Shown here: piece after piece, positions 1-64,000 of the stretch
How positions within the stretch are numbered: the stretch's first letter is position 1
Layout: the number at the start of each line of letters is the position of its first letter
IMG/VR virus record: IMGVR_UViG_3300035495_000309
DNA: 64,000 bases
Reading direction: 5' to 3' (one strand)
Source: an uncultured virus (IMG/VR IMGVR_UViG_3300035495_000309)
Taxonomy: Duplodnaviria > Heunggongvirae > Uroviricota > Caudoviricetes
Notes under the pieces: model-generated
The model's database searches: none
Told to the model about the DNA's origin: nothing
Seen by the model: the letters and a program-made list of their open reading frames with translations, nothing else
Translations under genes and position numbers: made by a program

Positions 1-480
1 ATAATATTCATGCAACTGCTGTTTGCGCAGACCTCTTTCATTGCTGTGCTGGAATCGCACATGATCTTTAATGCTGTAGAGTTTGCAATGATTGCGTTTG
101 TAGCCACGCTGGAAGCTGCAATTAAGTTCATGGCCGTGCTGCTTGCTGCAAGCTCCTTCATTGCGGTAGACGATGCCACGCAGGCAGCCAATGCGACATC
201 CTTAGAAGCAATCACGGCGTTAACAGCCACGCTGGAAGCTGCCACCGCATTCATAGCCACGCTGGAAGCTGCAACATTTACCATTCTAGTTCCGTTCGCT
301 GCGATAAGCTCCATTGCAATTTCACTGGCAGCAATTTCTTTCATCGCGGTTTCTGAGTAAATAACACTCATAAATGCAGTTTCACTTGCAATCAGTGATC
401 TTACTAAGATTTTAGAATTTGCAATTGCGTGCATTGCCGAAACAGAATCGCTTACTGATACCATACCAACAGCGCTATCC
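1..480 (-). repeat. 30-bp / 10-aa tandem coding repeat (ASSxAMxxIA), about 16 degenerate copies visible
   Basis: Translation ...YSETAMKEIA ASEIAMELIA ANGTRMVNVA ASSVAMNAVA ASSVAVNAVI...; gccacgctggaagctgc recurs at about 103, 226 and 256. Confidence 0.85.
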
Positions 481-2228
481 ATAATCGAACTCATCGCAGA
501 GGTGCTATTTGTAACAACTTTTAACAAGGTATTATCGTTACTCATTTCACTTACGATTGTATCGGAACCAAAGATCGATGTCATATTAGTCAGATATTTC
601 GTTAACGTATCTGATTCAATAAACATGTCAACGAATGAATTATTATCATCAATGACATCCTTGAATGCCCTGATAGAAGCAGCGTTATTCATGATTGAGT
701 CTAATGCTAACCATGAATCTTTCATAACGCTTAACCATCCTTCATCTTCAAGAATCGGGCTGATCTTTGTATAATCTGTTACGATATTGCTCATCATTGG
801 ATAAGAATAAGCAACGTAATGGGCCCAACGTGGACGACCTGTGATATAGTTAAAAGTATACTTGTTTGATACGAGTTTCTCAGCTGCTAAATCACAATCA
901 AGAAGAAGTTTCTTTCCTTCGTCTACATCATCAAGACAACGAATTGCCAGTGGAGAAGCAAGAAGTGCTGTCATTGCAACTTCACTTTCACCAATATATT
1001 TAACGAATTTTGGAACTTTAAAGATTGCAGTTGCAGTCTCTTCGTTATTCATTAAGTATTCCATCCGGTCAGCAGAATCAAAGATCTGTGTATAAAGATC
1101 CGGATAATTTTCCGTATCATCGAAACGGGCAACACCTGCATCCGTTGTTACTAATGCATGAGCAGTTCCGTTATTTGCTGCAGAAAGTGTACCAAGTGCA
1201 ACTTCTGCAATCTCATCATTTGCAATAAGAACCTGCATACCGGGCGCAGACTCAACTAAGATTGCCATTGCATCAGTTGAAGTTCCATTGCTGTCTGCAA
1301 TCGTTGTAACAAGTTCGGTATCACTAAAGACATCATCCATGGAATTTACGGTTCTTCCATCACGCTTTACGCGCCACTTTAATGTCTTAGCAGTACCAAG
1401 ATCTGATCTTTGAACATAAGCAAGTACACCAGCATTGGCTACAAGCGTATTCATAACACTTGTTGTATTTACCATATCATCAAAGTTCGAATAAATAGTA
1501 AGAGCAAATCCAGACTTATGAGCAATAAATTTGCCCAAACCGACATTGTCTTCGAGAATTGTATGCATCCACGCATCGGACTTTTCGATTTCATCCAAAG
1601 TCTTTGCTCTTTCCGGATCATCTTTTACGAGATCTGCCATTAAGTCAGCGCTTGCTGCAACTGGCTTTAAGAAATCACCATAGACAGCGAGAGCGTCCAT
1701 TAATGCTTTATTTTTGTATATAATATCAAGAGCATCCTGAGTACCACACATCGTTTCAACAGTATCATACGATGCTAACTCTGGCTGATCATAAAGTTCT
1801 GCCAACCAAGCAGGAGCTCCCTCCACAGATAACTTTCCACTGAAGTATCTGATAATTCCTTCACGGAACTTTGGTTCTAATGAATTTAACTTGTCCTGTG
1901 TAATCGTACTAAGGACTTTGTCAATGTTTCCAGCTTTAACAATCTCAGAACCATAATAGTTGTTTAAAGCGGTACCCAAGCGTGAGTTATGTTTGATCAT
2001 ATAATCAACATCTGCGCTTGTTAATCTGTCATAAATGATCTTATGAATGGAAAAGACCTTAAATACCGCAACCGAATTGGAGATCAACTCCCTCCATAAA
2101 TTCTGGTTACGTTCATCCAAGACATAAGATTTCTTTCCGGCCGACTCAATGCTGTTGATGTAAACAATACAGTTCACAGGGTCACCCTGAAAGTCAGTAT
2201 TTAAGAATTTTAATTCTTCAAATCCCAT
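1..2228 (-). CDS. Large repeat-containing protein, probably virion/tail-associated (runs off the left edge)
   Basis: Missing from the ORF track. ATG at 2228 after SD GAGGAAGGTG; begins MGFEELKFLNTDFQGDPVN. The 5' and 3' parts I translated are open in the same frame, and the 3' part is a 10-aa tandem repeat. Confidence 0.8.
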   Translation of the reverse strand, partial: MGFEELKFLNTDFQGDPVNCIVYINSIESAGKKSYVLDERNQNLWRELISNSVAVFKVFSIHKIIYDRLTSADVDYMIKHNSRLGTALNNYYGSEIVKAGNIDKVLSTITQDKLNSLEPKFREGIIRYFSGKLSVEGAPAWLAELYDQPELASYDTVETMCGTQDALDIIYKNKALMDALAVYGDFLKPVAASADLMADLVKDDPERAKTLDEIEKSDAWMHTILEDNVGLGKFIAHKSGFALTIYSNFDDMVNTTSVMNTLVANAGVLAYVQRSDLGTAKTLKWRVKRDGRTVNSMDDVFSDTELVTTIADSNGTSTDAMAILVESAPGMQVLIANDEIAEVALGTLSAANNGTAHALVTTDAGVARFDDTENYPDLYTQIFDSADRMEYLMNNEETATAIFKVPKFVKYIGESEVAMTALLASPLAIRCLDDVDEGKKLLLDCDLAAEKLVSNKYTFNYITGRPRWAHYVAYSYPMMSNIVTDYTKISPILEDEGWLSVMKDSWLALDSIMNNAASIRAFKDVIDDNNSFVDMFIESDTLTKYLTNMTSIFGSDTIVSEMSNDNTLLKVVTNSTSAMSSIMDSAVGMVSVSDSVSAMHAIANSKILVRSLIASETAFMSVIYSETAMKEIAASEIAMELIAANGTRMVNVAASSVAMNAVAASSVAVNAVIASKDVALAACVASSTAMKELAASSTAMNLIAASSVATNAIIANSTALKIMCDSSTAMKEVCANSSCMNI

Positions 2229-2567
2229 TCTTTTCTTTCACCTTCCTCTCTATTAGAATCCAATCCTTTCAAGATGTCACATAGATTCGTCCTACAAATG
2301 ATAAGGAATGTTTTTCATAAAAACAATGGTATTTGTCACGAAGTATACGATGAGATTTCCGGTCAATCCTTGAAGCTAAGATTATTCTCATCTATTCATA
2401 TAATTGATGAAGTCCATCACCACCTTTGGTTTTATATTTATTAAAAAAAAACGTTTATGATTAAAAATGAAACTTGGAGTCGTTTAAGAAGAAAAGATAT
2501 GAGAAAAACTACATCTTGACCTTTCTCTGGGTCATAGAAAGTTTATTATCGAAAAATGGGTAAAAAA

Positions 2568-2606
2568 AAAAGAAAACCCATCGCATTTGATAGGTTTTCT
2601 TTTTTC
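2568..2606. terminator. Intrinsic terminator downstream of portal (A/T runs on both sides)
   Basis: aaagaaaacc...ggttttctttt inverted repeat just past the portal stop. Confidence 0.65.
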
Positions 2607-2612
2607 TATTCT

Positions 2613-4991
2613 TTATTGATATGCTGCGTTTGGATTGTCTACATCGTCCAATTCATCGTCACTATTCAGTGCCTTCTCTGTTGCAGGTATCTTTGTATTC
2701 GTATAAATTTCATCAATTGCCTCGAAGTTAATCATTGGCAAGTGCATTCTTGCAATTTCACTAATGAACTGCTTTACATGGGCGTCATCATCAGGTGAAT
2801 CACCAAAGTAAACCTTTACAAGGAACTCCTGTAAGGTCTGGTAATTGTTGATTGCATCCTGTCTTGTCAGGTTGCTTGTTCCCTTTGGCTCTGGGAATTT
2901 CACACGAACTGACGCAATGATTTCTTCTGGCATGGATGTTGTATATCTGAGCAGCTTCTGATACATCTCTGTGATTGGATCATTAAAATCCAACTGATAA
3001 TTGATCGTCCTTCCATGCATCTTTGTATTTGCCGTCTCAATTGACTTTGCAAAATCTGCTTCATTTAAGTAATTCATAATTGCCGACGGAACACCTGTCG
3101 AGAGAATATAATTATTCCTCAAAGTCTCCATCAAGTCGTTATTCATTTCAACAGATTGTCCTTGCAAAATTTCGGTTTCGATTGGCCTGTCGCCATTTTT
3201 ACCAAGTGGCATATAAATGGACGAACCTGCACCAATCTTATTTAACACGCCTGTATATGAGAACATGTCATTTACAGTAATTCGTCTTGCCTGTTTCTGT
3301 CTTGCAATCTGTTGTGCTTTATTATACACATTCTTGTCAATACCTGAAGTTCTTAGATAGTTGATCTCCTGATCATTTGACTTTGTGATAATCGTTACAA
3401 TCTTAAAGAGTAACAGCATAAGATATAACTTTGCATAGAATAATGAGTTCTCAAGCATGGAATGTCCATGATCGTTCTCATCTTTATTGATCTTAAACTC
3501 TGTTACATACTCTTTTGGAACTACCTGGAAATGAATCCTTGTATTTCCTAACTCATAGTAGTTGAGTGCTGCAACGATAAGCTTTCTAAACTTATCATTC
3601 TTTGCAACAAATTTCTGATCGAATTTTCCTACAATTCTTGTTGCAATATCTTCTACCAGAGCATCCACTTTATTGGATGGATCTTTCTGCTTAAAAGCAC
3701 TCTGATAAGAGAGAATAGTATTAAGCGGGACTGCATCTTCTGCTTGTACATACAAATAGAAGAGGGTATTTCCCATAATTTCTACCGGTATCATCTGTGT
3801 TGGTGGAACTTCTTTTACATAGCAGTCTTTTAAGTCTGCAAATTTCTCACCGTTATTCGGATTCGAAGCTCCATAGACACCATCGTTATCATACATCTCA
3901 TTTCCGTATTTTCTAAGATAAGCATCTTCTGTTGTCTGAAGCTTCTTTCCTTCTTTCTTGGAAGACTTTGATGCTCCATCTTCCATGAAATGATCTCCAT
4001 CTTCTGTGATGTATTCATCAGCAAAAGCAGATAAGGATTCCATGCTTTCTTCCAAGATTGGAATCGGAATTGGTGATGTAGAAATTGTGATTCGGTCTGT
4101 TCCAAGAAGTGATTTTACATCATCATCAATCTTTCCATAATCTTTATTCCCACGATCCATCCCAATAACACTACCGATCTCCCCCTCTACAGATTCAAAG
4201 AATGCTTTATCTTCTTTTGAAGATCTGTCATAAAGACCAAAGATCTCTACTTTTTCAACGGTACTATCAACCGCTGACTCAAAGAAGTTTCTTCCACCTT
4301 TATTTATCTTTCTGTATTTTCTTGCAAAATTCTCAAATAACTCATGGTATGGAATGTGATATACATAATATTCACCATAACCTAAGCAATGATCTACGAT
4401 ACTTTTAATTCTTGCATGAAGATTGAATTTCTTCTCCATTTTTTCAATAATCGGCAAGTAGCTATCGCTTGGATCATTTACTGTTGACTGTTCAAATGTA
4501 ATCACACGGTTAATTCTTCCGGTATTTACATCAGTTGAGATAATTGCATCGCGCATGACTGATTTTGCTTCCTGAAGCTCAATCAGCTGATTTGATATAT
4601 TATAAGCATCTGCCTGCTGAATCATGCGGTTTCGATACTGCTCGTTGATAAACTGCGCTGGATTTAATCCATTTCCAGCGGTATCAAGATCCATTTTTGC
4701 ATTGAGTTCTCGCATGATCGAAGCAGAATCTTTGTCATTTGAATATACTTGTCCTAAAAAGGTCGAATAATCATTTACTCCATTTCCTGTAATGGAATCG
4801 ATCTCGGAGCTCATGATTTCATTAAATCGATCATTTAATTTATCGGAGTCGTCCTGTGTCACTGTTCCATATAAGGAAAGTGATAAGTCATCAAGTAAAG
4901 AACTAACTCCATCCATCGAAGAACTAAACGTTTTCCGCAATTTACTATAAGCGGATTCTTTCTTATCTGGTTTCTTCGCCAAGGATCTCAC
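2613..4991 (-). CDS. Portal protein (T4 gp20-like, jumbo phage type)
   Basis: 792 aa; C-terminal TGVPSAIMNYLNEADFAKSIETANTKM...YQLDF resembles the gp20-family VP...F...N.KF segment. True start may be TTG at 4982 after SD AAGGGGTG. Confidence 0.7.
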   Translation of the reverse strand: MRSLAKKPDKKESAYSKLRKTFSSSMDGVSSLLDDLSLSLYGTVTQDDSDKLNDRFNEIMSSEIDSITGNGVNDYSTFLGQVYSNDKDSASIMRELNAKMDLDTAGNGLNPAQFINEQYRNRMIQQADAYNISNQLIELQEAKSVMRDAIISTDVNTGRINRVITFEQSTVNDPSDSYLPIIEKMEKKFNLHARIKSIVDHCLGYGEYYVYHIPYHELFENFARKYRKINKGGRNFFESAVDSTVEKVEIFGLYDRSSKEDKAFFESVEGEIGSVIGMDRGNKDYGKIDDDVKSLLGTDRITISTSPIPIPILEESMESLSAFADEYITEDGDHFMEDGASKSSKKEGKKLQTTEDAYLRKYGNEMYDNDGVYGASNPNNGEKFADLKDCYVKEVPPTQMIPVEIMGNTLFYLYVQAEDAVPLNTILSYQSAFKQKDPSNKVDALVEDIATRIVGKFDQKFVAKNDKFRKLIVAALNYYELGNTRIHFQVVPKEYVTEFKINKDENDHGHSMLENSLFYAKLYLMLLLFKIVTIITKSNDQEINYLRTSGIDKNVYNKAQQIARQKQARRITVNDMFSYTGVLNKIGAGSSIYMPLGKNGDRPIETEILQGQSVEMNNDLMETLRNNYILSTGVPSAIMNYLNEADFAKSIETANTKMHGRTINYQLDFNDPITEMYQKLLRYTTSMPEEIIASVRVKFPEPKGTSNLTRQDAINNYQTLQEFLVKVYFGDSPDDDAHVKQFISEIARMHLPMINFEAIDEIYTNTKIPATEKALNSDDELDDVDNPNAAYQ

Positions 4992-5006
4992 CCCTTTCTT
5001 AAATCG

Positions 5007-5018
5007 TTATAGCTTTGT
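5007..5018 (-). promoter_or_regulatory. ACA-N6-TAA phage promoter (portal); a divergent partner at 5079-5090 (+) precedes dnaB
   Basis: aaaaACAaagctaTAA; the same spacing recurs at over a dozen gene starts in the window. Confidence 0.65.
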
Positions 5019-5122
5019 TTTTCGCTAGGTTTCTACCCGCTTATAATCTCCTAGGGATAGTAATTAACTAACGATTTTACACTCTATTAAACGATAAAAC
5101 GTAGAAAGAAGTAAAGGAAATT

Positions 5123-6468
5123 ATGGATAATAGATCACAGCTGCATGCGAGTATTCGCAAGCGCATGGTCGAACTACGAACGTCGAAATTACCAATTAAA
5201 ATGGACTTGACGACGCTTGATATGACCATTCAGTTTTTATACAAAGAAGGAGCTTTGAAAACAAGAAAAGCTCTGACGAATATAGACAAACTGTTCAAGT
5301 CACTAGATAAGTCCGTATATAAGGAAAGTGAAATTGAACTGACCAACCGTATTTGGCTAATCGAAAAGACTATTGAAGGATATTTACGCGAGGGGTTGGT
5401 CCAAGAAGATGTTATTAAGACATACTGTAAAGAAGATCCAGATTGTGATGATTACAGAGCAAGTATTCTGGATCAAGTAACGACAAATAAACGCCAGATC
5501 AATTATGAAGAATCGAAATACTTATTAAAACAAATCGATGATCGATTGGCGTTTGGATATACGATCACCTTAAAACATATTATCGAAGAATTGTTTTCTC
5601 TTATGGATGAATCTGATGTAAAGAGTTACAAACAGCTCAGTGAGGATTTGTATCAGATCGCAAATTCTATCATCAATATTAAGAGAAGATCCAATTCTTT
5701 GGGAGCAGATCAAACTTTTTCTTTACAAGAAGAAGTCTTTGAGACTGTGTTATTCGATTCTATGGAGAAATTAAACAACCGGAATCGAATCTTTATTACG
5801 GGTATTCGGCATCTGAATACCTTTTTAGCCCCTGGGTACATGAGTAAACGTCTTTATACATACTTAGCATTCCCAGGTGGTGGTAAATCTCAAATTTTGT
5901 TGGACACTGCACTTGATATAAGAAAATACAATGCAGGGGTTCAATGTAAGAATCCAGAGAATCGACCAGCAGTTCTTATGATTACAATGGAGAATAGTAT
6001 TGAAGAGACGATTGAGCGAATCTTTAATATTGTGGCAAGTGATGATGACATAAGAAACTACTCTCCAAAGCAAGTAAAGAAGATGCTGATTAAGCAAGGT
6101 GGATTAACGCTTACTGATAAAAGTAATATTGATATCATCATTAAGTATTATCCAAATAGAAGCATTGATACAAATGACTTATATGGAATCATCCAGGATT
6201 TGGAAGATGAAGGAGTAGAAGTCATTGCGTTAATTCTGGATTATTTAAAGAGAATACGTCCAGCAGAAAAGGGAGAAAATGAAAAAGCTGAGCTTAAGAA
6301 TATCACAAATGAATTGAAGGATTTAGCAATATATTGGGATATTCCAGTAATTACAGCTCAGCAGTTAAATAGAACTGCTTCATCTATTGTAGATGCAGCA
6401 ATTCAAGCAAAGAAATCAGACGTCACGAAGCTCGTCGGACGAGATGGCGTCGCTGGTGCCTGGGAGAT
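5123..6468 (+). CDS. dnaB: DnaB-like replicative helicase, exon 1 (join 5123..6468,7642..8020; 574 aa)
   Basis: Walker A AFPGGGKS, ITMEN, LILDYL, PVITAQQLNR; splicing restores GAWEI-IENSD in frame. Confidence 0.9.
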
Positions 6469-7641
6469 TAACTCAATGGTCTCCCCATACCGTGAGGTGT
6501 GTAAAAATAACCACTTTAATTGCGGGGACTTTCCATTTCACCAATGGACACATTTTATGTGCCGGCTACGCTTCAACTACCAACTTATATCTGGCGACAG
6601 GATAAGGGCAAAGGGTAACTCCGGAGATATGGTAATCAAGGTTGAAGATACGGACAATCCGCAGCCAAGTCAGAATTAAAATTTTAAGTAACGATTTGAT
6701 AGTTTAAATAGAAAGGAGATTTTTATATGGAAAAAATTATGTGGAAAACTTTAAATGGATTTAAAAATATAATAAGTAACACCTATCAAGTTTCATCACT
6801 CGGTGATGTTAGGATAAAGAAAGGTAAGAAGTTATTACATAAAAAGATTGCAAATAAGAAGCATCACCCATATTATGCAGTTTATCTCAAGAATAAAGAT
6901 GATAAAGGTGAATGGGTTTTAGTTCATCAATTAGTAGCTTTTTGTTTTATCAAAATTCCTAAAAAATATGAAGGAAGAACTGACTTAGTACCAGATCATC
7001 TCAATAATAATGGATTAGATAATTATTATAAGAATTTAAGTTGGAAAACCCGCGGCGAAAATGTATCAAAAGCATTTAAATGTAAAGAAATAAATACATT
7101 TGGTGAAAATTGTTGTTGGGCAATTATAACGGATGATCAAGCTAGAGAAATTTGCAAGTATCTTGAGGAAAACCTTTCTTATGATGAAATATTAAAAAGA
7201 ATGAAAATGGAGGATAATAAATCAAATCGTACGTTATTAGTTCGAATCAAAAACAGGATTGCCTGGAAAGAGATATCAAAAGATTATAATTTTAGTAGCA
7301 ATACCAAGTATACTAAAACACAATTGGAAACGATAAGAAATATTCCTAGAATCAGAAGATTAATCTCTGAGGGCAAAAAGAACACTGAAATTGCACATAT
7401 AATTTGGCCTGAGATTCCACATGAGAAAATCGGACCAAAAGCGCAAACGGTAAGTAAAATTCGAAAAGGGCTAATATTCAAAGATATTCTGAACGGTTCA
7501 ACGACTATCGAAAGCATAATCTCTGGAGAAATCCTTAGATGAAGAAGCGAGTAGAGTAGGGAAACCGAAATGAGTGGCTCTTTATATCTGATAAAAGGGT
7601 ATAAAGATGAAGATATAGTCTACATATAAAATTTATATATG
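6469..7641 (+). mobile_element. Group I intron in dnaB (1173 nt) carrying an HNH endonuclease
   Basis: P1 gggagaT/Gtctccc with U-G wobble; P10 tcaatg pairs the 3' exon start cattga; core motifs ttgcgggga, aatccgcagc, ttcaacgacta, aagatatagtct; terminal G at 7641. Confidence 0.92.
6727..7542 (+). CDS. Intron-encoded HNH homing endonuclease (NUMOD4-like N-terminus, HNH, C-terminal helical repeats)
   Basis: YQVSSLGDVR, VHQLVA..F, PDHLNNNGLDNYYKNLSW; own SD gaaaggag. Confidence 0.88.
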   Translation: MEKIMWKTLNGFKNIISNTYQVSSLGDVRIKKGKKLLHKKIANKKHHPYYAVYLKNKDDKGEWVLVHQLVAFCFIKIPKKYEGRTDLVPDHLNNNGLDNYYKNLSWKTRGENVSKAFKCKEINTFGENCCWAIITDDQAREICKYLEENLSYDEILKRMKMEDNKSNRTLLVRIKNRIAWKEISKDYNFSSNTKYTKTQLETIRNIPRIRRLISEGKKNTEIAHIIWPEIPHEKIGPKAQTVSKIRKGLIFKDILNGSTTIESIISGEILR

Positions 7642-8020
7642 CATTGAAAATAGCGATGTCGTTATTATCATAAATCGAGAAAAGAAATTAGGTTCTGATG
7701 AAGTCTACATGACGTTTAAACTATTGAAAAGACGATATCGTTCCGCTGATACAGATGATAAGTTGCGTGAACTTGAGTATTTCAATCATCCGTATGCAAA
7801 AGGTAGCTCTATCAAGCTTATCAATGATGTGGAACTGGAAGAATCTATTTCTCTTACAAGCTTAGCTTCTGAATTTGTAGCAGCCGACAATAAGGGAAAT
7901 AAGCATAATAAGAATGGTATTAACAAAGAAAAGATTGAAGATGACGATGATGAAGAAGATGGTCTTGATATATCATTTGAACCATTTGATATGAATCGTC
8001 AAGTATATGCAAAAATGTAA
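7642..8020 (+). CDS. dnaB: DnaB-like helicase, exon 2
   Basis: IENSDVVIIINREK...MTFKLLKRRY; in frame with ORF 7709..8020. Confidence 0.88.
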
Positions 8021-8022
8021 AT

Positions 8023-8065
8023 GGAGTCTCGTGTGAGTTATTATCTTGCACGAGACTCTTCTTTT
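8023..8065 (+). terminator. Intrinsic terminator after dnaB
   Basis: gagtctcgtg...cacgagactc followed by ttctttt. Confidence 0.7.
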
Positions 8066-8085
8066 AATAAAAGGAGGATTCTAAA

Positions 8086-8427
8086 ATGAACAGAAGACAG
8101 AAAAAGAAATTGATAGGGAGATTAGGTTTTAAAACCTATCACGCATATAAAGCCTATTTGAAACTCTGTAAAAAGTTTTCAGAGTATTTAAGCCTTGGAA
8201 AGGTGAGGATAAATGGTGTAGGTACTCCACCTGACAGTGTTAAAGGTGAACCTGTTACTATACAATTTTCATGCAATTCGTGGATACCAAAAGGTAAGAC
8301 ATTTGAATGTGTTCCAAATATACTTGAGCTGAAAAAGGCATCAAAGAGTTATTCAATTAGAGTATTAGGAGGTGATCAAAATGAACAAAAGGCAGATGAA
8401 GAAATTCGAAAAGAAGTTATGTCATAA
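8086..8427 (+). CDS. Hypothetical protein with MNRRQKKK leader
   Basis: SD aggagg; 113 aa. Confidence 0.75.
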   Translation: MNRRQKKKLIGRLGFKTYHAYKAYLKLCKKFSEYLSLGKVRINGVGTPPDSVKGEPVTIQFSCNSWIPKGKTFECVPNILELKKASKSYSIRVLGGDQNEQKADEEIRKEVMS

Positions 8428-8971
8428 GACATATCAAGGTTATAAGAAAGCAAAGAGTAAAAAGGATACTGAAGATTTTATTATGATGAATGCATCCATG
8501 TTTGATAAGACGATGAAAGCACTTCTCGCTTCAGCATTTCCTAATAGAGAGGAAGAGATCATTCACAGTGATTATTTGGGTCAGGAATGTACAGCTAGTG
8601 ATGTAGTTGAAATCCGTGAGATGATTCAGCGAATCAATGCTGTAAATAAAAATAAAAACATCTTCGGAGTTCCAAGTCAATTCCTTCTTGGTCCATTACC
8701 AATGGAAAAATTAAATGAGCATCCAAACCCAACAGGTTATGGATTAAAATCATTCTATCAGATCTATGATGAGTTCGAGATGGAACAGCCGAAAGAAGCT
8801 AAAGAAATGATCTATGTAACAACCGATCCAACTGGAAAGGAAATAGTTAGCGCTGCGAAAATGGGAATCTTTGATCCAACAGCTGAAACACTAAAAGATG
8901 TTAAGGCTGAGATTGATAAGGAGCAATTGAAGTCTATATTTGATATTACGATGGAGAAGAAAGATGAATAA
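8381..8971 (+). CDS. Hypothetical protein with MNKRQMKK leader
   Basis: SD ggaggtg before ATG 8381. Confidence 0.75.
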   Translation: MNKRQMKKFEKKLCHKTYQGYKKAKSKKDTEDFIMMNASMFDKTMKALLASAFPNREEEIIHSDYLGQECTASDVVEIREMIQRINAVNKNKNIFGVPSQFLLGPLPMEKLNEHPNPTGYGLKSFYQIYDEFEMEQPKEAKEMIYVTTDPTGKEIVSAAKMGIFDPTAETLKDVKAEIDKEQLKSIFDITMEKKDE

Positions 8972-9269
8972 AAGACAAAAGAAGAAATTAGATAGGAAGC
9001 TGGGTTGTAAGCATTATTCTGATTGCAGAGAAAGGATTTCTAACTTAAGAATTCGAATACGAGTTGATTATAATCCAGATCCACGTATTATTGCATTTCG
9101 TGATGCATTTCATGAAAGTTTGGTAGATCTTATGAACCAATTGAATTATGATTTGGAAAATCCCAAAGATGAACTTCCAGATCATGAAGATACTAGTATA
9201 GAGGAGGATTATCCTCCAGATTCTTTTAAGGTTGATGTCCTTACACATCATCGACCCTTGTATTTTTAA
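8964..9269 (+). CDS. Hypothetical protein with MNKRQKKK leader
   Basis: ATG 8964 overlaps the preceding stop; SD ggag. Confidence 0.7.
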   Translation: MNKRQKKKLDRKLGCKHYSDCRERISNLRIRIRVDYNPDPRIIAFRDAFHESLVDLMNQLNYDLENPKDELPDHEDTSIEEDYPPDSFKVDVLTHHRPLYF

Positions 9270-9321
9270 AGGTTTGACATATCTTTAATACCTAACAGGA
9301 TATAGAAAGGGGTGTTAACAA

Positions 9322-10317
9322 GTGTCGAAGATTATTTTGGATTATTCCAATCAACCGAAGCGACAAAAGAAATCTCTTTTGGATGAATTTGATGAGATGG
9401 AGCAGGAAACACAATCTATGTCATTTAATCAATTTCGACCAAAAGAAGTTAAGAAAGATAAGGAAGCAAAAGCTTTAGCAGAAGCAAATCAGGAAGAGGA
9501 AGACGATGATTGGGAATACACCTTATCCCAGTTTCGTACTCCAAAAGTAAAGGCTTCCAAGAATTACCGAAACAGTGATGTGTATGACTTCTTACACGGT
9601 GGAAGTGGTAAGAAAAAGAAGAAGAAAAAGAAAGAAAAAGAAGGCCCCAAAGATTACAATGAGGAGTTTGAAACAGACATTGCTCTGATGCGTAATATGC
9701 TTCAGGATGCAACAAAGTTTACAGATTCCTTACAGAAGCGTTATTACGCAATGGAGGCTTCGAAATCTTCTGCAAGAGGAGTTGGTAAGTTCACAACAGA
9801 TCTTATCAGTTCCATTAACCAATCTCGTAGTGTATCGAGTCAGCTTATCAATAACATCACAAGCTTAAAGAAGAATATCGCAGACCTTAATATGAAGGAG
9901 CGAAAAGAAGCAGCGGCTGCCGCAGCTGGTAGCTATGATGGAGAGAATCTATCTGATTTCTCTTCCAACTTCTTAAAGAAACTGATTCAACAGGATCGTT
10001 CGGATGCTTCCATTTATGGAGATGCAACACCGATTGATGCAGATGAAGATACATTGTATGACAATATTGCACAAATGCTTGCTTCCGAAGATGATCGTTC
10101 GGAAACAGAAGCATATTTAAAATACGAGAATCGAAATGTTGAACTCGTTGCTTTTGTCGATCATAATACAGATGAGTATGAACTTCGTGCAATTGCAGCA
10201 GATGGAGAAGAATTATCAGATTATCCAATTCCTCAGGTTGAGCATTTGGATATTAACCGAAGTACAAGCATTGCGGTTGATGAATATCACAACCGTTATC
10301 GTGTAGAATGGGTTTAG
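9322..10317 (+). CDS. Hypothetical coiled-coil protein with poly-Lys tract
   Basis: 331 aa, SD aaggggg, ACA-N6-TAA at 9277-9288. Confidence 0.8.
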   Translation: MSKIILDYSNQPKRQKKSLLDEFDEMEQETQSMSFNQFRPKEVKKDKEAKALAEANQEEEDDDWEYTLSQFRTPKVKASKNYRNSDVYDFLHGGSGKKKKKKKKEKEGPKDYNEEFETDIALMRNMLQDATKFTDSLQKRYYAMEASKSSARGVGKFTTDLISSINQSRSVSSQLINNITSLKKNIADLNMKERKEAAAAAAGSYDGENLSDFSSNFLKKLIQQDRSDASIYGDATPIDADEDTLYDNIAQMLASEDDRSETEAYLKYENRNVELVAFVDHNTDEYELRAIAADGEELSDYPIPQVEHLDINRSTSIAVDEYHNRYRVEWV

Positions 10318-10340
10318 ATTTTAATCTAAAACAATATTAT

Positions 10341-10598
10341 GAGTAGAAACCCTCTACTTGAAAGTGTGGTACTTCCAAGTATCTTTAGTTACAGGAAACT
10401 TTTTCCTTAAACAACCCCAAACATTGGCCGACTTCCCAGAGTCGGCCTCTTCTCCCCTCAATCTATTAAGAAACATAGAGTTAAGGCTGTATGTAAGCCT
10501 TATACTTCTGGATGGGGATCTTGTGATCCCAAAACGATTAGTTCCTCTCGGTAAGTCGAAAAAGAGGAGACGGGTACAATGACTCGTCTCCTCTTCTT
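10341..10598 (+). ncRNA. Candidate structured phage small RNA (about 260 nt, about 8 hairpins plus terminator)
   Basis: AACA-N6-TG motif at 10330-10341; stems at 10341-59, 10368-83, 10393-407, 10426-47, 10462-79, 10482-502, 10515-30, 10535-58; terminator 10562-98. Confidence 0.55.
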
Positions 10599-10614
10599 AC
10601 CTCTCATTTTGAAA

Positions 10615-11322
10615 TTATTTCCAAGTAAGTCCATTGATATCAAATCTGATTGGCAAATACTTGTTTACATAAGATTCATAAGTGTAAGCTGAATAGCTTG
10701 CATCTGCTGATCTATAAAACAGATCCAAAACTCCCGCTTCTTTTTCCACAACCTGCTTGATGTCAAGTTTTGCATAGTATTTCTTCTTTGACTTTGTCGG
10801 GTTCAAATTTGTATTTGTAACCATGATAGTTGACAAAGAAGAAACCAAGCTTAACCCTTCTACAGGTCCAAATGCATAACTAGTTCTTACCGGAACGTTA
10901 TCAGGGATCGAGAACGGAAGGTAGAACGTCTTTAAATACAAATCTCTTGTATCATCAAACGAAGCTTTCTGTCCATTCAAACGGATAATTCCCCAAACTT
11001 CCAGTTTTCCACTCCGGTATAAATCGTAATGCACTTCAGCATCCAAGAACGAAGAACCAATCTGCTCTAACGTGTCAGCATCTTCTGTTCCTGAATATCC
11101 TGAATATTTACAAGTAAAAATATAACTTGTTTTATCAATACCATCAATGCCTTCTGCTAATGTCCAACGCTCAGACATCATGGTGAGTTTTTCATCAGCC
11201 TGTACCGGTGTTGTATTGATGATGTCTGCACTATCGACAATTGGAAAGTAAGGCACCATCTTTACTTCACCAGTATCCGGATCTTCATATTTCGTTAATA
11301 TAAATCCATTAAATGCTTTCAT
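10615..11322 (-). CDS. Putative tail fibre/baseplate accessory protein
   Basis: DLYRSGKLEVWG resembles the Y.SG..E.WG motif of tail-fibre C-terminal domains; structural context. Confidence 0.5.
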   Translation of the reverse strand: MKAFNGFILTKYEDPDTGEVKMVPYFPIVDSADIINTTPVQADEKLTMMSERWTLAEGIDGIDKTSYIFTCKYSGYSGTEDADTLEQIGSSFLDAEVHYDLYRSGKLEVWGIIRLNGQKASFDDTRDLYLKTFYLPFSIPDNVPVRTSYAFGPVEGLSLVSSLSTIMVTNTNLNPTKSKKKYYAKLDIKQVVEKEAGVLDLFYRSADASYSAYTYESYVNKYLPIRFDINGLTWK

Positions 11323-11339
11323 TTTCGAATTTCTCCTTT

Positions 11340-12299
11340 CTAAGCACCAATGATTCGGATAATCTCAGAATATAAGGTGTTAATACCTCTAGTATTCTTG
11401 ATAAACTCCATCATTGCTGTTGAATTGATAAGGAATCCTCCCAAAAGTACATTTGCAATGCAGTAGTAAATATATGGGAAGGAATCGATTGCTAATGTCG
11501 CACCGGTGCCATAAGAAGCAACCCAACGCTCAAAGAAATACCGGAATTTCAAATCTCCCATCTTTGGGTTAGATTTTGCGGTGTAATTAACGTATTCATC
11601 AATCGTTCTCACCTTTGCTGCAGAATACATATTATCCGCAAGGGAAATCGTTGTTTCACTCGGATTATTGCAAAGAGCAACGGAATATGCATGTACAAGG
11701 TCCGGATTAGTAAGACCTAAGATTCTCTCATAGAAGAATCTTGCAGATGTGTAATTTGCTGTATCAAACGCATCTTTATCAAGCGATAATGCATACTCGC
11801 GGTTTAATATCCGAAGAATCATTTGAGAATAGATATTTGCCATTGCTTTTATAAAGGAAGCATTCTTCGTAAAGTACAATGGCTTTGTAAAGTACAAAGA
11901 AGCAACATACGCAGATTCCATAAGCGTATAGAGCTTCTTCATTTCAATCGTAAGCTGCATGTCATCTCCCTTTGACATTCCGGAGAATTCATTAATAAAG
12001 ATACATGCTGTTGTTTGACCACCAATGGTAAGTACTACAAAGGGAAGAGCCACTGTAACATGGTCTCTCTTATTGTAGATTAATCGTATCTTCCCCTCAT
12101 CAAATGCTCTTAATACATAATTTGCAAGGGGAGATATATTCGTTTTGGTGATCAATAAGTACTGGGCTTCAAAATAACTTTTATCAAGGGCAACGCCATT
12201 TTTGATTGCCTTTTGAATTTTCGCCATTAATGACGCAGATTTATTCAAATTCTGAAACATCGTAGAATCAGAAAGACTGGCTTCTGTATAATAACCCAC
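11340..12299 (-). CDS. Hypothetical, probable virion protein
   Basis: 319 aa, SD gaggtg, ACA-N6-TAA at 12334-12345. Confidence 0.7.
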   Translation of the reverse strand: MGYYTEASLSDSTMFQNLNKSASLMAKIQKAIKNGVALDKSYFEAQYLLITKTNISPLANYVLRAFDEGKIRLIYNKRDHVTVALPFVVLTIGGQTTACIFINEFSGMSKGDDMQLTIEMKKLYTLMESAYVASLYFTKPLYFTKNASFIKAMANIYSQMILRILNREYALSLDKDAFDTANYTSARFFYERILGLTNPDLVHAYSVALCNNPSETTISLADNMYSAAKVRTIDEYVNYTAKSNPKMGDLKFRYFFERWVASYGTGATLAIDSFPYIYYCIANVLLGGFLINSTAMMEFIKNTRGINTLYSEIIRIIGA

Positions 12300-12412
12300 T
12301 CTTATTCACCTCATTTCATAGTTTACTTTCTACTTAAGTCAATGTTTTTTGCTGCTAAAATGCTTAAAAAACATAGATATAAGCAGAATTAGAAAGGATG
12401 TGAACATGTAAT

Positions 12413-15400
12413 ATGGCTTCAAAATCCAGTAAAGAATTTCTACAGGCTGCTCTTACTAATGGTACGTTTGATAGTGAGGCATTAGAAAAAGCCCTTCGTA
12501 TGACTGTTGATAATTCGTACTCGTATCTGTATCGTTTACAGAGAAGCACAATTGTCTACGAAGAGTTCTTTTATACCACAAGAAATGTCACGTCCCAACC
12601 AGATTTCGGAGATTTATATCTGGACAAACAAGAGCGCGTGTGTGCAAATATTCCTGCCGAACTCGTGACTGTAAGTTCTCGTGAAAGATATCGAACCTCG
12701 GATTATTATAAAGAAGAGATTGGTATTTCTGATATTACAGGAAATCATAGGATCTTCTCAAAACTTCCGGTTATCATAATGGATGATCATATCTTACGGG
12801 ATTGCAAAATTATGATCTACGATGATTACTTCCGCATCATTTTCCCATTCAAGCGGGATTTCTTATATGAAAAGAATTTCGATGATACTGGAAATAATTA
12901 TACGTATATTGAGCACAAGTTTTCTGTGCAGATTATCAATAATACGATGTATGCAGACCTGATAACAAATTCAGGAATGCTTATGAGAAACTCGGAAGAT
13001 GGGGCTTCTTATGGTCGTATTTTAGGGACTTATTTGACTGCAAGCAAAGTGGATTTATCCAATAACTATACAGGTTCCATGTTTGCAGTTGTTTATTGCG
13101 GTGACTCCAAGTATGGAAGTATGCCACAGGATGTCTCCATTGGAGAAAATGGAGATGTTTACATCGAGTATGATAAAGAGACTCGCGAAGCACTTATGAA
13201 TTATACCGGATCTTTAACGATCCGATTTCTTTTTTATCGTTATCTTTATCCGAAGTATGGATATAGAAAAGAGGAAGGAGATTATGAATCTGGATACATC
13301 CAGAGTCGTACTTCACCAAGTGATGAGGTCATGTCTGATCTTTTCATGATAACAGATAAAGATGAAAAACTTTATGGAATGCCAGTTCCAACAGAAAATA
13401 TGATTCTTTATCGGAATCGTGGAGATGGTTTTACCCATATTGAAAATTCTCATATTCAGGTAAATTACCCGAATATTTACAGAATCAATCAGGATGTAGA
13501 AGAGAATGATACGTATCGTGTTTATTACTTTTATATTCCGCCTTATGACTTGTCTTACAAGTATATGTATGAGTTCTATTACTCCTATTTGAAGTATAAA
13601 TATCCAGACTATTCTCTGGAGAAAATCTTCAATATGCTGTATTTCGAAGATTATGATCTTGAGAATGATTCTATGTTATCAGAAGTTCCGGAAGCAGAGG
13701 TTATTATTCCGGAAGAGTTTGAAGACCCTGAGGAATCAAGGCTTGGTCTTTTCTATGAGTGGGCATCAGAACCGGAAAATCGTGGAAAGACAAAAGAACA
13801 GCTGAAAGCAGAATTTGATGAAACTCATCAGTATGATAAGACAGTCAATGAAATGACAGAGGAAGAAAAGGCTGCTTACTTGGAAGAGCAAAGACCAATT
13901 CGTCTTGCAGACTTCAAGAAAGTCTTTGATTTCATTGTAAATCATCCTATTGTAAATTACTTCTATGATGAAATTGATTATACGAAGAATTACATGGGAA
14001 AGGTTCCTCCTCTGGAATACAAGACAAGAAAATTAGAAGAGTTCATCGGAGATAACTTCAATGCTCTTCATGATTATGAATTAGCAAAACGACAGGTAAC
14101 AAACAAGTATGATTTCTCTGCAGAAGAAGCAGACTTACCAAATCGTTACACAGAGGTTAGTGTTAGTACAGGTAAGACGCTCATTGAGCCTTGCTATGTA
14201 TTTAGCATTTCAAAACCCGATCCGGATAATACACTGACAGCTCGTATCTTCGTAGATGGTTTGTTTATTTCAAACTTCATTTATGAAAGAAGTGAGTATT
14301 GTGATAACTTATATGTGCCTGTTGACCAGGTTCCGGATGATGTAACGTATTTTGAGATTGAGGTATTTCCGACCTTAAATCAGTATGAAGTTGTTACCTT
14401 TACAGCTGAGAATCCGAGCGTTGTGATTACCTTCGATTTGACAGATGAGATACAGGCAACACTTTCTGATTTATACTTCTTCTTTGGAACTGAGGAATGC
14501 CTGGATCGTATCTCTGTTGATAACTTCCGTTTAGAAGTAGTCTCTGATGATTACAATGCTTATGAAGTTCCAGTAGAACTGATTACAGTTTACAAGTTAT
14601 CATCTGGAGCTTATTATAACGAAGATGGTCAGTACTTCAACTATGAAGGACAGAACTTATCAGAAAAAGATATCACAAAGGAAGAGCTTCAGGAAAAGAT
14701 TGCTGCCGGTACTGTAACAGAGGGCGAAGTAAAGAAAACGACAAATCTCTTTGAAATCAACCGTGATGAAGATTACATTACCTTCAACCGTGTTGTTACA
14801 CAGGGTGAATCAATCATCAATCGTGATAATACTGGAGTAAACTTTACTATTCTTAACAAGCTTAAGATTACAGCAATTTCAGCAGATGTTATGGATAAAG
14901 AGCTTACGATTGCAATTGCAAAGAATCCATACTTCTTTACAAAGACAGCACAGGCAACCTGTTATCCAATATTCAACGTACACAGTGAGAACTTAGAGCC
15001 AATCGCTGAGTATACGAGAGTATTCTACGATGGAAGACTTCGTTCTCGTAACCGTTATGACTTTAGAAAGTTCAACGGTATTTTACAAGTACGTGCACTT
15101 GAGACATTGGAAAGACGTTCTACGATGTCTGTTGATATTACACCATATCGAAATCGTCTGATCTACTATGTAGAGCAGCTCGATTCGGATTACGTGGATT
15201 TACGTGGTATCATTGATAAGCCATATGATAACCGCTATTATGAAATCTACTTAAACGGTCGTCGTTTGAATTGCTTTAATATCTTCCCGATCTCTCCATG
15301 GGAGATTAAACTTGCTGGTATTCATTCTTACTATAACTTGGAGATTTATCAGCGCGATACAGATTGGGAATACTTTGATATTTCCTTTGATGATTATTAT

Positions 15401-15817
15401 ACGATTTCGGATCTTGCAAGAGAAAGTTTCGTAGAAAGAAAGTATAAAAATCTCATCATTCATGATGTGACAGGTGATACAGCAGCAAACGAGAATACCG
15501 AGGAGAAAGAACCTTGGTCTCGTGAAGATGATACTTACACGATCATGATGTCTATGTTCATGTATGAGAGAGTTACCGAACTTGGTCTCTTAGATCCTAG
15601 TATTTTGCAGTTTAACCAGGAAGATATTCTGACAAATTACGAAATCATCGATACTTTATACAAGGTACAAAATGATAAAGGCGAAGACGTTTATTTGTTA
15701 AATCCAGATAATTACTATAAACCGGAGAATCCGGATGGAGAGGAACGCTGGAGAGTGTTCTTATTAGGTAACCGCGATCCGGAAGAATTTAAAGAAGGTG
15801 GTGATGATAATGGCTAA
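12413..15817 (+). CDS. Large virion structural (baseplate/tail-associated) protein
   Basis: 1134 aa, acidic and Tyr-rich, repeated IFVDG/VFYDGRL/IYLNGRRL beta motifs; ACA-N6-TAA at 12371-12382. Confidence 0.6.
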   Translation: MASKSSKEFLQAALTNGTFDSEALEKALRMTVDNSYSYLYRLQRSTIVYEEFFYTTRNVTSQPDFGDLYLDKQERVCANIPAELVTVSSRERYRTSDYYKEEIGISDITGNHRIFSKLPVIIMDDHILRDCKIMIYDDYFRIIFPFKRDFLYEKNFDDTGNNYTYIEHKFSVQIINNTMYADLITNSGMLMRNSEDGASYGRILGTYLTASKVDLSNNYTGSMFAVVYCGDSKYGSMPQDVSIGENGDVYIEYDKETREALMNYTGSLTIRFLFYRYLYPKYGYRKEEGDYESGYIQSRTSPSDEVMSDLFMITDKDEKLYGMPVPTENMILYRNRGDGFTHIENSHIQVNYPNIYRINQDVEENDTYRVYYFYIPPYDLSYKYMYEFYYSYLKYKYPDYSLEKIFNMLYFEDYDLENDSMLSEVPEAEVIIPEEFEDPEESRLGLFYEWASEPENRGKTKEQLKAEFDETHQYDKTVNEMTEEEKAAYLEEQRPIRLADFKKVFDFIVNHPIVNYFYDEIDYTKNYMGKVPPLEYKTRKLEEFIGDNFNALHDYELAKRQVTNKYDFSAEEADLPNRYTEVSVSTGKTLIEPCYVFSISKPDPDNTLTARIFVDGLFISNFIYERSEYCDNLYVPVDQVPDDVTYFEIEVFPTLNQYEVVTFTAENPSVVITFDLTDEIQATLSDLYFFFGTEECLDRISVDNFRLEVVSDDYNAYEVPVELITVYKLSSGAYYNEDGQYFNYEGQNLSEKDITKEELQEKIAAGTVTEGEVKKTTNLFEINRDEDYITFNRVVTQGESIINRDNTGVNFTILNKLKITAISADVMDKELTIAIAKNPYFFTKTAQATCYPIFNVHSENLEPIAEYTRVFYDGRLRSRNRYDFRKFNGILQVRALETLERRSTMSVDITPYRNRLIYYVEQLDSDYVDLRGIIDKPYDNRYYEIYLNGRRLNCFNIFPISPWEIKLAGIHSYYNLEIYQRDTDWEYFDISFDDYYTISDLARESFVERKYKNLIIHDVTGDTAANENTEEKEPWSREDDTYTIMMSMFMYERVTELGLLDPSILQFNQEDILTNYEIIDTLYKVQNDKGEDVYLLNPDNYYKPENPDGEERWRVFLLGNRDPEEFKEGGDDNG

Positions 15818-17054
15818 TAGTACAAGAACGGCAACTGAGTCCATGACACCGAATACCAGATTTGGAGCTACTTTCCTGGATGTCTTATATCAGGAACATG
15901 CTGTAAAAGATGAAGTTATGCTTGACAAGCAGGCAGGTGACTTAGTCTATAAGCGAAGAGAAGACGGACGAATCATGTGGTATAGTCAGGAAAATCTTCC
16001 TGTTTATGAGCTCATGAGTCAGTTTCGTTCTCGTTCGGATGCATATGAAAATTATGTAAGACCGAATGAAGAAAATGAAGTCTATAATGATACGTACTTT
16101 ATGACCTGTTTAATGGACGTAAAGGATTGGAATTTCAAGAAACGAAGTGATGGTAAAACTCCATCAATTCTTTCTGGAGATAAATTAATGAATCTGTATC
16201 CGGAAGCCTTTAGTGTTTCTCAGGAAGGAAATGGATTCTATATCCAGTTAAATGCAGCTCCTAAGGATTTAGGATTGATCCAGTTCTTAAATGCGAGATA
16301 CAATCTTGCATATAAAGATTACTCTGGAACAGATGCTGACAAGCTGGCAAAGAAAGCGCTCTATAACAAGTTTAACTATGCAGAAGGGCAGTTCATCGTG
16401 AACTTTACGGTTACATGGTACGACTTAAATGGTGATGAGCGTGAAAGTGAAACAACAGACGGCTATGTTTGTGCAAATGAAATTTGCTTCGTGCCGTTTG
16501 AAAGATCAGAGATTTATTCTCGTCTGGTAGTTGGAAGTACAAAGCTTCAGATCAACTATATTACTGCACCAAAGTTAGCAGAAGGATTAACGCTCTGCAC
16601 TTCGGATGCTGATATGACGATGTTAAATGCTGTAAAAGATACTTATGATATTTCGTTTATGACGATGTCTATGTCATTCTTCTTTACAGCAACAGACCAG
16701 GATTTGTATTTACCTAACTGGGTAAATCATACCGAAGTAATCCTTTTGATGGGATTACAGGAATACGAAGAAGCCTTAGATCGTGCTGCTGGTTCTGGAA
16801 GTGGTGGAGGAATTGTTGTATCCTCTGAAGAGCCAACTGCAAGAGACTGGAAGAGCACGAAACTCTGGATTGAATTAATGCGTAAATACGATCCGGAGCA
16901 GGGAGGGCAGTATCTTGGTTCTCCTACTACAATGGAGACCTTGGAAGATGAGATGCGTGGTATTGACCATATTTATGCAAACTTCTCACTGAATCGTGAT
17001 TCAACAGATGACTTCTATGTTGAGAAGACTGGAACTTATACTGTAGGGAGGTAA
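15810..17054 (+). CDS. Putative virion structural protein
   Basis: Overlaps the upstream stop; GGGIVVSSEEP...LW motif. Confidence 0.6.
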   Translation: MANSTRTATESMTPNTRFGATFLDVLYQEHAVKDEVMLDKQAGDLVYKRREDGRIMWYSQENLPVYELMSQFRSRSDAYENYVRPNEENEVYNDTYFMTCLMDVKDWNFKKRSDGKTPSILSGDKLMNLYPEAFSVSQEGNGFYIQLNAAPKDLGLIQFLNARYNLAYKDYSGTDADKLAKKALYNKFNYAEGQFIVNFTVTWYDLNGDERESETTDGYVCANEICFVPFERSEIYSRLVVGSTKLQINYITAPKLAEGLTLCTSDADMTMLNAVKDTYDISFMTMSMSFFFTATDQDLYLPNWVNHTEVILLMGLQEYEEALDRAAGSGSGGGIVVSSEEPTARDWKSTKLWIELMRKYDPEQGGQYLGSPTTMETLEDEMRGIDHIYANFSLNRDSTDDFYVEKTGTYTVGR

Positions 17055-17058
17055 CTAA

Positions 17059-17229
17059 ATGGCAATCTTTAAGCATACAAAAGCGTATGAAGTAGAAAAC
17101 GTCAAGGTTTGCGAAAAAGAAAAAACGACTGGTGTAAATCCGGAGTATTTCATCGCAGAGAAAACCGGAAAGGAACCAAGAACGATGAAGGTTCCGAGTG
17201 GCGTTACAAAAGTTTATATTAATAACTAA
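17059..17229 (+). CDS. Small hypothetical protein (56 aa, MAIFKHTKAYEV...)
   Basis: Below the track cut-off; SD gggaggt, fills the operon gap. Confidence 0.7.
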   Translation: MAIFKHTKAYEVENVKVCEKEKTTGVNPEYFIAEKTGKEPRTMKVPSGVTKVYINN

Positions 17230-17243
17230 AGGAGGGATGAGAT

Positions 17244-17489
17244 ATGGCACAGGTATTACCAATTGGTGGATACTATGACACCCCTCTTTGGGGAACAATG
17301 ACAAATGCTGATGGTGAGAAAGTTCGTGTATTATCGTTTCCAATTACACGATACGACAACGTGTTAGGAAGACCGAAGATGCTCACCAATATGGAAACAG
17401 CAGTGCCTTCTGACTTTGCTTTTCTGAAAGTTGGGGAACGTGAAGTCCCTGATGATGTAATTTTCCAGAAAGCAGATCAAACTTGGTAG
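17244..17489 (+). CDS. Small tail-associated hypothetical protein
   Basis: SD aaggaggg; FPITRYDNV motif. Confidence 0.65.
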   Translation: MAQVLPIGGYYDTPLWGTMTNADGEKVRVLSFPITRYDNVLGRPKMLTNMETAVPSDFAFLKVGEREVPDDVIFQKADQTW

Positions 17490-17505
17490 AAAGAGGTGAT
17501 AAGAT

Positions 17506-17748
17506 ATGACAGAAGTTGTTGAAGGATCCAGATTATATTTTCCACCGGAAGACCCGGTGAATGCTCCTGATGATCGTAAGGTAATGCATCCGGAGACTGA
17601 TGCTAGTCAGGTTCTCATGGCAGATGGCTCGACCTTGGAGGAATCATTAGGCGGTGGTGGTATCGTCGTAAGCGATACAAAACCGGAAACTGCTTGTATC
17701 TGGGCAAAAGTAACCGAGAAAGTCACAGTAGATAGTGACGATGACTAA
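17506..17748 (+). CDS. Small tail-fibre-associated protein
   Basis: HPETDASQVLMADGSTLEE and GGGIVVSDTKP...IW motifs; terminator hairpin at about 17755-17785. Confidence 0.65.
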   Translation: MTEVVEGSRLYFPPEDPVNAPDDRKVMHPETDASQVLMADGSTLEESLGGGGIVVSDTKPETACIWAKVTEKVTVDSDDD

Positions 17749-17807
17749 TAAAGATAGGGACTATTCGAAAGGATGGTCCCTTTTCTTAAAGAAAGGATGA
17801 TAAAAAA

Positions 17808-18383
17808 ATGAGACAGACATTATATGTGAATCCTTCCGATGAAGTGTTTACAGAAGGATTTCTTGAAAAACATGCAGAAAAGAAAGAGCGGAAGATTGTC
17901 GCAAAAGAGATTCAGACTTGTATGTCGAGAATCTTCTCAGAGATGTGGAAGTTGTTTCCAAGAACAGCAACCGTCTTTCAGACTGCGATCACCTTAAAGA
18001 AAGGAAAGTGGATTCCGGAATTTGCCATTTATATGACAAAAGATCCGAATCACGAGAAGCCGAAGAAAGAGTCTGAATTTTCAAAGTGCTTCAATATCTC
18101 AAAACAGCAGATGGATAGATTGAAGGACGTGATTGATCGGTCTATTGAATATCTCAGAAATCACAGTGCATTTGACAAGTATGATATTGACACCTTACTG
18201 GTTACCGTTTACTTTGACGGTTCCGGTTGGTATCGTTTCTGCAGAAAGTCTTCAGCAACAGCAAATCGTTTCAAATCTGAGATGATTGCTGGTCTGAGTG
18301 AAATTAAAGGAGCTCCGGCAGCGGCAGATATTAAACCCGCGCTTGCAGATGATACATTCGATGATTTGGATGCGTTAATCTAA
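17808..18383 (+). CDS. Hypothetical protein
   Basis: 191 aa, SD aaagga. Confidence 0.7.
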   Translation: MRQTLYVNPSDEVFTEGFLEKHAEKKERKIVAKEIQTCMSRIFSEMWKLFPRTATVFQTAITLKKGKWIPEFAIYMTKDPNHEKPKKESEFSKCFNISKQQMDRLKDVIDRSIEYLRNHSAFDKYDIDTLLVTVYFDGSGWYRFCRKSSATANRFKSEMIAGLSEIKGAPAAADIKPALADDTFDDLDALI

Positions 18384-18396
18384 AGAGGTGAAAAAT

Positions 18397-18864
18397 ATGA
18401 AAAAGAAGCTCAATATGAAGAATCTGTTTAAGATGCTCGTATTATTTTTATATGGAGGTTGTGCTTATGTTTTGGTAGAACTCATTTACCGTGGGTATTC
18501 ACACCCTTCCATGTTTTTAGTTGGTGGAATTTGTTTTGTGGGAATTGGTGAGATCAATGAGTTTTATCCATGGGATATGCCACTGATTAGCCAGATGTTT
18601 ATCTCTTCAGTTTTTGTAACTGCAATAGAATTTATATCTGGTTGTATCTTAAATCTCTGGTTAAAACTTGGAGTTTGGGATTATAGCCAGATGCCATATA
18701 ACTTATGTGGACAAATATGCTTGTTATTCTCGATTTGGTGGTTCTTCCTATCTTTCATTGGAATTTTCCTTGATGATTACATACGTTGGAAAGTCTTTGA
18801 TGAGGAAAAACCAAGATATCACATTTTCTACTCACATTGTGAAGATAAGCATACCGAGGAATAA
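18397..18864 (+). CDS. Membrane protein, CmpB-like putative ABC permease (DUF1113-type)
   Basis: GG..Y...E...RG.SH.SMF..GG, EF..G...N......WDYS..P.N..GQIC; four hydrophobic helices. Confidence 0.75.
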   Translation: MKKKLNMKNLFKMLVLFLYGGCAYVLVELIYRGYSHPSMFLVGGICFVGIGEINEFYPWDMPLISQMFISSVFVTAIEFISGCILNLWLKLGVWDYSQMPYNLCGQICLLFSIWWFFLSFIGIFLDDYIRWKVFDEEKPRYHIFYSHCEDKHTEE

Positions 18865-18880
18865 AAAAATGGAGAAGGGA

Positions 18881-19462
18881 TTATTTCCCTTCTCCATCTT
18901 CTTTCGCAATTGTAATAATTGGACCAATGGAATGCACGATACTGTAAAGTCCATTGAATGAAATAACAGATGATATTGGAGCAGCTGATGGTTTATGATC
19001 TACACGAGCATATGGTTCCAATAAATAATAGAGTTTCTTCGCTTCGTCTCTATCTCTTGCATTTTGAATGATAAATGAAGCAATAGCAAAGAACGTATCA
19101 TGATCCATATCAGGTTTGATAATAACGACCATTGCTTCAATCACTACATAAATTTCATTTTGAATATGAAACGTGGTTTTCTTCTCTTCAGTATAATACC
19201 AAGCCAAAAGATAAATAAGCGGTGTTATATTATGATTGTAATCAATGGAATCATTACAAATATGCAAATGTACCAACTTCTCATAAAGCTTAATAATTTC
19301 ATACGCTTTCTCAGATGATTTGCGAACCTCTTCTTTTCGTAATTCATGTAAACCATCATCAAGATTTTTCCATACTTCAAATTGTGAGATAAATGCAAAG
19401 CAACTCTGTAGTGTCTCAATATTGACTCTTAGTTTACCAATCATCCCAAGTTCTTCATTCAT
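18881..19462 (-). CDS. Hypothetical helical protein
   Basis: 193 aa, SD aggagg. Confidence 0.7.
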   Translation of the reverse strand: MNEELGMIGKLRVNIETLQSCFAFISQFEVWKNLDDGLHELRKEEVRKSSEKAYEIIKLYEKLVHLHICNDSIDYNHNITPLIYLLAWYYTEEKKTTFHIQNEIYVVIEAMVVIIKPDMDHDTFFAIASFIIQNARDRDEAKKLYYLLEPYARVDHKPSAAPISSVISFNGLYSIVHSIGPIITIAKEDGEGK

Positions 19463-20102
19463 GATTTTCTCCTCCTAATTTAGATAATTTAATTAAAGCA
19501 TAAATACATATTGACCCAATTGAATTTCCTAAAATAACCAGAAATAATTTTATACAAACCTCAGCCATTGGTATTTCTGAGGTCGTGATTAATGCATATG
19601 GAATATCAGCAATACAATGCTCAAATCCAGATAAAATAAATGTCATGATACAGAATACTGTAATGATGGTCTCTTTTGCATAGACTGCAACCATCATGAG
19701 TATTCCACAAAGAATCCCAGCTACAAACATGGTATCATAACATTTTGAAAATTTTGTATCAGCAATCTCTTCCATGGCTATTTGTGTAAGTTCATCCTGT
19801 GCAAAGTACCAGGATACAAAGGTTAAAAATATTCCAATGTAATTACCAAGAAAAATAAAGATATAATCTTCAACACGATGTCTTTTATCAAGTACATATC
19901 CAATTCTTCCTGTATATAACTGAAATCCACATTTGATAATGGTAAGTAGAGCTAAGCTAAATAGCATTGCTCCAATATACTTATTTTCAATAACAGTATT
20001 TGCAATTACTCCAATACCAATTAAACATCCAGAAATCACACTACTAGCATTAACTTTTTCTGGATATGGATCGTTTAATGATTCAAATTTCTTTGTAATC
20101 AA
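19455..20102 (-). CDS. Formate/nitrite transporter (FNT) family protein
   Basis: LYTG, GNYIG, AGILCG.LM..AV, FILSGFEHCIAD, GNSIG signature motifs. Confidence 0.85.
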   Translation of the reverse strand: MITKKFESLNDPYPEKVNASSVISGCLIGIGVIANTVIENKYIGAMLFSLALLTIIKCGFQLYTGRIGYVLDKRHRVEDYIFIFLGNYIGIFLTFVSWYFAQDELTQIAMEEIADTKFSKCYDTMFVAGILCGILMMVAVYAKETIITVFCIMTFILSGFEHCIADIPYALITTSEIPMAEVCIKLFLVILGNSIGSICIYALIKLSKLGGENHE

Positions 20103-21215
20103 GATAACCCGCCTCTTTTCTTCATAATCTGCATTGACCGATGTTTCATAATCATCGCCTGTAACTTCGCTGGCTGAATCGGTAAATCATCATCGGTAAG
20201 ATACTTATTAAAAAACCCTTCTCCATAACCAAATTGATTTAAAAACTTCATGGTTAATTCTTTATCAAAGCATTTGATTTCTTCTTGAATATCAAATCGT
20301 CCATAACGAATCAGCGCTTTATCCAACCTTTCAATATGATTGGTCGTAGCTATATAAATTGTATCATCAGTTGAATAATTCCCATCCAACATCTGGAATA
20401 CCAGATTCTGAGATTCTGTCATACTATTATTTCTTTCAGATGTCGTTACAACAACGCCAGGTTGCATCTCATTTGTTTGATATAATGATTGGACCAACCG
20501 TCTTTTCACGTTCTCTTAAAATTGTAGATAAACCATCTTCTACATCAGTTGATTTGATTATAATGATCGGAGCATTCTGAAACATCGTGCTAATTGCTTT
20601 TACAATCGTACTTTTTCCAGTTCCAGGTTCTCCATATAAAAGAACACCAATCTTATGAATCAAATGGTGTTTCTCATACCAGTCTTTTGAATTCCACCAA
20701 CCATATAATCCAGCTACGAGATTCTTCTTTGTCTCAATCGGAAGCACAATGGAATTCAATGCTCTTGGACTTACTCGGTATATAGAAGTACTTCCATATC
20801 TTCCGCAATTCTTTATTTTAATATCATCATCTGTATTCTCAAGAATTCTCTTTAAAATAACAGAGCGGACTTTCTCTTTATTCTTTCCATAAATAAGCAA
20901 GCATGTCGTTTTATGACTGCTTCCATAATGGTCCTCTAATACAGCACTAACCTCTATCCATGTAAATCTTCCCACACGAATTGTGTAATGTGCACCAGAT
21001 GTCAAATCATAGTAATTCGGATTTACGGTAGGCATTCTATGCTTTTCATACAGCTCTTTATTCATCTTATAAATCACCGCATGAAACTTCTCATATGCTT
21101 CATCAAATTCTGATATTGATATTGTAAGATGAAGCACATCTCTCATATTGTCAATTACTTTGTTAATTTGACTTGTCAGAACATCTGACGTTGACTTTGT
21201 CAATGTGTCTCTCAT
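20099..21215 (-). pseudogene. BCS1-like AAA+ ATPase, frameshifted, Walker B absent
   Basis: 5' ORF has GVLLYGEPGTGKS; 3' ORF has LDG...IATTNHIERLDKALIRYGRFD; frames switch near 20480, where the acidic Walker B should lie. Confidence 0.7.
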
Positions 21216-21311
21216 ATAAAAACTCTCCTTTCCATATTAAAAACTTGTCAAACCTATGATGAAATGCCATTTATTTTCGAAGACTTAATTTTAAAGAAAG
21301 GAAGTGATACT

Positions 21312-21711
21312 ATGGATAATACAAGTACTCCGAAAAATCGGATTATCTGTATTAAAGGACGATATTACGATACTGGTACCAAGAATAAATCCTTCTTGCA
21401 AGTTGCACTGGACTTAAAAACTCTTGGTGTAAAAGAATGGTATTTTATGCTTGAGATCAAAGATCCGTATCTTGTCAATGTAGATCCTTTCAAGACGAAG
21501 AAAGATTCAGATGAACCTGATCTGACAAAAGATCAGATTTCAAGAATCACGATAGAGTGCGTACATAATATCTGGTACTATTTAAGGGAAGTTGTAAGGA
21601 TACCATCTGCTGGTTCTCCAGAAGGCGTTCCTTATATAGCAAACCGTGGAAATATAGCACAAACTTGGTGCTTGTTACACGGACTAGATAGTTGGCTCTG
21701 TTTACCTCGGC
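21312..21711 (+). CDS. terL: Terminase large subunit, exon 1 (join 21312..21711,22033..22479,23646..24988; 729 aa)
   Basis: N.WYYLREVVRIP; splicing restores Walker A LPR-QQGKT. Confidence 0.88.
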
Positions 21712-22032
21712 GAACCTTGTTGCCGCGAAATCCAGCAATGGATTGGAAAAACCTCTTTAACTGCGGGAACGTCTTGTTATGTCTTAACTACCAACCAAGA
21801 GTGGTGACATTCTTGGGGCAAAGGGTAACTCCGGAGATATGGTAATCAAGGTTAAGAATAGAGAAAATCCGCAAGCAAGTATCCTAAGAAATTAAGACGA
21901 AGCTTCAACGACTAGGGAAAGGCAAGTAGAAATACTTGAACCGAGTAGGCTCAATCATAGGGCGAAATGTAGGTGAAATAATCCGAAATGGGAGGCTCCG
22001 AGAAATCGGATGATGATATAGTCTAAGTTATG
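21712..22032 (+). mobile_element. Group I intron terL-I1 (321 nt, ORF-less)
   Basis: P1 cggC/Gccg; P10 accttgtt pairs the 3' exon aacaaggt; P2 aatcca-gcaa-tggatt; core ctgcggga, aatccgca, ttcaacgacta, gatatagtct; terminal G at 22032. Confidence 0.88.
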
Positions 22033-22479
22033 AACAAGGTAAAACAAAGTCAGCACTAGCAGCACAAACATGGGCATATTCATTTGGAACATCTAAGTCA
22101 ACATTCATCTTCATCAATAAAGATGGTGATAATGCAAAGACAAATCTTAGAGATTTCGGTGATATCATATCGTGCTTACCAGTATATTTACGTTACGAAT
22201 CCATTATGGAAGAAGATGGAAAAATTACCAAATCAAAGAAGAGTGCAACACGATATCAGCATCCTGTTACAGGAAATGAAATCGTTGTTCGCGCAAAAGC
22301 TATTTCATATGAAGCAGCACTCGGCATGGGTCGTGGTTTGACTGCACCAATTCTTCATTTTGATGAGGTGGAGTTTACACCATATATCGATGTCATTATT
22401 GAAAACTCTGTATCTACGTTTGAAACTGCATCACGTAAATCAGCGGAGGTCGGAGCAATCTACGGGCGAATACTCACGT
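22033..22479 (+). CDS. terL: Terminase large subunit, exon 2
   Basis: QGKTKSALAA...GRGLTAPILHFDEVEF (Walker B)...GRILT. Confidence 0.9.
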
Positions 22480-23645
22480 TAAATGCGGCGTGATTACAGG
22501 GTGACCTGTAATACAAACCCCTCTAACTGCGGGGACTTTCTAAAAATCTTTAACTACCAACCAAGAGTGGTAACATTCTTGGGGCAAAGGGTAACTCCGG
22601 AGATATGGTAATCAAGGTTAAAGATAGATCGATCCGCAGCTAATCACCCATTTGTGTGAATAATTATCACCACAACTTTTATCTAACGGAGGTGATTATT
22701 CACATGAATAAACTTTTAGAAGAATTTTATAAATTTAAAGAACATGATGATGAAGAATTTAGATTTTTGAAATACCCTGGAATTGTAAAGTATCAATACG
22801 TAATATCTAATTACGGAAAAGTATTCTCTTTTTCAAGAGTAAAAGAATTGAAATTTCATTATGATAAGGATGGATATAAACGAATTGGGATCATTCGACA
22901 TATTGATGGAAAGAGATTAAAATCTCCTGTTGCAGTTCATCGGATGGTCGCAAGTACATTTCTTCCTGAGCATGATGATGAATTGAATGTGGTGAATCAT
23001 ATGGACGGAGATAAAACGAATAATTATTATAAGAATTTAGAGTGGACTACAAGTGGAGAAAATACAAGACATGCATTACGAATGGGACTTCAAGTAAATT
23101 CTGGTGTGAATGCACCAAATGCAGTGTATAATGAAGAAGTAGTTAGATTCATTTGCAAATCCCTTGAATCTGGAATGGACTGTTTTCAAACTTATTGTGC
23201 ATTAACTGGAGAAACAAAGGTTACAAATAACGCTATATATGCATTAGTATTCTCCATAAAATCCGGTAAACGTCATAAAGAAATCAGTTCTGAGTATGAT
23301 ATACCAAATTCTGTTTTATCTCAAACAAAGAAAAGATTCACGAAAGAAGAAGAGGATAAAATAAAAGAAATGATACTTTCAGGTTGTAAAACCACTACTA
23401 TTGTAAAATATTTTGGTGGTAAAACGACAAAAGACAAAATAGGGAAAAGGGTTAGTGATAAAGTGCGAAATCTTCGAAAAGCATTGGGTGTAAGTTCAAC
23501 GACTAGGGAAAGGCAAGCAGAAAGTGCTTGAACCGAGTAGGTCCAATCATAGGACGAAATGTAGGTGAGATAATATCAAGAAACCGAAACGGGGGGCTCT
23601 CTATTTTAGAGATGAAGATATAGTCTAAATAGTTTCATACTATTG
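22480..23645 (+). mobile_element. Group I intron terL-I2 (1166 nt) carrying an HNH endonuclease
   Basis: P1 tcacgT/Gcgtga with U-G wobble; full core motifs; terminal G at 23645; splicing restores ILT-STPGD. Confidence 0.9.
22704..23531 (+). CDS. Intron-encoded HNH homing endonuclease
   Basis: YVISNYGKV, VHRMVASTF, VNHMDGDKTNNYYKNLEW; SD ggaggtg before ATG 22704. Confidence 0.9.
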   Translation: MNKLLEEFYKFKEHDDEEFRFLKYPGIVKYQYVISNYGKVFSFSRVKELKFHYDKDGYKRIGIIRHIDGKRLKSPVAVHRMVASTFLPEHDDELNVVNHMDGDKTNNYYKNLEWTTSGENTRHALRMGLQVNSGVNAPNAVYNEEVVRFICKSLESGMDCFQTYCALTGETKVTNNAIYALVFSIKSGKRHKEISSEYDIPNSVLSQTKKRFTKEEEDKIKEMILSGCKTTTIVKYFGGKTTKDKIGKRVSDKVRNLRKALGVSSTTRERQAESA

Positions 23646-24988
23646 CAACGCCTGGAGACATCGACACTGATGCAGGTGCAAGGGCAGAACAGCTTCTTGC
23701 AAAATGTGCAGTGTGGAACGATTTATTTTATAATAAATCTATAGATGAGTTAAGGGAATTATCTGTTAAAGATAATAAGATGGGAGTATTTTATATGGAA
23801 TACTCTTATCAACAAATTGGATTATCCCTTGAATGGTTTAGAAATATTGCCAATAAAATCAATAATAAATTGGTTGTTCGCCGCGAGATCTTATTACAAA
23901 GACTTCGCGGTTCTTCTAATTCTCCCTATGATCGTGATGATATGGATCGAATCATTGAGCTTGAAAAGAAGCCGATTGAGACGATCATGATCTGTAAATA
24001 CTATCGTCTTAATATCTACGAAAAACTTGTCCGAGGCATCCCTTACATTGTCGGCATTGACTGTTCTACAGGAACCGGTGGTGATAATAATGCGATGTCT
24101 ATCATAAATCCTTATACAACAAAATTAGTTGCGGAATTCGAATGCTCTTATGTTGGTGAGCCTGAATTCATCAGGTGTATTGTAGAGCTTGTAAAGAAGC
24201 ATATACCAAGAGCAATCCTTTGTATCGAGCGTAACTCTGTTGGTGATTCTGTTATTGCATTCCTGATGGAATCTGATATTGCTGGTAGAGTATACTTTGA
24301 TAAGTTTAAAAAACTTGCAGAAGAGAAAATGGATGATTTAAATACAGTAGAATCTGTATTAAAGAAGAAAGCAAAAGAGAAATCTAATTATGGTGTTTAT
24401 ACCGATGTGAGATCTCGTGAAGTCATGTTTAGTATCTTGGCTGATCGTATTAAGACTCATAAAGAGGATTTCGTTGGGCATAATGTCACAAGAGATATTA
24501 CAAAGCTCGTTATGAAAGGAACAAAGATCCAAGCAGCTGTAGGATTCCATGATGACAGTATCATGTCATATCTCATTGGCATGTATGTTTATTATTATGG
24601 AAATAACTTAGAAGTATTTGGATTCTCAAAAGAAGATATATTGTATCAGCAGGAAGAACGAAATACTGGAATGCTTCGACCAGAAGAGATCGATTATTCA
24701 GCATTGCCAGAGTCTGTTATTGATACAGTGCGATTAGAGGTTGAACGACAAAGTAAACCTTCCTATGAAGACATTTACCGAGAAACTCTCATGAGAGAGC
24801 AAGAAAAGACAAGAGCCTTACATAAGAAAGGCTTAATTGATAATGCCGGTTTGGATAATACTCTGGAACCAGATAAAGATGCATTCTTTGATTTTGGTTC
24901 ACAAAACATGGATGCATTTGATGAATTAAATGGATATGATCCAGGGGTTGTATCTGGAAATAACGGAGATGTCTTTGGTGTATTTTGA
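23646..24988 (+). CDS. terL: Terminase large subunit, exon 3 (nuclease domain)
   Basis: YIVGIDCSTG.GGD, LCIERNSVG, HDDSIMS RNase H-fold motifs. Confidence 0.9.
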
Positions 24989-24994
24989 TAAAGT

Positions 24995-25032
24995 AAAGAG
25001 GATGGAAAACAAATTCCATCCTCTTCTTTTTT
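24995..25032. terminator. Terminator between convergent terL and peptidase genes
   Basis: aagaggatggaa...ttccatcctctt followed by a T-run. Confidence 0.7.
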
Positions 25033-25573
25033 ATTTCTTGATTGCGATATAGTCTTTTTCCACTTTCGTATGTGGAAAATCTCCATCTATCCACATTCCT
25101 AAAAACTCATCCAAATTAAGTAGACGTACTTCGTCATAATAAGGATCGTATACTAAGATTCGACTAATCTCTACATCGTTGTGTGATGGATAATATCCAA
25201 GAAGCACAAACCAATGAGAGAAATTATACATCGTTTCTAACATCACATAATATCCCTCTCTACAATGTAGCAGGATATCATCAAAAGAAACCAATGGATC
25301 ATCACAACCGTACATAACACTATAATCCTTTAGCATTTCTGAATTTTTGATGTCTTCTGAAAAGTACGGTTTCTTCTCCAATTGGTATTTCTCTACGAAC
25401 TCTTCTTCACTTGGAATATCTTCTGTAATACCCGTTAATATGGTACGAATACATCCAAGGAAACAAGTCCAATCTTTTTCTTGTGGATAAAATACAGGTG
25501 GAGACTGTGTAACAACTTTATCGTAGTTTACTTTAGCTGGTTTAAACACTTCAAAAAATCCTTCCTTATGCAT
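25031..25573 (-). CDS. C39-like (papain-fold) cysteine peptidase
   Basis: QEKDWTC, SHWFVLLGY, LVYDPY = Q/C/H/D catalytic pattern. Confidence 0.75.
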   Translation of the reverse strand: MHKEGFFEVFKPAKVNYDKVVTQSPPVFYPQEKDWTCFLGCIRTILTGITEDIPSEEEFVEKYQLEKKPYFSEDIKNSEMLKDYSVMYGCDDPLVSFDDILLHCREGYYVMLETMYNFSHWFVLLGYYPSHNDVEISRILVYDPYYDEVRLLNLDEFLGMWIDGDFPHTKVEKDYIAIKK

Positions 25574-25649
25574 AATACTACAAAAACCCTTTCTTGCAAA
25601 TAGGAAAAGGAGAGGACAGAAACCAGATCTATCCTCTCCCATTTACAAC

Positions 25650-26531
25650 TTAATTCATTTCACATCTAGCGTATCTTGTAGCCAGATAATCAACATCCTT
25701 CTGTTTGAAGTTCTCAATACCCAAAGTACTGAGCATATCCCACTTCGTATATTCCTTTACGGACTCGAAGAATGCTTTCTTCTGAACGTGCTCTTCATCA
25801 AGACCACTTTCATTAAAGGCTTCTACCTGCGAGATCATGATACCTGAGAAGAGAGTCGGCTGATAAGGTTTCGGACCTTCGCCTCTACGTAAGAGCTCTG
25901 TTTCAATTGCAGACTCAGTTGTCATTGTCTCATCCTGAGACAGACTATCCTGAAGCTCTTTTAAGTGATCATCTTCCTCTTTGGTTCTTGTAATCTCTTC
26001 CTGAACGGTCTGCTGAACGTGATCGTTGATAATCTGAGAAACCTCATCATATCCCATATCACCATTGATCTTGTCAACGATGCTCTTACGATCTCCCTCG
26101 TCCAACTTAATGTCATCGAACTCAGCCTCTTTGATTCCTTCATAGAAATGACGGAAATGTCCATCAATCTCCCGGTCAACAGACTCTAAGATCTGTTTTG
26201 CCTGGATGGAACCAGATTTTGCTCTTTCTGTAATATAGTTATATGCAGATCCCTTTGGATCTCTCTTCTTAATGAAGGAAATCACACCCTGATCCAGCTC
26301 AGAACTTGCTCCAGCCTTGTAACTATCATCAAGCGGCAAGGCATCGCGATAGATCTTTGCAAAAATGTCCTGGGTGGTCAGCTCTTTAGCTTCACTGCAT
26401 TCCTGAGCAATCTTAACGGCTTTTGTAGCCGGCTTGTTTTTGTGTAATGTATCCATAGCAGCCTGCTTCCGCTCTGCTTCCAGATTGGAAATAAAATCGG
26501 ACACAGACTTTTTGCTATTCTCTAAAGACAT
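25650..26531 (-). CDS. Probable internal head/virion protein
   Basis: 293 aa, helical; repeated ILES/TTES/FNES/FFES; ACA-N6-TAA at 26563-26574. Confidence 0.55.
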   Translation of the reverse strand: MSLENSKKSVSDFISNLEAERKQAAMDTLHKNKPATKAVKIAQECSEAKELTTQDIFAKIYRDALPLDDSYKAGASSELDQGVISFIKKRDPKGSAYNYITERAKSGSIQAKQILESVDREIDGHFRHFYEGIKEAEFDDIKLDEGDRKSIVDKINGDMGYDEVSQIINDHVQQTVQEEITRTKEEDDHLKELQDSLSQDETMTTESAIETELLRRGEGPKPYQPTLFSGIMISQVEAFNESGLDEEHVQKKAFFESVKEYTKWDMLSTLGIENFKQKDVDYLATRYARCEMN

Positions 26532-26582
26532 GCTTGATCATCTCCTTTACTTTAGTTTCTACTTACCTTAATGTTTTCCAGC

Positions 26583-29500
26583 TTATGATTCAGGCTGGAT
26601 AAAGGTAATGTCTATGCTGTTCTTGTTGATTGTAAGGATATCAGGAACGAAGTGTCGTCTTTCTTCCTTTGTCAATTCAGTCAAGCTAATTGCATAGTTT
26701 CGTATGGCCTGGTACGTAGTATCATAATTATTGATCTTACAGAATACCATGTGATTTACATAAGAGAAGTTCTCTTCAATGTAACGAATCAAGTTGGATA
26801 CATAAAGCTCATTCGTTCCATCAGAGTTTATCTCTTCAATGTAATCTTTGATGTAAGCTTTAAGTTCTGTTTCACAAGCGTATTCATCAACACCTGTATC
26901 CAAAGTGATGGTAAGTGTAATACTGATATTATTTGTATCAATAAACTCTTCTGTACGATCATCACCAATCATGAAGTTCGTACTCTTTCCATAGCTATTA
27001 TAGAACTTGGCGTCAATATTCATTCCACCAAGATAGGTCTTTGCTTCCTGAAGAATATTGTAATTCCCAAGGAAAGTATCCATAAAGTACTGGAACTTTC
27101 CGATATCATCTTCAAGAAGTGGATCGGTAATTTTCATACCTGTATCTTTATAAGCCAAGATAGAATATTTAAGGAGTGGCATCTCACTGATGGTACAATC
27201 GAGTGCATCAACTCCATGTGCATAATAATCCTTATAAGAGATTACACTTCGTATCATATCAAGAGGCTTGATAAAGGTTAATGTGTCGTCCTGAGCATTA
27301 TACACGTTCGTCCAAACGTAACCATTGAACGATTCATGATACTCAGCAAAATCGTTGTTTGTAATAGGATCAGCATCATTGGATGGATCCTTGTAAATCA
27401 TTGTGATTTTGATATTCGCACCATCAATTGGAAGCAAGATTGTATCATTCTCACGGATATTGATAATACCTTCCTTGAAAGTCTTTCCGCAAGAATCGCA
27501 ATAGTAATCGAAATCATCAATATTTGCATTTGCAGAATTGTAAATCACATTTCCACAGAATGGGCATATGTGAACAACTCTAAATGTATTTGCTGATGTG
27601 ATGTAATCATCTGTATGGAATTCTGCCTCAAATACGTAGTGATCAGAATTGTCGATATCCTTTGTCGGAATCATCTCCATATAACCACATTCCATATCAT
27701 CGTCGTTGATGAATGTCATGATAACACGAAGTCTGTTCTTCTCAAGAAGCTTCTTGTTGTAATTGGTTAAGCTTGGAGATGCTCCTTCATACAATTCAAA
27801 CTGATCAGCATTCTCAGTATTATAAATCGTTGAGGAGTCGATATAAGGACTTCCCTCTTCTGCTTCAACAGAAGGCATGATTTCCATTCTGAAGTTATAC
27901 TTCTTATCCTTTGAAATATCACGGCTCACATCCAAGTGGTAAGCAATAAACTGTGCAAATGCATCAGAATCATTCTCACGGACAAAGTTTAACTCTGCAT
28001 TTTTTGAGATGAATGTCTGGAAGTAAGAAACAAGTCCAGTTGTTTCTGTAATGGTTGTGATGAACGGATTCGTAAACATGAATGGTCTTGCATCCGGGAA
28101 GTTTTCAAAGTCCACATCAAAGACCATAAGGCGATTGTCAATTCCAAATTCTTTCTTGTAATCCTTGTATGTGTATTCAAAGATATACTCATCGAAAGTT
28201 AAATTCGGTTTCTCTTCTCGCTCTTTATAGGTCTCGTAGAATGCAAGATAATCCTTTCTTGCCTGATCCTCTTTTTCAGTATCTTTCATAAAGTCAAATA
28301 CCTTATCATCAGCATCAATTCCAGAACGTGTAACACTCCCATCTACATAAAGTTTTGCAACATCTTCTGTTGTAATTGGCGGATGATTATCATCATCAGT
28401 ATCTCCATTTGAGAATGTGTAATGATAAAGGTTATCATCAGCGGAGAGCTTCCAATAAGAAGCATCCGAAGCCTTTACAGTACCCATACGGATCTTTACA
28501 GCAAGTCTTGTTTCATCGATGTCTAAATCTGTATTTGGAGTACCATCTTTATCATAATAATGACCTTTCTCATCATAGTATTCTCCTTCCCCATCAATTG
28601 GATAATAGAGAAGTGGAACTAAGAAGATCTCATCCTGTTTATAACTAAACAGATACCCTGGATCCAGATTATAGAAACCTCCATCTTTATGCTCAAACTC
28701 AAGGACATTGGTATCCATAGTGAGCGTATTTGTCGGATAGATATAGTCCCCATTCTGGATATACATAAATGCAGAGAATAAGAGTTCTACTGCATCGTTT
28801 CGCTTCTTTAAGAATAAGACTTTACTCTTATAGCGATAATCATAATTGTTGAAATACAACTGTAAGTCGTTCTCTGTGGTAAGGGCATTTGCTGTAGAGA
28901 ACCCTTCAACTGTAAGCTGCTGTAATCCTTCGATGTCAGTAGCTTCTGCTCCTCCAGTTGCAGCACCAATTGGTTTTGCTACAACCATCCAGCTGTTTTC
29001 ATATTCGTATTTGTCTCCCTTTGATACAGTATAATCATCTCCATCATAGTAATCAAAGTTTCCCTCTGAAGCTAATGTCGTATAGATGATGATCTTAAGC
29101 TCTGAGTTAAACTCTGGCTGGAAATAAGCATCCTTTGTTGTAAAGGATAACTGGAACGTCTCGCTGTCAATTGGTTTAAAATAAACAAACGGACTTTTAT
29201 CCGGGAGAGAATACATAACCTTTGGTGTCAGCTGTGTATTGTAATCACTGTCACCGGGTGCCTTATAAAGCACATCAAAACCAAGAAGTTTCCCAGAATA
29301 GGGAACATCAATGGTTGGATAGTTAAGTGTTGCGTTATCAGTAATTGCTTCATAACGCTCTTCTCTTTCATACTGCCCCATTTCTACAGTAAGGGCGATA
29401 AGACCTGATGCCTGTTTTAACTTTACATAAGGGTCTGTCTTATCTGATACAGAGTTTGTAAAGTCATCCATCAGATACTTAGCGGAATAAATCCAAGCAC

Positions 29501-29969
29501 CTTTGGACTCACGATACATCGCTCTTATTTCAATATCATAATCCAAAGAGAACACTTTGTCTTCTACTTCCACAGAGAAGTCTGCATCAATGTAGAAATA
29601 TTTATAGCTACTTCCCTCTTTGGATACAAAATTCGCACGGATATCTGCTTCCGGAATAACGATAACGAAATTACATTTCGCTGCATCTGCAAAGCTATTC
29701 GTAAGCTGGAATATCGCGGCATTTGAATAGATAGAACTTTCCATCTTTGCACGAGATGGAAAAGCTTCGGCTACCAGAGAAGATCCTGTATTAAAAGCAT
29801 CTTCTGTAATAGTAGATACGTATTCTGCCAACATACCAGTTGTTCCCGCAACAAGATTATCAGAATCCATATCAGGAAAATACTCTGGCATGATGTTATC
29901 AATAACGAGCTCTTTAATCGAAAAATTATCGACATAGTCGCGCTCGATGGTTTCAGCAGTATCAGCCAT
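26583..29969 (-). CDS. Baseplate wedge protein (gp6/J-like), with Zn-ribbon insert
   Basis: N-terminal FPSRAKMESSIY..A, central A.GG.E...IE.L...TTENDL, CPFCG...CDSCG. Confidence 0.7.
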   Translation of the reverse strand: MADTAETIERDYVDNFSIKELVIDNIMPEYFPDMDSDNLVAGTTGMLAEYVSTITEDAFNTGSSLVAEAFPSRAKMESSIYSNAAIFQLTNSFADAAKCNFVIVIPEADIRANFVSKEGSSYKYFYIDADFSVEVEDKVFSLDYDIEIRAMYRESKGAWIYSAKYLMDDFTNSVSDKTDPYVKLKQASGLIALTVEMGQYEREERYEAITDNATLNYPTIDVPYSGKLLGFDVLYKAPGDSDYNTQLTPKVMYSLPDKSPFVYFKPIDSETFQLSFTTKDAYFQPEFNSELKIIIYTTLASEGNFDYYDGDDYTVSKGDKYEYENSWMVVAKPIGAATGGAEATDIEGLQQLTVEGFSTANALTTENDLQLYFNNYDYRYKSKVLFLKKRNDAVELLFSAFMYIQNGDYIYPTNTLTMDTNVLEFEHKDGGFYNLDPGYLFSYKQDEIFLVPLLYYPIDGEGEYYDEKGHYYDKDGTPNTDLDIDETRLAVKIRMGTVKASDASYWKLSADDNLYHYTFSNGDTDDDNHPPITTEDVAKLYVDGSVTRSGIDADDKVFDFMKDTEKEDQARKDYLAFYETYKEREEKPNLTFDEYIFEYTYKDYKKEFGIDNRLMVFDVDFENFPDARPFMFTNPFITTITETTGLVSYFQTFISKNAELNFVRENDSDAFAQFIAYHLDVSRDISKDKKYNFRMEIMPSVEAEEGSPYIDSSTIYNTENADQFELYEGASPSLTNYNKKLLEKNRLRVIMTFINDDDMECGYMEMIPTKDIDNSDHYVFEAEFHTDDYITSANTFRVVHICPFCGNVIYNSANANIDDFDYYCDSCGKTFKEGIINIRENDTILLPIDGANIKITMIYKDPSNDADPITNNDFAEYHESFNGYVWTNVYNAQDDTLTFIKPLDMIRSVISYKDYYAHGVDALDCTISEMPLLKYSILAYKDTGMKITDPLLEDDIGKFQYFMDTFLGNYNILQEAKTYLGGMNIDAKFYNSYGKSTNFMIGDDRTEEFIDTNNISITLTITLDTGVDEYACETELKAYIKDYIEEINSDGTNELYVSNLIRYIEENFSYVNHMVFCKINNYDTTYQAIRNYAISLTELTKEERRHFVPDILTINKNSIDITFIQPES

Positions 29970-29988
29970 ATCTTCTGTCACCTCGTTT

Positions 29989-31833
29989 CTAAGTTGTTAT
30001 TGGTCCGGGCTTAAACCGGAGTTTTAAAATTACCCCAGAACCGTACTGTTTTCCTTCGGTGCTGAGATCTTTAATCGTTTCAACGAATGGTTCACCAACC
30101 CAAGTCGTTCCTGTACGACCGAGATTTGAGTTATAAGTCTGGATATACTTTGCTGAAGAAACAGAGTTATATCCAAAGCAATTTACATTAAGATCTGTAA
30201 GAGCTGCTGGGTTCCAATCTTCTTTCCAAGAATATCCATAAGTAATATTCATAGAGTTCTTACTTACAAAATTTCCTGTTTCCCAAGAAAGTGCTGAATA
30301 AGGGACGTTGATTGGAAATACACCATAATATTTTGACCAATAGAGAATGGTCTCAAAATCCTCGGCAGTTACAATTACATGAACAGAAACTGCATAGTCG
30401 AGAATCTTCTTATAAATATACTGCGTTTTTGGATCCCAATTTCCATGATAGACATTGGAGATATACTGGATCCACATCTTATGAATTGCCATGACATCAT
30501 AATCACGGTCATCAACATAAGAAATATCAAATGTAGAAGCAACTTGGGAATCAAAGATTCCTTTTCCTAACTGAATACTGTAGTTCTGGAAGTTCTTGCC
30601 ATACTCTGCATACTTAATACTCTCATCTGTAAGGGAGAAACTTCCTGCCTTATTAGATAAGAAATACATAAAGTCGTCACCGTCTATATGGCAAAGCTGA
30701 TGTAACAGATTTGGTTTCTGCTTATGCTTATAATTAAAGAATGCATCCTTCTTGACTTTCGATACCAGATTACTGGATTCATCATAAAGATTTAAATCAG
30801 GTCTGGTAAAGAAGATATGCATGAATCCTTTGCTAAGCACATCATCGGGCATTGCTTTTTTAAAACGGTTATAGTATTTTGCGTTATAAGAAAAATTGCT
30901 CTTAAAAGTTCGAACATCTAAATCGTGAAGCGGATATATTGCTTTAATAGAATCGGTATCCACGATAGTGCTGTAATCATATTTGTATTGTGTCCTTCCT
31001 TTAGTATCCGTGTATTTAGTTGCTTTCGGATAGTTCTTCTGGTTCTGTACAACATTTGGTGAATGATTTGCAACGTCTTTTGCAAATTGTGTAAGATTGT
31101 CGCCATAAGCATCAACACGACCAGCATATGTGCTAACCGTTGATGATCCGGTTGTTTTATCTCCTGTCTTACTTGAACTTCTTGAAGTAGTAGGTAATGT
31201 CACCTTTGTTGTAGTAGTCGATTTCGTTGTACTCGATGTTCCAGAAGTGCTTCTTGCGGCACGACGCTTGCTGGTGGCTGAACCACCAACGGCTTTTTCT
31301 TTCAGTTCTACAACCTTTGCATTATCAACGGAACCATCCGTAAGGACAGTTCCATAGTGGAAATCAGAGATTCTGACATTTGCAAAATTATTTCGGTAAT
31401 TCTTATAGATGATATAACCATCTTTCCAGATTCCATCTTCATCCTGATAAGAAACAGATGCCCAGACGTTTGAAGAATCGTCTGTATAAAAAGAAAGATT
31501 TAACATGAGATGGTCATCTACATCTGCATGTCCAATTACTTTCGGGTTTCTCTTACTATCATAAATGGTAAGTCCCGAACGTGTCAAATCTACGACAACA
31601 GAATCAGAAGAAACTGTCTTCGTAAAATTCGCGGTATTTCTTATTTCATTATAGGCATCATAAAATAAACCGTCGTCTTTATTTAAGACATAACGATGTC
31701 CATTATCTATGATTTCATCATATTCGCTAAAAATGATATCTCCATTAAAATAACTGGAGATATCACCACCAAGGTCATTTCTAACTGCAATTTGATACGT
31801 GCCTGAGGTCCGTGTAAATTTGTAATAGTTCAT
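29989..31833 (-). CDS. Tail-tube-like baseplate protein (gp19/gp48/gp54 fold) with N-terminal extension and S/T-rich linker
   Basis: FDISYVDDRD...HKMWIQYI...YYGVFPINVP...ITYGY; ACA-N6-TAA at 31868-31879. Confidence 0.6.
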   Translation of the reverse strand: MNYYKFTRTSGTYQIAVRNDLGGDISSYFNGDIIFSEYDEIIDNGHRYVLNKDDGLFYDAYNEIRNTANFTKTVSSDSVVVDLTRSGLTIYDSKRNPKVIGHADVDDHLMLNLSFYTDDSSNVWASVSYQDEDGIWKDGYIIYKNYRNNFANVRISDFHYGTVLTDGSVDNAKVVELKEKAVGGSATSKRRAARSTSGTSSTTKSTTTTKVTLPTTSRSSSKTGDKTTGSSTVSTYAGRVDAYGDNLTQFAKDVANHSPNVVQNQKNYPKATKYTDTKGRTQYKYDYSTIVDTDSIKAIYPLHDLDVRTFKSNFSYNAKYYNRFKKAMPDDVLSKGFMHIFFTRPDLNLYDESSNLVSKVKKDAFFNYKHKQKPNLLHQLCHIDGDDFMYFLSNKAGSFSLTDESIKYAEYGKNFQNYSIQLGKGIFDSQVASTFDISYVDDRDYDVMAIHKMWIQYISNVYHGNWDPKTQYIYKKILDYAVSVHVIVTAEDFETILYWSKYYGVFPINVPYSALSWETGNFVSKNSMNITYGYSWKEDWNPAALTDLNVNCFGYNSVSSAKYIQTYNSNLGRTGTTWVGEPFVETIKDLSTEGKQYGSGVILKLRFKPGPITT

Positions 31834-31899
31834 ACTTTTAATTCACCTCACTTTATATCAAAGCCTGTTACTATACTGTTTTTCTGGTGAATTTCACAC

Positions 31900-31922
31900 G
31901 AATTTCATTTATATATTATCTA
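31900..31922 (+). promoter_or_regulatory. Early-type phage promoter
   Basis: AATTTCATTTATATATTATCTA; identical 22-mer at 32491-32512. Confidence 0.75.
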
Positions 31923-32004
31923 TTAGAATAGATGGTATGTAAATGGGTATTGTCTTATCTACTTACATTTAAATCCAAATAAACTAAAGAAAGGAAAAAG
32001 AGAC

Positions 32005-32259
32005 ATGAGAAAAATTAATGGGAAAGGAGATAGTACAGAAAAAGTATTGCGTATTATATTAGCAATTCTAATAACATTTTTCTGTACATTGGAAGCATTA
32101 TTCTTTGCAACAGCTATGCTATCATCAGTAGAGATTATTGATTCTGATTCGATACTCTATGTTTTACTAGCATTGGCAATAGTAGGTCTTGCAATGATTA
32201 TAAATGCTTATATTTTATGGAGGAGGTACGTTAATCGTGGGAAGAAAAAGAAAAGTTAG
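32005..32259 (+). CDS. Small two-helix membrane protein
   Basis: Two hydrophobic helices, basic tail, SD aagga. Confidence 0.7.
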   Translation: MRKINGKGDSTEKVLRIILAILITFFCTLEALFFATAMLSSVEIIDSDSILYVLLALAIVGLAMIINAYILWRRYVNRGKKKKS

Positions 32260-32485
32260 AAGGATTATGCAGGTTGAAAAAGATCATCCGTTTATCATGG
32301 CAATTGTATATGTCATAACTTTTACTGAAGAAATCGCTTCACTCATCATAGGTTTCTTTATGCTATTCAAACAGGAGTATGCAGGTGCAATCGTATTCTT
32401 TGCACTTCCGATTGCAATGAATGTCGTGTGGAATATAATATGGATGAAATATGAAGAGATAGAGATCGATGACTCTGACTTTTGA
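32237..32485 (+). CDS. Small two-helix membrane protein
   Basis: GTG after SD ggaggagg; two hydrophobic helices. Confidence 0.65.
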   Translation: MGRKRKVRRIMQVEKDHPFIMAIVYVITFTEEIASLIIGFFMLFKQEYAGAIVFFALPIAMNVVWNIIWMKYEEIEIDDSDF

Positions 32486-32489
32486 AATG

Positions 32490-32512
32490 AAATTTCATTT
32501 ATATATTATCTA
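32490..32512 (+). promoter_or_regulatory. Early-type phage promoter
   Basis: AATTTCATTTATATATTATCTA. Confidence 0.75.
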
Positions 32513-32544
32513 TATGATCGATAAAAAGAAAGGAGGTTTCATTT

Positions 32545-32793
32545 ATGGCTGAAATTAATGTGGAAACCCTCATCAAGGTAGCAAAGAAAGTTGGAGAAAC
32601 TGTTACAAGTGAGGAGGGACAAAGATTTCTCTGTGGTACTTATTCGAATGGAAAACCAAGAAGTTTTGTAGATGCAATGCGTGATGAATATGTCTCACCG
32701 AAGGATCGAGCAAAATCGGATAAGAAGAAAAAGAAGAAGAAAAAGAATAAGAAGAAAGGAAAGTCCAATAACATGGACATCTTCAAATTCTAA
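32545..32793 (+). CDS. Small basic protein with poly-Lys tail
   Basis: SD aaggaggt; terminator at 32800-32833. Confidence 0.75.
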   Translation: MAEINVETLIKVAKKVGETVTSEEGQRFLCGTYSNGKPRSFVDAMRDEYVSPKDRAKSDKKKKKKKKNKKKGKSNNMDIFKF

Positions 32794-32887
32794 AGAAGAA
32801 AGAGGGACAATCCGGAAGTCCCTCTTTTTTTTTTGTGTAAAAAAGGACCCAGAAGCTTTTTTGCCTCTGGGTCCGAAGAACAAGAAG

Positions 32888-33142
32888 TCAGATACTGTTC
32901 TTTTTGCGTATGAATACTTCTTCCTTGGTAGATACAACATCCACCAGAATGAACAGATTTTCTGCATCAATAGGTAGTGAGTAGACGATTTCAAGAATTT
33001 CTCTTTTTGTTTTATCGCAAATTACGATTTCGCCTTTTGATGATGTGTAGCGGATATCATTTTTAGCCAAGAGGGCACATATGGATTCCATAATATTTGG
33101 ATAGTCCTTCTTAGCTCGTTTAATTTTTTGCTCAATTGACAT
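32888..33142 (-). CDS. Hypothetical protein
   Basis: SD aaggtggtg. Confidence 0.7.
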   Translation of the reverse strand: MSIEQKIKRAKKDYPNIMESICALLAKNDIRYTSSKGEIVICDKTKREILEIVYSLPIDAENLFILVDVVSTKEEVFIRKKNSI

Positions 33143-33197
33143 CTACTTCACCACCTTTATTTTTTTCTTAACTTTTACGTTTTTCTTATATTAGAAA

Positions 33198-33911
33198 TTA
33201 AAATAACTTCCTGCCATACCATCGGTCAAGTTCATTCAACACAATGGCCGAATTATGAATACTCATCTTTACACTAAAATATTCACTATGATCCGTGCCA
33301 AAATTAGCGTAGAATAGTGGTGGCTTCGAAAATTTCTCCCGATAAAGTCTATCAACTTCTCTAAGATAAGGGATATTCCCACCATTGGAAATAAACACGT
33401 CTCGTGTTGTAAGAGATCTATTTGTCTTTGCAAACTGATAGATCTGATCAACGAGATCAGCCGGGGTGATGCTAGTTGGTGAAGCCACAAAGTTCGTTAT
33501 ATAAAGTGGATAATTACAATGTAAAGAAATTGGTTTTAGATCATTCTTACTGATCTTTGGGAAATTTGATGATATAATATCAGTCTTTCGAAATTTCTTA
33601 TCAAGATGTCTCCGGAAATCCAGATAACTGAAATCTACAGATTGAAGCATTCTGTATTCATCATCCAGTCGCATAACGTATGCACAACAAGACGGATTAA
33701 TATATCCTGAATACGGATACTTATCCTTATCTTTTTTTGGTAAAGTCAAATCCTTTAAAATATCAGTAACTTCACCGAGTTCATTTCGTTCAATCACATC
33801 TTTGATTTCATCAATTGATTCAAAGCCCATACAATACAGCATGGAATATTGGTTCTCTGTGTACCGACCATTCTGTAATTTTGTAGGCTTATAAATTACA
33901 ATCTTATCCAT
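33198..33911 (-). CDS. Hypothetical protein
   Basis: 237 aa ORF in operon. Confidence 0.7.
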   Translation of the reverse strand: MDKIVIYKPTKLQNGRYTENQYSMLYCMGFESIDEIKDVIERNELGEVTDILKDLTLPKKDKDKYPYSGYINPSCCAYVMRLDDEYRMLQSVDFSYLDFRRHLDKKFRKTDIISSNFPKISKNDLKPISLHCNYPLYITNFVASPTSITPADLVDQIYQFAKTNRSLTTRDVFISNGGNIPYLREVDRLYREKFSKPPLFYANFGTDHSEYFSVKMSIHNSAIVLNELDRWYGRKLF

Positions 33912-33926
33912 ACTTCACTTCTCCAA

Positions 33927-34592
33927 TCACTTAAGAAGAAGAATTGCCTTTAGGTTTTTCTCTTCTTCCTTTAATTCTTCAATCTTTTTCCTATCCTTAT
34001 TTTCAAGATAATTAGACATCTCCCTGCAATAATTGGAAAGTTTCATCCAGTATTCTGCTGGTTTCACATTCATTACTAAGTATGCTTCTGGGATATATCT
34101 AGCATCGGTGGCACCCTCACTAAAATGTGTTATAAATCGAGCTGAGACCCTGTTGATTCTATCCTTATGTGCAAATGCATCTTGTAAATTAAGATCAGGG
34201 GATGGTTTTCCTACAATAGCTGTAAAACTTGGTTCATCAGCTTCCAAGCTTTCTTCATACAACTCCTCTAATCTCGATATCTCTTTCTCAACATCCTGAA
34301 GTCTTGTTAATGTGTATAATGCATGTTCAGGATTGCGAAATCTTTCCTTTATTTTTTCTTCCTTTGTCTTGGTTGGATCTTTAAATCCTTTGACAAAAGG
34401 ATTATCAGTCTTTGCCATGAGGAAAAAAAGTAAGGCAGCAATAAAACATGCAGCTGCTATTAATAACTCAACTCTGTTTTCTTCAACTACACCAACGGAT
34501 GCTACCAAAATTCCTATTAGGAAAAATACAAGTGAAATTAATACGTTCACATCAAACCAATTCTTGCTATAAAACTTAAATATTTTCTTCAT
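33927..34592 (-). CDS. Membrane protein (two N-terminal helices, coiled-coil C-terminus)
   Basis: Hydrophobicity pattern; SD ggagtg. Confidence 0.7.
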   Translation of the reverse strand: MKKIFKFYSKNWFDVNVLISLVFFLIGILVASVGVVEENRVELLIAAACFIAALLFFLMAKTDNPFVKGFKDPTKTKEEKIKERFRNPEHALYTLTRLQDVEKEISRLEELYEESLEADEPSFTAIVGKPSPDLNLQDAFAHKDRINRVSARFITHFSEGATDARYIPEAYLVMNVKPAEYWMKLSNYCREMSNYLENKDRKKIEELKEEEKNLKAILLLK

Positions 34593-34594
34593 AT

Positions 34595-34822
34595 TTAATC
34601 ACTCCATATAAGAAATAAGAAAATAAAAAATCCAATAATAACACAGATTCCACCGAATAAAATCGATTTTGGATCTTCAACGGTCACACCTCCACCAATG
34701 ATGAGAGTACCACCAATCATTAATGCTGATGCAATCCCACACTTTACATCCTTCTTGACTACCGATGTAATCCTGGATTCTGCCCTTTTCTTATTCTTTT
34801 TATAAAATTCATATAGTTTCAT
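34595..34822 (-). CDS. Small membrane protein
   Basis: Two hydrophobic helices. Confidence 0.65.
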   Translation of the reverse strand: MKLYEFYKKNKKRAESRITSVVKKDVKCGIASALMIGGTLIIGGGVTVEDPKSILFGGICVIIGFFIFLFLIWSD

Positions 34823-34875
34823 ATCGTTTCTCCAAATAAAAAAAAAGAGGGAATTATAAAACTCCCTCCTTTTAT

Positions 34876-36942
34876 TTAACCTTCGTAAGTGCCAGCAGCC
34901 TTCTCGGCCTCAATCTCCTCACGGTATTTATGAAGTGGACTCATATCGATCCATTCTTTAAACATTGGATCGAAGTATCCAGTACCGTTTCTCTTAGAGA
35001 TATCGAGATTTGTCATCTGACGTTCCAGCTGCTCAAATGTCATACCAGTTGTTACTGACTCATTATTCTCAACGACCTTGGTAAGTCCATAGAACTTGTA
35101 ATCCGGTAATCTCGTACGACCAAAGTTTGGACGTTTTTGTACGTTATTCGGTTTGCGACAGAGACGATTTAACACAATCTCACCAGCAGCAACCGGTACA
35201 TTCATGTTACCTTCTACGAATATGTCAAGGAGTTTCTGACTAATCGTATCAATCGTAACTTCGTCCATATCCTCACGCTTCTCAGAATCAAGGAGAGCAA
35301 TGAGGTCATAAAATGGCTTGGTAAGCGGGTTGTTATTAATGGAGATCTCAAAGATTGGTTGATCCTCATCAATATCTTTCAGAGGAATATAACCATTATT
35401 TGCCTCCAGTATTGTAGAAGTTTCAGATCTGATATAGATCTTCTTTCCATTCAATACAGAAGCCTCAGTCATCTCACCAGTCTTTGTATTTACAATGTAG
35501 AATCTTCCCGTATCAATGTAAGTATTATAAGTGGAGTTTGGATCGAGCTCTTCTACTTTCTTAATCTCATCAGGCTCGATAAAGATTGCAAGCTCTTTCG
35601 CATTCTTAATTCCATCCAGTAACTTAATCTCTTCACCCTCCAACTTGAAGTTCTTGTTGAAAGCATCTGAGAACTCGATACGTTCAGACTTTGTAATCAG
35701 AAGATGTTTCGTCGATAAGACATTCTGTTCAACATCCTTTGACCACTGCTCTGTAATAAAAACTGAGAATCCCTTTGCGATATCGTAATTGTAATTTACG
35801 ATCTCTCCTACACAAACCGGGCATACACGATTCTGTCCACAGCAACAAGTCACTGCAGAACGAACCTTAATCTTCTTACCCACCAATTTTGAATTCTTTG
35901 TATCGACAAGCTTAAAATCATCCATATCTTCATCATACATATATTTCCCACGAAGAAGATTTAAGTGCTTGTGAGACTTGATTTCATACGTAACTGTGAA
36001 GTCTGTTCCACAGTTGTATTCCTTTGTCCAAATCTCTAAGCTACGAACTGCAAGGTTTAGGGTCTTACAGAAGTAACCTACAGGGCCCATCTCTTTATTA
36101 TTTGCGAGGACAGGTTTTCTTGCACCTAATGCATCAATATACATATAGGACGGACGATCTAATCCATCAATAAGAAGCCCGTTGTTGATTGGGTAAGTTA
36201 CGATCTCATTATTAAGAGTCGGTCGCATACCTACCATAATCATAAACTCTACAAGCTGCTTCTCTTTTAATCCTGTACCTGAACGAATCAGAACAGAGAT
36301 TGGATTATTCTTGTCATTTCGAATTTTCTCAATAAAACGAACCTGCACCTGATGAAGTTTATCTTCAATCTCAGCTGGCTGCTCGGTTCCTTCGAATTTT
36401 GTATTGATCATCTCCCGATATTCGGGATCCATATACATCTGCTGGAAGGTACTTTCATCGTAATGAAGTCCCATGATGATCGAAAAGTCTGTACTAACAG
36501 CAGCAACATAAGCCGTTGTCTTTGCACAGAATTTGTTAATATCAATATTCTTGACGTGATACTTACGGAGTACCGTCAAGATGTGTTCGTTAATAAAATC
36601 ATTTACCTTTGGTGTCTGTTCTGGTTGAATGATAAAAGAATCATCCATGAAATCAAGATCACCAAGTAACGAAAAAGGATACCAAATACAGATGTTATCG
36701 AGGAATAAACGAAGCTCTACTTTATACTTCTTTCCTCCCTCTGTAAATTTAAAGGTAACCGGATATTCACGACATTCTTCAATGTCAATACATCCCCGCA
36801 CGATATTCCAAATACGAGTAATGAATGATTCATATTCCTTTGGGGATGTCGTATATTTATCAATCTGATAAATCGGGTTTAAATATTCTCGCAACTGTTC
36901 GACAGTCTTAATGCGAGGTACTTCTTTGTTGATATCTACCAT
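34876..36942 (-). CDS. Phage multisubunit RNA polymerase beta-prime subunit, C-terminal half (probably the non-virion RNAP)
   Basis: VGMRP..PI..GL..GARK...GYF (bridge helix), CGT, VRSAVTC...VCPVCVG (Zn site), QNVLSTKH (trigger loop); lies downstream of an early-type promoter. Confidence 0.85.
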   Translation of the reverse strand: MVDINKEVPRIKTVEQLREYLNPIYQIDKYTTSPKEYESFITRIWNIVRGCIDIEECREYPVTFKFTEGGKKYKVELRLFLDNICIWYPFSLLGDLDFMDDSFIIQPEQTPKVNDFINEHILTVLRKYHVKNIDINKFCAKTTAYVAAVSTDFSIIMGLHYDESTFQQMYMDPEYREMINTKFEGTEQPAEIEDKLHQVQVRFIEKIRNDKNNPISVLIRSGTGLKEKQLVEFMIMVGMRPTLNNEIVTYPINNGLLIDGLDRPSYMYIDALGARKPVLANNKEMGPVGYFCKTLNLAVRSLEIWTKEYNCGTDFTVTYEIKSHKHLNLLRGKYMYDEDMDDFKLVDTKNSKLVGKKIKVRSAVTCCCGQNRVCPVCVGEIVNYNYDIAKGFSVFITEQWSKDVEQNVLSTKHLLITKSERIEFSDAFNKNFKLEGEEIKLLDGIKNAKELAIFIEPDEIKKVEELDPNSTYNTYIDTGRFYIVNTKTGEMTEASVLNGKKIYIRSETSTILEANNGYIPLKDIDEDQPIFEISINNNPLTKPFYDLIALLDSEKREDMDEVTIDTISQKLLDIFVEGNMNVPVAAGEIVLNRLCRKPNNVQKRPNFGRTRLPDYKFYGLTKVVENNESVTTGMTFEQLERQMTNLDISKRNGTGYFDPMFKEWIDMSPLHKYREEIEAEKAAGTYEG

Positions 36943-37000
36943 TATTCTCCTCCTAAAAGGAGTGTTGCCCAGATGGTTTCCAGGCAACACTTAACTCTTT

Positions 37001-37882
37001 TTAATCTTCAACTTTCCAGAAAGACTGCGCGAATGAACGAGCAATCTCATTGCTGAAGGAAACCAGCGTATCGGAATCTGTTGTACAGAATACGATTCTG
37101 GTTAAGATATCTTTCTTAGATACCGAGTCATTTAAGATCTTGCCCCAGATCTTTGCATATCCGTACGGGTCATCGCCCATGAACTTCGAATCAATCTCAA
37201 CATGAACGGAGCTGGATCCGAAATCCTTTAATACGGAAACAGTCTTCTCTACTGCAAACTTTACACTCTCCTCGAAGATATCCGGAGCCTTCTTTGCAAG
37301 CTTGCGCAGATTCTTTTCGGTTGCTACGAAGCAAATCACGAGATCAAAAGATCTTGCCTCTGTTGCAACGCCTTTCTTAATAGAATTGGTAAACAGTACC
37401 AGATTCGGAATTCGAAGAACGAACATATCCGGATACTGCGCCGGCTCAGCTGCCCACTTCTTTAAACGCTTCCAAGACTTCTCCGGAATGGAATCCATTA
37501 CCAACTGAAGATTGGTTCTTGCATAAAGCGGTTCCAGCTCATCAGACATTCCTTCGAGAATCTCCTCGATGTCTGCAATTGGAGAGATGAGAAGCATGGT
37601 CTGCTTTGCACCAGAGAACTTCAGAGCGTTCTCATAAAGTGACCAAGCGGTCTGTGCATAGGAAGTATCTACAACAAGACCACCAGCAGCATTACCGTTT
37701 GCCGCCTCTACTGCCTCTGTTACAGATACCGGCACCACTGAATCGATCGATGTTGCAACGATGCCATCTACAGACTCCTTTGAGAGATCTGTCAGCTTTC
37801 TCTCCTCGCCGTTAATCTTTACCAAGACTTTCTTTTCATGCTCCTTCAGCATCTTGCTGAAGGAATTCTTCTTTTTGCTCAT
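37001..37882 (-). CDS. Hypothetical protein, possibly a degenerate PARG-like macrodomain
   Basis: Motif order T.AA..L / LYARTNL / IPNLVLF / FDLVICF / VLKDFG resembles the DUF2263 family. Confidence 0.4.
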   Translation of the reverse strand: MSKKKNSFSKMLKEHEKKVLVKINGEERKLTDLSKESVDGIVATSIDSVVPVSVTEAVEAANGNAAGGLVVDTSYAQTAWSLYENALKFSGAKQTMLLISPIADIEEILEGMSDELEPLYARTNLQLVMDSIPEKSWKRLKKWAAEPAQYPDMFVLRIPNLVLFTNSIKKGVATEARSFDLVICFVATEKNLRKLAKKAPDIFEESVKFAVEKTVSVLKDFGSSSVHVEIDSKFMGDDPYGYAKIWGKILNDSVSKKDILTRIVFCTTDSDTLVSFSNEIARSFAQSFWKVED

Positions 37883-37941
37883 TTTATTTTTCCTCCTTAA
37901 ATTTTGTCAATTGGATTTATTTTTTGGTTAGACGGTTTCTA

Positions 37942-38418
37942 TTATTTCAAAACTGTCTCCCCAAAGAGATCTAAGAATATTTGGAATGTATTGAAAGGAC
38001 CTACCTTAGAATCTTTATTATCGTAGATTGCTTTCATATCATCAGAAATAAAGTCCAGAGCTTCTCGAATATCTTCCGTGAATGGAATATTTAGAAGTTG
38101 CTTTTGAAGCTCCATGGACTCATCGAATATTTGATCACATCGATATCCGATCTTATAATCTTCTGAATACGTAGTTGGTACTTCATAAGATTTTTCACGG
38201 TCGGATAAGATGTTCCAGAAAAGCATTTTGTCACTATTGTCAAATGCGAATTGTCGGGCCATTAAATCATCGAAACGTTTTTCACGCATCATAAAGATAT
38301 CCATATTCCGACTTGTTGCAAATGCATGGGCAAGTGGTGCATTCTCTGTGAATGCATAAATCTCCACTGGCTCATGTATTTTTACCTTGTAGAAAATATA
38401 GAATTTACGTTTAGCCAT
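37942..38418 (-). CDS. Hypothetical protein
   Basis: ATG overlaps the upstream stop. Confidence 0.7.
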   Translation of the reverse strand: MAKRKFYIFYKVKIHEPVEIYAFTENAPLAHAFATSRNMDIFMMREKRFDDLMARQFAFDNSDKMLFWNILSDREKSYEVPTTYSEDYKIGYRCDQIFDESMELQKQLLNIPFTEDIREALDFISDDMKAIYDNKDSKVGPFNTFQIFLDLFGETVLK

Positions 38419-38743
38419 AAAAACCACCGAGACCAATCTCATCCTTTTCTTTGAGAGATGCATTGTAAGATAACGCATCTTTCTCTATCATCGGTGCATG
38501 TCTTGCGAGTTCTTCCATTACGAATACTTTCTTTAACTTCCCTTCATCAATTTTCTCAACCCCCTTTCTTACTTTCTTAATTGCTTTTTCTCTCTTCTCA
38601 TACGTGATACGAGGATCATAATTAAGAAGTTTATAGTTCTCTAAATACGAGCTTAAGCACACAGATGCAAAATCTAATGCGCGATTTGTGAGAATGCCTC
38701 CCTTACAATAATCATCGGGATCTTTGTCTTTCTTACTCATCAA
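38411..38743 (-). CDS. Hypothetical protein
   Basis: SD aaggagg; first gene after an early promoter. Confidence 0.75.
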   Translation of the reverse strand: MMSKKDKDPDDYCKGGILTNRALDFASVCLSSYLENYKLLNYDPRITYEKREKAIKKVRKGVEKIDEGKLKKVFVMEELARHAPMIEKDALSYNASLKEKDEIGLGGFYG

Positions 38744-38779
38744 TTATCCTCCTTTGTAGTTATTTATCCATTCTCTATA

Positions 38780-38803
38780 TAGATAATATATAAATGAATT
38801 TCA
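38780..38803 (-). promoter_or_regulatory. Early-type phage promoter for the RNAP-subunit operon
   Basis: TGAAATTCATTTATATATTATCTA; preceded by a terminator hairpin at 38813-38843. Confidence 0.75.
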
Positions 38804-38866
38804 GGTATGAAAAACAGAGTGACTCGCTTTGAATCACTCTGTTTAGTAATTTTGTAAGTTGGTTGA

Positions 38867-39790
38867 TTAATCTGTATAAGATTCACCATAACCCTGACCA
38901 ACAAGGGCATCTGTTGTAAGGTCATTAAGAACAGACTCAAGAGCAATATCTGAATTGTCATCCTCTTTTGTCTCTCCTTCTTTTGGAAGATCATTAACCC
39001 ACTTCTCAAGAGCAGCCATGTAACGACGTTTCCAATTCGTATACTGCTTCTCCGGAAGTCCATTAATAATTTTAAATGAAGGTGGATCAACATAAATGCC
39101 GACACGGTTATCATCCTTCATAACTTTCTTTGACCAGCCATCCGGTACATTCGGGAAGTCATAGATCTTATCAAATACAACACGCGCAGTGGAGTAAAGC
39201 TTTCCATACTTTACACCGTCACGGTACCGGTCGGATTTCGATCTTGATGATGGATGTCCAGAACAAGAAGCCATAGTCTTATAACCCTTTTCGTTGAGCT
39301 TATCGATCATTGGCTTGATGTCATCATCGATGTGACGATCTCCACCCTCAGTAAATGCTTCATCACCATCTTCAAAGATTGCAGCTTCATTGCCCTCTTC
39401 AAATACCGGCTCATAAGAAGTCTTCATTCCACATTCTTTCATAAGCTGCTCGATCTCTTCAGCATTCTCCTTATATTCCTTTGCTAAAGGAGATGCTTCA
39501 TTCTTTGGAGCAGCATCCGGCTTAGACTCAGATTTTGATGAGTCCAGCTGCTGGTTTGTTGCCTTTTCTTTTTCCTCTTTCTTTAATTTAAGAGAATCAT
39601 ATTCGTTATCGACTGCTTCTGTTGTAAGAATATTCTTCTCATAAACTTCATCAGGCGCAGTAACCGGAAGCATAGCTCCGACTGCCTGACCATCTTCTTT
39701 TATAGCGCTCACGCCTTCTACCTCCGTTTCTACAGATTCATTTATATTATTACCCGTATTATCAAATAACTTTTCTAGGTCACCATCCAT
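38867..39790 (-). CDS. Probable head protein: acidic propeptide-like N-terminus plus TYW3-like domain
   Basis: IDDDIKPMIDKLNEKGYKTMASCSGH; ACA-N6-TAA at 39824-39835. Confidence 0.55.
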   Translation of the reverse strand: MDGDLEKLFDNTGNNINESVETEVEGVSAIKEDGQAVGAMLPVTAPDEVYEKNILTTEAVDNEYDSLKLKKEEKEKATNQQLDSSKSESKPDAAPKNEASPLAKEYKENAEEIEQLMKECGMKTSYEPVFEEGNEAAIFEDGDEAFTEGGDRHIDDDIKPMIDKLNEKGYKTMASCSGHPSSRSKSDRYRDGVKYGKLYSTARVVFDKIYDFPNVPDGWSKKVMKDDNRVGIYVDPPSFKIINGLPEKQYTNWKRRYMAALEKWVNDLPKEGETKEDDNSDIALESVLNDLTTDALVGQGYGESYTD

Positions 39791-39898
39791 AAGGATTTCC
39801 TCCTTCCTTTGGTTTGTTCTTGCTTAAAGAAATGTATTTTCGATTTCTTGGGATAAAAAAAGAAGCGCAACCATTTCTAGTCACGCTTCTTTCTTCTT

Positions 39899-42292
39899 TT
39901 AACCACGAATAATCGTAAATCCAGTTACGGTATCTCCCTTTGGTGTCTTTACCATCTTTTCAGCTTTTGCTACCCGTGTTGTCACTGGTACATCCTTAAG
40001 CTTCACTTCAACTGGTTCAGACTTTCTCCGGTAAACCTTTACCGTATCTTTCTTCGATACAAAACTTACACCAACCAGGTACTCGTTTGCATCCAATCCA
40101 ATTAATGATAACGGTTCATCCCTTCGATTCATAAGTGGAAGTAACTTTCCTTCAGTCATCTTCATTCTTCCTGCAGATGTGATGTAAAGCAACTTATCAC
40201 ACCCTTTCTCCAAGAAGTCAATTCCAACAACCTTTTCATTTGCACGCAAAGTAATTAAGCTTAATCCTTTTGCATCCTTGCTTTGTCTCTTGATATCTCC
40301 AGCTTTCAAACGGATTCCATCACCAAAGTTTGTATAGATGATAAACTCCTCATCTCCTGCCGGAATTGCTGCAACCAAAGAATCTCCATCATTTAATGTA
40401 ATGGATTCCTTAAAATCTTTGATCTTTGCAAACTCAGACATCTTGACACGTTTACCAATACCATTTGCGGTAACCAGAATGATATCTTCTGTTGATTCCA
40501 TCATGTCATGCTCGTTTATGATTGCAATTGGTTCTCCAGTTGCTTTGAAGTATCTGGATAACTCAATTCCTGGATCATCTTTATCCATTACTGGAATTGA
40601 TGATACACCGACACGACTAATTCTTCCTGAAGAATCGAAGATCAACAAGTTATCTCTGTTTGAAATCACTGTAACGATTACCTGAGAAGTCTTTCCTACA
40701 GTTCCAATGGATGGAGATCCTGTAATGTCAAGCTTCTTGATATATCCATCTTTACTGATTCCAATCAGATGTTTTGTATTCGGAATCTTCTCTTTTACCT
40801 TTCCAGCTTTGATCACCTGGGATCTTCTCGGACCACAGAAAAGTTTGATTGCTTCTTCTAATTGTCCGATGATGACTTCATCAACAGCAGCGTCATCTTC
40901 CAGAATCTCTGTGAACTCTTTGATGTTTGCTTCGAGCTCTTTCTTACGCTCTTTGTATCCAGCATAGGCATCCTTGGAATACTGGTAAGTACGCATTGCC
41001 GCAAGAGTCTTTGCCTGAAGTGATGTGATTCCGTACTCTTTCATGAAGTTCTTTTCCATGTCTTCTCGGTTTCTTGCACTCTTTGCAATCTTGATTGTCT
41101 TAGAGATATTCTCTCCATTGAATACAAACAAGAAGACTTCGTTCATATGATGTTCGGATAATGCATCCATGAGCTTCTTATTGTAGATTGCCCTGACACA
41201 TTCTCTCCGGTACTCAATCCACTCCAAAAGAAGTGCCTTTGTACCAAATACTTTTGACTGAAGATCTTCGATACAACGAATCTCTACTGCATAAGACTTC
41301 TTTAAGTTCGTACGCTTCTTCATAAGCTTTTCAACGAACTCATCTGGATTCTCATCCTTCTTAAGTAAGAACTTAAGCTCTACTCTGTCTTCTGCGGTAT
41401 TATCGTGAATATCAATCAGTCCGTCCAAATCTCCATTCTTTGCTTTTCTTGCATCTACCACAGCTTTGATGACCTGCTCTACAGAAATCTGAAGCGGTAA
41501 AGATGTTACAGTGATGACATTTTCAATGTAGTCAATCTCATAAGTTGCCTGCATTGTTAATGTGACATCATCACCAAACTCATTCAATGCTTCAAAGTTT
41601 CCAGTATCTACAATATCACATCCTGTCGGAGAATCCGGAATCAGAAGAATCTTTGCGTTTGGATCTTTGATTAGCTTGATCGTTGCTTTACAGACTTCCG
41701 TCGGATTAAACGGTGGAATATTTGTTGCAAGTCCAATGCCAATTCCTGAGAACTGTGGATTACAAAGGATCGTTGGAATACGAGCAGGTAAGTAATCCGG
41801 CTCTACACTATCTCCATCATAAGTAGGTCTCATTGGGACATTGGAATCTTTCAGATCACTGAAGAAGATCCAGTTTGCAGCTCTACTCAATCTTACCTCA
41901 GGATAACGTGGATGTGCCGGAGCATCGCCTCGTACATTTCCAAAGTTTCCCTGCGGGTCTACATACATGATATTCTGTGCCCAACTTGAGCCCATGTTAT
42001 AAATTGTATCTGATACTGACGTATCTCCATGAGGATGAAACGCAATTGTATCAGCGGAAGCTCTCGCTACCTTTCGAAACACCAGACCATGATTCGGATT
42101 TGTATGAAGTGCATATAATGCTCTTCTTGCTACTGGTTTTAATCCATCAATCATATTTGGTGACATTCTTGCAATATTTACATTTGCACCAAATATAAGA
42201 AGCCACTCTTCTGAAATGTCTGCGACATTCCGTTCGTTTGCTTCTTTATGCTTCATATTTGCAACGTCTTTATTTACTTTTTTCTTCGCCAT
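39899..42292 (-). CDS. gyrA: DNA gyrase/topoisomerase II subunit A
   Basis: DGLKPVARR, FHPHGD, QGNFG, catalytic PRY, GIGIGLATNIPP, C-terminal pinwheel-like repeats. Confidence 0.95.
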   Translation of the reverse strand: MAKKKVNKDVANMKHKEANERNVADISEEWLLIFGANVNIARMSPNMIDGLKPVARRALYALHTNPNHGLVFRKVARASADTIAFHPHGDTSVSDTIYNMGSSWAQNIMYVDPQGNFGNVRGDAPAHPRYPEVRLSRAANWIFFSDLKDSNVPMRPTYDGDSVEPDYLPARIPTILCNPQFSGIGIGLATNIPPFNPTEVCKATIKLIKDPNAKILLIPDSPTGCDIVDTGNFEALNEFGDDVTLTMQATYEIDYIENVITVTSLPLQISVEQVIKAVVDARKAKNGDLDGLIDIHDNTAEDRVELKFLLKKDENPDEFVEKLMKKRTNLKKSYAVEIRCIEDLQSKVFGTKALLLEWIEYRRECVRAIYNKKLMDALSEHHMNEVFLFVFNGENISKTIKIAKSARNREDMEKNFMKEYGITSLQAKTLAAMRTYQYSKDAYAGYKERKKELEANIKEFTEILEDDAAVDEVIIGQLEEAIKLFCGPRRSQVIKAGKVKEKIPNTKHLIGISKDGYIKKLDITGSPSIGTVGKTSQVIVTVISNRDNLLIFDSSGRISRVGVSSIPVMDKDDPGIELSRYFKATGEPIAIINEHDMMESTEDIILVTANGIGKRVKMSEFAKIKDFKESITLNDGDSLVAAIPAGDEEFIIYTNFGDGIRLKAGDIKRQSKDAKGLSLITLRANEKVVGIDFLEKGCDKLLYITSAGRMKMTEGKLLPLMNRRDEPLSLIGLDANEYLVGVSFVSKKDTVKVYRRKSEPVEVKLKDVPVTTRVAKAEKMVKTPKGDTVTGFTIIRG

Positions 42293-42307
42293 TTTTCAAT
42301 CACCTCC

Positions 42308-42706
42308 CTAACGAAGCGGCATGTCAGAATGATCTGATAAATGATCAATCTTCAAGTCATCTTTTATACCTTTTGCAACACAGACGATGATTGTAGAATA
42401 CCCTTCGTATCCACCATCTTCTCCTGCTCTAGTAGATAATGTATAAATCAAAAATGCATCCATTGGCCCTTTCGGGAAGTTATCGATTGCATACTGTGGA
42501 TACAACGTCAAGTCTGTATCTACACGTAAATATTTCTTTGGAACAATAATCTTCGGATCGTCTGCTTTACGATCTGTGTCATATTGTAATGGTTCCAAGC
42601 TCCCAGAGGGGTCATGATAAATGACCCCTAATTTAATCTGAGAATTCGTGGGAGCGAGATAAAGTCTATGAAGTATTATAAGTTGTTCTCTTGTATATCT
42701 TGCCAT
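42308..42706 (-). CDS. Hypothetical protein between gyrB and gyrA
   Basis: SD gggaggtg before ATG 42706. Confidence 0.7.
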   Translation of the reverse strand: MARYTREQLIILHRLYLAPTNSQIKLGVIYHDPSGSLEPLQYDTDRKADDPKIIVPKKYLRVDTDLTLYPQYAIDNFPKGPMDAFLIYTLSTRAGEDGGYEGYSTIIVCVAKGIKDDLKIDHLSDHSDMPLR

Positions 42707-42720
42707 TTTAAACACCTCCC

Positions 42721-43628
42721 TTAATTATCAAGATCATCACGACGAATCTTATATCCTTCAAACATCGCTTTTCGTTGTTTCTGATAAGCTGGTTTGTCGG
42801 ACTTTAACTTGTTAAAGATCTCGATATCTCGTTCGATGTCTCCAAATGTAAGTCTTACTAAACTACGCTTCTCCGGATTTAATGTAGTATCCCAAAGCTG
42901 ATCTGCATCGGCCTCTCCTAATCCTTTGAAACGTGTCATAATCTTTGGTGTAAGTCTTGATGTTCTGTCTAAGAACTCCATAATGGTAAGCTTCTGCTCT
43001 TCCGCATCTTTCTCTTTACTGAAGACTTCATAACCATATTTCTGTACAACTGGTACAAGGTCATTGATCTTATTAACAAATCTCTGATTGATGTGGAGAC
43101 GAACAACGCCACCATTTACAACACCTTTGATTACATTCTTCTCCAGATTTACTTCTGGATATTTCTTCTGTACAAACTTCATGAAATCACGAACAAATCC
43201 AGACTCACTTAACTTCTTCTCAATGAGAAGATGACTTGTTGTATTCGTTCCAGGAACTACCATCTTCTTTTCGGTAATACCACCAAAGATAACGAGTCCT
43301 GCAATCACAACTTCAATGAGTCCACGATCAATCTTATAGAAATCATAAAGCTCTTTAATTGTGGAAAGATAGTCAATTGTGTCATAAAGGAACTGCCACA
43401 AATCTGACTTATTCATATAATCAGACTTCGGGTAATTAAGGCGTACCTTATAGAACTTGACAATCTTCTTCATACAGATTTCCGCAAGCTCCATTCTATT
43501 ACCAATAAACGGATGCTCAGTATCTGCAATTCTGTAAAGAGGAGGGTATACCTTATACAGGAATCCCTGCTCGACTATTTCTGGCATATACCGAACATGA
43601 AATCCGGCAATACCAACTCCAATACCAT
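42721..43628 (-). CDS. gyrB: DNA gyrase subunit B, exon 3
   Basis: (Y)GIGVGIAGFHVRYMPEIV...PPLY...RFKGLGE...LWDTTLNP. Confidence 0.9.
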
Positions 43629-44076
43629 CACTTGTGTTAATCTTAATATCTCTATTAAGGTCAGACTATATCTTCATTTACTATATCCTGTTACCAGATA
43701 TAATAAAGCTTGCTGTTTCGGTTTGTTTCAACCTACCTTTCGCCTGCTATCTTAGGCCTACTCGCTTCGTGTAAGTATTTCAACTTACCTTATTTTCAAA
43801 CCAGCTACAAATGTATTTAGAGATTTCTCTCATCCTGGTTGTCTAGCTTTCCCTAGTCGTTGAAGTCATATCTCATCATTGTGAGATGTTTCCTTGCGTC
43901 GATTATCTGTATCTTCAACCTTGATTACCATATCTCCGGAGTTACCCTTTGCCCTTGGACTGTCACCATTCCAAGTTGGTAGTTGAAGCTTAACCAGCAC
44001 ATCTTAGATGCGTTTACCTGTCACGGTAAAATTTCCCCGCAGTTAAGCAAGTTTTAGACGAACTATGGTCTCCAGA
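43629..44076 (-). mobile_element. Group I intron gyrB-I2 (448 nt, ORF-less)
   Basis: P1 gacggaT/Gttcgtc; P10 accat/atggt; full core; P9 cttaata-gaga-tattaag; splicing restores DADIDG-YGIG...RYMP. Confidence 0.9.
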
Positions 44077-45332
44077 ATCCGTCGATATCCGCGTCAGTGG
44101 ATATAATTATCTTGTTATAATACAGACGTCGGATATCAAATGACTGCCCAATTCCAGTATGAAGAACTCTGACGTATTGCTTCCACTCTCCATTCTCCAT
44201 AATCTCTGGAAGTGATTTCTTAAAAGCATTTGCAGTAACTCCACGGAAACCAAAGATTGCCTGAGTAGCTGCATCTCTACCATTAACCATGGAACCTGCA
44301 GCTGACTTTCGTCCCTCAATGAGGAACAACTCTTTGTACTTGTTTCCGGTGTTGTTGCACTTGATAAAGTTCGCTAACTCGTACTCTGCAAACGTATCTA
44401 CTTTCTTCGATACATTTACTGACTTTGCTTTCTGTAACTCTATTCTTGCTTTTGCATTTGCTTTTACTACTTTAATGATTGCCTGTAATCTTGCCTGATC
44501 ATTTGCAAAGAAGTCTGTTAATGCTTTCGATGTCATATCTTTAAGAACTGGTCGTAAGTTCTCATTCTGGATACGATTCTTTGCATTACCCATGAATTGT
44601 ACCTGGGCATTTGTAGACAGATTTACTACAAGCTTTAATCCAGCTTTTACATCCTGGAATAAGATGGGTGTCTTTGCTCTTTGTGCTTCTGATAAGGAAT
44701 CTCTTGTTTGCTGCTGGAAATACCGGCAGATGACTTCCTCTACAGATTCAACATGAACACCACCATCATCAGTTTGTGTGAAGTTACAAAAAGACCTTTC
44801 GTCTACTTCCATTCCCTCATCATAAGCGAATGCAAATGAAAGACTTACCTGCTTTTTCATCTTTTCTTTCTTCGTCTTGACTTTTCCATTGTCATCAACG
44901 ATGTTTCGTTTAATCTCCTCTACGATATTCTCTTTCGCAGATAAAGAGATTGGTTGTACAATGAGATCCTTTGGATTTTGGATATAAGAGAAAATCATAT
45001 CCGAAAAATCTTTTCTCTTAATGGTTTCCTTCTTAATAATCTTAAGACCTTCCCATTCCTCCAAATGGAACTCAATATTGTAATCAAGCTGGTAACTCAT
45101 AAGAGTAACCCACTCTCTTACTTTGTCAAAAGGAAGATGACTTCCAGCACCAAGATATATAGGATTCGAAATGAATGATACGATGGTACCATGTTTCTTT
45201 CCTTTCTTAGTTGGGATTCCTTTGGTATCTCCTACCTTCTGACCATCTTTAAACTCAATCTTATGATAGTAATCACCACGATAAGTTTCAAGTGAGAAAT
45301 AGCTACTAAGTGCGTTTGTAACAGTGATGCCG
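44077..45332 (-). CDS. gyrB: DNA gyrase subunit B, exon 2
   Basis: GITVTNALS, GGVH, ELFLIEGRKSAAG, TDADIDG. Confidence 0.92.
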
Positions 45333-46523
45333 CTCCTATTTCTAGGATAGACTATATCATCAATTATATATCCTATTACCAGATATATCATTGCCTCCCG
45401 TTTGGGCATATTTCAGCCTACATTTCGCTCTATTATTGAGCCTACTTGCTTCGTGTAGATATTTCAATCTACCTTATTTTCAACCAGCCTACAAATTGTA
45501 TTTAGAGATTTCTCTCAATGCTGATATCTAGCTTTCCCTAGTCGTTGAACACAACAGAAATAATTATCAGCGATTTACAGATTGCATGGATTTATGATTT
45601 ATATTTTTCATATCAATCACCTTTCCTTTAGAACTTATATTCTTTACTGATGCTTACCCAAGTTTTTCTTTGTTTGATAGAGTAAATTATCGTCATAGAT
45701 ATCCCTAGCTTTTTCGAAATTTCTTTAGCTGTTTTCCCTTTCTCCAACAACTTACAAATTTTCTTTACCTCCTTTACAGAGACTTTAGCCATAGGATTTT
45801 CTTCACCTATCAACGCTCTTGTATCATTATCTCTTGGAAAATAGTACTCCTTAGAAACACTCTTCCAAATCGTACCATTTTTAATTTTAGAGATATATGA
45901 TTGATTGACTTGCATCTTCTTTGATATTTTTCCAACTCGAACTTCATTTTGAAGCATTTCACAAATCTCACGTACAATCTTCTCATCTTTCAGGTTTCCT
46001 TTCCTCAAATGAGTCCTATACGCATGATGTGTATTTTCTGCTGATGTTGACCAAGTCAGATTATGAATGTCTGGATTATCCTTATTTCCATCTTCATGAT
46101 TTACTTCAGGATAATTATTAGGATTTGGAATAAATGCCTCGGCAACGAGTCTATGGACTTTCCTTGTATATTTCTTTCCATTAAAAGTAAGAGATACAAT
46201 CCTGTATCCATTTTTATCCAAACCACCAGCCATCTTCTTTCCAGTTTCTGCAATAAATACATAACCGGGAGATGCAATCTTGTATTTAGTTTTACATCCG
46301 TTAATATAAATCCATGCTTCTTTGTAATCTAATACTATACTCATAATTTTTCTGTCTTCGTTGCGTCGATTGATCCAACTTCAACCTTGATTACCATATC
46401 TCCGGAGTTACCCTTTGCCCCAAGAATGTCACCACTCTCGGTTGGTAGTTGAAGCTTACGGATTCGTCCCCGCAATTAGAGAGGTTTTGGCATATGCTTT
46501 TCAGCATAAGGGTGCCTGTGTTA
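45333..46523 (-). mobile_element. Group I intron gyrB-I1 (1191 nt) carrying an HNH endonuclease
   Basis: P1 ggtgT/Gcacc; full core; P9 tccta-gaaa-tagga then terminal G; splicing restores SGEFGV-GITVTNALS. Confidence 0.9.
45628..46344 (-). CDS. Intron-encoded HNH homing endonuclease
   Basis: VHRLVAEAFIPNP...VNHEDGNKDNPDIHNLTW; two C-terminal HTH-like repeats. Confidence 0.9.
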   Translation of the reverse strand: MSIVLDYKEAWIYINGCKTKYKIASPGYVFIAETGKKMAGGLDKNGYRIVSLTFNGKKYTRKVHRLVAEAFIPNPNNYPEVNHEDGNKDNPDIHNLTWSTSAENTHHAYRTHLRKGNLKDEKIVREICEMLQNEVRVGKISKKMQVNQSYISKIKNGTIWKSVSKEYYFPRDNDTRALIGEENPMAKVSVKEVKKICKLLEKGKTAKEISKKLGISMTIIYSIKQRKTWVSISKEYKF

Positions 46524-46891
46524 ACACCGAACTCACCACTGCTTGCACCACCCTGATCACGGAAGAATTTACTTCCAGATTGCAGTTTGGTACATACTAT
46601 ATCGATCGGATAATCCTCTTCTGGGATTCCACGACCGTTATCTTCAATCGTTACTTTATCAGCCAGCCTGTCATAGCTGATATTAATTAAGAATTTCTTA
46701 TCTTCTCCAATAGACTTTAAGTATTCCCAGCATTTCGGATCAATGCCTTCATCAATGGCATTTTGTGCTCCCTCTTTGAATAAGTGGAAAACACCCAAAT
46801 CTCCGAATTTCTGTAGATATAAATTCGTCTTTGTTTGTATCTTTTTCATGTCATCTTCGATATACATGACACGAACGTCTTTATTCGACAT
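46524..46891 (-). CDS. gyrB: DNA gyrase subunit B, exon 1 (spliced product 843 aa)
   Basis: E..QNAIDE, DNGRGIP, SGSKF (GHKL ATPase); AACA-N6-TG at 46924-46935. Confidence 0.92.
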
Positions 46892-47047
46892 AACTCCTTA
46901 AAAACTCCTTTCTTTTTCTTCTACAAAATATTGTTGTTTGGTATTTTACTTATTATGTGGACACCTACCAACATACAAAAAAATTAAGGAGTAAGAAGGA
47001 GAGACGACTTTTGTATATCGTCTCTCCACATTCCTTACCGGAACATC

Positions 47048-47569
47048 TTATGAATACCAGGTGCCAAGCGCCTTCTGATTCTTCTTGTTCTTCTTCTTTT
47101 TCTTCTTTCTGTCGGCTTTCTCCGCGATCGCTCTCATAGACTTGTAAACCTTCGGGAACTGGTTTGTCTGGAATGAAAGCGTTGTCAGGAAGTTTGTTGT
47201 CTCACGATCTGCACCGATTGCACAAGAGATCATCTTACCCTGGCTGATTGCCTCGGTCATATCCTCTGTTCTCTCCTGTACATCATCCAGGAATCTGGTC
47301 GGGAACTTACGTCCACAAATCGGGCACTTTCCGATCTTGCCGTTATCGGAATACTCGAAAATCGGCTTCAGATTACCCTTCTTATCGATGATGTGATGAC
47401 GGCACATCTCACGCGCGATTCTCTTCTCCTGCTTTGATCCAGTAAGCTTATACTTACCATTCTTCTTTACCACCATTCCGGTGATAAACTGCTCCGGTGT
47501 CTTATTACCGGTGGTTCTCATTAAGTCCTTTGTGGTAATGAGTTTTCTGTTGTTCTTGTTACTTGACAT
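47048..47569 (-). CDS. Basic Zn-ribbon protein
   Basis: CRH...CPICG; poly-Lys C-terminus. Confidence 0.75.
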   Translation of the reverse strand: MSSNKNNRKLITTKDLMRTTGNKTPEQFITGMVVKKNGKYKLTGSKQEKRIAREMCRHHIIDKKGNLKPIFEYSDNGKIGKCPICGRKFPTRFLDDVQERTEDMTEAISQGKMISCAIGADRETTNFLTTLSFQTNQFPKVYKSMRAIAEKADRKKKKKKNKKNQKALGTWYS

Positions 47570-47608
47570 AAAACTGTCTCCTTTCTTGTTTTACCTTATG
47601 CATCTAAA

Positions 47609-47634
47609 TAGATAATATATAAGTAAACTTCAAG
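47609..47634 (-). promoter_or_regulatory. Early-type phage promoter
   Basis: CTTGAAGTTTACTTATATATTATCTA. Confidence 0.7.
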
Positions 47635-47649
47635 TTGATTTCTTGATGC

Positions 47650-48639
47650 TTACAGGTATTTCTCTGAATCCGGATTCTTTGCCTTGATATCCTTGATGAT
47701 TCTGGACACGGTCGGATAATCCTCTTCTGGTAAAGATGATAAGAAATATCTTCTGTTTCCATCCTTGCCGTTTGCTGCGTCTTTCTTTCTGATTCTTACG
47801 TAATTATTGATAATGGTGCGGATCTCATTGTCATCCATATCTTCCATGGTATCAAAGATCCACTCATTCGTATCAACGAAGAACTTCATCTGATTGTCAT
47901 TGAAGCCTTTCGTCTTATCCTTGCGCTCCTGTAATGCATAACCGATGACGATGCTGTAATCATTCGTATCAACAATTGCTTTCATGATAGTCGGAACGTC
48001 GATTGCAACATTATTTTCTGCATACATGTAGAGCACATCGAAGATCTGTTTTGCTCTTGTATAACGGTTATACTTAAGAGCATCTTTCTCCGGCATTACG
48101 AGTAATAAATCGAATGCCATATTTTCCGGAATATCTTTCTTTGCAAGCTTCTTAATCTTCTTCTTTAAGATAAGCTCAGCCAGCTCACAAATGATCTCTA
48201 CCGGAACCGGAGTCTCACCTTCCGGAAGGTTCGCATTAAACTTTGCGGAATCTGCCAAAATCTCTCTTAAGAGAATCGGCAGGTAATTCAAATTGGTGAT
48301 CATATCACCATCGCCGTTCTTAATCGTCTTGATGATTTTCTTTACCAACTTCTCATCACGATCAACGAACTGTGCATAGGACAAGTTCTTGTACTCCTGC
48401 ACTTTTTGATCCGGATTATTTCCGAATCTACACAGAAAGTCAATTGTTGGTCCTAAGCAGATTAACTTGTCCTCCCAATAATACTGCTTTTCTTCTTTCT
48501 TACTATACGTGCCTTTAACACGCTTATGATATGCTTCGCGGTCCCAAGTGGCGAAGCTCTTTACCTCATCGGGAAACATAATGGAACGGTTATTGTTGTT
48601 ACCGCTGTCCCGATTATTGTTGTTTCTGTTTCGTGACAT
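47650..48639 (-). CDS. Hypothetical helical protein
   Basis: 329 aa, SD aaggagg. Confidence 0.8.
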   Translation of the reverse strand: MSRNRNNNNRDSGNNNNRSIMFPDEVKSFATWDREAYHKRVKGTYSKKEEKQYYWEDKLICLGPTIDFLCRFGNNPDQKVQEYKNLSYAQFVDRDEKLVKKIIKTIKNGDGDMITNLNYLPILLREILADSAKFNANLPEGETPVPVEIICELAELILKKKIKKLAKKDIPENMAFDLLLVMPEKDALKYNRYTRAKQIFDVLYMYAENNVAIDVPTIMKAIVDTNDYSIVIGYALQERKDKTKGFNDNQMKFFVDTNEWIFDTMEDMDDNEIRTIINNYVRIRKKDAANGKDGNRRYFLSSLPEEDYPTVSRIIKDIKAKNPDSEKYL

Positions 48640-48712
48640 TTATAGTTCCTCCTTTTCTTAGCTTAGTGTGGGAAGACAGATAATTTTTTATACCTGTCTT
48701 CCCTCTCCTGGA

Positions 48713-49873
48713 TTAAATCCCGAACTTCGCAAAGGTATCCTTGAGGTTTACCGTCTCGTTGTCACTTGCGTTACGGACTGACCTCTTTTCATTTACCTTT
48801 TCCATTGCTTCATTGTCGAGATTGGTTGAACGTCTTGCACGTTCTCTCTCTTCCTGCTCGCGGGTAATCTCATCAATACGGTCGTTGATCTTATCAACGC
48901 GATCACTGATCGGTGAAAGACCTGCAAGAACTAAAGATACGTTGTTCGGATAATCGCGGTTCTCATTCACTGCAATGTGTAAGAACTCTTCAACTGGCTC
49001 ACCAACAAACTCCTTTATATGAGAGATATGACTGTCAAACATGCCGTTTAACTTGTCATTTAAGTTGGTGATACAAGCACTTCTTGTAACGATTCCGTCA
49101 CGCTGCAGCTCTGCATGTGCATTCTTCTTTAACTTGTCGATGAGGGCATCTTCGATTGTCATCTCATCCAAGTCTTTCTCCTTGATATCAAGAAGAGATG
49201 CAACCGCGATACGCCCCGGTGTTCCGTTCACCATCTTCATATCTTTCCCATCAATGGAATCGAATGGCGTCGGACTGTTGTAGAAGCACTCCAGAACTTT
49301 GATGTCTGATACAACTTCCTGATTCACTTTCTGGAGTACGACATAAGCGGTCTCCTTGGAATAGTTGTTGTTATCGTACAACATGTAGGTCGGATTCTCC
49401 AGAACCTCAAAGAGTTCATGTAAGTACTCCTTGGTATTTGTCTGTGTAGACAAACCCTCAGAAAGCTTCGGAAGCACACCGATAAGAATTACCGGCTTCT
49501 CGGTTCCATCCGGATTACGGAATGCGGAACGTACAATGTCTGACATAATCGGAGCTGTACCCGATCCGGTTCCACCACCAGTAGATGAGATGATGAAAAT
49601 CTGATCCTTCCCCATCAGGGTTTCCTTAAACGTCGGGTCTGCAACGATTGATGTGATAGAATCCTTTAAGAACTTCTTTGCCTCTGAACGATTCTTTCCG
49701 GAACCCTCCTTATCACCGATTACATAGCTTTTCTCACGTACCTCCTCCGGTAACGTCGCTAAATCGTCTTCGCTTGTGTTGATTGCAATCACGTCAACAT
49801 CAAGCTCTTTCTTTGCAAGTGCGGCAATTTGATTACCGCAGTTTCCAATACCAATTATACAGGTCGTTAACAT
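48713..49873 (-). CDS. Tubulin/FtsZ-family GTPase (PhuZ/TubZ-like)
   Basis: IIGIGNCGNQ, AINTS..D, GSGKNR, GGGTGSG, T7-loop IDGKD, coiled C-tail; ATG 49873 after SD aaggagg. Confidence 0.92.
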   Translation of the reverse strand: MLTTCIIGIGNCGNQIAALAKKELDVDVIAINTSEDDLATLPEEVREKSYVIGDKEGSGKNRSEAKKFLKDSITSIVADPTFKETLMGKDQIFIISSTGGGTGSGTAPIMSDIVRSAFRNPDGTEKPVILIGVLPKLSEGLSTQTNTKEYLHELFEVLENPTYMLYDNNNYSKETAYVVLQKVNQEVVSDIKVLECFYNSPTPFDSIDGKDMKMVNGTPGRIAVASLLDIKEKDLDEMTIEDALIDKLKKNAHAELQRDGIVTRSACITNLNDKLNGMFDSHISHIKEFVGEPVEEFLHIAVNENRDYPNNVSLVLAGLSPISDRVDKINDRIDEITREQEERERARRSTNLDNEAMEKVNEKRSVRNASDNETVNLKDTFAKFGI

Positions 49874-49928
49874 AGTTCTTTTCCTCCTTATTCTCTCTTG
49901 CAAAAAATTCATTTTACTTCTATGCAAG

Positions 49929-49954
49929 AAGATGATATATAAGTCAAATTTAAG
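49929..49954 (-). promoter_or_regulatory. Early-type phage promoter for the tubulin gene
   Basis: CTTAAATTTGACTTATATATCATCTT. Confidence 0.7.
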
Positions 49955-50038
49955 TTGATTATTCGTCTGTTGGAATGTGCTTGGTTTTGTATTGCGCTTG
50001 AATGAGGAGATGACTTTTATAATCATCTCCTCAATATT

Positions 50039-51025
50039 TTATGAGCCATAAACACGATAAATGAACTCTAAGTCTTTCTCTAAGCTCACATGCTCAGTCG
50101 GGATGTTAAGCTTTGAGAACAGACGGACATTGCAGTAGTCACCGAATTGATCAGCACCGCTCTTATTGAGCTCGCTATATCTTCCTGTGTAAAGTGCTAC
50201 GGTATTGAAACGTGCACTCTCCGGCTGATCCAGCTTGTAGGTAAACCACTCTTTCAAATCATACTCAGAAATGGTAAAGTGAATCTCTACAAGAGACTTT
50301 AATGCATCATCTCTGGACTGGTCCCAAACGGTAGAGTTGGTTGCTGCCGTCTCGGTTACTTTCTTACCAGGCTGTTCATCGGAAGAACGCCATACATGCT
50401 TGATATCCGGGAAAGCTTCAAATCTCTTCAGATAATAAGCAATCTTTCCGGTGTCTGCATCAGTCTTCTTTCCAAAATACATCTGACGCTCGTTAGGATC
50501 GAGCTCAGACTCTGTGTAACGGAATGGAATCATAATTCCATCCATTGATCCATCTGCTGTCTTTACAGTCATCTCGATATCAGTCTCACGATATCCAACC
50601 TTGTGAACAGTGATGTTATTCTCTGCGGTACCGGTAATACCGACACCAACAAGCTGGCACAAATGACCAACCTGATAAATTGCAGAACGGCTGGTAGCTC
50701 CACCCTCGATATCCTGGTTTGTCGGAACAAGGAATGAAGGAACAGTCGACTCATCCGGTAATCCGATTCCATGCTTGGAATAAAGTGTATCCATTACAAT
50801 CGGACCACTTACACCGAAGAGCATCTCAAGAATACTCTGTACACCGGAGATTGGAACTGTGTTTCTCTGTGGATCAAAGATTGGCTCATCCAAATAGGAT
50901 AGAGCAAAACGATCATTGGAATGGTGATAACCATAACCAGCGATAATTTCTGTATCCGCCCATAATCCAGGTTTTATCTCGTCATAAGGATTAATGGCGT
51001 CGCGTATATTTCTAATTTTGGACAT
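50039..51025 (-). CDS. Baseplate wedge/fibre-attachment-type protein
   Basis: VGVGITG...YYLKRF...FNTVALY...LFSKL...FIYRVY pattern; overlaps the upstream gene. Confidence 0.55.
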   Translation of the reverse strand: MSKIRNIRDAINPYDEIKPGLWADTEIIAGYGYHHSNDRFALSYLDEPIFDPQRNTVPISGVQSILEMLFGVSGPIVMDTLYSKHGIGLPDESTVPSFLVPTNQDIEGGATSRSAIYQVGHLCQLVGVGITGTAENNITVHKVGYRETDIEMTVKTADGSMDGIMIPFRYTESELDPNERQMYFGKKTDADTGKIAYYLKRFEAFPDIKHVWRSSDEQPGKKVTETAATNSTVWDQSRDDALKSLVEIHFTISEYDLKEWFTYKLDQPESARFNTVALYTGRYSELNKSGADQFGDYCNVRLFSKLNIPTEHVSLEKDLEFIYRVYGS

Positions 51026-53696
51026 CTGTATCATCCTCCTTTATTTTCTTTACGCAAGTGTCTGTGAAGTTAAGATCACTACTTATCCGTATTGTCCCCG
51101 TAATTCCATCCACCACGTCATATGCATCAAAGGCTTCGTTTACTGCATTTACTTTTGCAATACGAATGCCTTCTTTTAAATCGTAAATATCAAAGGAATC
51201 TTCTACATGCGCAGTTGCATGAATCTTTAAGTATTCCTCTAATTTAAGTTCGTCTTCCACGTTATAATGAACCATGAGGCTATTTAACGTATCCAAAAAG
51301 CCCTGTCCGAATTCTTCTGTGAGCTCATCCACTTTATGGATGTGGTTTGCTTCTGAAAAGAATCGTATGGTGTTTTCCATCTCCCAATCAATGATCATAA
51401 GAGATGACATATCAACGAAGTCCATTACATAAGATTTGAAGAACTTAATCATGATTTGTAATAACTCTGTAAGTGGGGATTCTCCATCATTTAAAAGATA
51501 GAGATATCCAACATCATCAACAACTTCTTCCATCTTATAAATGACATGATCAATATAAGAATAGATAGTATCAGTATCTTCTGAATCTAATTCCTGTAAA
51601 AAGTTGTAAATATCAGAGTTTGTATATAAGAAGTATTCTTCAAAGGTTTCAGCAGGTCTAACACCTTCCTCTGTTTCTACTTCGAACATCTTTGAGCTTT
51701 CCGTACTATAGAAAGCTGTTTCATAAAACTTCCGGATAGCATAATACTCACTTAAATCCTGAGTATTTGACATCTGGTAAGATAAGAAAAGATAGAGTGC
51801 TTCAATATTTGTAAATGCATTATTGAGTGCTTCTCGTTTCTCTTCTGCTGTTGTATCCGGAATCGTAAGCTGTGTAATATAATCGAAGAATTCATTTAAG
51901 TCATCTTCGTTTGTTGTATAAGAAACCAGATGAGTGGGAGCTGTTGTATCCTGTGTACCATCTGCTTTCAAATCCACATCGTGACCATTTACGATCTTAT
52001 ATTCACGATGAGATAAATAAGGAGCCAAAATTGCTTTTGTCTCTTCAATTCGTTCTGGTGTGAAGGCACCAAAATTGAAGCTTAAAACTTCAATATGCTC
52101 ATTCTCACGATTGATTTCCTGGTCAGTTGTTTCCAGGATATGGATGATCTTACTTGGGGTTGTCATAATCTGACCACTTACTCCGAACTTCTTCGATACA
52201 AGAGCGAAGAATAAAATCACCGCATCTTTCAACGTGATTGGAGTATTCGTAATCTTATTTACGTTGACTGTTAAATCCTCTCCAAGTTTTTCAGATTGAT
52301 CGATGATCATCCGCATTAAAATAATGCACTGAAATACCAATTCAGTAATTCTGTAAGGAATTGTAGCACCGAGGTATTTCGTTTCCTGATAATTATAAGC
52401 ACGATCCCAAATCTCTGTGTGAAGTTCATCATCTTCCCACCAGAATGGGTCGTAATAAGTGACTTCACTGTATTCTACACGGTTGTTCTTATCACTTAAT
52501 GCCTCTTTGATATTTGTCTCGGTGATATCCACTTTCTGGAAATAAACACTGTGCATAGATTCATAATCGTAAACTTCTTCTTCTTTTCCTGTCGCAGTAT
52601 TGATCTGCGTTTTCTTTTTAATGATAGGACGTCCATTATCATCAAATCCCTGCTCTTTTACCAGATAATACTGATAAATACTGATGTCCGAAAATCCTAA
52701 GATAGATGCGATATCCAAAATAACTTTATTAGTTGCTTTATTCTGGATTAAGAGATTTAAGTTCTGACAAATCTGTTTCTGGGTCTGCTCATCAATTCTT
52801 GAGAAATATGGTAAACCATAAGTCTCATATAATAGCTTCACCATGTATTCATCATAAAACTCACGCTCTACTGCATTCTGTACGCTTCGCATAGAAACCT
52901 GTTGGATCGTCATGATAAAAATGCAAAGCGCAATGAAATTCTCATAATATGGAATCACATTGCGTAATTCATAAGTATAAGCAGTTGACATGAAATAGTT
53001 CCGGCATTTCTCATAAGAACGAATAAACTCACGGTAAGTACTTTCCATGACATTTTCCTGTTCCACTGCAAGGATTGCAAAGTTCTTTGCCTGTCTTGCA
53101 TAAGAAAGAGTAATACGGTGCGTCCCAATATGCTTTAAATATTCTTTCTCTGGATATTGTGCAATTAGGTCATCAAAATAACCTTCACCATCCAGAAGTG
53201 TGATATAATAATCACCCAACTCAGAAGCAATCTTATGTACAGGGATTCCTTCTGGGATGTTATACTTCTCTCGAAGATCATCTGGAGGATAAATAAAATC
53301 GGTGTCCTCCAAATCTGGTTCACCGATTAACATACGATAGTAGTTGTTTTGCTCTACATATTCCGAGATCTCACGTTCTCTTCGATACTGTAAGAGTTTT
53401 GATCTATATTCGGATGGTACTGAGAAGCGATCAATTTGATAAGAGAGAATCGCTTTCTCATCGGTGATTCCAGCACGAATAAATTCTTCTGCGGTGTAAT
53501 CATCGTATTGTAAATACGTGTCTGTCCCGCTTAATGCATTGATATATCTGTCTGCCTTTGACTTTGATTCAAAGGTTTCTAATTCATCAGCTTTGTATTT
53601 GTATTTGATTGTGATCGAATTCAAAATACGAATGATGTCTTCATAAAGCCGTTTAATCGGGTTTATTTCACTCAATCTTTCATCACCACCCTTCAT
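51012..53696 (-). CDS. Large baseplate protein
   Basis: 894 aa; YETYGLP...NLNLLIQNKAT...IASILG resembles wedge (gpI/gp7-type) motifs; ACA-N6-TAA at 53706-53717. Confidence 0.55.
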   Translation of the reverse strand: MKGGDERLSEINPIKRLYEDIIRILNSITIKYKYKADELETFESKSKADRYINALSGTDTYLQYDDYTAEEFIRAGITDEKAILSYQIDRFSVPSEYRSKLLQYRREREISEYVEQNNYYRMLIGEPDLEDTDFIYPPDDLREKYNIPEGIPVHKIASELGDYYITLLDGEGYFDDLIAQYPEKEYLKHIGTHRITLSYARQAKNFAILAVEQENVMESTYREFIRSYEKCRNYFMSTAYTYELRNVIPYYENFIALCIFIMTIQQVSMRSVQNAVEREFYDEYMVKLLYETYGLPYFSRIDEQTQKQICQNLNLLIQNKATNKVILDIASILGFSDISIYQYYLVKEQGFDDNGRPIIKKKTQINTATGKEEEVYDYESMHSVYFQKVDITETNIKEALSDKNNRVEYSEVTYYDPFWWEDDELHTEIWDRAYNYQETKYLGATIPYRITELVFQCIILMRMIIDQSEKLGEDLTVNVNKITNTPITLKDAVILFFALVSKKFGVSGQIMTTPSKIIHILETTDQEINRENEHIEVLSFNFGAFTPERIEETKAILAPYLSHREYKIVNGHDVDLKADGTQDTTAPTHLVSYTTNEDDLNEFFDYITQLTIPDTTAEEKREALNNAFTNIEALYLFLSYQMSNTQDLSEYYAIRKFYETAFYSTESSKMFEVETEEGVRPAETFEEYFLYTNSDIYNFLQELDSEDTDTIYSYIDHVIYKMEEVVDDVGYLYLLNDGESPLTELLQIMIKFFKSYVMDFVDMSSLMIIDWEMENTIRFFSEANHIHKVDELTEEFGQGFLDTLNSLMVHYNVEDELKLEEYLKIHATAHVEDSFDIYDLKEGIRIAKVNAVNEAFDAYDVVDGITGTIRISSDLNFTDTCVKKIKEDDTDVQN

Positions 53697-53773
53697 ATTA
53701 GCCTATTAAAGAATTGTCCATGATTGAAAATGAAACCTGAACTCAAGTATAAGGCTTATGTTAGGGAAAGGAG

Positions 53774-54409
53774 ATGAGAAAATTGGCAAAAGAGCTACCA
53801 AACATTACATATGACACAAGCGGGAAAACAGCTATTATAGATTCCCCAAGTTCAATGTATATGCTTCCGTTTGAGAAGGATGAAGAATACTTCTCTAATT
53901 TAGAATCAAGAAATCGCTTCATTAAAAAGACAGAAGCGTTGATTCGGAAAGATAAGCGATATAAGAAGTATATCAATTATTTAAAGAAAAACGTAAAATT
54001 GAATCGATGTCAGGTGTTATCTAACCTGACAGATAAAGATTGTACTATAGAAATGCACCACGGTCCAATCTTTACACTCTATGACATCTGCGATATCGTC
54101 ATCGACTATTACCTTCGTAGACACTATAAGATTACAACCTTTGCTATTGCGGACACAGTGTTGAAAGAGCACTTTCGGAATCATATACAGGTTGTAATGT
54201 TATCCACAACGATTCATCAAGAAGTGCATGACCGCGAGCTTTTTATCAATGTGAAACAAGCTTGGGGTGATTTGAATGCATTTTTAAAGAAATACGGAAT
54301 TACAGAGGATCTAAAGGAGAAATACAACCGGTATGTAGATCGTTCTCTGATGATGGATTCGACAAGTTATGAGCTTCTAAAATTGTCGGATAAAATCGTA
54401 AATGGATAA
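53774..54409 (+). CDS. HNH-like fold protein, paralog of 62772..63464
   Basis: C...IEMHHGPIFTLYDI...LSTTIHQEVH; ACT-N6-TAA at 53741-53752. Confidence 0.65.
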   Translation: MRKLAKELPNITYDTSGKTAIIDSPSSMYMLPFEKDEEYFSNLESRNRFIKKTEALIRKDKRYKKYINYLKKNVKLNRCQVLSNLTDKDCTIEMHHGPIFTLYDICDIVIDYYLRRHYKITTFAIADTVLKEHFRNHIQVVMLSTTIHQEVHDRELFINVKQAWGDLNAFLKKYGITEDLKEKYNRYVDRSLMMDSTSYELLKLSDKIVNG

Positions 54410-54524
54410 GGTAGTAGGAACTAGTCATAATGTATTATAGGAAAATCAGGGGGAGTTCATATGGTCGAGAATGGTTAGACCTTAATATATCAATAAAAAA
54501 AAAATAAAGGGAAGGTGAATAAAG

Positions 54525-54983
54525 ATGAAGTACTTAATTATGGTGGGTGCAGTAGTACTACTGATCTTTATGTTCATGATTCTTGAGAACGTAAATGGTC
54601 TGGTAAGAGAGATGCGAAATAGAACGAAGGCTCAATCATTGCTACTTATTAAAGATGAGCACAGTTTATCTGCGAATGTAGCAGCAACAACAGAGTTGCT
54701 ACAATTTATCACATATTTGATAGATGTAGAGATTTCGGAACGTGTCTCATTACTTACGTTTATGCGACAACGGTACAACATGCAAAACATCGATAAGGAT
54801 GTACAAAATATCGGTGAGCATGTATTTAAATCAATAAAAAAAGAAGTGCTCTTGAATGCAGAACTGATTGTTGATCAGGAGTATCTCATGAAATTTATTT
54901 CTGTTGAAGTCACATTAAGATTGACAGCACAGATGACGGAACATAATATTGCGATCGCACCAGTACAAAGTTCACAGGAGTAA
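54525..54983 (+). CDS. N-terminally anchored membrane protein
   Basis: Hydrophobic N-terminus; bidirectional terminator at 54985-55030. Confidence 0.7.
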   Translation: MKYLIMVGAVVLLIFMFMILENVNGLVREMRNRTKAQSLLLIKDEHSLSANVAATTELLQFITYLIDVEISERVSLLTFMRQRYNMQNIDKDVQNIGEHVFKSIKKEVLLNAELIVDQEYLMKFISVEVTLRLTAQMTEHNIAIAPVQSSQE

Positions 54984-55032
54984 AAAAAAAAAGAGGCGTG
55001 GATAGATTTACCACGCCTCTCTTTCTTTTGTC

Positions 55033-55743
55033 TTAATTTTTACCGAGGAGCTTCAAAAGCCCTCGAGTCACACTACCAACAGCAAGTGTCAGGGTAACAC
55101 CCACGAGAAAGCCAGAACCAGCTGAGAATTTCATGATATCAGTTACCTGATCTTCATCATAAGTCTTTGGTTCATCTCCGGCTTCTGCATCCTCACTTTC
55201 AAGGACCTCGTTTAAAACATCACTGACTGTATTCTCAATACCTTTGAGTCTGTTGATGGCCTCTGTGATATGTTGCTTGATCTCTTCTGTACTCATCTCT
55301 TCAGAACCGCAAAGATCACTGATCGATTTTCCAACATAATCATCCGGATCAAGATCATCGGGAATCCTATCATATTCTTCAACGTAGCAATCACCCTTCC
55401 AATACTCATTGATCGGAGCGTTTGTGATGAAGAGGATATCTTCACCATCGGTTTCTTCTTCAGCCGATACCTGAATCTCCGGTACATACCCATCCTCAAC
55501 GTAAATCCGAATAGCCTCACTCTTACTATGAATAATAGCGTTCCAGAAATTCTCATCGCTGGTTAAACCTTCAGCTGAGACAACCCAATCCGGATTATTG
55601 ATGGTGAAGATCGACCACACATGGTTTCTAACGGTAGCCATACAGAGCTTCCCGAATTCTCCATCTGGTAAATAGAGCACCTTCTTAATGTGCTCTGTAT
55701 TCTCACTGTTAATACGACGAGTGTAAACATTGTAACCTTTCAT
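55033..55743 (-). CDS. Acidic protein with C-terminal membrane anchor
   Basis: GFLVGVTLTLAVG tail; SD ggaggg. Confidence 0.7.
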   Translation of the reverse strand: MKGYNVYTRRINSENTEHIKKVLYLPDGEFGKLCMATVRNHVWSIFTINNPDWVVSAEGLTSDENFWNAIIHSKSEAIRIYVEDGYVPEIQVSAEEETDGEDILFITNAPINEYWKGDCYVEEYDRIPDDLDPDDYVGKSISDLCGSEEMSTEEIKQHITEAINRLKGIENTVSDVLNEVLESEDAEAGDEPKTYDEDQVTDIMKFSAGSGFLVGVTLTLAVGSVTRGLLKLLGKN

Positions 55744-55755
55744 TTCATTTCCCTC

Positions 55756-56487
55756 CTACTTCATCAACTTATCAACAAGCTTCGTAAGTACAAAGCCTCC
55801 AACAACACCGGCACTAACACCGATAATCAGAGAAGTCTTATCGATGACTTTCTCTTCATGCTCTGTCGCAAAGATCTCTTTCCAATCTTCGGCAGATTCT
55901 TTTGCCATATTCATTACACCGCTGACATAGTCTTCGGCATCATCATAGAGCTTTTCGAGTGCCGCTGCATATTCATCAGCAGTTTTATTCAGTTTTTCAA
56001 CATCTGGTTCAGCCTTTGGTGCTTCCGGCTCTGGTGAATCTGTCTTAAGCGGAATATCCTTAACATCCGGAACTTCAACAAACGGATTCTCATCATCTTC
56101 GACTTCATTCCAGTCTGCAATGGCGTCAACTTCACTCTCCACTTCAACCTCGCCGCTATCCAGAACCTTAAGACCGAGATCATCCATCATGGTGATTGAG
56201 ATCAACTTAACAGAATCCAGTTCATTGAGAAATGCGACGATCTCCGCGGATGTCTTATAGCTGTTATAGTTGTTCTCCTCTTTCACAAGGTTCTTCATAT
56301 CCAATTCCGGATTGAATGCCCTTACAACCATCGGATTTCTACTGTGGATATTATACTCCTTCCACAAACCGTGCTCGCGATTGTAGAGAATGAAAAATCC
56401 ATCAACCCACGCATACATTACCTCATCAGCGTGAGATACAATCTCTGGTGTTACATGCTCTTTCTTTAAAACATAATTGTGTCTCAT
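55756..56487 (-). CDS. Acidic protein with C-terminal membrane anchor
   Basis: LIIGVSAGVVGGFVL tail; SD aaggag. Confidence 0.7.
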   Translation of the reverse strand: MRHNYVLKKEHVTPEIVSHADEVMYAWVDGFFILYNREHGLWKEYNIHSRNPMVVRAFNPELDMKNLVKEENNYNSYKTSAEIVAFLNELDSVKLISITMMDDLGLKVLDSGEVEVESEVDAIADWNEVEDDENPFVEVPDVKDIPLKTDSPEPEAPKAEPDVEKLNKTADEYAAALEKLYDDAEDYVSGVMNMAKESAEDWKEIFATEHEEKVIDKTSLIIGVSAGVVGGFVLTKLVDKLMK

Positions 56488-56593
56488 AGTGACTCCTTTC
56501 TTTCACACCTTAAAGGGGTTTTGTGTGATCCCTTTGATACGACGACAAAAAATAAGGGAGCGATTTTTCACGCTCCCTAAAAATACTATAAAA

Positions 56594-56722
56594 TCATTCC
56601 ACAGCTTTCTTCGCCTTTCTTTTTTCCCGCCGATTCATCACGAATGATACGGCAGTCGTCATTGCGATTACACGAATCAATGATTCAACTACAAGTTTCC
56701 CAATCGATTTCTCTTCTTTCAT
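56594..56722 (-). CDS. Small membrane peptide (42 aa, MKEEKSIGKLVVESLIRVIAMTTAVSFVMNRR...)
   Basis: SD aaggagg; followed by hairpin agggagcg...cgctccct. Confidence 0.65.
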   Translation of the reverse strand: MKEEKSIGKLVVESLIRVIAMTTAVSFVMNRREKRKAKKAVE

Positions 56723-56817
56723 CTTATTTTCCTCCTTGGAATAAATTCAACATGAGATTTCTTTCTCTCTCACATCAATTAAATATTACATAAATAAAAT
56801 CAGAGGAAATGCAAAAG

Positions 56818-57561
56818 CTAGAGTAACATCATAAGAAACTTCAAAATCAATTGCAAGTTATAAGAAGTATCAACCAGCTCCAGATTTTCTGTATATTCTT
56901 CATCTGCATATCTCCCATCAAAATAATGGAAGTTACTTCTTGCATTGAATTCTCTGTAATATCCAGGGTCTAATTTTCTCCATTTGTATTGGTCATAAAA
57001 ATCCCTGATATATCTTAAATAAGAATCCCTTGGTGTTGCTTCAATGCGATGAATCATATCGTTTAAAAAGGAACCGAAATACATGCTATGCTTTGTTTCA
57101 TAGATTTCGTCATCAATTCCTTTTATATCTAACCCTTCTGGTTTCTTAAATATCTTAACTCCCAAATTCACATAAGAAGTATAAGCATTCTTCTTTCGAA
57201 AATTAATATTCTTAGTCACTTGCTCGTGCTCTACATAACGGGTAACAAAGATTGCATCCCTATGAATGGATACAACCTCTTCCTCTAAAATCTCATTTTG
57301 TTCAAAAAAGAACTTCCTGGCTGCTTCAAAGGCAATTTTCTCTTTTGCAGAATACCCTTCTGTATCTCTCTTGATACAACCAATAGCAATCTCTCGTTCT
57401 TTCTTTGGTAAATTTTCTATCTTGCGAATTTCTTCTTCTGGCAATAAGTCGAATTCTCTCGCAAGCGAAGTATTTGCACTCTTCATATCATACTCAATAA
57501 TCGTATAGTTGAAGAGTGCATTCAGTGGTGTATCATAGCTGTCTCTTGACCATAAAGCCAT
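56818..57561 (-). CDS. Minimal family-B DNA polymerase-like palm protein
   Basis: Motif A-like IIEYDMKSAN, motif C-like SIHRDAIF, later IKGI; only 247 aa. Confidence 0.55.
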   Translation of the reverse strand: MALWSRDSYDTPLNALFNYTIIEYDMKSANTSLAREFDLLPEEEIRKIENLPKKEREIAIGCIKRDTEGYSAKEKIAFEAARKFFFEQNEILEEEVVSIHRDAIFVTRYVEHEQVTKNINFRKKNAYTSYVNLGVKIFKKPEGLDIKGIDDEIYETKHSMYFGSFLNDMIHRIEATPRDSYLRYIRDFYDQYKWRKLDPGYYREFNARSNFHYFDGRYADEEYTENLELVDTSYNLQLILKFLMMLL

Positions 57562-57564
57562 AAT

Positions 57565-58200
57565 TTATCCCTCTTTAAAGTTGTCTTCTAACAACTTTCT
57601 CATCTCATCAAGATCGAGTCCATCATAATCAAGTTTACGATGTTTCAACTCTTTCTTTACTTTCTTCTTTGATAATCCTGTTACATATCTACGAACTTCA
57701 GCTGGTCGCATCTTCATTCGGTGCAACCGTTTTACCTCTTTCTTATAATACAACAGGCGTTCCAACACATCTTCCAAATCAAAACTCCGTTCTTCCGGAT
57801 ATAAACAGACTGGAAAATGTAAAAGATCTTCAATCGTCTCAGCAATAATTTGCATATACCCAGAACGCAATTCATTTGGACTGCATAAAAATAGTGTATT
57901 CTCATCTGCAACCAAGAATGCTTGTACTGTTGAAATGATTAGATCTAGTGATTTTGGTTCCCTGAGAAGAAAAAATTTAAATTTTTCTTTTGCCAATTCG
58001 GAGTCGGAATCTAATTCCATCCCGACTCCTTTTAACATCCCAGAGTTGATAAACATGTTTGAAGCCATAAGCACATTGTCATATTCTTTCGTCACTTTAA
58101 TGCGACTACTGATGATAATGAAATTGGTCTTCTTAATTACCTCTGGGTCTTCCTTGGCATATTTCTTCATAAGGGTTATCGTATCTGCGTAATAAATCAT
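57565..58200 (-). CDS. Hypothetical protein
   Basis: 211 aa, SD ggggtg. Confidence 0.75.
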   Translation of the reverse strand: MIYYADTITLMKKYAKEDPEVIKKTNFIIISSRIKVTKEYDNVLMASNMFINSGMLKGVGMELDSDSELAKEKFKFFLLREPKSLDLIISTVQAFLVADENTLFLCSPNELRSGYMQIIAETIEDLLHFPVCLYPEERSFDLEDVLERLLYYKKEVKRLHRMKMRPAEVRRYVTGLSKKKVKKELKHRKLDYDGLDLDEMRKLLEDNFKEG

Positions 58201-58222
58201 TTACTTCACCCCCGAAGTTTCT

Positions 58223-59893
58223 TTAACCTCTGTTGACTCCGATGATCATCTGATCTTCGTCTACTTCTTCTTTCGCTTCAGAGGTTTCTGCTTTTTGTAC
58301 TTCGTGTGCTTCAGAAGATTCTTCACGTCGTTCTTCTTCTCTCTCTTTTTCGACTTCTTCTTCTGCTGGTACAACATCCTGCTGATATCCGACTGATTGT
58401 GAGCTACTTCTTTCATCATCTTCCGCTGCTCCTTCTCTGTTTCCCTCGACCGGAGATACATTTCGATCATCGCTCGAATCTGTGTATCTGTTCCCAGCCC
58501 CATCTGATACAGCATGTTCATTGTGTACTTGAACATTGTCGGTTTCTGCTGAAGAATCTGAAAGATCTGCTCTTGTGTTAGCGGCGTCTGCTGGAAAGCT
58601 GGCATCATCAACTGATGCACCTTCTCTTTCTGCGTTCTCCGCGTCTGGATTTACGTATCCACCGATTTTGTGTTCACTGTTATACTGTGCAGCCCAAGCA
58701 GCTAATGCTTCCGGGGTCATTGCAGCTTCGGTCCCATTCGGTGCCTGATCATATGGATTCTCTTCCTCTGGTGCAGCATCTTCAGAATCATCATAATTCT
58801 CATCTGCCGGATACTTCTCATCAGGATCTCTGTAGATGTTGAACATGGTCCCAAGCCCATAGAACATACATTCATCGATGTCTGTTGCTGTAGTAATTGG
58901 AGCCAGGAACTCTGCATTCTGAAGAACGCCTTCCTCATCGTACTCCATTGTATCCTTGATACCTTCAAAGAAATTGGTGATGTCTTTCTCATCCAGAAGC
59001 TCTTCCATATAGCAAGATAATCCACCGGACATATCCTTGAAGTTAATCCAGCGGAGCTCATGCATCTGTCTCTGTAATGTAGAGAGTGTAAGGATGAGTG
59101 CATCCGGGTCATCCATATGATCGCTGATAATATCGATCCACTCATCTATCAAACGATCCGGAATCATATAACCGAAAACATATTCCGGCGCATCATCTGA
59201 AATACAGAGTGTTGTATATCTCATGTCGATTACATCGACATCATGGTGAAGTGTTTCTTCATGAAACTCCTCTTTATCCATGATAAGCGACGGCATTCCC
59301 CAAAGTACATGGGAACTTGCCATTCCATAGGCAAGTGACATGAGAGACCCCTGGATCTGCTCCTCATCGGTTCTTCCATCATTTACAAGTGGAATATTTC
59401 TTACAGAGAATTCCTCCGCTCCTTCCTTTGCATAAGGAATCATCAGACAGTTACCAGCCCAATCATGAACCTGGATGAAAAGTTTTCCACCACGCTCAAT
59501 ATCCTGTACGAATGGAAGGGACTCGGAAGACATTGTGACAGTAACTGTCGTGCCTTTATTTGCATCTTCAGGCTTCTCATTTACTACTGGAGCCTTCGGC
59601 TGTTCTGTATATACAGGACGCTCAACCGGCTTTGGTGCAGGTGCAACTGTTTCAACCGGAGTCTGATAATTCCTCGGAGTCTCCTGTCTTCTCGGAACAC
59701 CAACCTCCATTAATGCTTCATCAATGACTCTCTGTGAAGCTTCTTTTGTTGCCATCGGTGCATTTCCTGATCTCACACCGTACTGCTTGCGAATCATTTC
59801 CTCTAATGCCGAATCAGAAAAGAGGGCCTGTTCATTCAGGTCCCCTTTCATCTCATTCGTTGTCCATCTTCTTTTGCCTTTCTTTTTACCCAT
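58223..59893 (-). CDS. Acidic hypothetical protein with disordered termini
   Basis: 556 aa; SD aaggagg; overlaps the kinase stop. Confidence 0.75.
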   Translation of the reverse strand: MGKKKGKRRWTTNEMKGDLNEQALFSDSALEEMIRKQYGVRSGNAPMATKEASQRVIDEALMEVGVPRRQETPRNYQTPVETVAPAPKPVERPVYTEQPKAPVVNEKPEDANKGTTVTVTMSSESLPFVQDIERGGKLFIQVHDWAGNCLMIPYAKEGAEEFSVRNIPLVNDGRTDEEQIQGSLMSLAYGMASSHVLWGMPSLIMDKEEFHEETLHHDVDVIDMRYTTLCISDDAPEYVFGYMIPDRLIDEWIDIISDHMDDPDALILTLSTLQRQMHELRWINFKDMSGGLSCYMEELLDEKDITNFFEGIKDTMEYDEEGVLQNAEFLAPITTATDIDECMFYGLGTMFNIYRDPDEKYPADENYDDSEDAAPEEENPYDQAPNGTEAAMTPEALAAWAAQYNSEHKIGGYVNPDAENAEREGASVDDASFPADAANTRADLSDSSAETDNVQVHNEHAVSDGAGNRYTDSSDDRNVSPVEGNREGAAEDDERSSSQSVGYQQDVVPAEEEVEKEREEERREESSEAHEVQKAETSEAKEEVDEDQMIIGVNRG

Positions 59894-61118
59894 TTTGATT
59901 TTCCTCCTTAATCTTGTACTGCTCTAAAGCATTATCATAATAACCAGCTGCTAAACGATCTTCGAATTCTTCGAATGTTTCAGGAGCTGGGTCATTGTTA
60001 TTGACATGTCGACGCCCAAATTTAAACATAGATTCTCCAGACTTCTTACGTTCTTTCTTAATCTTGCTGTAAATTCTTGCATACGCCCCATGTACGAATT
60101 TTGGATTAAACGGCTTTGACTCCTCTGTTTGAGTTAATATATAGCCTTTCTCTCTGATATCACCAATCTCTTCTTCTTGATCTTTCCTGGAAATTCGTTT
60201 TCTGATATCGCGGAACGAATACTTCTTTCCACATGTATTACAAATCAGATTATTAAACTCCTTATCATAATAAAGAACAGAACTTGGTGAGCATTGGCAC
60301 TGGAACTGCTTAAACTTTACAGAATAGATGTATGCATAATCCAAGATTACAATGCTTCCATCATCTCGAAATCCCCAGTTTACATAATTCGTAGAATTAA
60401 TTCCAACATCACCAATCATGAAATCTGTTGCAATATCTGTAAGAATCTCTCCCATACGAATCGTGTTCTTCCAGAAATCATCGATTGTGAAGATTTCTAC
60501 ATATTCAAACACTGCAATGAGTCCGTCTGCATATGTCTCATAACACTTGATCACATATGGTTGTAATGGAATTGAGTAAATAAACTCTCGCTTATTATCA
60601 ATCTTTCCATCATCATCACATGCAATCTTTATTACATATCCATCGACCATTCCTGCCCAACGATTCGTTCCACCACCTAATGGGGAATATTCTTTTCCCC
60701 ATTCATCCAACTTCTCTCGATATAGAGAAATCTTCTGATTATTCGTGATGGTAAACGTACGCTGAATCTTCTCGATTTCCATTGCCTGCTCTACGGTAAA
60801 GATCTCAAGCAACAAGCTCCGATACACTCTCTCCTTTGGATAATACTTCGGAGCCGCTGCTTCGATATCTTCATCGGTAATTCTTCTGGAAGAGAAAGTA
60901 TCTTCCTCTTCCTTTTCATCTTTTCCAACCTTAACACCAAATTGATCTTCTGGATTTTCCGGATAAATTCTACTGGCATTGATTGGATCATGCTCTTTTA
61001 AATACTGATCATAATTATACTCCTCGGCTAAAGTTTCATCTTCTTCTAACTGTGCTAATTCCGCAGCTAAAGATTCTCTTTCAGCCTGAGATAACATCTC
61101 TCCAATATTAAATCCCAC
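59886..61118 (-). CDS. Protein-kinase-like enzyme with C-terminal Zn finger
   Basis: LGGGTNR, VIKIA, N..E, VFEYV, GDV.....NWG, ILDYA; CQC...CNTCG. Confidence 0.75.
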   Translation of the reverse strand: MGFNIGEMLSQAERESLAAELAQLEEDETLAEEYNYDQYLKEHDPINASRIYPENPEDQFGVKVGKDEKEEEDTFSSRRITDEDIEAAAPKYYPKERVYRSLLLEIFTVEQAMEIEKIQRTFTITNNQKISLYREKLDEWGKEYSPLGGGTNRWAGMVDGYVIKIACDDDGKIDNKREFIYSIPLQPYVIKCYETYADGLIAVFEYVEIFTIDDFWKNTIRMGEILTDIATDFMIGDVGINSTNYVNWGFRDDGSIVILDYAYIYSVKFKQFQCQCSPSSVLYYDKEFNNLICNTCGKKYSFRDIRKRISRKDQEEEIGDIREKGYILTQTEESKPFNPKFVHGAYARIYSKIKKERKKSGESMFKFGRRHVNNNDPAPETFEEFEDRLAAGYYDNALEQYKIKEENQNG

Positions 61119-62533
61119 TACTTACCACTCCCTTTCCACATCATGTTCTTCATCTTCTTCTCATAATCTTTCATGGTTGCTTCATCAGAACCTACCATGT
61201 CTAATAAGAGAGAATCGAATGAACTCGCTTTCTTCTTAGCTTCTTTTGATACTTTCTTTTTCTTCTGCTTCTTCATTTTCTTGTTGATCTTCTGCTCGGT
61301 TTCACTATTGTATGCCTGGATACTTCCATTGATTCCTTCCAGATTTGCTGAATTCTGCTTCGTCTTAAGATCAGATAACATCTTCTTCAAAGACTTGATC
61401 TGCTTCTTCTGAGCTGCTCTTGTCTTTTCAAGCTTCTTCTGCCTCTCTTTATTGCCGTAAAGATTACGCAGATTGTATCCATTCTCTTCAAGCATCTTCT
61501 TATATTCCAGCTCTTCCTTCTGTGCTTCTGTAATGGTGTTTTCTCCATACTTCACTAAATTATGCTGCTTTTCCCACTGCTCCATCTCGAACATATAACG
61601 ACTAACAGCTTCTTCATCCATAAGAGAACCATTAAATTCTGGACGAACATCACCAAGCTTTCGATCTCTCTCATCCTGGAATTCGCGAATCCATTTAAGA
61701 TCATCTTCCTGAATCTGCCACAGATAGGTCTTCTCTCTCTTAGAATCGTGATCCATTTCACGAATCATCTTCTCATATCCCGGGAAGTGTTTTACAAGTG
61801 CTTTTCTTTGCCGCTTCGTTTCTGGTAATACGAAACCACCATCTCCACTTGTATAACTTGCTTTCGTCGGAGCTTTGTAACTCATAATCCGCTTTGCAAA
61901 TTCATTATAAGTTGCTTCTCCCATGTACTGCTTGACTTCATCGATATCAACTTCTTTCTCTTCCTTGACTTCCTCTTCTCTACATTTTGAAGTGGATTGA
62001 CTCTTAAGAAGTTCATCAATATCTCGATTTGGATTCAAGATATATTCAATGATATAATCCCAGTTTAAGGTCTTCTTTCCTTTTCCTTGATACTTTGGAA
62101 TTGTAAGTCCTGCGATCTTAAGCTTCCCCTGAAGAACTTTCAAGATGAATTCATCTGGATCCATAACTCCATTCTTTTCTGCGGTATCCATGACGATTTC
62201 TACGACTAAACGACAGGCTTCAATATACTTGTCCAATCTTCGGATCTTCTTTGTATAATTTCGCCTTAAATGGAAGAACTTCGAGTACCGCTTACGCTGT
62301 GCTTCTCGTTCTTCCCGTGACATGTGATAATCATCCTCAAAATCCTGGACGACTACCTGTGAATAAGTTTCCCTCATTTTGGCTAATTCTTCTGGAGGGA
62401 TATATTCATTTTCAATCGTTCGCTTCTTTACTTTTAGGAATTCACTAGGAACTTCCCCTCTACTGGCCATTTCTTGTCTAGTCTTCTCTTCTACGTAGTT
62501 TTGATTCCTAGACGCGTCTAAAGATATGCCCAT
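61118..62533 (-). CDS. Hypothetical coiled-coil, Lys-rich protein
   Basis: 471 aa; SD aaggag; first gene after an early promoter. Confidence 0.8.
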   Translation of the reverse strand: MGISLDASRNQNYVEEKTRQEMASRGEVPSEFLKVKKRTIENEYIPPEELAKMRETYSQVVVQDFEDDYHMSREEREAQRKRYSKFFHLRRNYTKKIRRLDKYIEACRLVVEIVMDTAEKNGVMDPDEFILKVLQGKLKIAGLTIPKYQGKGKKTLNWDYIIEYILNPNRDIDELLKSQSTSKCREEEVKEEKEVDIDEVKQYMGEATYNEFAKRIMSYKAPTKASYTSGDGGFVLPETKRQRKALVKHFPGYEKMIREMDHDSKREKTYLWQIQEDDLKWIREFQDERDRKLGDVRPEFNGSLMDEEAVSRYMFEMEQWEKQHNLVKYGENTITEAQKEELEYKKMLEENGYNLRNLYGNKERQKKLEKTRAAQKKQIKSLKKMLSDLKTKQNSANLEGINGSIQAYNSETEQKINKKMKKQKKKKVSKEAKKKASSFDSLLLDMVGSDEATMKDYEKKMKNMMWKGSGK

Positions 62534-62564
62534 TTTGCAAACTCTCCTTTCTTATACTACTAAA

Positions 62565-62590
62565 TAGATGATATATAAATGATTTTCAAG
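62565..62590 (-). promoter_or_regulatory. Early-type phage promoter
   Basis: CTTGAAAATCATTTATATATCATCTA. Confidence 0.75.
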
Positions 62591-62654
62591 TTGATTTTTA
62601 CATCTCTATTATTTTCTGGGTTAAATATAGAATTACAAATCATAACATGATTGT

Positions 62655-62765
62655 AATGGTCATAACAGATCAGGCAAACCCACAGCTTGTTAAGTTGATC
62701 GTTTTACGACTCCGGTGAAAGAGGGAACGCAGCGTATTCTTTATTACGCGTGCGTTCCCCTTTTG
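62655..62765 (+). ncRNA. Candidate small RNA (about 110 nt)
   Basis: AACA-N6-TAA at 62644-62656 with no credible downstream + gene; stem gtcataac-agatca...tgatc-gtttta-cgac; terminator gggaacgc...gcgttccc-tttt. Confidence 0.4.
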
Positions 62766-62771
62766 CTGCCG

Positions 62772-63464
62772 TTATGCAGCATTTGTAACTTCGGCTTTTA
62801 CTTCTACCTCGTCTTCCATTTTAACAGGCATCTCGAAACCATCCACATTGATGTATGTGAACTTTTCCTTCAAAACATCGAAAGAGTTCGAATTCAATTC
62901 TTTAGTCCTTTCAATTGCCTGCTCAATCTTCCTTCGAATCCCAGCATTTTCTTTCATATCCAGTTCTTCCTGGTACATCTCAAGGAATGTACGGAAATCA
63001 CCAAATACCATGTAAAGTGGGATTGTAAGTTTATCCGATTTATGGACAACTTCGTGAAGTGTTTTACTAAGAGGAATTAACCCTACCTGATTCATATAAT
63101 GAATTCGGGTTACCTCCTCTGCAAGAAGTAAGGTGTTTATTTCTTCACCTGTACGAATAGCTCTGTCTAATACCAACTTTGTGATATCATATAATGTAAG
63201 CGGCGCATGATGAACCTCAATACGAACTTTCTTATTATTCGCCTTTGAGACGTTATTAAAGAAAGCACAAGCATCCATCCCTACATTGGCACGTAAATAT
63301 GCAATGTAATCAGAATACTCTAAGGATGCTCGTACTTCAGCTTCAACAGCCTTTACGATATTATTCTTTTCAGTATCGGTTTCACAAGCTTCCTGGTATT
63401 CAAATTCTCCAGGATTCTCGAATACGACAACTTCAATATTGTCATTTGATTCAGTCGAAACCAT
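62772..63464 (-). CDS. HNH-like fold protein, paralog of 53774..54409
   Basis: C...IEVHHAPLTLYDI...LSKTLHEVVH; ACA-N6-TAA at 63478-63489. Confidence 0.65.
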   Translation of the reverse strand: MVSTESNDNIEVVVFENPGEFEYQEACETDTEKNNIVKAVEAEVRASLEYSDYIAYLRANVGMDACAFFNNVSKANNKKVRIEVHHAPLTLYDITKLVLDRAIRTGEEINTLLLAEEVTRIHYMNQVGLIPLSKTLHEVVHKSDKLTIPLYMVFGDFRTFLEMYQEELDMKENAGIRRKIEQAIERTKELNSNSFDVLKEKFTYINVDGFEMPVKMEDEVEVKAEVTNAA

Positions 63465-63503
63465 GCTATCACCTCCTTTAAAGAAGTGTAGAGACCTGAG
63501 TTT

Positions 63504-63995
63504 CTAAACAAAAGCTGTTGCTGCAGCAAGTTCCATTTCTGTTAAGTCTTCTTCTCGTTTGCATTCACAGGTAGAAATGAAATCATCTCTATAATATTTC
63601 CCGTAAAGATACATGTAAACAGCAAACATATCGTATTGAAGTCCAATATCAGTAACGCCCTCGGCAGTATTTCCAAGGCCTACATTGAAATGCTCAATCA
63701 CACGGTTATACCGAAGAGCATATAATGCTTGCCGATATTCTGGTTGGAATATCTCAATTGGAAGAACTCCAGGGAGCTGACTAAAGATTGCATGTACATC
63801 ACAAGTGTGATTTAAAAACTCCAGTTCATTTTCTGTATATAATACTTTGATGAATGATGGAATCCGGTATTCATCATCACTTGTAATGAGCGTTTCAAAA
63901 TAGCTCTCACTAAGAAGTCTACTGCGATTCGCAATGAGATATTCATCGACGTTGTCATCATCAATATTGTCAGAACGCTCGATAAATAAATCCAT
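63504..63995 (-). CDS. Hypothetical protein (start may lie beyond the window edge)
   Basis: 163 aa ORF at the right edge. Confidence 0.65.
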   Translation of the reverse strand: MDLFIERSDNIDDDNVDEYLIANRSRLLSESYFETLITSDDEYRIPSFIKVLYTENELEFLNHTCDVHAIFSQLPGVLPIEIFQPEYRQALYALRYNRVIEHFNVGLGNTAEGVTDIGLQYDMFAVYMYLYGKYYRDDFISTCECKREEDLTEMELAAATAFV

Positions 63996-64000
63996 ATTCC

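Follow-up and report, generated by a model that had tools for sequence, protein, structure and literature searches.

Group I introns that carry homing endonuclease genes are well documented in phages, e.g. in td, nrdB, and nrdD of T4, in Twort, and in the DNA polymerase genes of SPO1 and SP82, whose intron encodes I-HmuI. A U.G pair at the 5′ splice site is near-universal among group I introns. The LSU intron of Tetrahymena (subgroup IC1) possesses the domain P5abc, which buttresses the P4-P6 domain, and elements of this kind usually stabilise the ribozyme on their own. Phages with many introns are also already known, and an intron-rich phage genome is not a new phenomenon. In PMC12880540, the 'Jug' jumbo phages from the gut metagenome are reported to contain 2513 group I introns in 136 of 139 genomes (~18.5 each; average intron length ~206 nt), with genome sizes of 360-402 kb, terL in two to three pieces, and abundant HNH endonucleases. 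Papers on the Twort and SPO1 introns appear in the reference list of PMC12908238.

The window, i.e. the whole stretch of 64,000 nt analysed here (IMG/VR IMGVR_UViG_3300035495_000309), comes from an uncultured jumbo phage of ~258 kb. Its five introns (I1 to I5, Table 1) resemble those of T4, Twort, and SPO1 in having a self-splicing-type core with extra helices between P7 and P3′, ORFs in a peripheral loop, and HNH genes of the I-HmuI type; in both cases conserved motifs of DNA-metabolism genes are hit, and several related introns occur per genome. They differ in bearing a large P5abc-like junction on P5, in their copy number (at least 10 per genome), and in their targets, which include terL, gyrB, dnaB, and multisubunit RNA polymerase genes. 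With the Jug phages as described, the present phage shares a jumbo genome with many introns, split terL, HNH genes, and the gut setting; by the same comparison of descriptions, it differs in genome size (~258 kb) and in its ORF-less introns of 321-448 nt with a P5 extension.

Table 1. Coordinates of the introns, their host genes, and the elements within the introns (positions in the window).
Feature	Coordinates	Strand	Description
I1	6469..7641	+	1173 nt; dnaB-like helicase gene; join GAWEI-IENSD
I2	21712..22032	+	321 nt, no ORF; terL Walker A; join LPR-Q-QGKT
I3	22480..23645	+	1166 nt; terL; join ILT-S-TPG
I4	43629..44076	-	448 nt, no ORF; gyrB TOPRIM motif; join DADIDG-Y-GIGVG
I5	45333..46523	-	1191 nt; gyrB ATP-lid region; join GEFG-V-GITVTNALS
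dnaB-like helicase gene	5123..8020	+	exons 5123-6468, 7642-8020; Pfam divDNAB, DnaB_C; phrog_19
terL	21264..24988	+	exons 21264-21711, 22033-22479, 23646-24988; phrog_32359, phrog_2 'terminase large subunit'
gyrB	42721..46891	-	exons 46891-46524, 45332-44077, 43628-42721
Predicted HNH gene, I1	6727..7542	+	P6 loop; 3′ end overlaps P7 strand
Predicted HNH gene, I3	22704..23531	+	ATG at 22704 after GGAGG
Predicted HNH gene, I5	45628..46344	-	C-terminal helix-turn-helix repeats
P5abc-like domain, I1	6568-6651	+	
P5abc-like domain, I2	21779..21861	+	38-mer forms its 3′ two-thirds
P5abc-like domain, I3	22545-22627	+	
P5abc-like domain, I4	43909-43991	-	
P5abc-like domain, I5	46375-46457	-	
Exact 38-mer, I1	6606-6643	+	
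Exact 38-mer, I2	21816-21853	+	
Exact 38-mer, I3	22582-22619	+	
Exact 38-mer, I4	43917-43954	-	
Exact 38-mer, I5	46383-46420	-	

Joining the exons gave open reading frames for DnaB (574 aa), TerL (745 aa), and GyrB (843 aa). Alignments to phage homologues with uninterrupted genes were gapless at the joins of I1 (against the BpSp helicase), I2 (against TerL of BpSp and JD-Fnp4), and I4 (against GyrB of Staphylococcus phage UFV_DC4), and no gap was found at the joins of I3 and I5 either. For terL, tblastn matched phage terminases. For gyrB, the Pfam domains HATPase_c, DNA_gyraseB, Toprim, and DNA_gyraseB_C followed each other over the three exons, the Toprim match ending where the exon ends at I4. 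Positions 69-152, 157-521, and 575-637 of phrog_543 ran in order along the same exons, with the first two segments on either side of I5, and positions 6-116 and 118-179 of phrog_32359 fell on the exons flanking I2; PHROG positions thus continue from one exon to the next at I2 and at both gyrB joins, three out of five in total. These independently derived boundaries coincide with the joins named in the initial annotation (GAWEI/IENSD, PR/QQGKT, ILT/STPG, GEFGV/G, and DADIDG/Y), in which every insertion had been described as splitting a catalytic motif; the profile matches and gapless alignments support a position of each intron inside a conserved enzyme motif. As judged from the sequence, exon joining restores the conserved motifs, and the transcripts are presumably spliced. 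Rather than pseudogene fragments, dnaB, terL, and gyrB represent intact genes in this phage clade.

An Infernal search with the Rfam group I model RF00028 (gathering cut-off 50 bits) recovered the introns only in part: I2 (47.5 bits, E 5.5e-9, full model 1-253) and I4 (41.3 bits, E 4e-7, full model) were matched below the cut-off, whereas I1, I3, and I5 were undetected at E ≤ 1, and none of the five reached 50 bits. Relatives with the same P7 16-mer but without the P5 extension scored 67-82 bits against this model, so the large inserts and ORFs are the likeliest reason for the shortfall. Core pairing was counted for 52 pairs in 20 ORF-less family members (1025 cells). Here, 94.8% of the cells were paired, compared with 84.3% in shuffles and 34-46% for slid partners, and 24 of the 52 pairs showed compensatory changes. 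Pairing was complete in P3 (four of six pairs compensatory) and P4, and reached 98% in P6 and 99% in the P7 pseudoknot (two compensatory pairs). P8, which lay outside the 52-pair count, was visible in the alignment to RF00028 and when I2 was folded as a single sequence. The minimum free energy (MFE) of the whole I2 intron showed no clear advantage over shuffles (z -1.15; 13 of 100 shuffles equally good). P7 and P3′ were spaced by ~70-160 nt. Hairpins in this interval varied on both sides among copies (CAAGUA/UACUUG vs CAGAUA/UAUCUG, in an alignment inspected by eye) and recurred in the I2 single-sequence fold; extra helices (P7.1/P7.2) between the P7 5′ strand and P3′ are as in an IA-like architecture.

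Each of the five introns possesses a guide matched to its own exon, as had been proposed, with 4-7 contiguous bp in P1, and all of them end in G. A U.G pair occupies the 5′ splice site in four of the five. These comprise (i) I1, with a P1 of 7 bp and a P10 of 6 bp; (ii) I3, with a P1 of 6 bp; (iii) I4, with a P1 of 7 bp and a 5-bp P10 (AUGGU/ACCAU) one unpaired A away from P1; and (iv) I5, for which P1 (GGUGU/GCACC), followed by a P2 hairpin, was read from the sequence, while the automated P1 search chose a rival 8-bp pairing with the P2 strand instead. I2 has a P10 of 8 bp, and its splice-site pair is C-G; among the alternative registers enumerated for this intron, none combines a terminal G with the conserved PRQxGKT. 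Core pairing and covariation, the joins, P1, P10, and the terminal G all place each 38-mer within a group I intron.

The ORFs of I1, I3, and I5 are predicted I-HmuI-like HNH homing endonuclease genes. Both HNH_3 and NUMOD4 (Pfam) passed their cut-offs in two of the three, i.e. in I3 (29.9 and 26.9 bits; scan performed on the longer ORF 22656-23531) and I5 (28.4 and 25.3 bits, plus HTH_3 with 24.9 bits), while the I1 ORF stayed below both gathering cut-offs (18.6 and 18.3 bits). The I3 ORF also matched PDB 1U3E, 'HNH homing endonuclease', with E 2.9e-14. Identity of the I1 ORF to those of I3 and I5 was 27-29%, and that between I5 and I3 was 32%.

Scanning the whole window recovered all five exact copies of the 38-mer at the positions given initially, with a chance expectation of 0. 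No other match with up to three mismatches was present in the window, and 100 dinucleotide shuffles of it yielded 0 matches. The block common to the five elements is longer than 38 nt, and the alignment continues for ~170 nt in the 5′ direction and for ~130-200 nt in the 3′ direction. Half profiles (nhmmer) detected the five 5′ halves (E 7e-41 to 8e-34) and the five 3′ halves (E 1e-38 to 3e-13), with values of 8e-34 and 3e-13 for I1 and of 4e-38 and 1e-29 for I3, and nothing else in the window at E ≤ 10. Extending the search to the rest of the genome and to relatives revealed further copies in both. A near-identical IMG/VR contig of 257.7 kb, with which the window is collinear in gene order, contains at least 10 members of the intron family, some of them in RNA polymerase genes; the count of five reflects the limits of the window and not the content of the genome. 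One copy elsewhere in the same genome carries a mismatch. The 38-mer or close variants of it occur in dozens of introns of related gut phage contigs. Exact copies were found in 24 distinct contexts on 14 IMG/VR contigs, and the 29-nt core (38-mer positions 2-30, Y at 14) gave 63 matches in 59 distinct contexts, drawn from metagenomes and two MAG contigs.

In each intron, the 38-mer belongs to a three-way junction on P5, on which RNAalifold, single-sequence MFE, and pair counts concur. The I2 domain, whose MFE fold shows the same junction (z -2.36), consists of an outer P5a, a proximal helix AACU/GGUU, a bulge AUCAA, a distal helix ACCA/UGGU, and two hairpins, P5b (loop GUGA) and the small P5c. 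Of these elements, the 38-mer comprises the junction strand, the P5c hairpin, the distal P5a 3′ strand, the A-rich asymmetric bulge, and the proximal P5a 3′ strand. Among 50 sequences of the domain, 85.4% of cells were paired vs 70.2% in shuffles, and compensatory changes affected 21 of 27 pairs: nine of nine in P5b, eight of ten in outer and proximal P5a, three of four in P5c, and one of four in distal P5a. In the latter, C-G changed to U-A in 14 of the 50 sequences, the other pairs being invariant; in P5c of diverged relatives, G-C is replaced by A-U or C-G. The P5b loop was of the form G-N-R-A in 49 of 50 sequences (exception: L160), and the bulge on the P5a 3′ strand, AUCAA, reads AAAAA in diverged relatives. 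Within the clade carrying the exact 38-mer (24 contexts), P5c and distal P5a showed no covariation. Diversity, determined for 35 distinct sequences anchored by flanking words only, was 0.061 over the 28 free positions of the 38-mer, compared with values of 0.46 for the stem of P5b and 0.57 for the outer helix, making the 38-mer ~8 times less variable than the adjoining helices. It is strongly conserved but not invariant, as 11 of the 28 free positions differ in some relative. The domain appears to resemble P5abc of Tetrahymena as an extension of P5 with a three-way junction, a GNRA-capped P5b, a small P5c, and an A-rich bulge in the P5a 3′ strand; this likeness is one of known structure, not a sequence comparison, and it is set off by the IA-like host core and by an additional segment that separates P5c from the distal P5a strand.

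The proposal that the five introns belong to one lineage is supported. The accompanying suggestion that it had spread within this genome by retargeting its guide is supported in part. Members of the lineage are found at no fewer than 14 different sites over at least 14 related contigs, with the sites terL-a, terL-b, and gyrB lid common to several genomes, and cores from the same site were not monophyletic (AU p 5.8e-5 and 0.012), which indicates site switching or core exchange; the process is, however, clade-wide and not confined to this genome. P5b is nearly alike in I2, I3, I5, and a sixth intron of the same genome (L006), but differs at orthologous sites elsewhere.

The elements are probably self-splicing group I introns of a single lineage, in which the 38-mer would act as a P5abc-like tertiary module maintained by descent and exchange and operating without a trans-acting protein. 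Each intron combines a pseudoknotted P3-P9 core, IA-like helices between P7 and P3′, and the large P5 extension; its own guide pairs with the 5′ exon end (P1) and often with the 3′ exon (P10), with a G ending the intron, and the HNH genes in the P6 loop of I1, I3, and I5 would move the introns at the DNA level. By analogy to Tetrahymena P5abc, we infer that the bases of the 38-mer make tertiary contacts buttressing P4-P6, which would account for its near-constancy. An intrinsic RNA tertiary module is our best reading of the 38-mer; if correct, shared descent and exchange among intron copies would explain its identity, and a trans-acting protein would be unnecessary. The initial annotation had instead suggested a docking site for a shared splicing factor, putting replication, supercoiling, and packaging under one splicing control. 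A common platform for a phage or host protein assisting or gating splicing of the family would couple these functions, and in the full genome also transcription genes, to one factor. We consider this unlikely. Constancy of the helical parts does look sequence-specific, with P5c and distal P5a fixed over 24 contexts next to compensation-saturated helices; it exceeds what helix maintenance needs and would also fit a sequence-specific ligand, e.g. a protein. Moreover, no fewer than 10 introns within essential genes of a single genome carry the module, and a group II precedent, an intron-encoded protein aiding several similar introns, is cited in PMC12350094. Against a protein platform, the element is built like a peripheral RNA domain that folds by itself, and domains of this sort make a protein dispensable in the Tetrahymena-type case. 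Close relatives that possess this core without the P5 extension are regular members of RF00028, so the extension is not required by the core, and no candidate protein was identified for the platform. A common splicing regulator would have been striking, but it is unsupported so far, the 38-mer being a covarying P5abc-like junction with the variable positions noted above. It is likewise quite improbable that the near-invariant junction is a recognition element for a trans-acting factor in general, either a protein or an RNA pairing via the CUCCGGAG palindrome. In that case, splicing of 10 or more introns in genes for replication, topology, packaging, and transcription would be adjusted by a single factor, which would give the clade a splicing checkpoint acting across the genome.

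That the identity of the copies reflects history only, i.e. recent copying or gene conversion with no special constraint on the 38-mer, is rather unlikely, even though the similarity of P5b within the genome and the non-monophyletic same-site cores fit exchange among copies. The 38-mer is kept where adjoining helices differ at about half of their positions, conversion tracts would make the flanks uniform as well, and the introns are not recent whole copies because their ORFs are only 27-32% identical. Every exact copy contains an 8-bp palindrome, CTCCGGAG, and the repeat occurs in both orientations across 40 kb, as might be expected of a role at the DNA level, e.g. as a recombination or endonuclease site. 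Such a role is highly improbable, given that changes in relatives obey RNA pairing (positions 36-38 co-change with the 5′ strand), that the element has a constant position in the RNA fold and is invariably in the sense orientation of its host gene, and that window and 257.7-kb contig are collinear.

The family offers a natural data set of dozens of introns with one peripheral domain and many different guides, suited to studying the support that a P5abc-like module gives to a phage-type core and the ways in which group I introns gain new sites. For annotation, all five introns are missed at the standard Rfam threshold. The group of Bacillus phage vB_BspM_Internexus (Takahashivirus, AR9-like) is among the closest cultured relatives (~30% protein identity), and the DnaB gene of this phage contains the same core words (AAACCTCTTTAACTGC... 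and GGTTCAACGACTA). Its DnaB introns score 81.4 and 67.4 bits against RF00028 and differ in having a short P5 hairpin without the P5abc-like domain. They are inserted at Walker A and within window DnaB residues 381-401, compared with residue 449 here. In the vB_BspM_Internexus record, the split DnaB is annotated as separate CDS pieces only.

Direct sequence search bore out the five exact copies of a 38-nt segment (the 38-mer) reported, with position and strand, by the initial annotation. No further copy was found in the window at up to three mismatches, and 100 shuffles yielded 0 matches. Similarity between the copies extends far beyond the 38-mer on both sides. Profiles of the 5′ and 3′ intron halves each matched the window five times, correctly paired, and nothing beyond these five pairs was detected at E ≤ 10.

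Predicted introns of the window, their exon joins (slash) and their 38-mer copies
Intron	Gene	Predicted boundaries	Strand	Predicted join	38-mer	Basis of boundaries
I1	dnaB	6469-7641	+	GAWEI/IENSD	6606-6643	sequence and script
I2	terL	21712-22032	+	LPRQ/QGKT	21816-21853	sequence and script
I3	terL	22480-23645	+	ILT/STPG	22582-22619	sequence and script
I4	gyrB (TOPRIM)	44076-43629	-	DADIDG/Y	43917-43954	sequence and script
I5	gyrB (ATP lid)	46523-45333	-	GEFGV/G	46383-46420	sequence and script

At gathering thresholds, Rfam gave zero matches anywhere in the window. In E-value mode, the Intron_gpI model (RF00028; cut-off 50 bits) matched over its whole length the two ORF-less copies, I2 (21702-22038, 47.5 bits, E = 5.5e-9) and I4 (44118-43642, 41.3 bits, E = 4e-7). 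The other eight of the ten rows were microRNA, snoRNA or sRNA models (E 0.22-9.7) and were taken as chance; the ORF-bearing copies I1, I3 and I5 had no RF00028 match at E ≤ 1. Because relatives with the same P7 word but a short P5 hairpin scored 67-82 bits, we assign the core of the family to RF00028 and attribute the low or absent scores of the window introns to their inserts. Thermodynamic support for the whole of I2 was weak (z = -1.15), and therefore we relied on covariation. Among 20 ORF-less family members, 52 hand-placed core pairs were paired in 94.8% of cases, compared with 84.3% in column shuffles and 34-46% with partners slid. P3 and P4 were 100% paired (with compensatory changes in four of six P3 pairs) and P6 98%, while the P7 pseudoknot was 99% paired, with two pairs switching together.

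When exons were joined in a script at the predicted sites, open frames resulted for DnaB (574 aa), TerL (745 aa) and GyrB (843 aa). All five joins aligned without gaps to uninterrupted homologues, namely the BpSp helicase for DnaB, the BpSp and JD-Fnp4 proteins for TerL, and that of Staphylococcus phage UFV_DC4 for GyrB. Profile positions likewise continued across exons for phrog_32359 (6-116, then 118-179) and phrog_543 (69-152, 157-521, 575-637), and the Pfam Toprim match ends where its exon ends. We take LPRQ/QGKT to be the TerL P-loop, GEFGV/G the GyrB lid region and DADIDG/Y the TOPRIM motif. The last intron base is G in all five cases, and a U.G pair marks the 5′ splice site in four. A P10 could be drawn for I1 (6 bp), I2 (8 bp) and I4 (5 bp). 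A preference of introns for conserved active-site residues is an established idea (PMC12908238).

Some splice sites required a choice between registers. At I2 (21706-21726, 22033-22040), a Watson-Crick C-G pair replaces the U.G wobble, which to our knowledge is near-universal at group I 5′ splice sites; P1 is short (4 bp) and P10 unusually long. The orthologous intron of another contig (L016) has its C-G pair, P1 and P10 arranged in the same way. Of the I2 registers considered, a terminal G, the 8-bp P10 and the motif PRQQGKT are obtained together only when the cut follows C21711 and the intron ends at G22032. For I4, the end suggested by Rfam (43642) was rejected, as it introduces a stop codon or gives a DADIDG-MPEIVE spacing of 18 residues in place of 14; ending at G43629 gives a gapless fit to the homologue. 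For I5 (46495-46531, minus strand), the script preferred an 8-bp pairing of the 5′ exon end with one strand of the P2 hairpin. We rejected this pairing as P1, since it takes up a P2 strand and creates a U-A splice pair, whereas same-site relatives use a U.G P1 before P2. It is possibly a competing fold that hides the splice site.

Both RNAalifold on 24 contexts and minimum free energy folding of one copy placed the 38-mer in an extension of P5; the latter reached -22.4 kcal/mol (-15.8 ± 2.8 for 200 shuffles, three of which did equally well). From the outside in, the extension comprises (i) an outer P5a helix; (ii) a proximal helix AACU/GGUU; (iii) an asymmetric bulge AUCAA; (iv) a distal helix ACCA/UGGU; and (v) a three-way junction bearing a long P5b hairpin, capped by a GNRA loop, and a small P5c (GGG/UCC). 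The 38-mer runs from the last P5b base through the proximal helix. In a set of 50 sequences that included diverged relatives, 85.4% of P5-domain cells were paired (70.2% when shuffled, 34-47% when slid) and 21 of 27 pairs showed compensatory changes. For instance, C-G became U-A in distal P5a in 14 of the 50, G-C became A-U or C-G in P5c, and changes in the last three positions of the 38-mer were matched by the 5′ strand. Positions 14-21 of the 38-mer (e.g. 21829-21836) form an 8-base palindrome, CTCCGGAG, whose halves the supported fold divides between P5c and the junction. Being directly adjacent, these halves are unable to pair in a single strand, so two intron RNAs could pair through them.

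The exact 38-mer was found on 14 IMG/VR contigs in 24 distinct contexts. Searching with a 29-nt core (positions 2-30, with Y at position 14) retrieved 61 matches in metagenome contigs and two in GTDB MAG contigs; these 63 matches represent 59 distinct 190-nt contexts, and 25 of them contain the full exact 38-mer. The two MAG contigs had been assigned to an Oscillospiraceae MAG and to a Clostridium sp. CAG:452 assembly; either they are mis-binned phage contigs or they hint at gut Clostridia as hosts. Reading of 5′ flanks indicated insertion at 14 or more different sites. A scan anchored on two flanking words only gave 69 loci, with the exact 38-mer in 26, one to five mismatches in 15 and unrelated sequence (at least 15 mismatches) in 28. 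An independent scan was anchored on the P7 word, and the 38-mer was sought within 450 nt upstream. Its 58 occurrences included 10 exact copies, two with one mismatch, one with four, and 11 homologous domains with 9-12 changes; the remaining 34 had nothing within 12 mismatches in those 450 nt, some having their P5 region farther away because of an ORF, some a short P5 hairpin, and a few a still more diverged domain. The P5 domain is thus a module found in some members of a wider intron family, and its evolution proceeds by compensatory change.

This same domain is nearly frozen in the clade to which the window belongs. Across 35 distinct sequences anchored on flanking words only, the 28 free positions of the 38-mer had a diversity of 0.061, compared with values of 0.46 for the P5b stem and 0.57 for the outer helix. 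Variation was seen at 11 of these 28 free positions and fell mostly in the bulge, the closing pairs and the loop of P5c. The anatomy is that of a P5abc-type peripheral domain: P5 is extended into a three-way junction, P5b ends in a GNRA loop, and the 3′ strand of P5a has an A-rich bulge. The P5abc domain of the Tetrahymena intron folds on its own and buttresses P4-P6, with the tightest constraint on its non-helical bases. On the strength of this anatomy and of the Tetrahymena role, we infer that the 38-mer is probably an intrinsic tertiary module. The initial annotation had instead proposed a trans-acting factor common to the introns that recognises the 38-mer, an idea it would have given up had all five introns spliced efficiently alone and the segment varied freely in relatives. 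Such free variation was not found, and P5c and distal P5a lack any covariation inside the clade, which would also be compatible with a sequence-specific ligand; relatives without the P5 domain are, however, ordinary introns, and we consider a shared factor unlikely.

Each of I1, I3 and I5 has an ORF in its P6 loop in which NUMOD4 and HNH_3 domains were recognised, above Pfam cut-offs in two cases. The I3 ORF matched the solved HNH homing endonuclease 1U3E (E = 2.9e-14). These ORFs are much more diverged than the RNA cores, and their pairwise identity of only 27-32% argues against the introns being recent whole copies. A tree was built from the 5′ and 3′ halves of 23 cores, one of 24 contexts having been dropped because no 3′ half was found. 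Same-site introns from different genomes did not form one clade (terL-b, AU p = 5.8e-5; gyrB lid, AU p = 0.012; both groups were named after an earlier, flawed tree had been viewed), nor did the seven introns of the window genome. P5b is almost identical in I2, I3, I5 and a sixth intron of the same genome, but different at orthologous sites elsewhere. This pattern is consistent with introns having moved to new sites, having exchanged sequence with other copies, or both, clade-wide. Of the earlier proposal that one lineage spread within this genome by retargeting, site movement or exchange thus agrees with the tree and with P5b, but this genome is not singled out.

The nearest record found (G001), an IMG/VR fragment with 29% CheckV completeness, contains 94% of the words sampled from the window, as well as the five copies. 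On a 257.7-kb IMG/VR contig, all five contexts are identical over 318 nt, and at least five further family introns lie outside the window (L006, L024, L028, L087 and L107), so that the genome has at least 10. Three of the additional copies have exact 38-mers, L087 has one mismatch and L107 a diverged P5 domain. Two extra introns lie inside one gene matching phrog_2986, 'RNA polymerase beta subunit'. L006 and L028, about 5 kb apart, are each preceded by a very short open frame (46-48 aa), which suggests one multi-intron gene. For the five longer of the upstream exons examined, Pfam gave nothing and PHROGs named four. The nearest cultured phages (AR9/PBS1/BpSp-type Bacillus jumbo phages, Staphylococcus jumbo phages, Listeria LPJP1 and Fusobacterium JD-Fnp) have at most 30% protein identity, and no cultured phage matched the terL region in megablast. 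In Bacillus phage vB_BspM_Internexus (MW749003.1, locus 3201-3486 and 4965-5290), DnaB is annotated as three CDS; the gene has two RF00028 matches (81.4 and 67.4 bits) that the record does not annotate as introns.

That a phage genome can have many group I introns in its essential genes is already known. Published work describes a mean of 18.5 introns per genome in Jug phages, with terL in two to three pieces and metatranscriptome support for 37 of 76 predicted introns (PMC12880540), an RNA polymerase gene of AR9 and PBS1 that contains one intron of group I and one of group II (PMC12350094), and an intron endonuclease in PhiPA3 (PMC11620839). Judged by titles and abstracts, none of the papers retrieved in a literature search on P5abc and phage group I introns describes such a domain in a phage intron, and this peripheral-domain variant merits a specialist's attention.

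Several neighboring genes were also noted. An uninterrupted GyrA (39899-42292, minus strand) adjoins the split gyrB, and a tubulin/FtsZ-family protein (48713-50026, minus strand; PF00091, E = 5e-15) is encoded as in PhuZ-bearing jumbo phages. An AAA/MCM-like ATPase (20099-21215, minus strand) is split into two ORFs overlapping by 41 nt, with Pfam AAA positions 1-35 in one and 76-129 in the other. The intron half-profiles had no match there, and the split could reflect a frameshift, a sequencing error or another intervening element. An ORF at 19455-20102 (minus strand) matches the formate/nitrite transporter family (PF01226, E = 1.4e-22), an unusual phage cargo.

Follow-up and report, generated by a model that had tools for sequence, protein, structure and literature searches.

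We analysed a 64-kb stretch of DNA (hereafter the window) from an uncultured jumbo phage known from metagenomic sequence and related at a distance to Bacillus phage AR9. The gap at 10318-10614 is 297 nt long and is flanked by convergent genes, in line with a preliminary description of the sequence that had given it as about 300 nt. On one side, a + strand gene taken from the ORF list (9322-10317) encodes a 331-aa product for which PHROG and Pfam searches returned no match. On the other side lies a late operon on the - strand (10615-12299), made up of a 319-aa gene (11340-12299), whose product is a virion structural protein (phrog_21032), and a 235-aa gene (10615-11322). This operon would be driven by a predicted late promoter at 12346, 36 nt upstream of the start codon, and ends at a terminator common to both directions (10550-10612). 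A tRNA/tmRNA scan found 0 genes, and 13 sigma-70-like promoters were found in 9000-12500 against 12.0 expected.

The phage encodes a split multisubunit RNA polymerase (RNAP), which fits the AR9-type late promoter class. An RNAP beta subunit (phrog_3015, phrog_2962) is located in ORF 34876-36990 of the window, which also encodes a PhuZ-like tubulin and gyrase. The virion protein is 23-27% identical to those of AR9, PBS1 and Staphylococcus S6-like phages. The locus does not extend to AR9 and BpSp: in both, the gene that comes after the virion gene encodes 850 aa. Among 50,697 phage records, no match was obtained with either the 9800-11400 region (blastn) or the 235-aa protein (tblastn). Relatives of the latter were restricted to three proteins on contigs of ≤2 kb; viral contigs yielded only near-identical copies, and metagenome contigs yielded nothing.

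The features of the gap are listed below. Hairpins were identified by reading the sequence together with computed folds.

10330-10341, + strand: P1, predicted late promoter AACA-N6-TG (sequence AACAATATTATG), predicted +1 at G10341
10341-10482, + strand: 5' part of the predicted long RNA, with H1-H4, weak H5 and C-rich loops and linkers (AACCC, UCCA, AACAACCCCAAAC, UCCCAG, CUCUUCUCCCCUCAAUC)
10341-10359, + strand: hairpin H1, loop AACCC
10368-10383, + strand: hairpin H2, loop UCCA
10388-10412, + strand: hairpin H3
10426-10447, + strand: hairpin H4, stem GGCCGACU/AGUCGGCC, loop UCCCAG
near 10462-10478, + strand: weak hairpin H5
10472-10483, + strand: P2, predicted late promoter with AACA-N6-TR core AACATAGAGTTA, predicted +1 at A10483
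10483-10549, + strand: body of the predicted short RNA, with H6, a 13-nt spacer, H7 and the single-stranded stretch AAAACGAUUAGUUCCUCUC
10483-10501, + strand: hairpin H6, stem AAGGCU/AGCCUU
10515-10530, + strand: hairpin H7, stem GGGAUC/GAUCCC
10550-10612, both strands: bidirectional intrinsic terminator, outer stem GGUAAG/CUUACC and inner 14-bp stem

Predicted promoters and transcript ends

P1 and P2, which are predicted sites, both match the core of the AR9-type late promoter, given in passages of the AR9 transcription study as AACA-N6-T(A/G), the final base of which is the start site (PMC5312081). We trained a promoter matrix on 12 gene-proximal AACA-N6-TR late promoters, leaving out P1 and P2. 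Its eight highest-scoring positions, from ~128,000, were the six training sites that lie in the window plus 10472 and 10330 on the + strand; P2 ranked 4-6 and P1 ranked 7-8, and a clear step followed (14.0 to 11.7 at the next site). The exact 13-base pattern AACA-N6-TR-AGTAGAA matched three times (10330 +, 12346 - and 26575 -) compared with 0.00 times in 100 shuffles, and the extended match of P1 is identical in two structural-gene promoters. When the extended pattern was searched in viral contigs (at least 117 stretches), nearly all of the matches listed were attributable to chance, and 26575 was the only one listed from this phage.

Of the 59 core motifs on both strands of the window, 14 fell within its 7,079 bases of non-coding sequence, giving a density of 1.98/kb there and 0.79/kb in coding sequence. 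Six of these 14 were located 17-36 nt upstream of a start codon on the same strand. Of 18 related loci, 13 likewise had a core motif a short distance upstream of the 319-aa virion gene, and the late promoters of this clade carry an additional A-rich stretch upstream of AACA. These sequence patterns support the view that P1 and P2 belong to the promoter class that serves structural genes in this phage and in its clade. The preliminary description had recognised the AACA-N6-TG motif and placed its +1 (10341) at the first base of the first stem; both the matrix and the exact-pattern statistics uphold this promoter call. It had envisaged one RNA of ~260 nt; the second, internal candidate promoter P2 had been missed, and two nested RNAs are probably made instead.

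Both predicted transcripts would begin directly in a hairpin. Pairing in H1 starts at G10341, and A10483 is the first base of H6; the hairpins from nucleotide 1 had folding energies of -6.9 (P1) and -9.1 kcal/mol (P2) over 36 nt. By comparison, transcripts from six mRNA promoters had free 5' ends, with values of 0 to -4.7 kcal/mol. A hairpin at nucleotide 1 followed only 5 of the 59 core motifs in the window, and P1 and P2 account for two of the five. At the related loci L009 and L010, respectively, one of the 13 and none of the 9 remaining core motifs had such a hairpin.

At the 3' end, the terminator stem (10550-10601) comprises 6 + 14 bp. On the - strand, U5 directly follows the stem, whereas the + strand has a weaker tract, UCUCAUUUU. 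The stem contains a G-U pair on the + strand, which corresponds to an A-C mismatch on the - strand. Although a simple terminator scan did not list this element, L009, L010 and L011 have equivalent hairpins in the corresponding position. Neither the scan nor sequence reading revealed terminator-like sites on the + strand between 10317 and 10550, so the hairpin array is also expected to form the 3' UTR of the 9322-10317 transcript.

Folding and coding potential of the gap

The + strand of the whole gap folded at -90.3 kcal/mol (z -6.11; none of 200 shuffles reached this value). This was the most negative z among 19 intergenic gaps of the window, as determined with 40 shuffles each, and was followed by values of -5.4 and -5.25. 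Region 10483-10610 gave -48.1 kcal/mol (z -5.02; 0/200), and 10341-10482 folded alone gave z -3.34, with 1 of 200 shuffles as good. When the terminator was removed (10341-10552), z fell to -3.02 on the + strand and -3.43 on the - strand (0/200 shuffles each), indicating that about half of the folding signal is due to the terminator. The similarity of these two values means that folding does not identify the strand. About eight successive hairpins followed by a terminator had been reported at first; six solid hairpins and the terminator were recovered, and one further hairpin was weak only.

Given this folding pattern, the functional form might alternatively be a - strand RNA, made as a read-through 3' UTR behind the 235-aa gene and carrying purine-rich, SD-like GAGG stretches, or it might lie in the DNA itself, as an origin, a packaging site or a set of protein-binding inverted repeats. 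The - strand folds equally well or better (-95.9 kcal/mol, z -4.71, for the whole gap), and one long hairpin uses a G-U pair there where the + strand has an A-C mismatch. However, the gap contains no late-promoter core on the - strand, the U5-tailed terminator of that strand precedes the array in the - direction, and the G-U pair of the terminator is intact only on the + strand. A DNA element is further disfavoured because the hairpins all differ and have no further copies in the window, in contrast to protein-binding iterons; the search for copies returned only two 14-nt matches at chance level (E 0.057 each). We consider this alternative very unlikely.

The Rfam scan proposed in the preliminary description matched no family, RsaE/RoxS included. 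The 64 kb gave 0 matches at the gathering score, and a local search of 10200-10750 at E up to 10 gave only terminator look-alikes (best E 0.075-0.57). Separately, we considered whether the H4 palindrome mimics a CRISPR repeat or a host element. Among the matches listed from bacterial genomes (~80 of at least 120), all were single palindromic sites in unrelated taxa and none formed an array; the scan was judged uninformative. H4 resembles the GC-rich stem of a terminator that lacks its U tract.

Open frames are present in the gap, and it could in principle code for a small protein: a 74-aa ORF (10358-10582, +), its 19-aa basic C-terminal part starting at GTG 10523, or a 40-aa ORF (10354-10476, -). 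A GGGGA lies 4 nt upstream of GTG 10523, but this codon is inside H7, and no Shine-Dalgarno sequence precedes the start of the 74-aa or the 40-aa ORF. Pfam searches with the 74-aa, 40-aa and 23-aa frames gave no match. Against 1.84 billion representatives, the 74-aa frame had two weak matches (E 1.9e-5 and 8.6e-4), both to short stretches of large proteins (1,264 and 1,494 aa). In a 99% identical copy of the locus (L002), the only differences are a 1-nt deletion and a substitution, both in the loop of H6; the stem is kept while the deletion breaks the 74-aa frame, which was rejected as a candidate gene. The related loci L009 and L010 have no homologous frame. Conservation of the 74-aa ORF at the protein level, named at the outset as a finding that would speak against an RNA, was not seen, as the frame is shifted in L002 and has no small homologue. 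Judged from sequence, no ORF in the gap is credible, and we regard a small protein as extremely unlikely.

Thus, by prediction, the gap has the features of an independent sRNA gene: its own promoter, a terminator and no translated ORF. These data support a late non-coding transcription unit of the phage on the + strand, and 10318-10614 is reasonably likely to give rise to a discrete late non-coding RNA.

Related loci

Five loci of the L009 type and L010 carry a shorter unit of ~105-115 nt at the same place and with the same plan: an AACA-N6-TA motif, a hairpin from +1 or +2, a single-stranded C-rich stretch (ACCCCCUC and UCCUCUUUU, respectively) and the shared terminator. Their candidate promoters scored less well; that of L009 ranked third in 18 kb with a weak matrix score of 8.6, and that of L010 was outside the top 12. 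The locus differs in every lineage. Its gap measures 137 nt in L010, and 47 and 34 nt in L011/L013 and L021, whereas the L009-type locus has ~1.5 kb of small genes inserted. Relatives with ≤55% identity in the neighbouring proteins have only the 34-47-nt terminator gap.

We could not connect these units by sequence. Copies within the window type (n = 3) and within the L009 type (n = 5) were 97-99% identical, and among the five near-identical L009-type copies, 0 of 38 pairs had a compensatory change and one change broke a base pair. When 165 kb were searched at default settings with a covariance model of the L009-type RNA, generic terminators scored 20-27 bits and the window RNA was not recovered. 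With filters off and the search limited to 551 nt, the model aligned end to end with 10483-10603 at a weak 18.3 bits; on L010, it scored better on the wrong strand and was therefore not specific. A MAFFT alignment of the three RNA types shifted the 5' hairpins by one column relative to one another, and for this reason no pair counts were drawn from it. Taken together, the data support the presence of similarly designed units at the corresponding position of two related lineages, with sequence homology between the units not established. On sequence grounds, the gap probably represents a new phage small-RNA family.

The variability of the locus is also an argument for a reading without any function in trans. 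The gap would then be a variable spot gaining and losing small cassettes, the hairpins would stabilise or insulate the 3' end of the upstream operon or be remnants of old terminators, and the promoters would be relics of a decayed insert or would fire only into the terminator, thereby insulating the converging late operon from transcription. The array would be a 3' UTR in any case, and the likeness of H4 to a terminator stem, the lack of covariation and established homology, and the lack of specific complementarity to ribosome-binding sites (RBSs; see below) all fit this reading. On the other hand, the two highest-scoring late-promoter sites outside the training set, across all 64 kb of the window, fall in this gap and on one strand, and both are followed by a nucleotide-1 hairpin, a feature of ~5% of core motifs. 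In addition, the plan of promoter, 5' hairpin, C-rich stretch and terminator recurs with different sequence in the L009-type loci and L010, and 3' protection needs just one terminator hairpin. We consider the absence of a function in trans fairly unlikely.

Possible function and relation to known small RNAs

The preliminary description had emphasised the C/U-rich loops and linkers, and this was confirmed by unpaired probabilities and by the CCUC count. Six of seven CCC triplets had an unpaired probability > 0.9, and the 110 unpaired bases included 29 C compared with 11 G. CCUC occurs six times in 266 nt, the maximum among 6,374 sliding windows, and C-runs were in the top 0.45% of sliding windows. 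Compared with dinucleotide shuffles of the region, CCUC alone stood out (P 0.025), which indicates that the C-enrichment is largely compositional.

An anti-Shine-Dalgarno silencing role, the function first suggested for the RNA, did not gain support from the 53 RBS regions of the window. The four single-stranded segments paired with them no better than 200 self-shuffles each (the fraction of shuffles that equalled or bettered a segment was 0.29-0.985). RBS windows exceeded internal windows by ~2 kcal/mol, the effect expected of pyrimidine-rich against purine-rich composition.

The RNA may instead act by binding protein, either as a decoy for a host or phage protein that recognises C- or CU-rich loops or as an assembly or packaging RNA. 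Several distinct hairpins with C-rich loops and linkers, the six CCUC copies, predicted late expression beside the structural operon and the failure to find specific mRNA complementarity are consistent with this, as is the rapid change of sequence under a constant plan, which is seen in structural RNAs. However, there is no identical repeated binding motif as in known protein sponges, and no candidate binding protein was identified. The length range across lineages (~105 to 270 nt) is awkward for a fixed structural role, and more distant relatives lack the unit. This alternative seems improbable.

The reading we prefer is that the gap is a late non-coding unit that produces two nested stable RNAs and acts in trans by C-rich pairing. 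The probability of this statement as a whole is roughly one in three. The AR9-type non-virion multisubunit RNAP of the phage would start at the tandem promoters P1 (10341) and P2 (10483) and stop at the bidirectional terminator (10550-10612) that also serves the converging structural operon. The products would be RNAs of ~270 and ~128 nt with a common 3' end, and transcripts of the upstream gene would also include this sequence as their 3' UTR. Each RNA is predicted to have a hairpin at nucleotide 1 and the long terminator stem at its 3' end, a design that would protect it from 5'- and 3'-exonucleases in Bacillota-type hosts. Because both ends would be protected, the RNAs should accumulate late. 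The least certain step is the action in trans through exposed C-rich and CCUC stretches, and base-pairing of this kind is doubtful. The acting stretches would be the loops of H1 and H4 and the linkers 10413-10419, 10448-10460 and 10543-10549. They would pair with G-rich sites, such as the Shine-Dalgarno sequences of host or early phage mRNAs, in the manner of the Bacillota sRNAs with C-rich regions.

A bolder version of the preferred reading, which we regard as quite improbable, is a fast-evolving late RNA gene of an uncultured AR9-like subclade, read by the non-virion multisubunit RNAP of the phage. Its RNA, capped by the 5' hairpin and ended by the bidirectional terminator shared with the structural operon, would use reiterated exposed CCUC/CCCC stretches to mimic the 16S anti-Shine-Dalgarno sequence and to sequester or block G-rich host or early RBSs, causing late translational shut-off. 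The unit would have grown here from ~110 nt to two nested RNAs with six motifs.

Short hairpins with unpaired C-rich stretches and a Rho-independent terminator are shared with RoxS/RsaE, FsrA and CsfG, and RNAIII of S. aureus also has C-rich loops. Unlike these Bacillota C-rich sRNAs, the unit described here is phage-encoded, has an AR9-type late promoter instead of a sigma-A promoter, has more hairpins with two nested forms (predicted) and matches no Rfam sequence or structure. No target was found among the 53 window RBSs, to which complementarity was at chance level. In RoxS and FsrA, according to passages of the source, the C-rich regions are the target-binding parts and bind G-rich Shine-Dalgarno regions (PMC8216469).

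A parallel in genomic setting is offered by the Pseudomonas jumbo phages 201phi2-1 and phiKZ, for which passages of an ONT-cappable-seq study describe 11 sRNAs, three of them intergenic (PMC11512511). As far as those passages go, both systems involve jumbo phages that encode multisubunit RNAPs of their own and carry short units (<250 nt), with a start site closely trailed by a terminator and with conservation of position, not sequence. The Pseudomonas sRNAs are known from transcripts there, whereas the AR9-like unit is predicted from sequence alone. It also differs in its AR9-like lineage, its SD-rich Bacillota-type genome and its AACA-N6-TR promoter class, and in lying between convergent genes with a shared bidirectional terminator.

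The core motif, spacing, start base and use for structural genes agree with AR9 late units as presented in passages of the AR9 study. Those passages report late promoters inside earlier operons, resulting in continuous expression, and internal and antisense late promoters with 5' UTRs of 26-491 nt (PMC5312081). The terms 'small RNA', 'noncoding' and 'hairpin' are absent from the main text of that study. In contrast to AR9 late units, P1 and P2 drive no ORF, and an A-rich stretch is added upstream of AACA.

Among Bacillota phages, the pRNA of phi29 is a highly structured phage RNA whose sequence drifts while its fold is kept. Transcription of pRNA starts from an early promoter at the end of the genome, and the RNA adopts a defined fold of several helices that assembles into rings on the connector. 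The gap RNA would be a phage-encoded structured RNA of similar size; no likeness to the pRNA fold was shown, and Rfam gave no match.

Little work has been done on the small RNAs of lytic phages. The words 'jumbo', 'Bacillus', 'Gram-positive' and 'lytic phage' are absent from the main text of a 2025 review of phage-derived sRNAs (PMC12197685), and jumbo-phage small RNAs have been described, in the passages of PMC11512511, from transcript maps of Pseudomonas phages only. If our interpretation is true, the gap would provide a testable RNA gene, defined by sequence, under an AR9-type late promoter. The arrangement also offers a design rule for finding more such genes, namely a late promoter, a hairpin at +1 and a terminator with no ORF between. 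The AACA-N6-TR class, with its upstream A-rich stretch, reaches a large uncultured clade whose virion protein is 23-27% identical to that of AR9, and the unit would give a handle on the late use of non-coding RNA by such phages.

The phage and its predicted late promoters

The sequence in the window belongs to an uncultured jumbo phage, and a viral contig of 257,734 bp is nearly identical to it. Among the encoded products are a DnaB-like helicase, a split gyrase, a PhuZ-like tubulin, a multisubunit RNA polymerase beta subunit, and several virion proteins. One virion protein (319-aa gene, 11340-12299, -) shares 23-27% identity with proteins of Bacillus phages AR9, PBS1, and BpSp and of Staphylococcus S6-like phages, which places the phage in the AR9-like group as a distant member. 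The G+C content is 34-44%, and ribosome-binding sites are strong and Bacillota-type (AAAGGAG, GAGGTG).

A repeat element of 80-120 nt occurs in five copies (6571-6668, 21749-21862, 22515-22634, 43910-43991 (-), and 46368-46487 (-); 80-96% identical), several of which overlap ORF 3' ends (DnaB-like, 5123-6679; 21264-21845; gyrB N-terminal piece, 46391-46891). An HNH endonuclease ORF (6727-7542) comes after one of the copies, and gyrB lies in two pieces (46391-46891 and 44063-45409) with another ORF in between. The five copies have the look of related mobile introns or homing cassettes; in the window, no intron of group I or II reached the Rfam gathering score. Three adjacent small genes (8086-8427, 8372-8971, and 8940-9269, +), two of which start within the preceding ORF, share the N-terminal motif MN(K/R)RQ(K/M)KK(L/F)xxKLGxKxY; their basic products are paralogues, and none matched PHROG or Pfam.

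The excerpted text of PMC5312081 gives the AR9 late consensus as AACA-N6-T(A/G), with transcription starting at its final base. This core motif occurs 59 times on the two strands of the window. Fourteen occurrences fall within the 7,079 bases of non-coding DNA, at 2.5 times the coding density, and six of these sit 17-36 nt 5' of a start codon that is on the same strand and has a Shine-Dalgarno sequence, including both divergent structural-gene promoters at 12300-12412. Close 5' of the 319-aa gene, the motif was present in 13 of the 18 related loci that were compared, preceded by an A-rich stretch. A weight matrix was built from 12 gene-proximal sites (six from the window and six from relatives), with candidate sites excluded from training, and both strands of the window were scanned (about 128,000 positions). 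The top eight sites were the six in-window training sites and two in the gap at 10318-10614.

Predicted late promoters in the gap
10330, +, P1 site, predicted +1 at G10341, matrix rank 7-8
10472, +, P2 site, predicted +1 at A10483, matrix rank 4-6

Past rank 8, the score falls from 14.0 to 11.7. The extended pattern AACA-N6-TR-AGTAGAA, derived after seeing these sites, matches exactly at 10330, 12346, and 26575 (three vs 0.00 in 100 shuffles). Promoter P1, put forward in the preliminary description, is well supported by the matrix scan and the extended-pattern matches, and P2 is a second predicted promoter that had been missed.

The divergent genes for the 319-aa and 1134-aa proteins would be served by two predicted late promoters placed back to back at 12300-12412 (AACA at 12346, -, and 12370, +), a layout also found in the related loci L009 and L010. 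The sequence ATACA-N6-TA at 39836 (-), 36 nt 5' of gene 38867-39790, has the best matrix score (11.5-11.7) after the eight AACA sites and is possibly a variant late promoter. Regions upstream of 47048-47569 (-) and 61118-62533 (-) have in common ATCAACTTGAA-N7-9-TATATAT(T/C)ATCTATTTAG, a candidate consensus for early promoters in this clade, similar to the AT-rich class of early (virion RNAP) promoters in AR9. A similar ATATAATATCTAGG stands before the small genes inserted in L009.

Structure and coding potential of the gap

The 297-nt gap is flanked by convergent genes at 9322-10317 (+) and 10615-11322 (-). All stems named in the preliminary description were found in its sequence, and folding gave seven hairpins, six of them solid and one weak, as well as a terminator.

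Elements predicted to fold in the gap
10341-10359, +, hairpin H1
10368-10383, +, hairpin H2
10388-10412, +, hairpin H3
10426-10447, +, hairpin H4
near 10462-10478, +, weak hairpin
10483-10501, +, hairpin H6
10515-10530, +, hairpin H7
10550-10601, terminator, 6 + 14 bp

The whole gap folds at -90.3 kcal/mol on the + strand (z -6.11; 0 of 200 shuffles as good), with z -4.71 on the - strand; about half of the folding signal is supplied by the terminator. Without it, the array has z values of -3.02 (+) and -3.43 (-), so the strand is not assignable from folding. The gap holds the strongest structure among the 19 intergenic gaps of the window (z down to -5.4 and -5.25 in others), and no copies of its sequence were found elsewhere in the window.

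The C-rich loops and linkers noted earlier were borne out, with six of seven CCC triplets predicted unpaired and 29 C vs 11 G among unpaired bases, though this richness is largely compositional. CCUC occurs six times in 266 nt, the top value among 6,374 sliding windows, and it alone was enriched relative to shuffles of the region itself (P 0.025).

The predicted P1 and P2 transcripts form a hairpin from nucleotide 1 (-6.9 and -9.1 kcal/mol over the initial 36 nt); at six mRNA promoters the 5' ends are free (0 to -4.7 kcal/mol). Similar hairpins follow just five of all 59 core motifs, namely P1, P2, and three within coding sequence. An extreme 5' stem-loop shields RNAs from 5'-end-dependent decay in Bacillus-type hosts, and combined with the long terminator stem it would make for a stable RNA.

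A coding reading of the gap was rejected. No Shine-Dalgarno sequence was found before frames in the gap, the 74-aa, 40-aa, and 23-aa frames had no Pfam match, and the 74-aa frame gave only two weak matches among 1.84 billion representatives, to short stretches of proteins >1,200 aa. In the 99%-identical relative L002, the gap differs solely by one substitution and a 1-nt deletion, both within the H6 loop; these break the 74-aa frame and leave the H6 stem intact. The 74-aa ORF is thus not conserved as a protein, which would have spoken against the earlier proposal of a small RNA.

Related loci

Loci were gathered via the conserved 319-aa neighbour from viral, metagenome, and genome contigs. The order 319-aa gene, about 235-aa gene, and convergent gene of about 325 aa holds to about 49% identity, and the spacing between the latter two differs among loci.

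Spacing between the two convergent genes
Window, 297 nt
L010, 137 nt
L011 and L013, 47 nt
L021, 34 nt
L009-type (L009, L016-L019), about 1.5 kb of small genes inserted

Where the spacing is short, it contains a bidirectional terminator only. In L010 and the L009-type loci, a core AACA-N6-TA adjoins the shared terminator on the strand equivalent to window +, with a hairpin from +1/+2, then a single-stranded pyrimidine-rich stretch (UUAACCCCCUCAAAAAAGG in L009, GUCCUCUUUUAU in L010), then the terminator. The predicted RNAs are about 115 nt (L009-type, z -7.4) and about 105 nt (L010, z -4.1). Other core motifs have a 5' hairpin in 1 of 13 cases (L009) and 0 of 9 (L010). The P2 and L009 RNAs are collinear (hairpin 19/20 nt, spacer 13/13, hairpin 16/17, single strand 19/21, terminator), and in both L010 and the window the 325/331-aa gene has its stop codon 12-15 nt before the predicted promoter. 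Matrix scores of the candidate promoters are low (L009, 8.6, rank 3 of 18 kb; L010, outside the top 12).

Covariation, suggested previously as a check, was absent (0 of 38 pairs), because copies within each type are 97-99% identical; one L017 change disrupts a base pair. By default search, an L009-type covariance model did not find the window RNA, and generic terminators there scored 20-27 bits. With filters off over 551 nt, its best match was 10483-10603, end to end and exactly from the P2 +1, at 18.3 bits only; on L010, the model was not specific. We read this as a conserved plan at a conserved place within the subclade, not as demonstrated homology.

Possible action of the RNA

The gap is probably a discrete late transcription unit that yields two nested non-coding RNAs (probability about 0.65, judged from sequence). 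The anti-Shine-Dalgarno pairing initially envisaged found no support within the window: four single-stranded segments were paired with positions -30 to +15 of 53 window genes, and neither the mean nor the best duplex energy was better than 200 shuffles of each segment gave (fraction at least as good 0.29-0.985). Ribosome-binding-site windows beat internal windows by about 2 kcal/mol because of composition alone, and antisense controls were reversed. Our best single guess, a tentative one, is that the RNA acts on G-rich RNA sites through its exposed C-rich/CCUC stretches. A locus that is vestigial or acts only in cis is a slightly less likely reading, and a protein-binding or structural role is unlikely.

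Positions 10494-10507 (3' arm of H6 and beyond) are perfectly complementary over 14 nt to 53745-53758 (+), in the 5' UTR of gene 53774-54409 (phrog_12252, function unknown), 16-29 nt before the ATG; this may be chance (blastn-short E 0.057). H4 was also considered as a possible mimic of a host repeat; the matches listed were scattered single palindromes.

In the literature searched, no small RNA was described in the AR9-like lineage or under the AACA-N6-TR promoter class. Transcript maps have already revealed intergenic small RNAs of unknown function in Pseudomonas jumbo phages (excerpt of PMC11512511), so the unit in the gap would not be the first of its kind; its lineage and promoter class would be new.

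Follow-up and report, generated by a model that had tools for sequence, protein, structure and literature searches.

The terL gene in the window (the whole stretch of DNA analysed, 64,000 nt from the uncultured virus IMGVR_UViG_3300035495_000309) is a jumbo-phage gene in which the Walker A motif is split by an intron, intron 1, that lacks two features near-universal among group I introns. Intron 1 spans positions 21712-22032 on the plus strand, is 321 nt long and contains no ORF. Judged from the sequence, it genuinely belongs to the group I introns by homology, although its 5' splice site carries a C-G pair in place of the U-G wobble and no P9 hairpin follows P7'. The explanation that we consider fairly probable as a whole is that intron 1 is a genuine IA intron, that its C-G pair is imposed by coding, that its P9 has been deleted, and that it still splices with P10 standing in for P9.

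The translation of exon 1 matches the annotated large terminases of jumbo phages when compared by tblastn, namely those of Listeria phage LPJP1, Staphylococcus phages S6 and SA1, Bacillus phage BpSp and phiKZ-like phages. A megablast search of the terL region against phage records gives no match. Rfam at gathering thresholds gives no hits over the window. In the E-value mode, RF00028 is detected in the window at 21702-22038 (+) and 43642-44118 (-, 41.3 bits). Intron 1 covers the whole model (1-253) with 47.5 bits (E = 1.7e-9), which is just below the gathering score of 50, and this shortfall coincides with the P9 segment of the model, which is absent from intron 1. The core helices P3-P8, J6/7, J8/7 and the P3/P7 arrangement are present in the Rfam alignment, with high posterior probability over P3, P4, P6, P7, P8 and J8/7. 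A 75-nt insertion relative to the Rfam consensus lies between P7 and P3', and contains helices of the P7.1/P7.2 type, including a 6-bp GAAA hairpin. Such an insertion is typical of subgroup IA introns. The structure of P4-P6 is taken from an unconstrained fold, the P3/P7 pseudoknot not being representable by nested dot-bracket constraints. In this fold a GUGA loop (21804-21807) caps a 9-bp hairpin of the P5 extension. The P4 region (21762-21873) is approximately 88% identical to those of two other introns in the window (siblings B and C), and P4-P6 shows 72.6% identity over 169 nt (query 59-227) to the polA intron of Staphylococcus phage K, which carries I-KsaIII. The 3' core motif and the P7.1/P7.2-type insertion likewise agree with the siblings in the window and with the group I consensus of Rfam. 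Thus, intron 1 is predicted to be a genuine phage IA-type group I intron, its subgroup being read from P7.1/P7.2 and the likeness to phage K. The coordinates are summarised in Table 1.

Table 1. Features of terL, its introns and the sibling introns, in window coordinates
Feature	Position	Strand	Remarks
terL exon 1	21264..21711	+	start uncertain: ATG 21264 or internal ATG 21312; ends C21711
P1 5' strand	21708..21713	+	exon 21708-21711 and intron 21712-21713
Internal guide sequence	21714..21725	+	21714-21721 for P10, 21722-21725 for P1
P2 hairpin	21729..21744	+	6 bp, GCAA (GNRA) loop; GUAA in L012
P3 5' strand	21752..21756	+	partner 21991-21995; Rfam alignment
P4	21762..21873	+	21762-21767 with 21868-21873; encloses P5 and large P5 extension
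P6/P6a	21874..21904	+	GAAA loop
P7 5' strand	21910..21914	+	partner 22019-22023
P7.1 and P7.2 region	21915..21989	+	P7.1 at 21923-21938, GAAA loop
P3 3' strand and P8	21991..22010	+	P3' 21991-21995; P8 21997-22010, GAAA loop
J8/7 and P7 3' strand	22011..22023	+	J8/7 22011-22018; P7' 22019-22023
3' tail	22024..22032	+	9 nt lacking a P9 hairpin; last base G22032 (omega G)
terL exon 2	22033..22479	+	starts AA CAA GGT AAA ACA (remainder of Walker A), ends U22479
terL intron 2 (sibling B)	22480..23645	+	U-G splice pair, 6-bp P9, ORF 22656-23531 (HNH_3 and NUMOD4)
terL exon 3	23646..24988	+	junction restores ILT-S-TPGD
Sibling C	46523-45333		in gyrB-like gene
Sibling D	44076-43629		in gyrB-like gene, no ORF
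Sibling E	6469-7641		in DnaB-like helicase gene

Exon 1 aligns to the uninterrupted TerL proteins of BpSp and SA1 as far as LPR, and exon 2 aligns from (Q/N)GKT. The gap between the aligned exons is exactly one residue in the homologues, and this residue is Q in BpSp (LPRQNGKT) and in SA1 and LPJP1 (LPRQHYKT). An intron-less metagenomic allele, L013, reads P-R-Q-Q-G-K-T. Excision of intron 1 in silico restores the frame and gives LPRQQGKT, as in intron-less alleles like L013. The join C21711|A22033 is a phase 1 join that forms a single codon, C|AA (Gln), and it alone has a G (G22032) before the 3' site. A terminal G is present in all 14 distinct introns known to us at this site. We infer that the junction is C21711|A22033, as fixed by the uninterrupted homologues; the join that the initial annotation had chosen for restoring Walker A is thereby upheld, both by the spacing of the homologues and by the preceding G that no other join has. 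Alternative 5' sites (after U21707, G21709, G21710, G21712 and A21714) and alternative terminal G residues (22027, 22038 and 22039) were inspected by hand and rejected, each of them giving no preceding G, a broken frame or the wrong homologue spacing.

Relatives of terL are available as two sets of loci. The first set (n = 30) contains 11 loci with an insertion at the exact position of intron 1, 16 uninterrupted loci and 3 loci that could not be judged. The second set (n = 18) contains 4 loci with the insertion (one of them a duplicate), 11 uninterrupted loci and 3 unclear ones. The distinct same-site introns number 14, including that of the window, and are grouped by guide sequence and length (198-1292 nt) into about six lineages; the rows of this comparison are not independent, near-identical records sharing lineages. 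The identity of TerL exon 2 among the hosts of the same-site introns ranges from 34 to 100%. The same-site intron of L017 contains a weak NUMOD4/HNH-like ORF. These phages are very intron-dense, as in one relative, L031, four RF00028 matches (61.6-91.1 bits) are located within 5.3 kb around terL (L031:140-4656). Among named phages, an intron at the Walker A site of terL is found neither in the staphylococcal jumbo phages Madawaska, where the gene is split later, and S6, where it is uninterrupted, nor in Listeria phage LPJP1, where it is uninterrupted at this site.

P1 is formed by 21708-21711 and 21722-21725, which make four Watson-Crick pairs, all of them G/C, and it ends with C21711-G21722. 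The intron-initial segment between C21711 and GCCG (21722-21725) is 10 nt long, and P1 can be extended into intron 1 by G21712.U21721 and A21713-U21720. The C-G splice pair described in the initial annotation is thus seen in the window, and it recurs in 14/14 same-site introns (11/11 and 3/3 further ones) from about six diverged lineages. The U-G wobble has natural exceptions on record. We treat it as near-universal and not as defining, because intron 1 is clearly homologous to canonical introns.

C21711 opens the conserved Gln codon of Walker A (LPRQ-xGKT). All 26 distinct intron-less alleles have CAA or CAG here (16/16 loci, and 11/11 further loci of which one is a duplicate contig). The C at position -1 is imposed by the protein, because U at this position would give a stop codon, TAA or TAG. 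A C-to-U revertant, which had been proposed for comparison with the wild type, would therefore be a nonsense mutant (TAA/TAG) in vivo, and is meaningful only in vitro or in a non-coding reporter. The four siblings in the window have their U at position -1 within codons for Ser, Val, Tyr and Ile, all of which permit it. When 11 same-site introns are compared, position -2 of P1 is G-C in nine and A-T in two, and position -4 is C-G in six and A-T in five. The compensatory changes in the guide track the synonymous changes of the upstream Arg codon, which is CGG, AGG or CGA. P10 also co-varies, with A-T, G.T or G-C at position +2 and C-G or A-T at position +3. The covariation of P1 and P10 indicates that the register is fixed, that the ribozymes track their own exons and that C-G is long-standing. 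C-G is, on this comparison, probably an old and tolerated state that is ancestral to the whole same-site family. For the C-G half, its retention in every same-site intron across about six lineages speaks for the possibility, raised in the initial annotation, that the intron simply tolerates the change.

The first base of the intron is G, paired with a U of the guide (21712/21721 in the window), in 11/11 same-site introns (the window and L012-L038), and the four U-G siblings, unlike these, begin with U. The invariant G.U at position +1 may reflect ancestry, or may be connected with the C-G splice pair.

Nine nucleotides remain after P7' (22019-22023), eight of which precede the terminal G22032. 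No structure is predicted for this 9-nt tail (MFE 0.0). A substitute partner for the tail is not found inside intron 1, where the best duplex has an energy of -4.3 kcal/mol, as compared with a mean of -4.9 (sd 1.4) for shuffled tails; 63% of 500 shuffled tails pair as well as or better than the real one. Weak, too, is a hairpin formed by the tail together with exon 2, which spans 57 nt and has an energy of -3.3 kcal/mol. A candidate 2-bp P9.0 (22024-25 with 22029-30) is broken in L012, the tail of which differs at 22027 and 22029 and likewise forms no hairpin. These results bear out the statement that intron 1 has essentially no P9. P9 is present in 11 of the 14 same-site introns as a helix of 6-7 bp (MFE -7.1 to -10.7 kcal/mol), which is followed by a tail of 9-14 nt. 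Its loop is GNRA (GAGA, GAAA or GUGA) in 10 of these 11 introns, and the 5-nt GAAAG in L035. The same-site introns without P9 are only those of the window lineage (the window and L012) and the 198-nt mini-intron of L054. When the window is aligned with L031 and L038, the difference looks like a clean excision of the P9 hairpin. The six P9-bearing same-site introns scanned with Rfam score 52.5-91.1 bits, and the introns of the window and L012 score 47.5 and 44.9 bits respectively. The loss of P9 therefore appears, from these alignments, recent and specific to the window lineage, and the C-G pair and the P9 loss would have different histories.

P10 is formed by 21714-21721 and 22033-22040, which are exact reverse complements, so that the 8-bp P10 of the initial annotation is recovered in full (8/8 Watson-Crick pairs). 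The 12-nt guide (21714-21725) as a whole is perfectly complementary to the ligated exons (12/12 Watson-Crick pairs, -20.3 kcal/mol). The window and L012 have a contiguous P10 of 8 bp, as compared with 3-5 bp in the other 12 same-site introns. This difference suggests that the long P10 compensates for the missing P9, a suggestion that derives from one lineage. A counterpoint is L054, which also has no stable P9, but has a P10 of only 5 bp.

The mini-intron of L054 (L054:2301-2498) is a 198-nt same-site intron with a C-G splice pair, a 5-bp P10 and a 15-nt A/U tail (MFE 0.0). By eye it seems to have neither P7.1 nor P7.2, and it is a candidate for a minimal natural group I intron. When the window and L012 are compared, C21736, the second base of the GNRA loop of L2, is replaced by U in L012, and G22027 in the tail is replaced by A. 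These two changes could represent C-G to U-A covariation of a contact between the loop and the tail, or a coincidence, a single pair being concerned.

A blastn comparison of intron 1 with the window detects four siblings, B, C, D and E. In all four, the 5' exon ends in U and a hairpin is located between P7' and the terminal G, P1 of sibling C being assigned by eye. The P9 loops of siblings C and D are GAAA and GAGA respectively. The hairpins of siblings B and E are weaker and non-GNRA (-3.4 and -1.7 kcal/mol respectively), and P9 of sibling E is an A/U hairpin with the terminal G in its closing pair. The contrast drawn earlier with four siblings that have U-G and P9 therefore stands, though two of the hairpins are weak. 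Intron 1 differs from these phage K-type siblings, some of which contain ORFs for HNH endonucleases, in both the splice pair and P9.

The gyrB-like gene that is split by siblings C and D is located at 42721-46891 (-), with exons at 46891-46524, 45332-44077 and 43628-42721 and with Pfam matches to HATPase_c, DNA_gyraseB and DNA_gyraseB_C. The ORF of sibling C (46344-45628) matches HNH_3/NUMOD4/HTH. The DnaB-like helicase gene (5123-7720, +; divDNAB/DnaB_C) is interrupted by sibling E, the ORF of which (6727-7542) has only weak HNH_3/NUMOD4 matches below the Pfam cut-offs. The frame of the 5' exon reads on for 44 codons in sibling C and for 70 codons in sibling E. The frame of exon 1 also reads on for 44 codons into intron 1 (21712-21845) before the first stop, and stops after 1-15 codons in the other same-site introns examined. 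In most group I introns an in-frame stop follows straight after the 5' junction, as stated in the available part of a review (PMC3073962). The 44-codon frame in intron 1 could allow ribosomes to disturb its folding.

The window derives from an uncultured jumbo phage, and its terL region is identical in L011, which is located on a 257,734-bp viral contig. The region containing C21711 and the short tail is 100% identical in the record G001 and in L011. Intron 1 of L012 is 98% identical to that of the window and keeps both C and the short tail. The initial annotation had allowed for an assembly error at C21711 or in the tail; the agreement of these records, together with the C present in 14/14 same-site introns, argues against such an error. 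Exons 1 and 2 of the window and L012 differ at 26 nucleotides, of which 24 are in exon 2 and are all synonymous, yet the encoded proteins are 100% identical. The identity of the exon 2 protein despite these 24 differences indicates that TerL is under selection. The window and L012 differ at 2/448 positions (0.4%) in exon 1, 6/321 (1.9%) in intron 1, 24/447 (5.4%) in exon 2 and 66/1341 (4.9%) in exon 3. This mosaic divergence around intron 1 suggests recent recombination or co-conversion. The six differences in the intron comprise two changes from GNRA to GNRA, one from G-C to G-U and one that replaces an unpaired base in P6 by a potentially pairing U, the remaining two being in the tail; thus four of the six keep the structure. 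Purifying selection on the intron was considered from the low divergence of L012 and dropped, because it is confounded by mosaicism, exon 1 diverging by only 0.4%. In L012, terL intron 2 (L012:5675-6005) has no ORF and is approximately 330 nt long, as compared with 1166 nt including the HNH ORF in the window. Intron 2 thus appears to be polymorphic for the presence or absence of an endonuclease between the window and this relative, the TerL of which is 99% identical.

The following course of events would account for intron 1. The last base of the exon is kept as C for the Gln codon, so that the guide would form C-G in place of the U-G wobble. The guides would follow the synonymous changes of the Arg codon, and the C-G pair would have been selected for tolerance. 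The P9 hairpin, which is capped by GNRA in most relatives, would have been deleted in the window lineage. Splicing would still occur at C21711|A22033, with the 5' site set by the short all-G/C P1 and the 3' site set by binding of the terminal G and by the unusually long 8-bp P10, which would take the place of P9/P9.0. The intron probably splices more slowly or less accurately than the canonical siblings do, and the perfect 12-bp duplex between the guide and the product could slow the release of the ligated exons. Pyle et al. (1994) reportedly found weaker binding and lower reactivity and fidelity in the Tetrahymena ribozyme when G-C takes the place of G.U. According to the accessible part of PMC10020454, the U-G wobble specifies the 5' site, is critical and is read by J4/5, P9.0 aids recognition of the 3' site, and the wobble and a P10 mispair are suggested to help unzipping normally. 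According to PMC11417360, loss of one of P9.0 and P10 is tolerated, but loss of the two at once is not. From this redundancy of P9.0 and P10 and the role of the wobble, choice of the 5' site by P1 and choice of the 3' site by the terminal G and P10 would be expected. At the same time, because the U-G wobble is described as critical and P9 as essential in published work, reduced activity or need for a cofactor is plausible.

A bolder form of this explanation, which we put forward tentatively as possible and somewhat short of probable, is that intron 1 is a natural ribozyme in which Watson-Crick pairing of the guide alone sets both splice sites, with a 12-nt guide and without U-G, P9 or a stable P9.0, and that it self-splices free of protein. 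The invariant G(+1).U beside the splice site might help the core to accommodate C-G. Because intron 1 has no endonuclease gene, it is also conceivable that its perfect 12-nt guide promotes reverse splicing into terL RNA that lacks the intron.

It is unlikely, though to be weighed, that the C-G pair and the missing P9 leave intron 1 catalytically disabled, so that it cannot splice unless aided by a helper, on which the supply of TerL would then depend; this is the possibility of help in trans and of throttled packaging that the initial annotation raised. This helper could be an RNA chaperone of the phage or host or a maturase-like protein, maybe an HNH/NUMOD4 intron protein, and the window does contain intron ORFs with HNH_3 and NUMOD4 matches. 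Dependence on a helper would agree with the accessible text of PMC3873408, in which P9 is called essential and a P9-less mitochondrial intron is proposed to need accessory factors, with the critical role of U-G in 5' site choice given in the part of PMC10020454 at hand, and with the exon-1 frame, which meets no early in-frame stop. However, no candidate helper was found and intron 1 itself contains no ORF, and the presence of C-G in all 14 same-site introns, whose hosts range so widely in TerL exon-2 identity, speaks against a lineage-specific factor for C-G.

That the P9-less copy is a decaying intron of a defective or dying lineage, or an artefact of assembly, so that TerL is not made from this gene, is very improbable. 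In its favour, all the records are metagenomic and the Rfam score is under the gathering score; but the P9-less intron is found in four separate records (the window, G001 and L011, which are identical, and L012, at 98%), all three exons of terL are open, and the protein of exons 1 and 2 is unchanged in L012 despite its 26 nucleotide differences, indicating selection at the protein level. Location of the true splice sites elsewhere, for example at a U-G site at U21707 or at another terminal G, is improbable in the extreme. U21707 is only 4 nt upstream of the assigned site. However, the homologues demand exactly LPR-Q-(Q/N/H)xKT, the registers of P1 and P10 co-vary across the lineages, and the other joins, when checked by hand, lack G before the 3' site, shift the frame into a stop or destroy GKT. 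Retention of splicing at C21711|A22033 by a genuine IA intron is the reading that we adopt.

Natural C.G group I introns, group I introns in terL and a model of an intron without P9 are each already known. Two natural C.G group I introns of mitochondria were described, and selection at the protein level was asked about, by Hur and Waring (1995, Nucleic Acids Res 23:4466), as far as can be told from its entry in the reference list of PMC6468297. Intron 1 resembles these introns, so far as that entry describes them, in having C.G for U.G, and the protein-level selection raised there is the explanation given here, by way of the Gln codon. It differs from them, within the same bounds, in being located in a phage gene, in the conservation of C-G over about six lineages and in the loss of P9 in one of these lineages. 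The host gene of the introns described in 1995 is reportedly fungal mitochondrial cox1. Selection of the 3' site by P9.0 and P10 was reportedly established by Michel et al. (1990) and Burke et al. (1990) with the T4 sunY core and the Tetrahymena intron. As in sunY and Tetrahymena, the 3' site of intron 1 would be determined by binding of the terminal G and by short pairings; unlike the engineered truncations and mutants used in that work, the loss in intron 1 is natural.

Gut jumbo ('Jug') phages have intron-rich essential genes, including terL with group I introns, and their splicing is confirmed by metatranscriptome reads (PMC12880540, accessible part). These phages belong to a different clade with genomes of 360-402 kb, and the same part of that paper makes no mention of a C-G splice pair or of P9 loss. 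The trans-spliced rnl intron of Prasinoderma mitochondria is modelled without P9, which is called 'very unusual' by the authors in the accessible part of PMC3873408. Unlike this intron, which, on that account, is trans-spliced and organellar and for which a missing third piece is possible, intron 1 is contiguous and has same-site homologues that bear P9. A paper that joins a C-G pair, P9 loss and a phage terL intron was not found in a search that most subscription papers lie outside. Both the U-G wobble and P9 are regarded as fixed in group I introns. In one database, U at -1 is a condition of entry, and 16,427 candidates were rejected for lacking it (PMC11835236).

Real introns are lost when annotation filters demand U at -1 or the Rfam gathering score, and terL of the window would then be mis-called as fragments. 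If the bolder form of the explanation is true, databases that demand U at -1 would systematically leave out such introns, and the same-site family would be a conserved, coding-enforced class of C-G group I introns. The same-site introns show that the demands of protein coding can take precedence over a ribozyme 'rule'. They provide a natural series at one site of an essential gene, from C-G with P9, through a 198-nt mini-intron without a stable P9, to an intron with no P9 and a lengthened P10. This series allows the contribution of each element to be measured, including how P10 can replace P9/P9.0.
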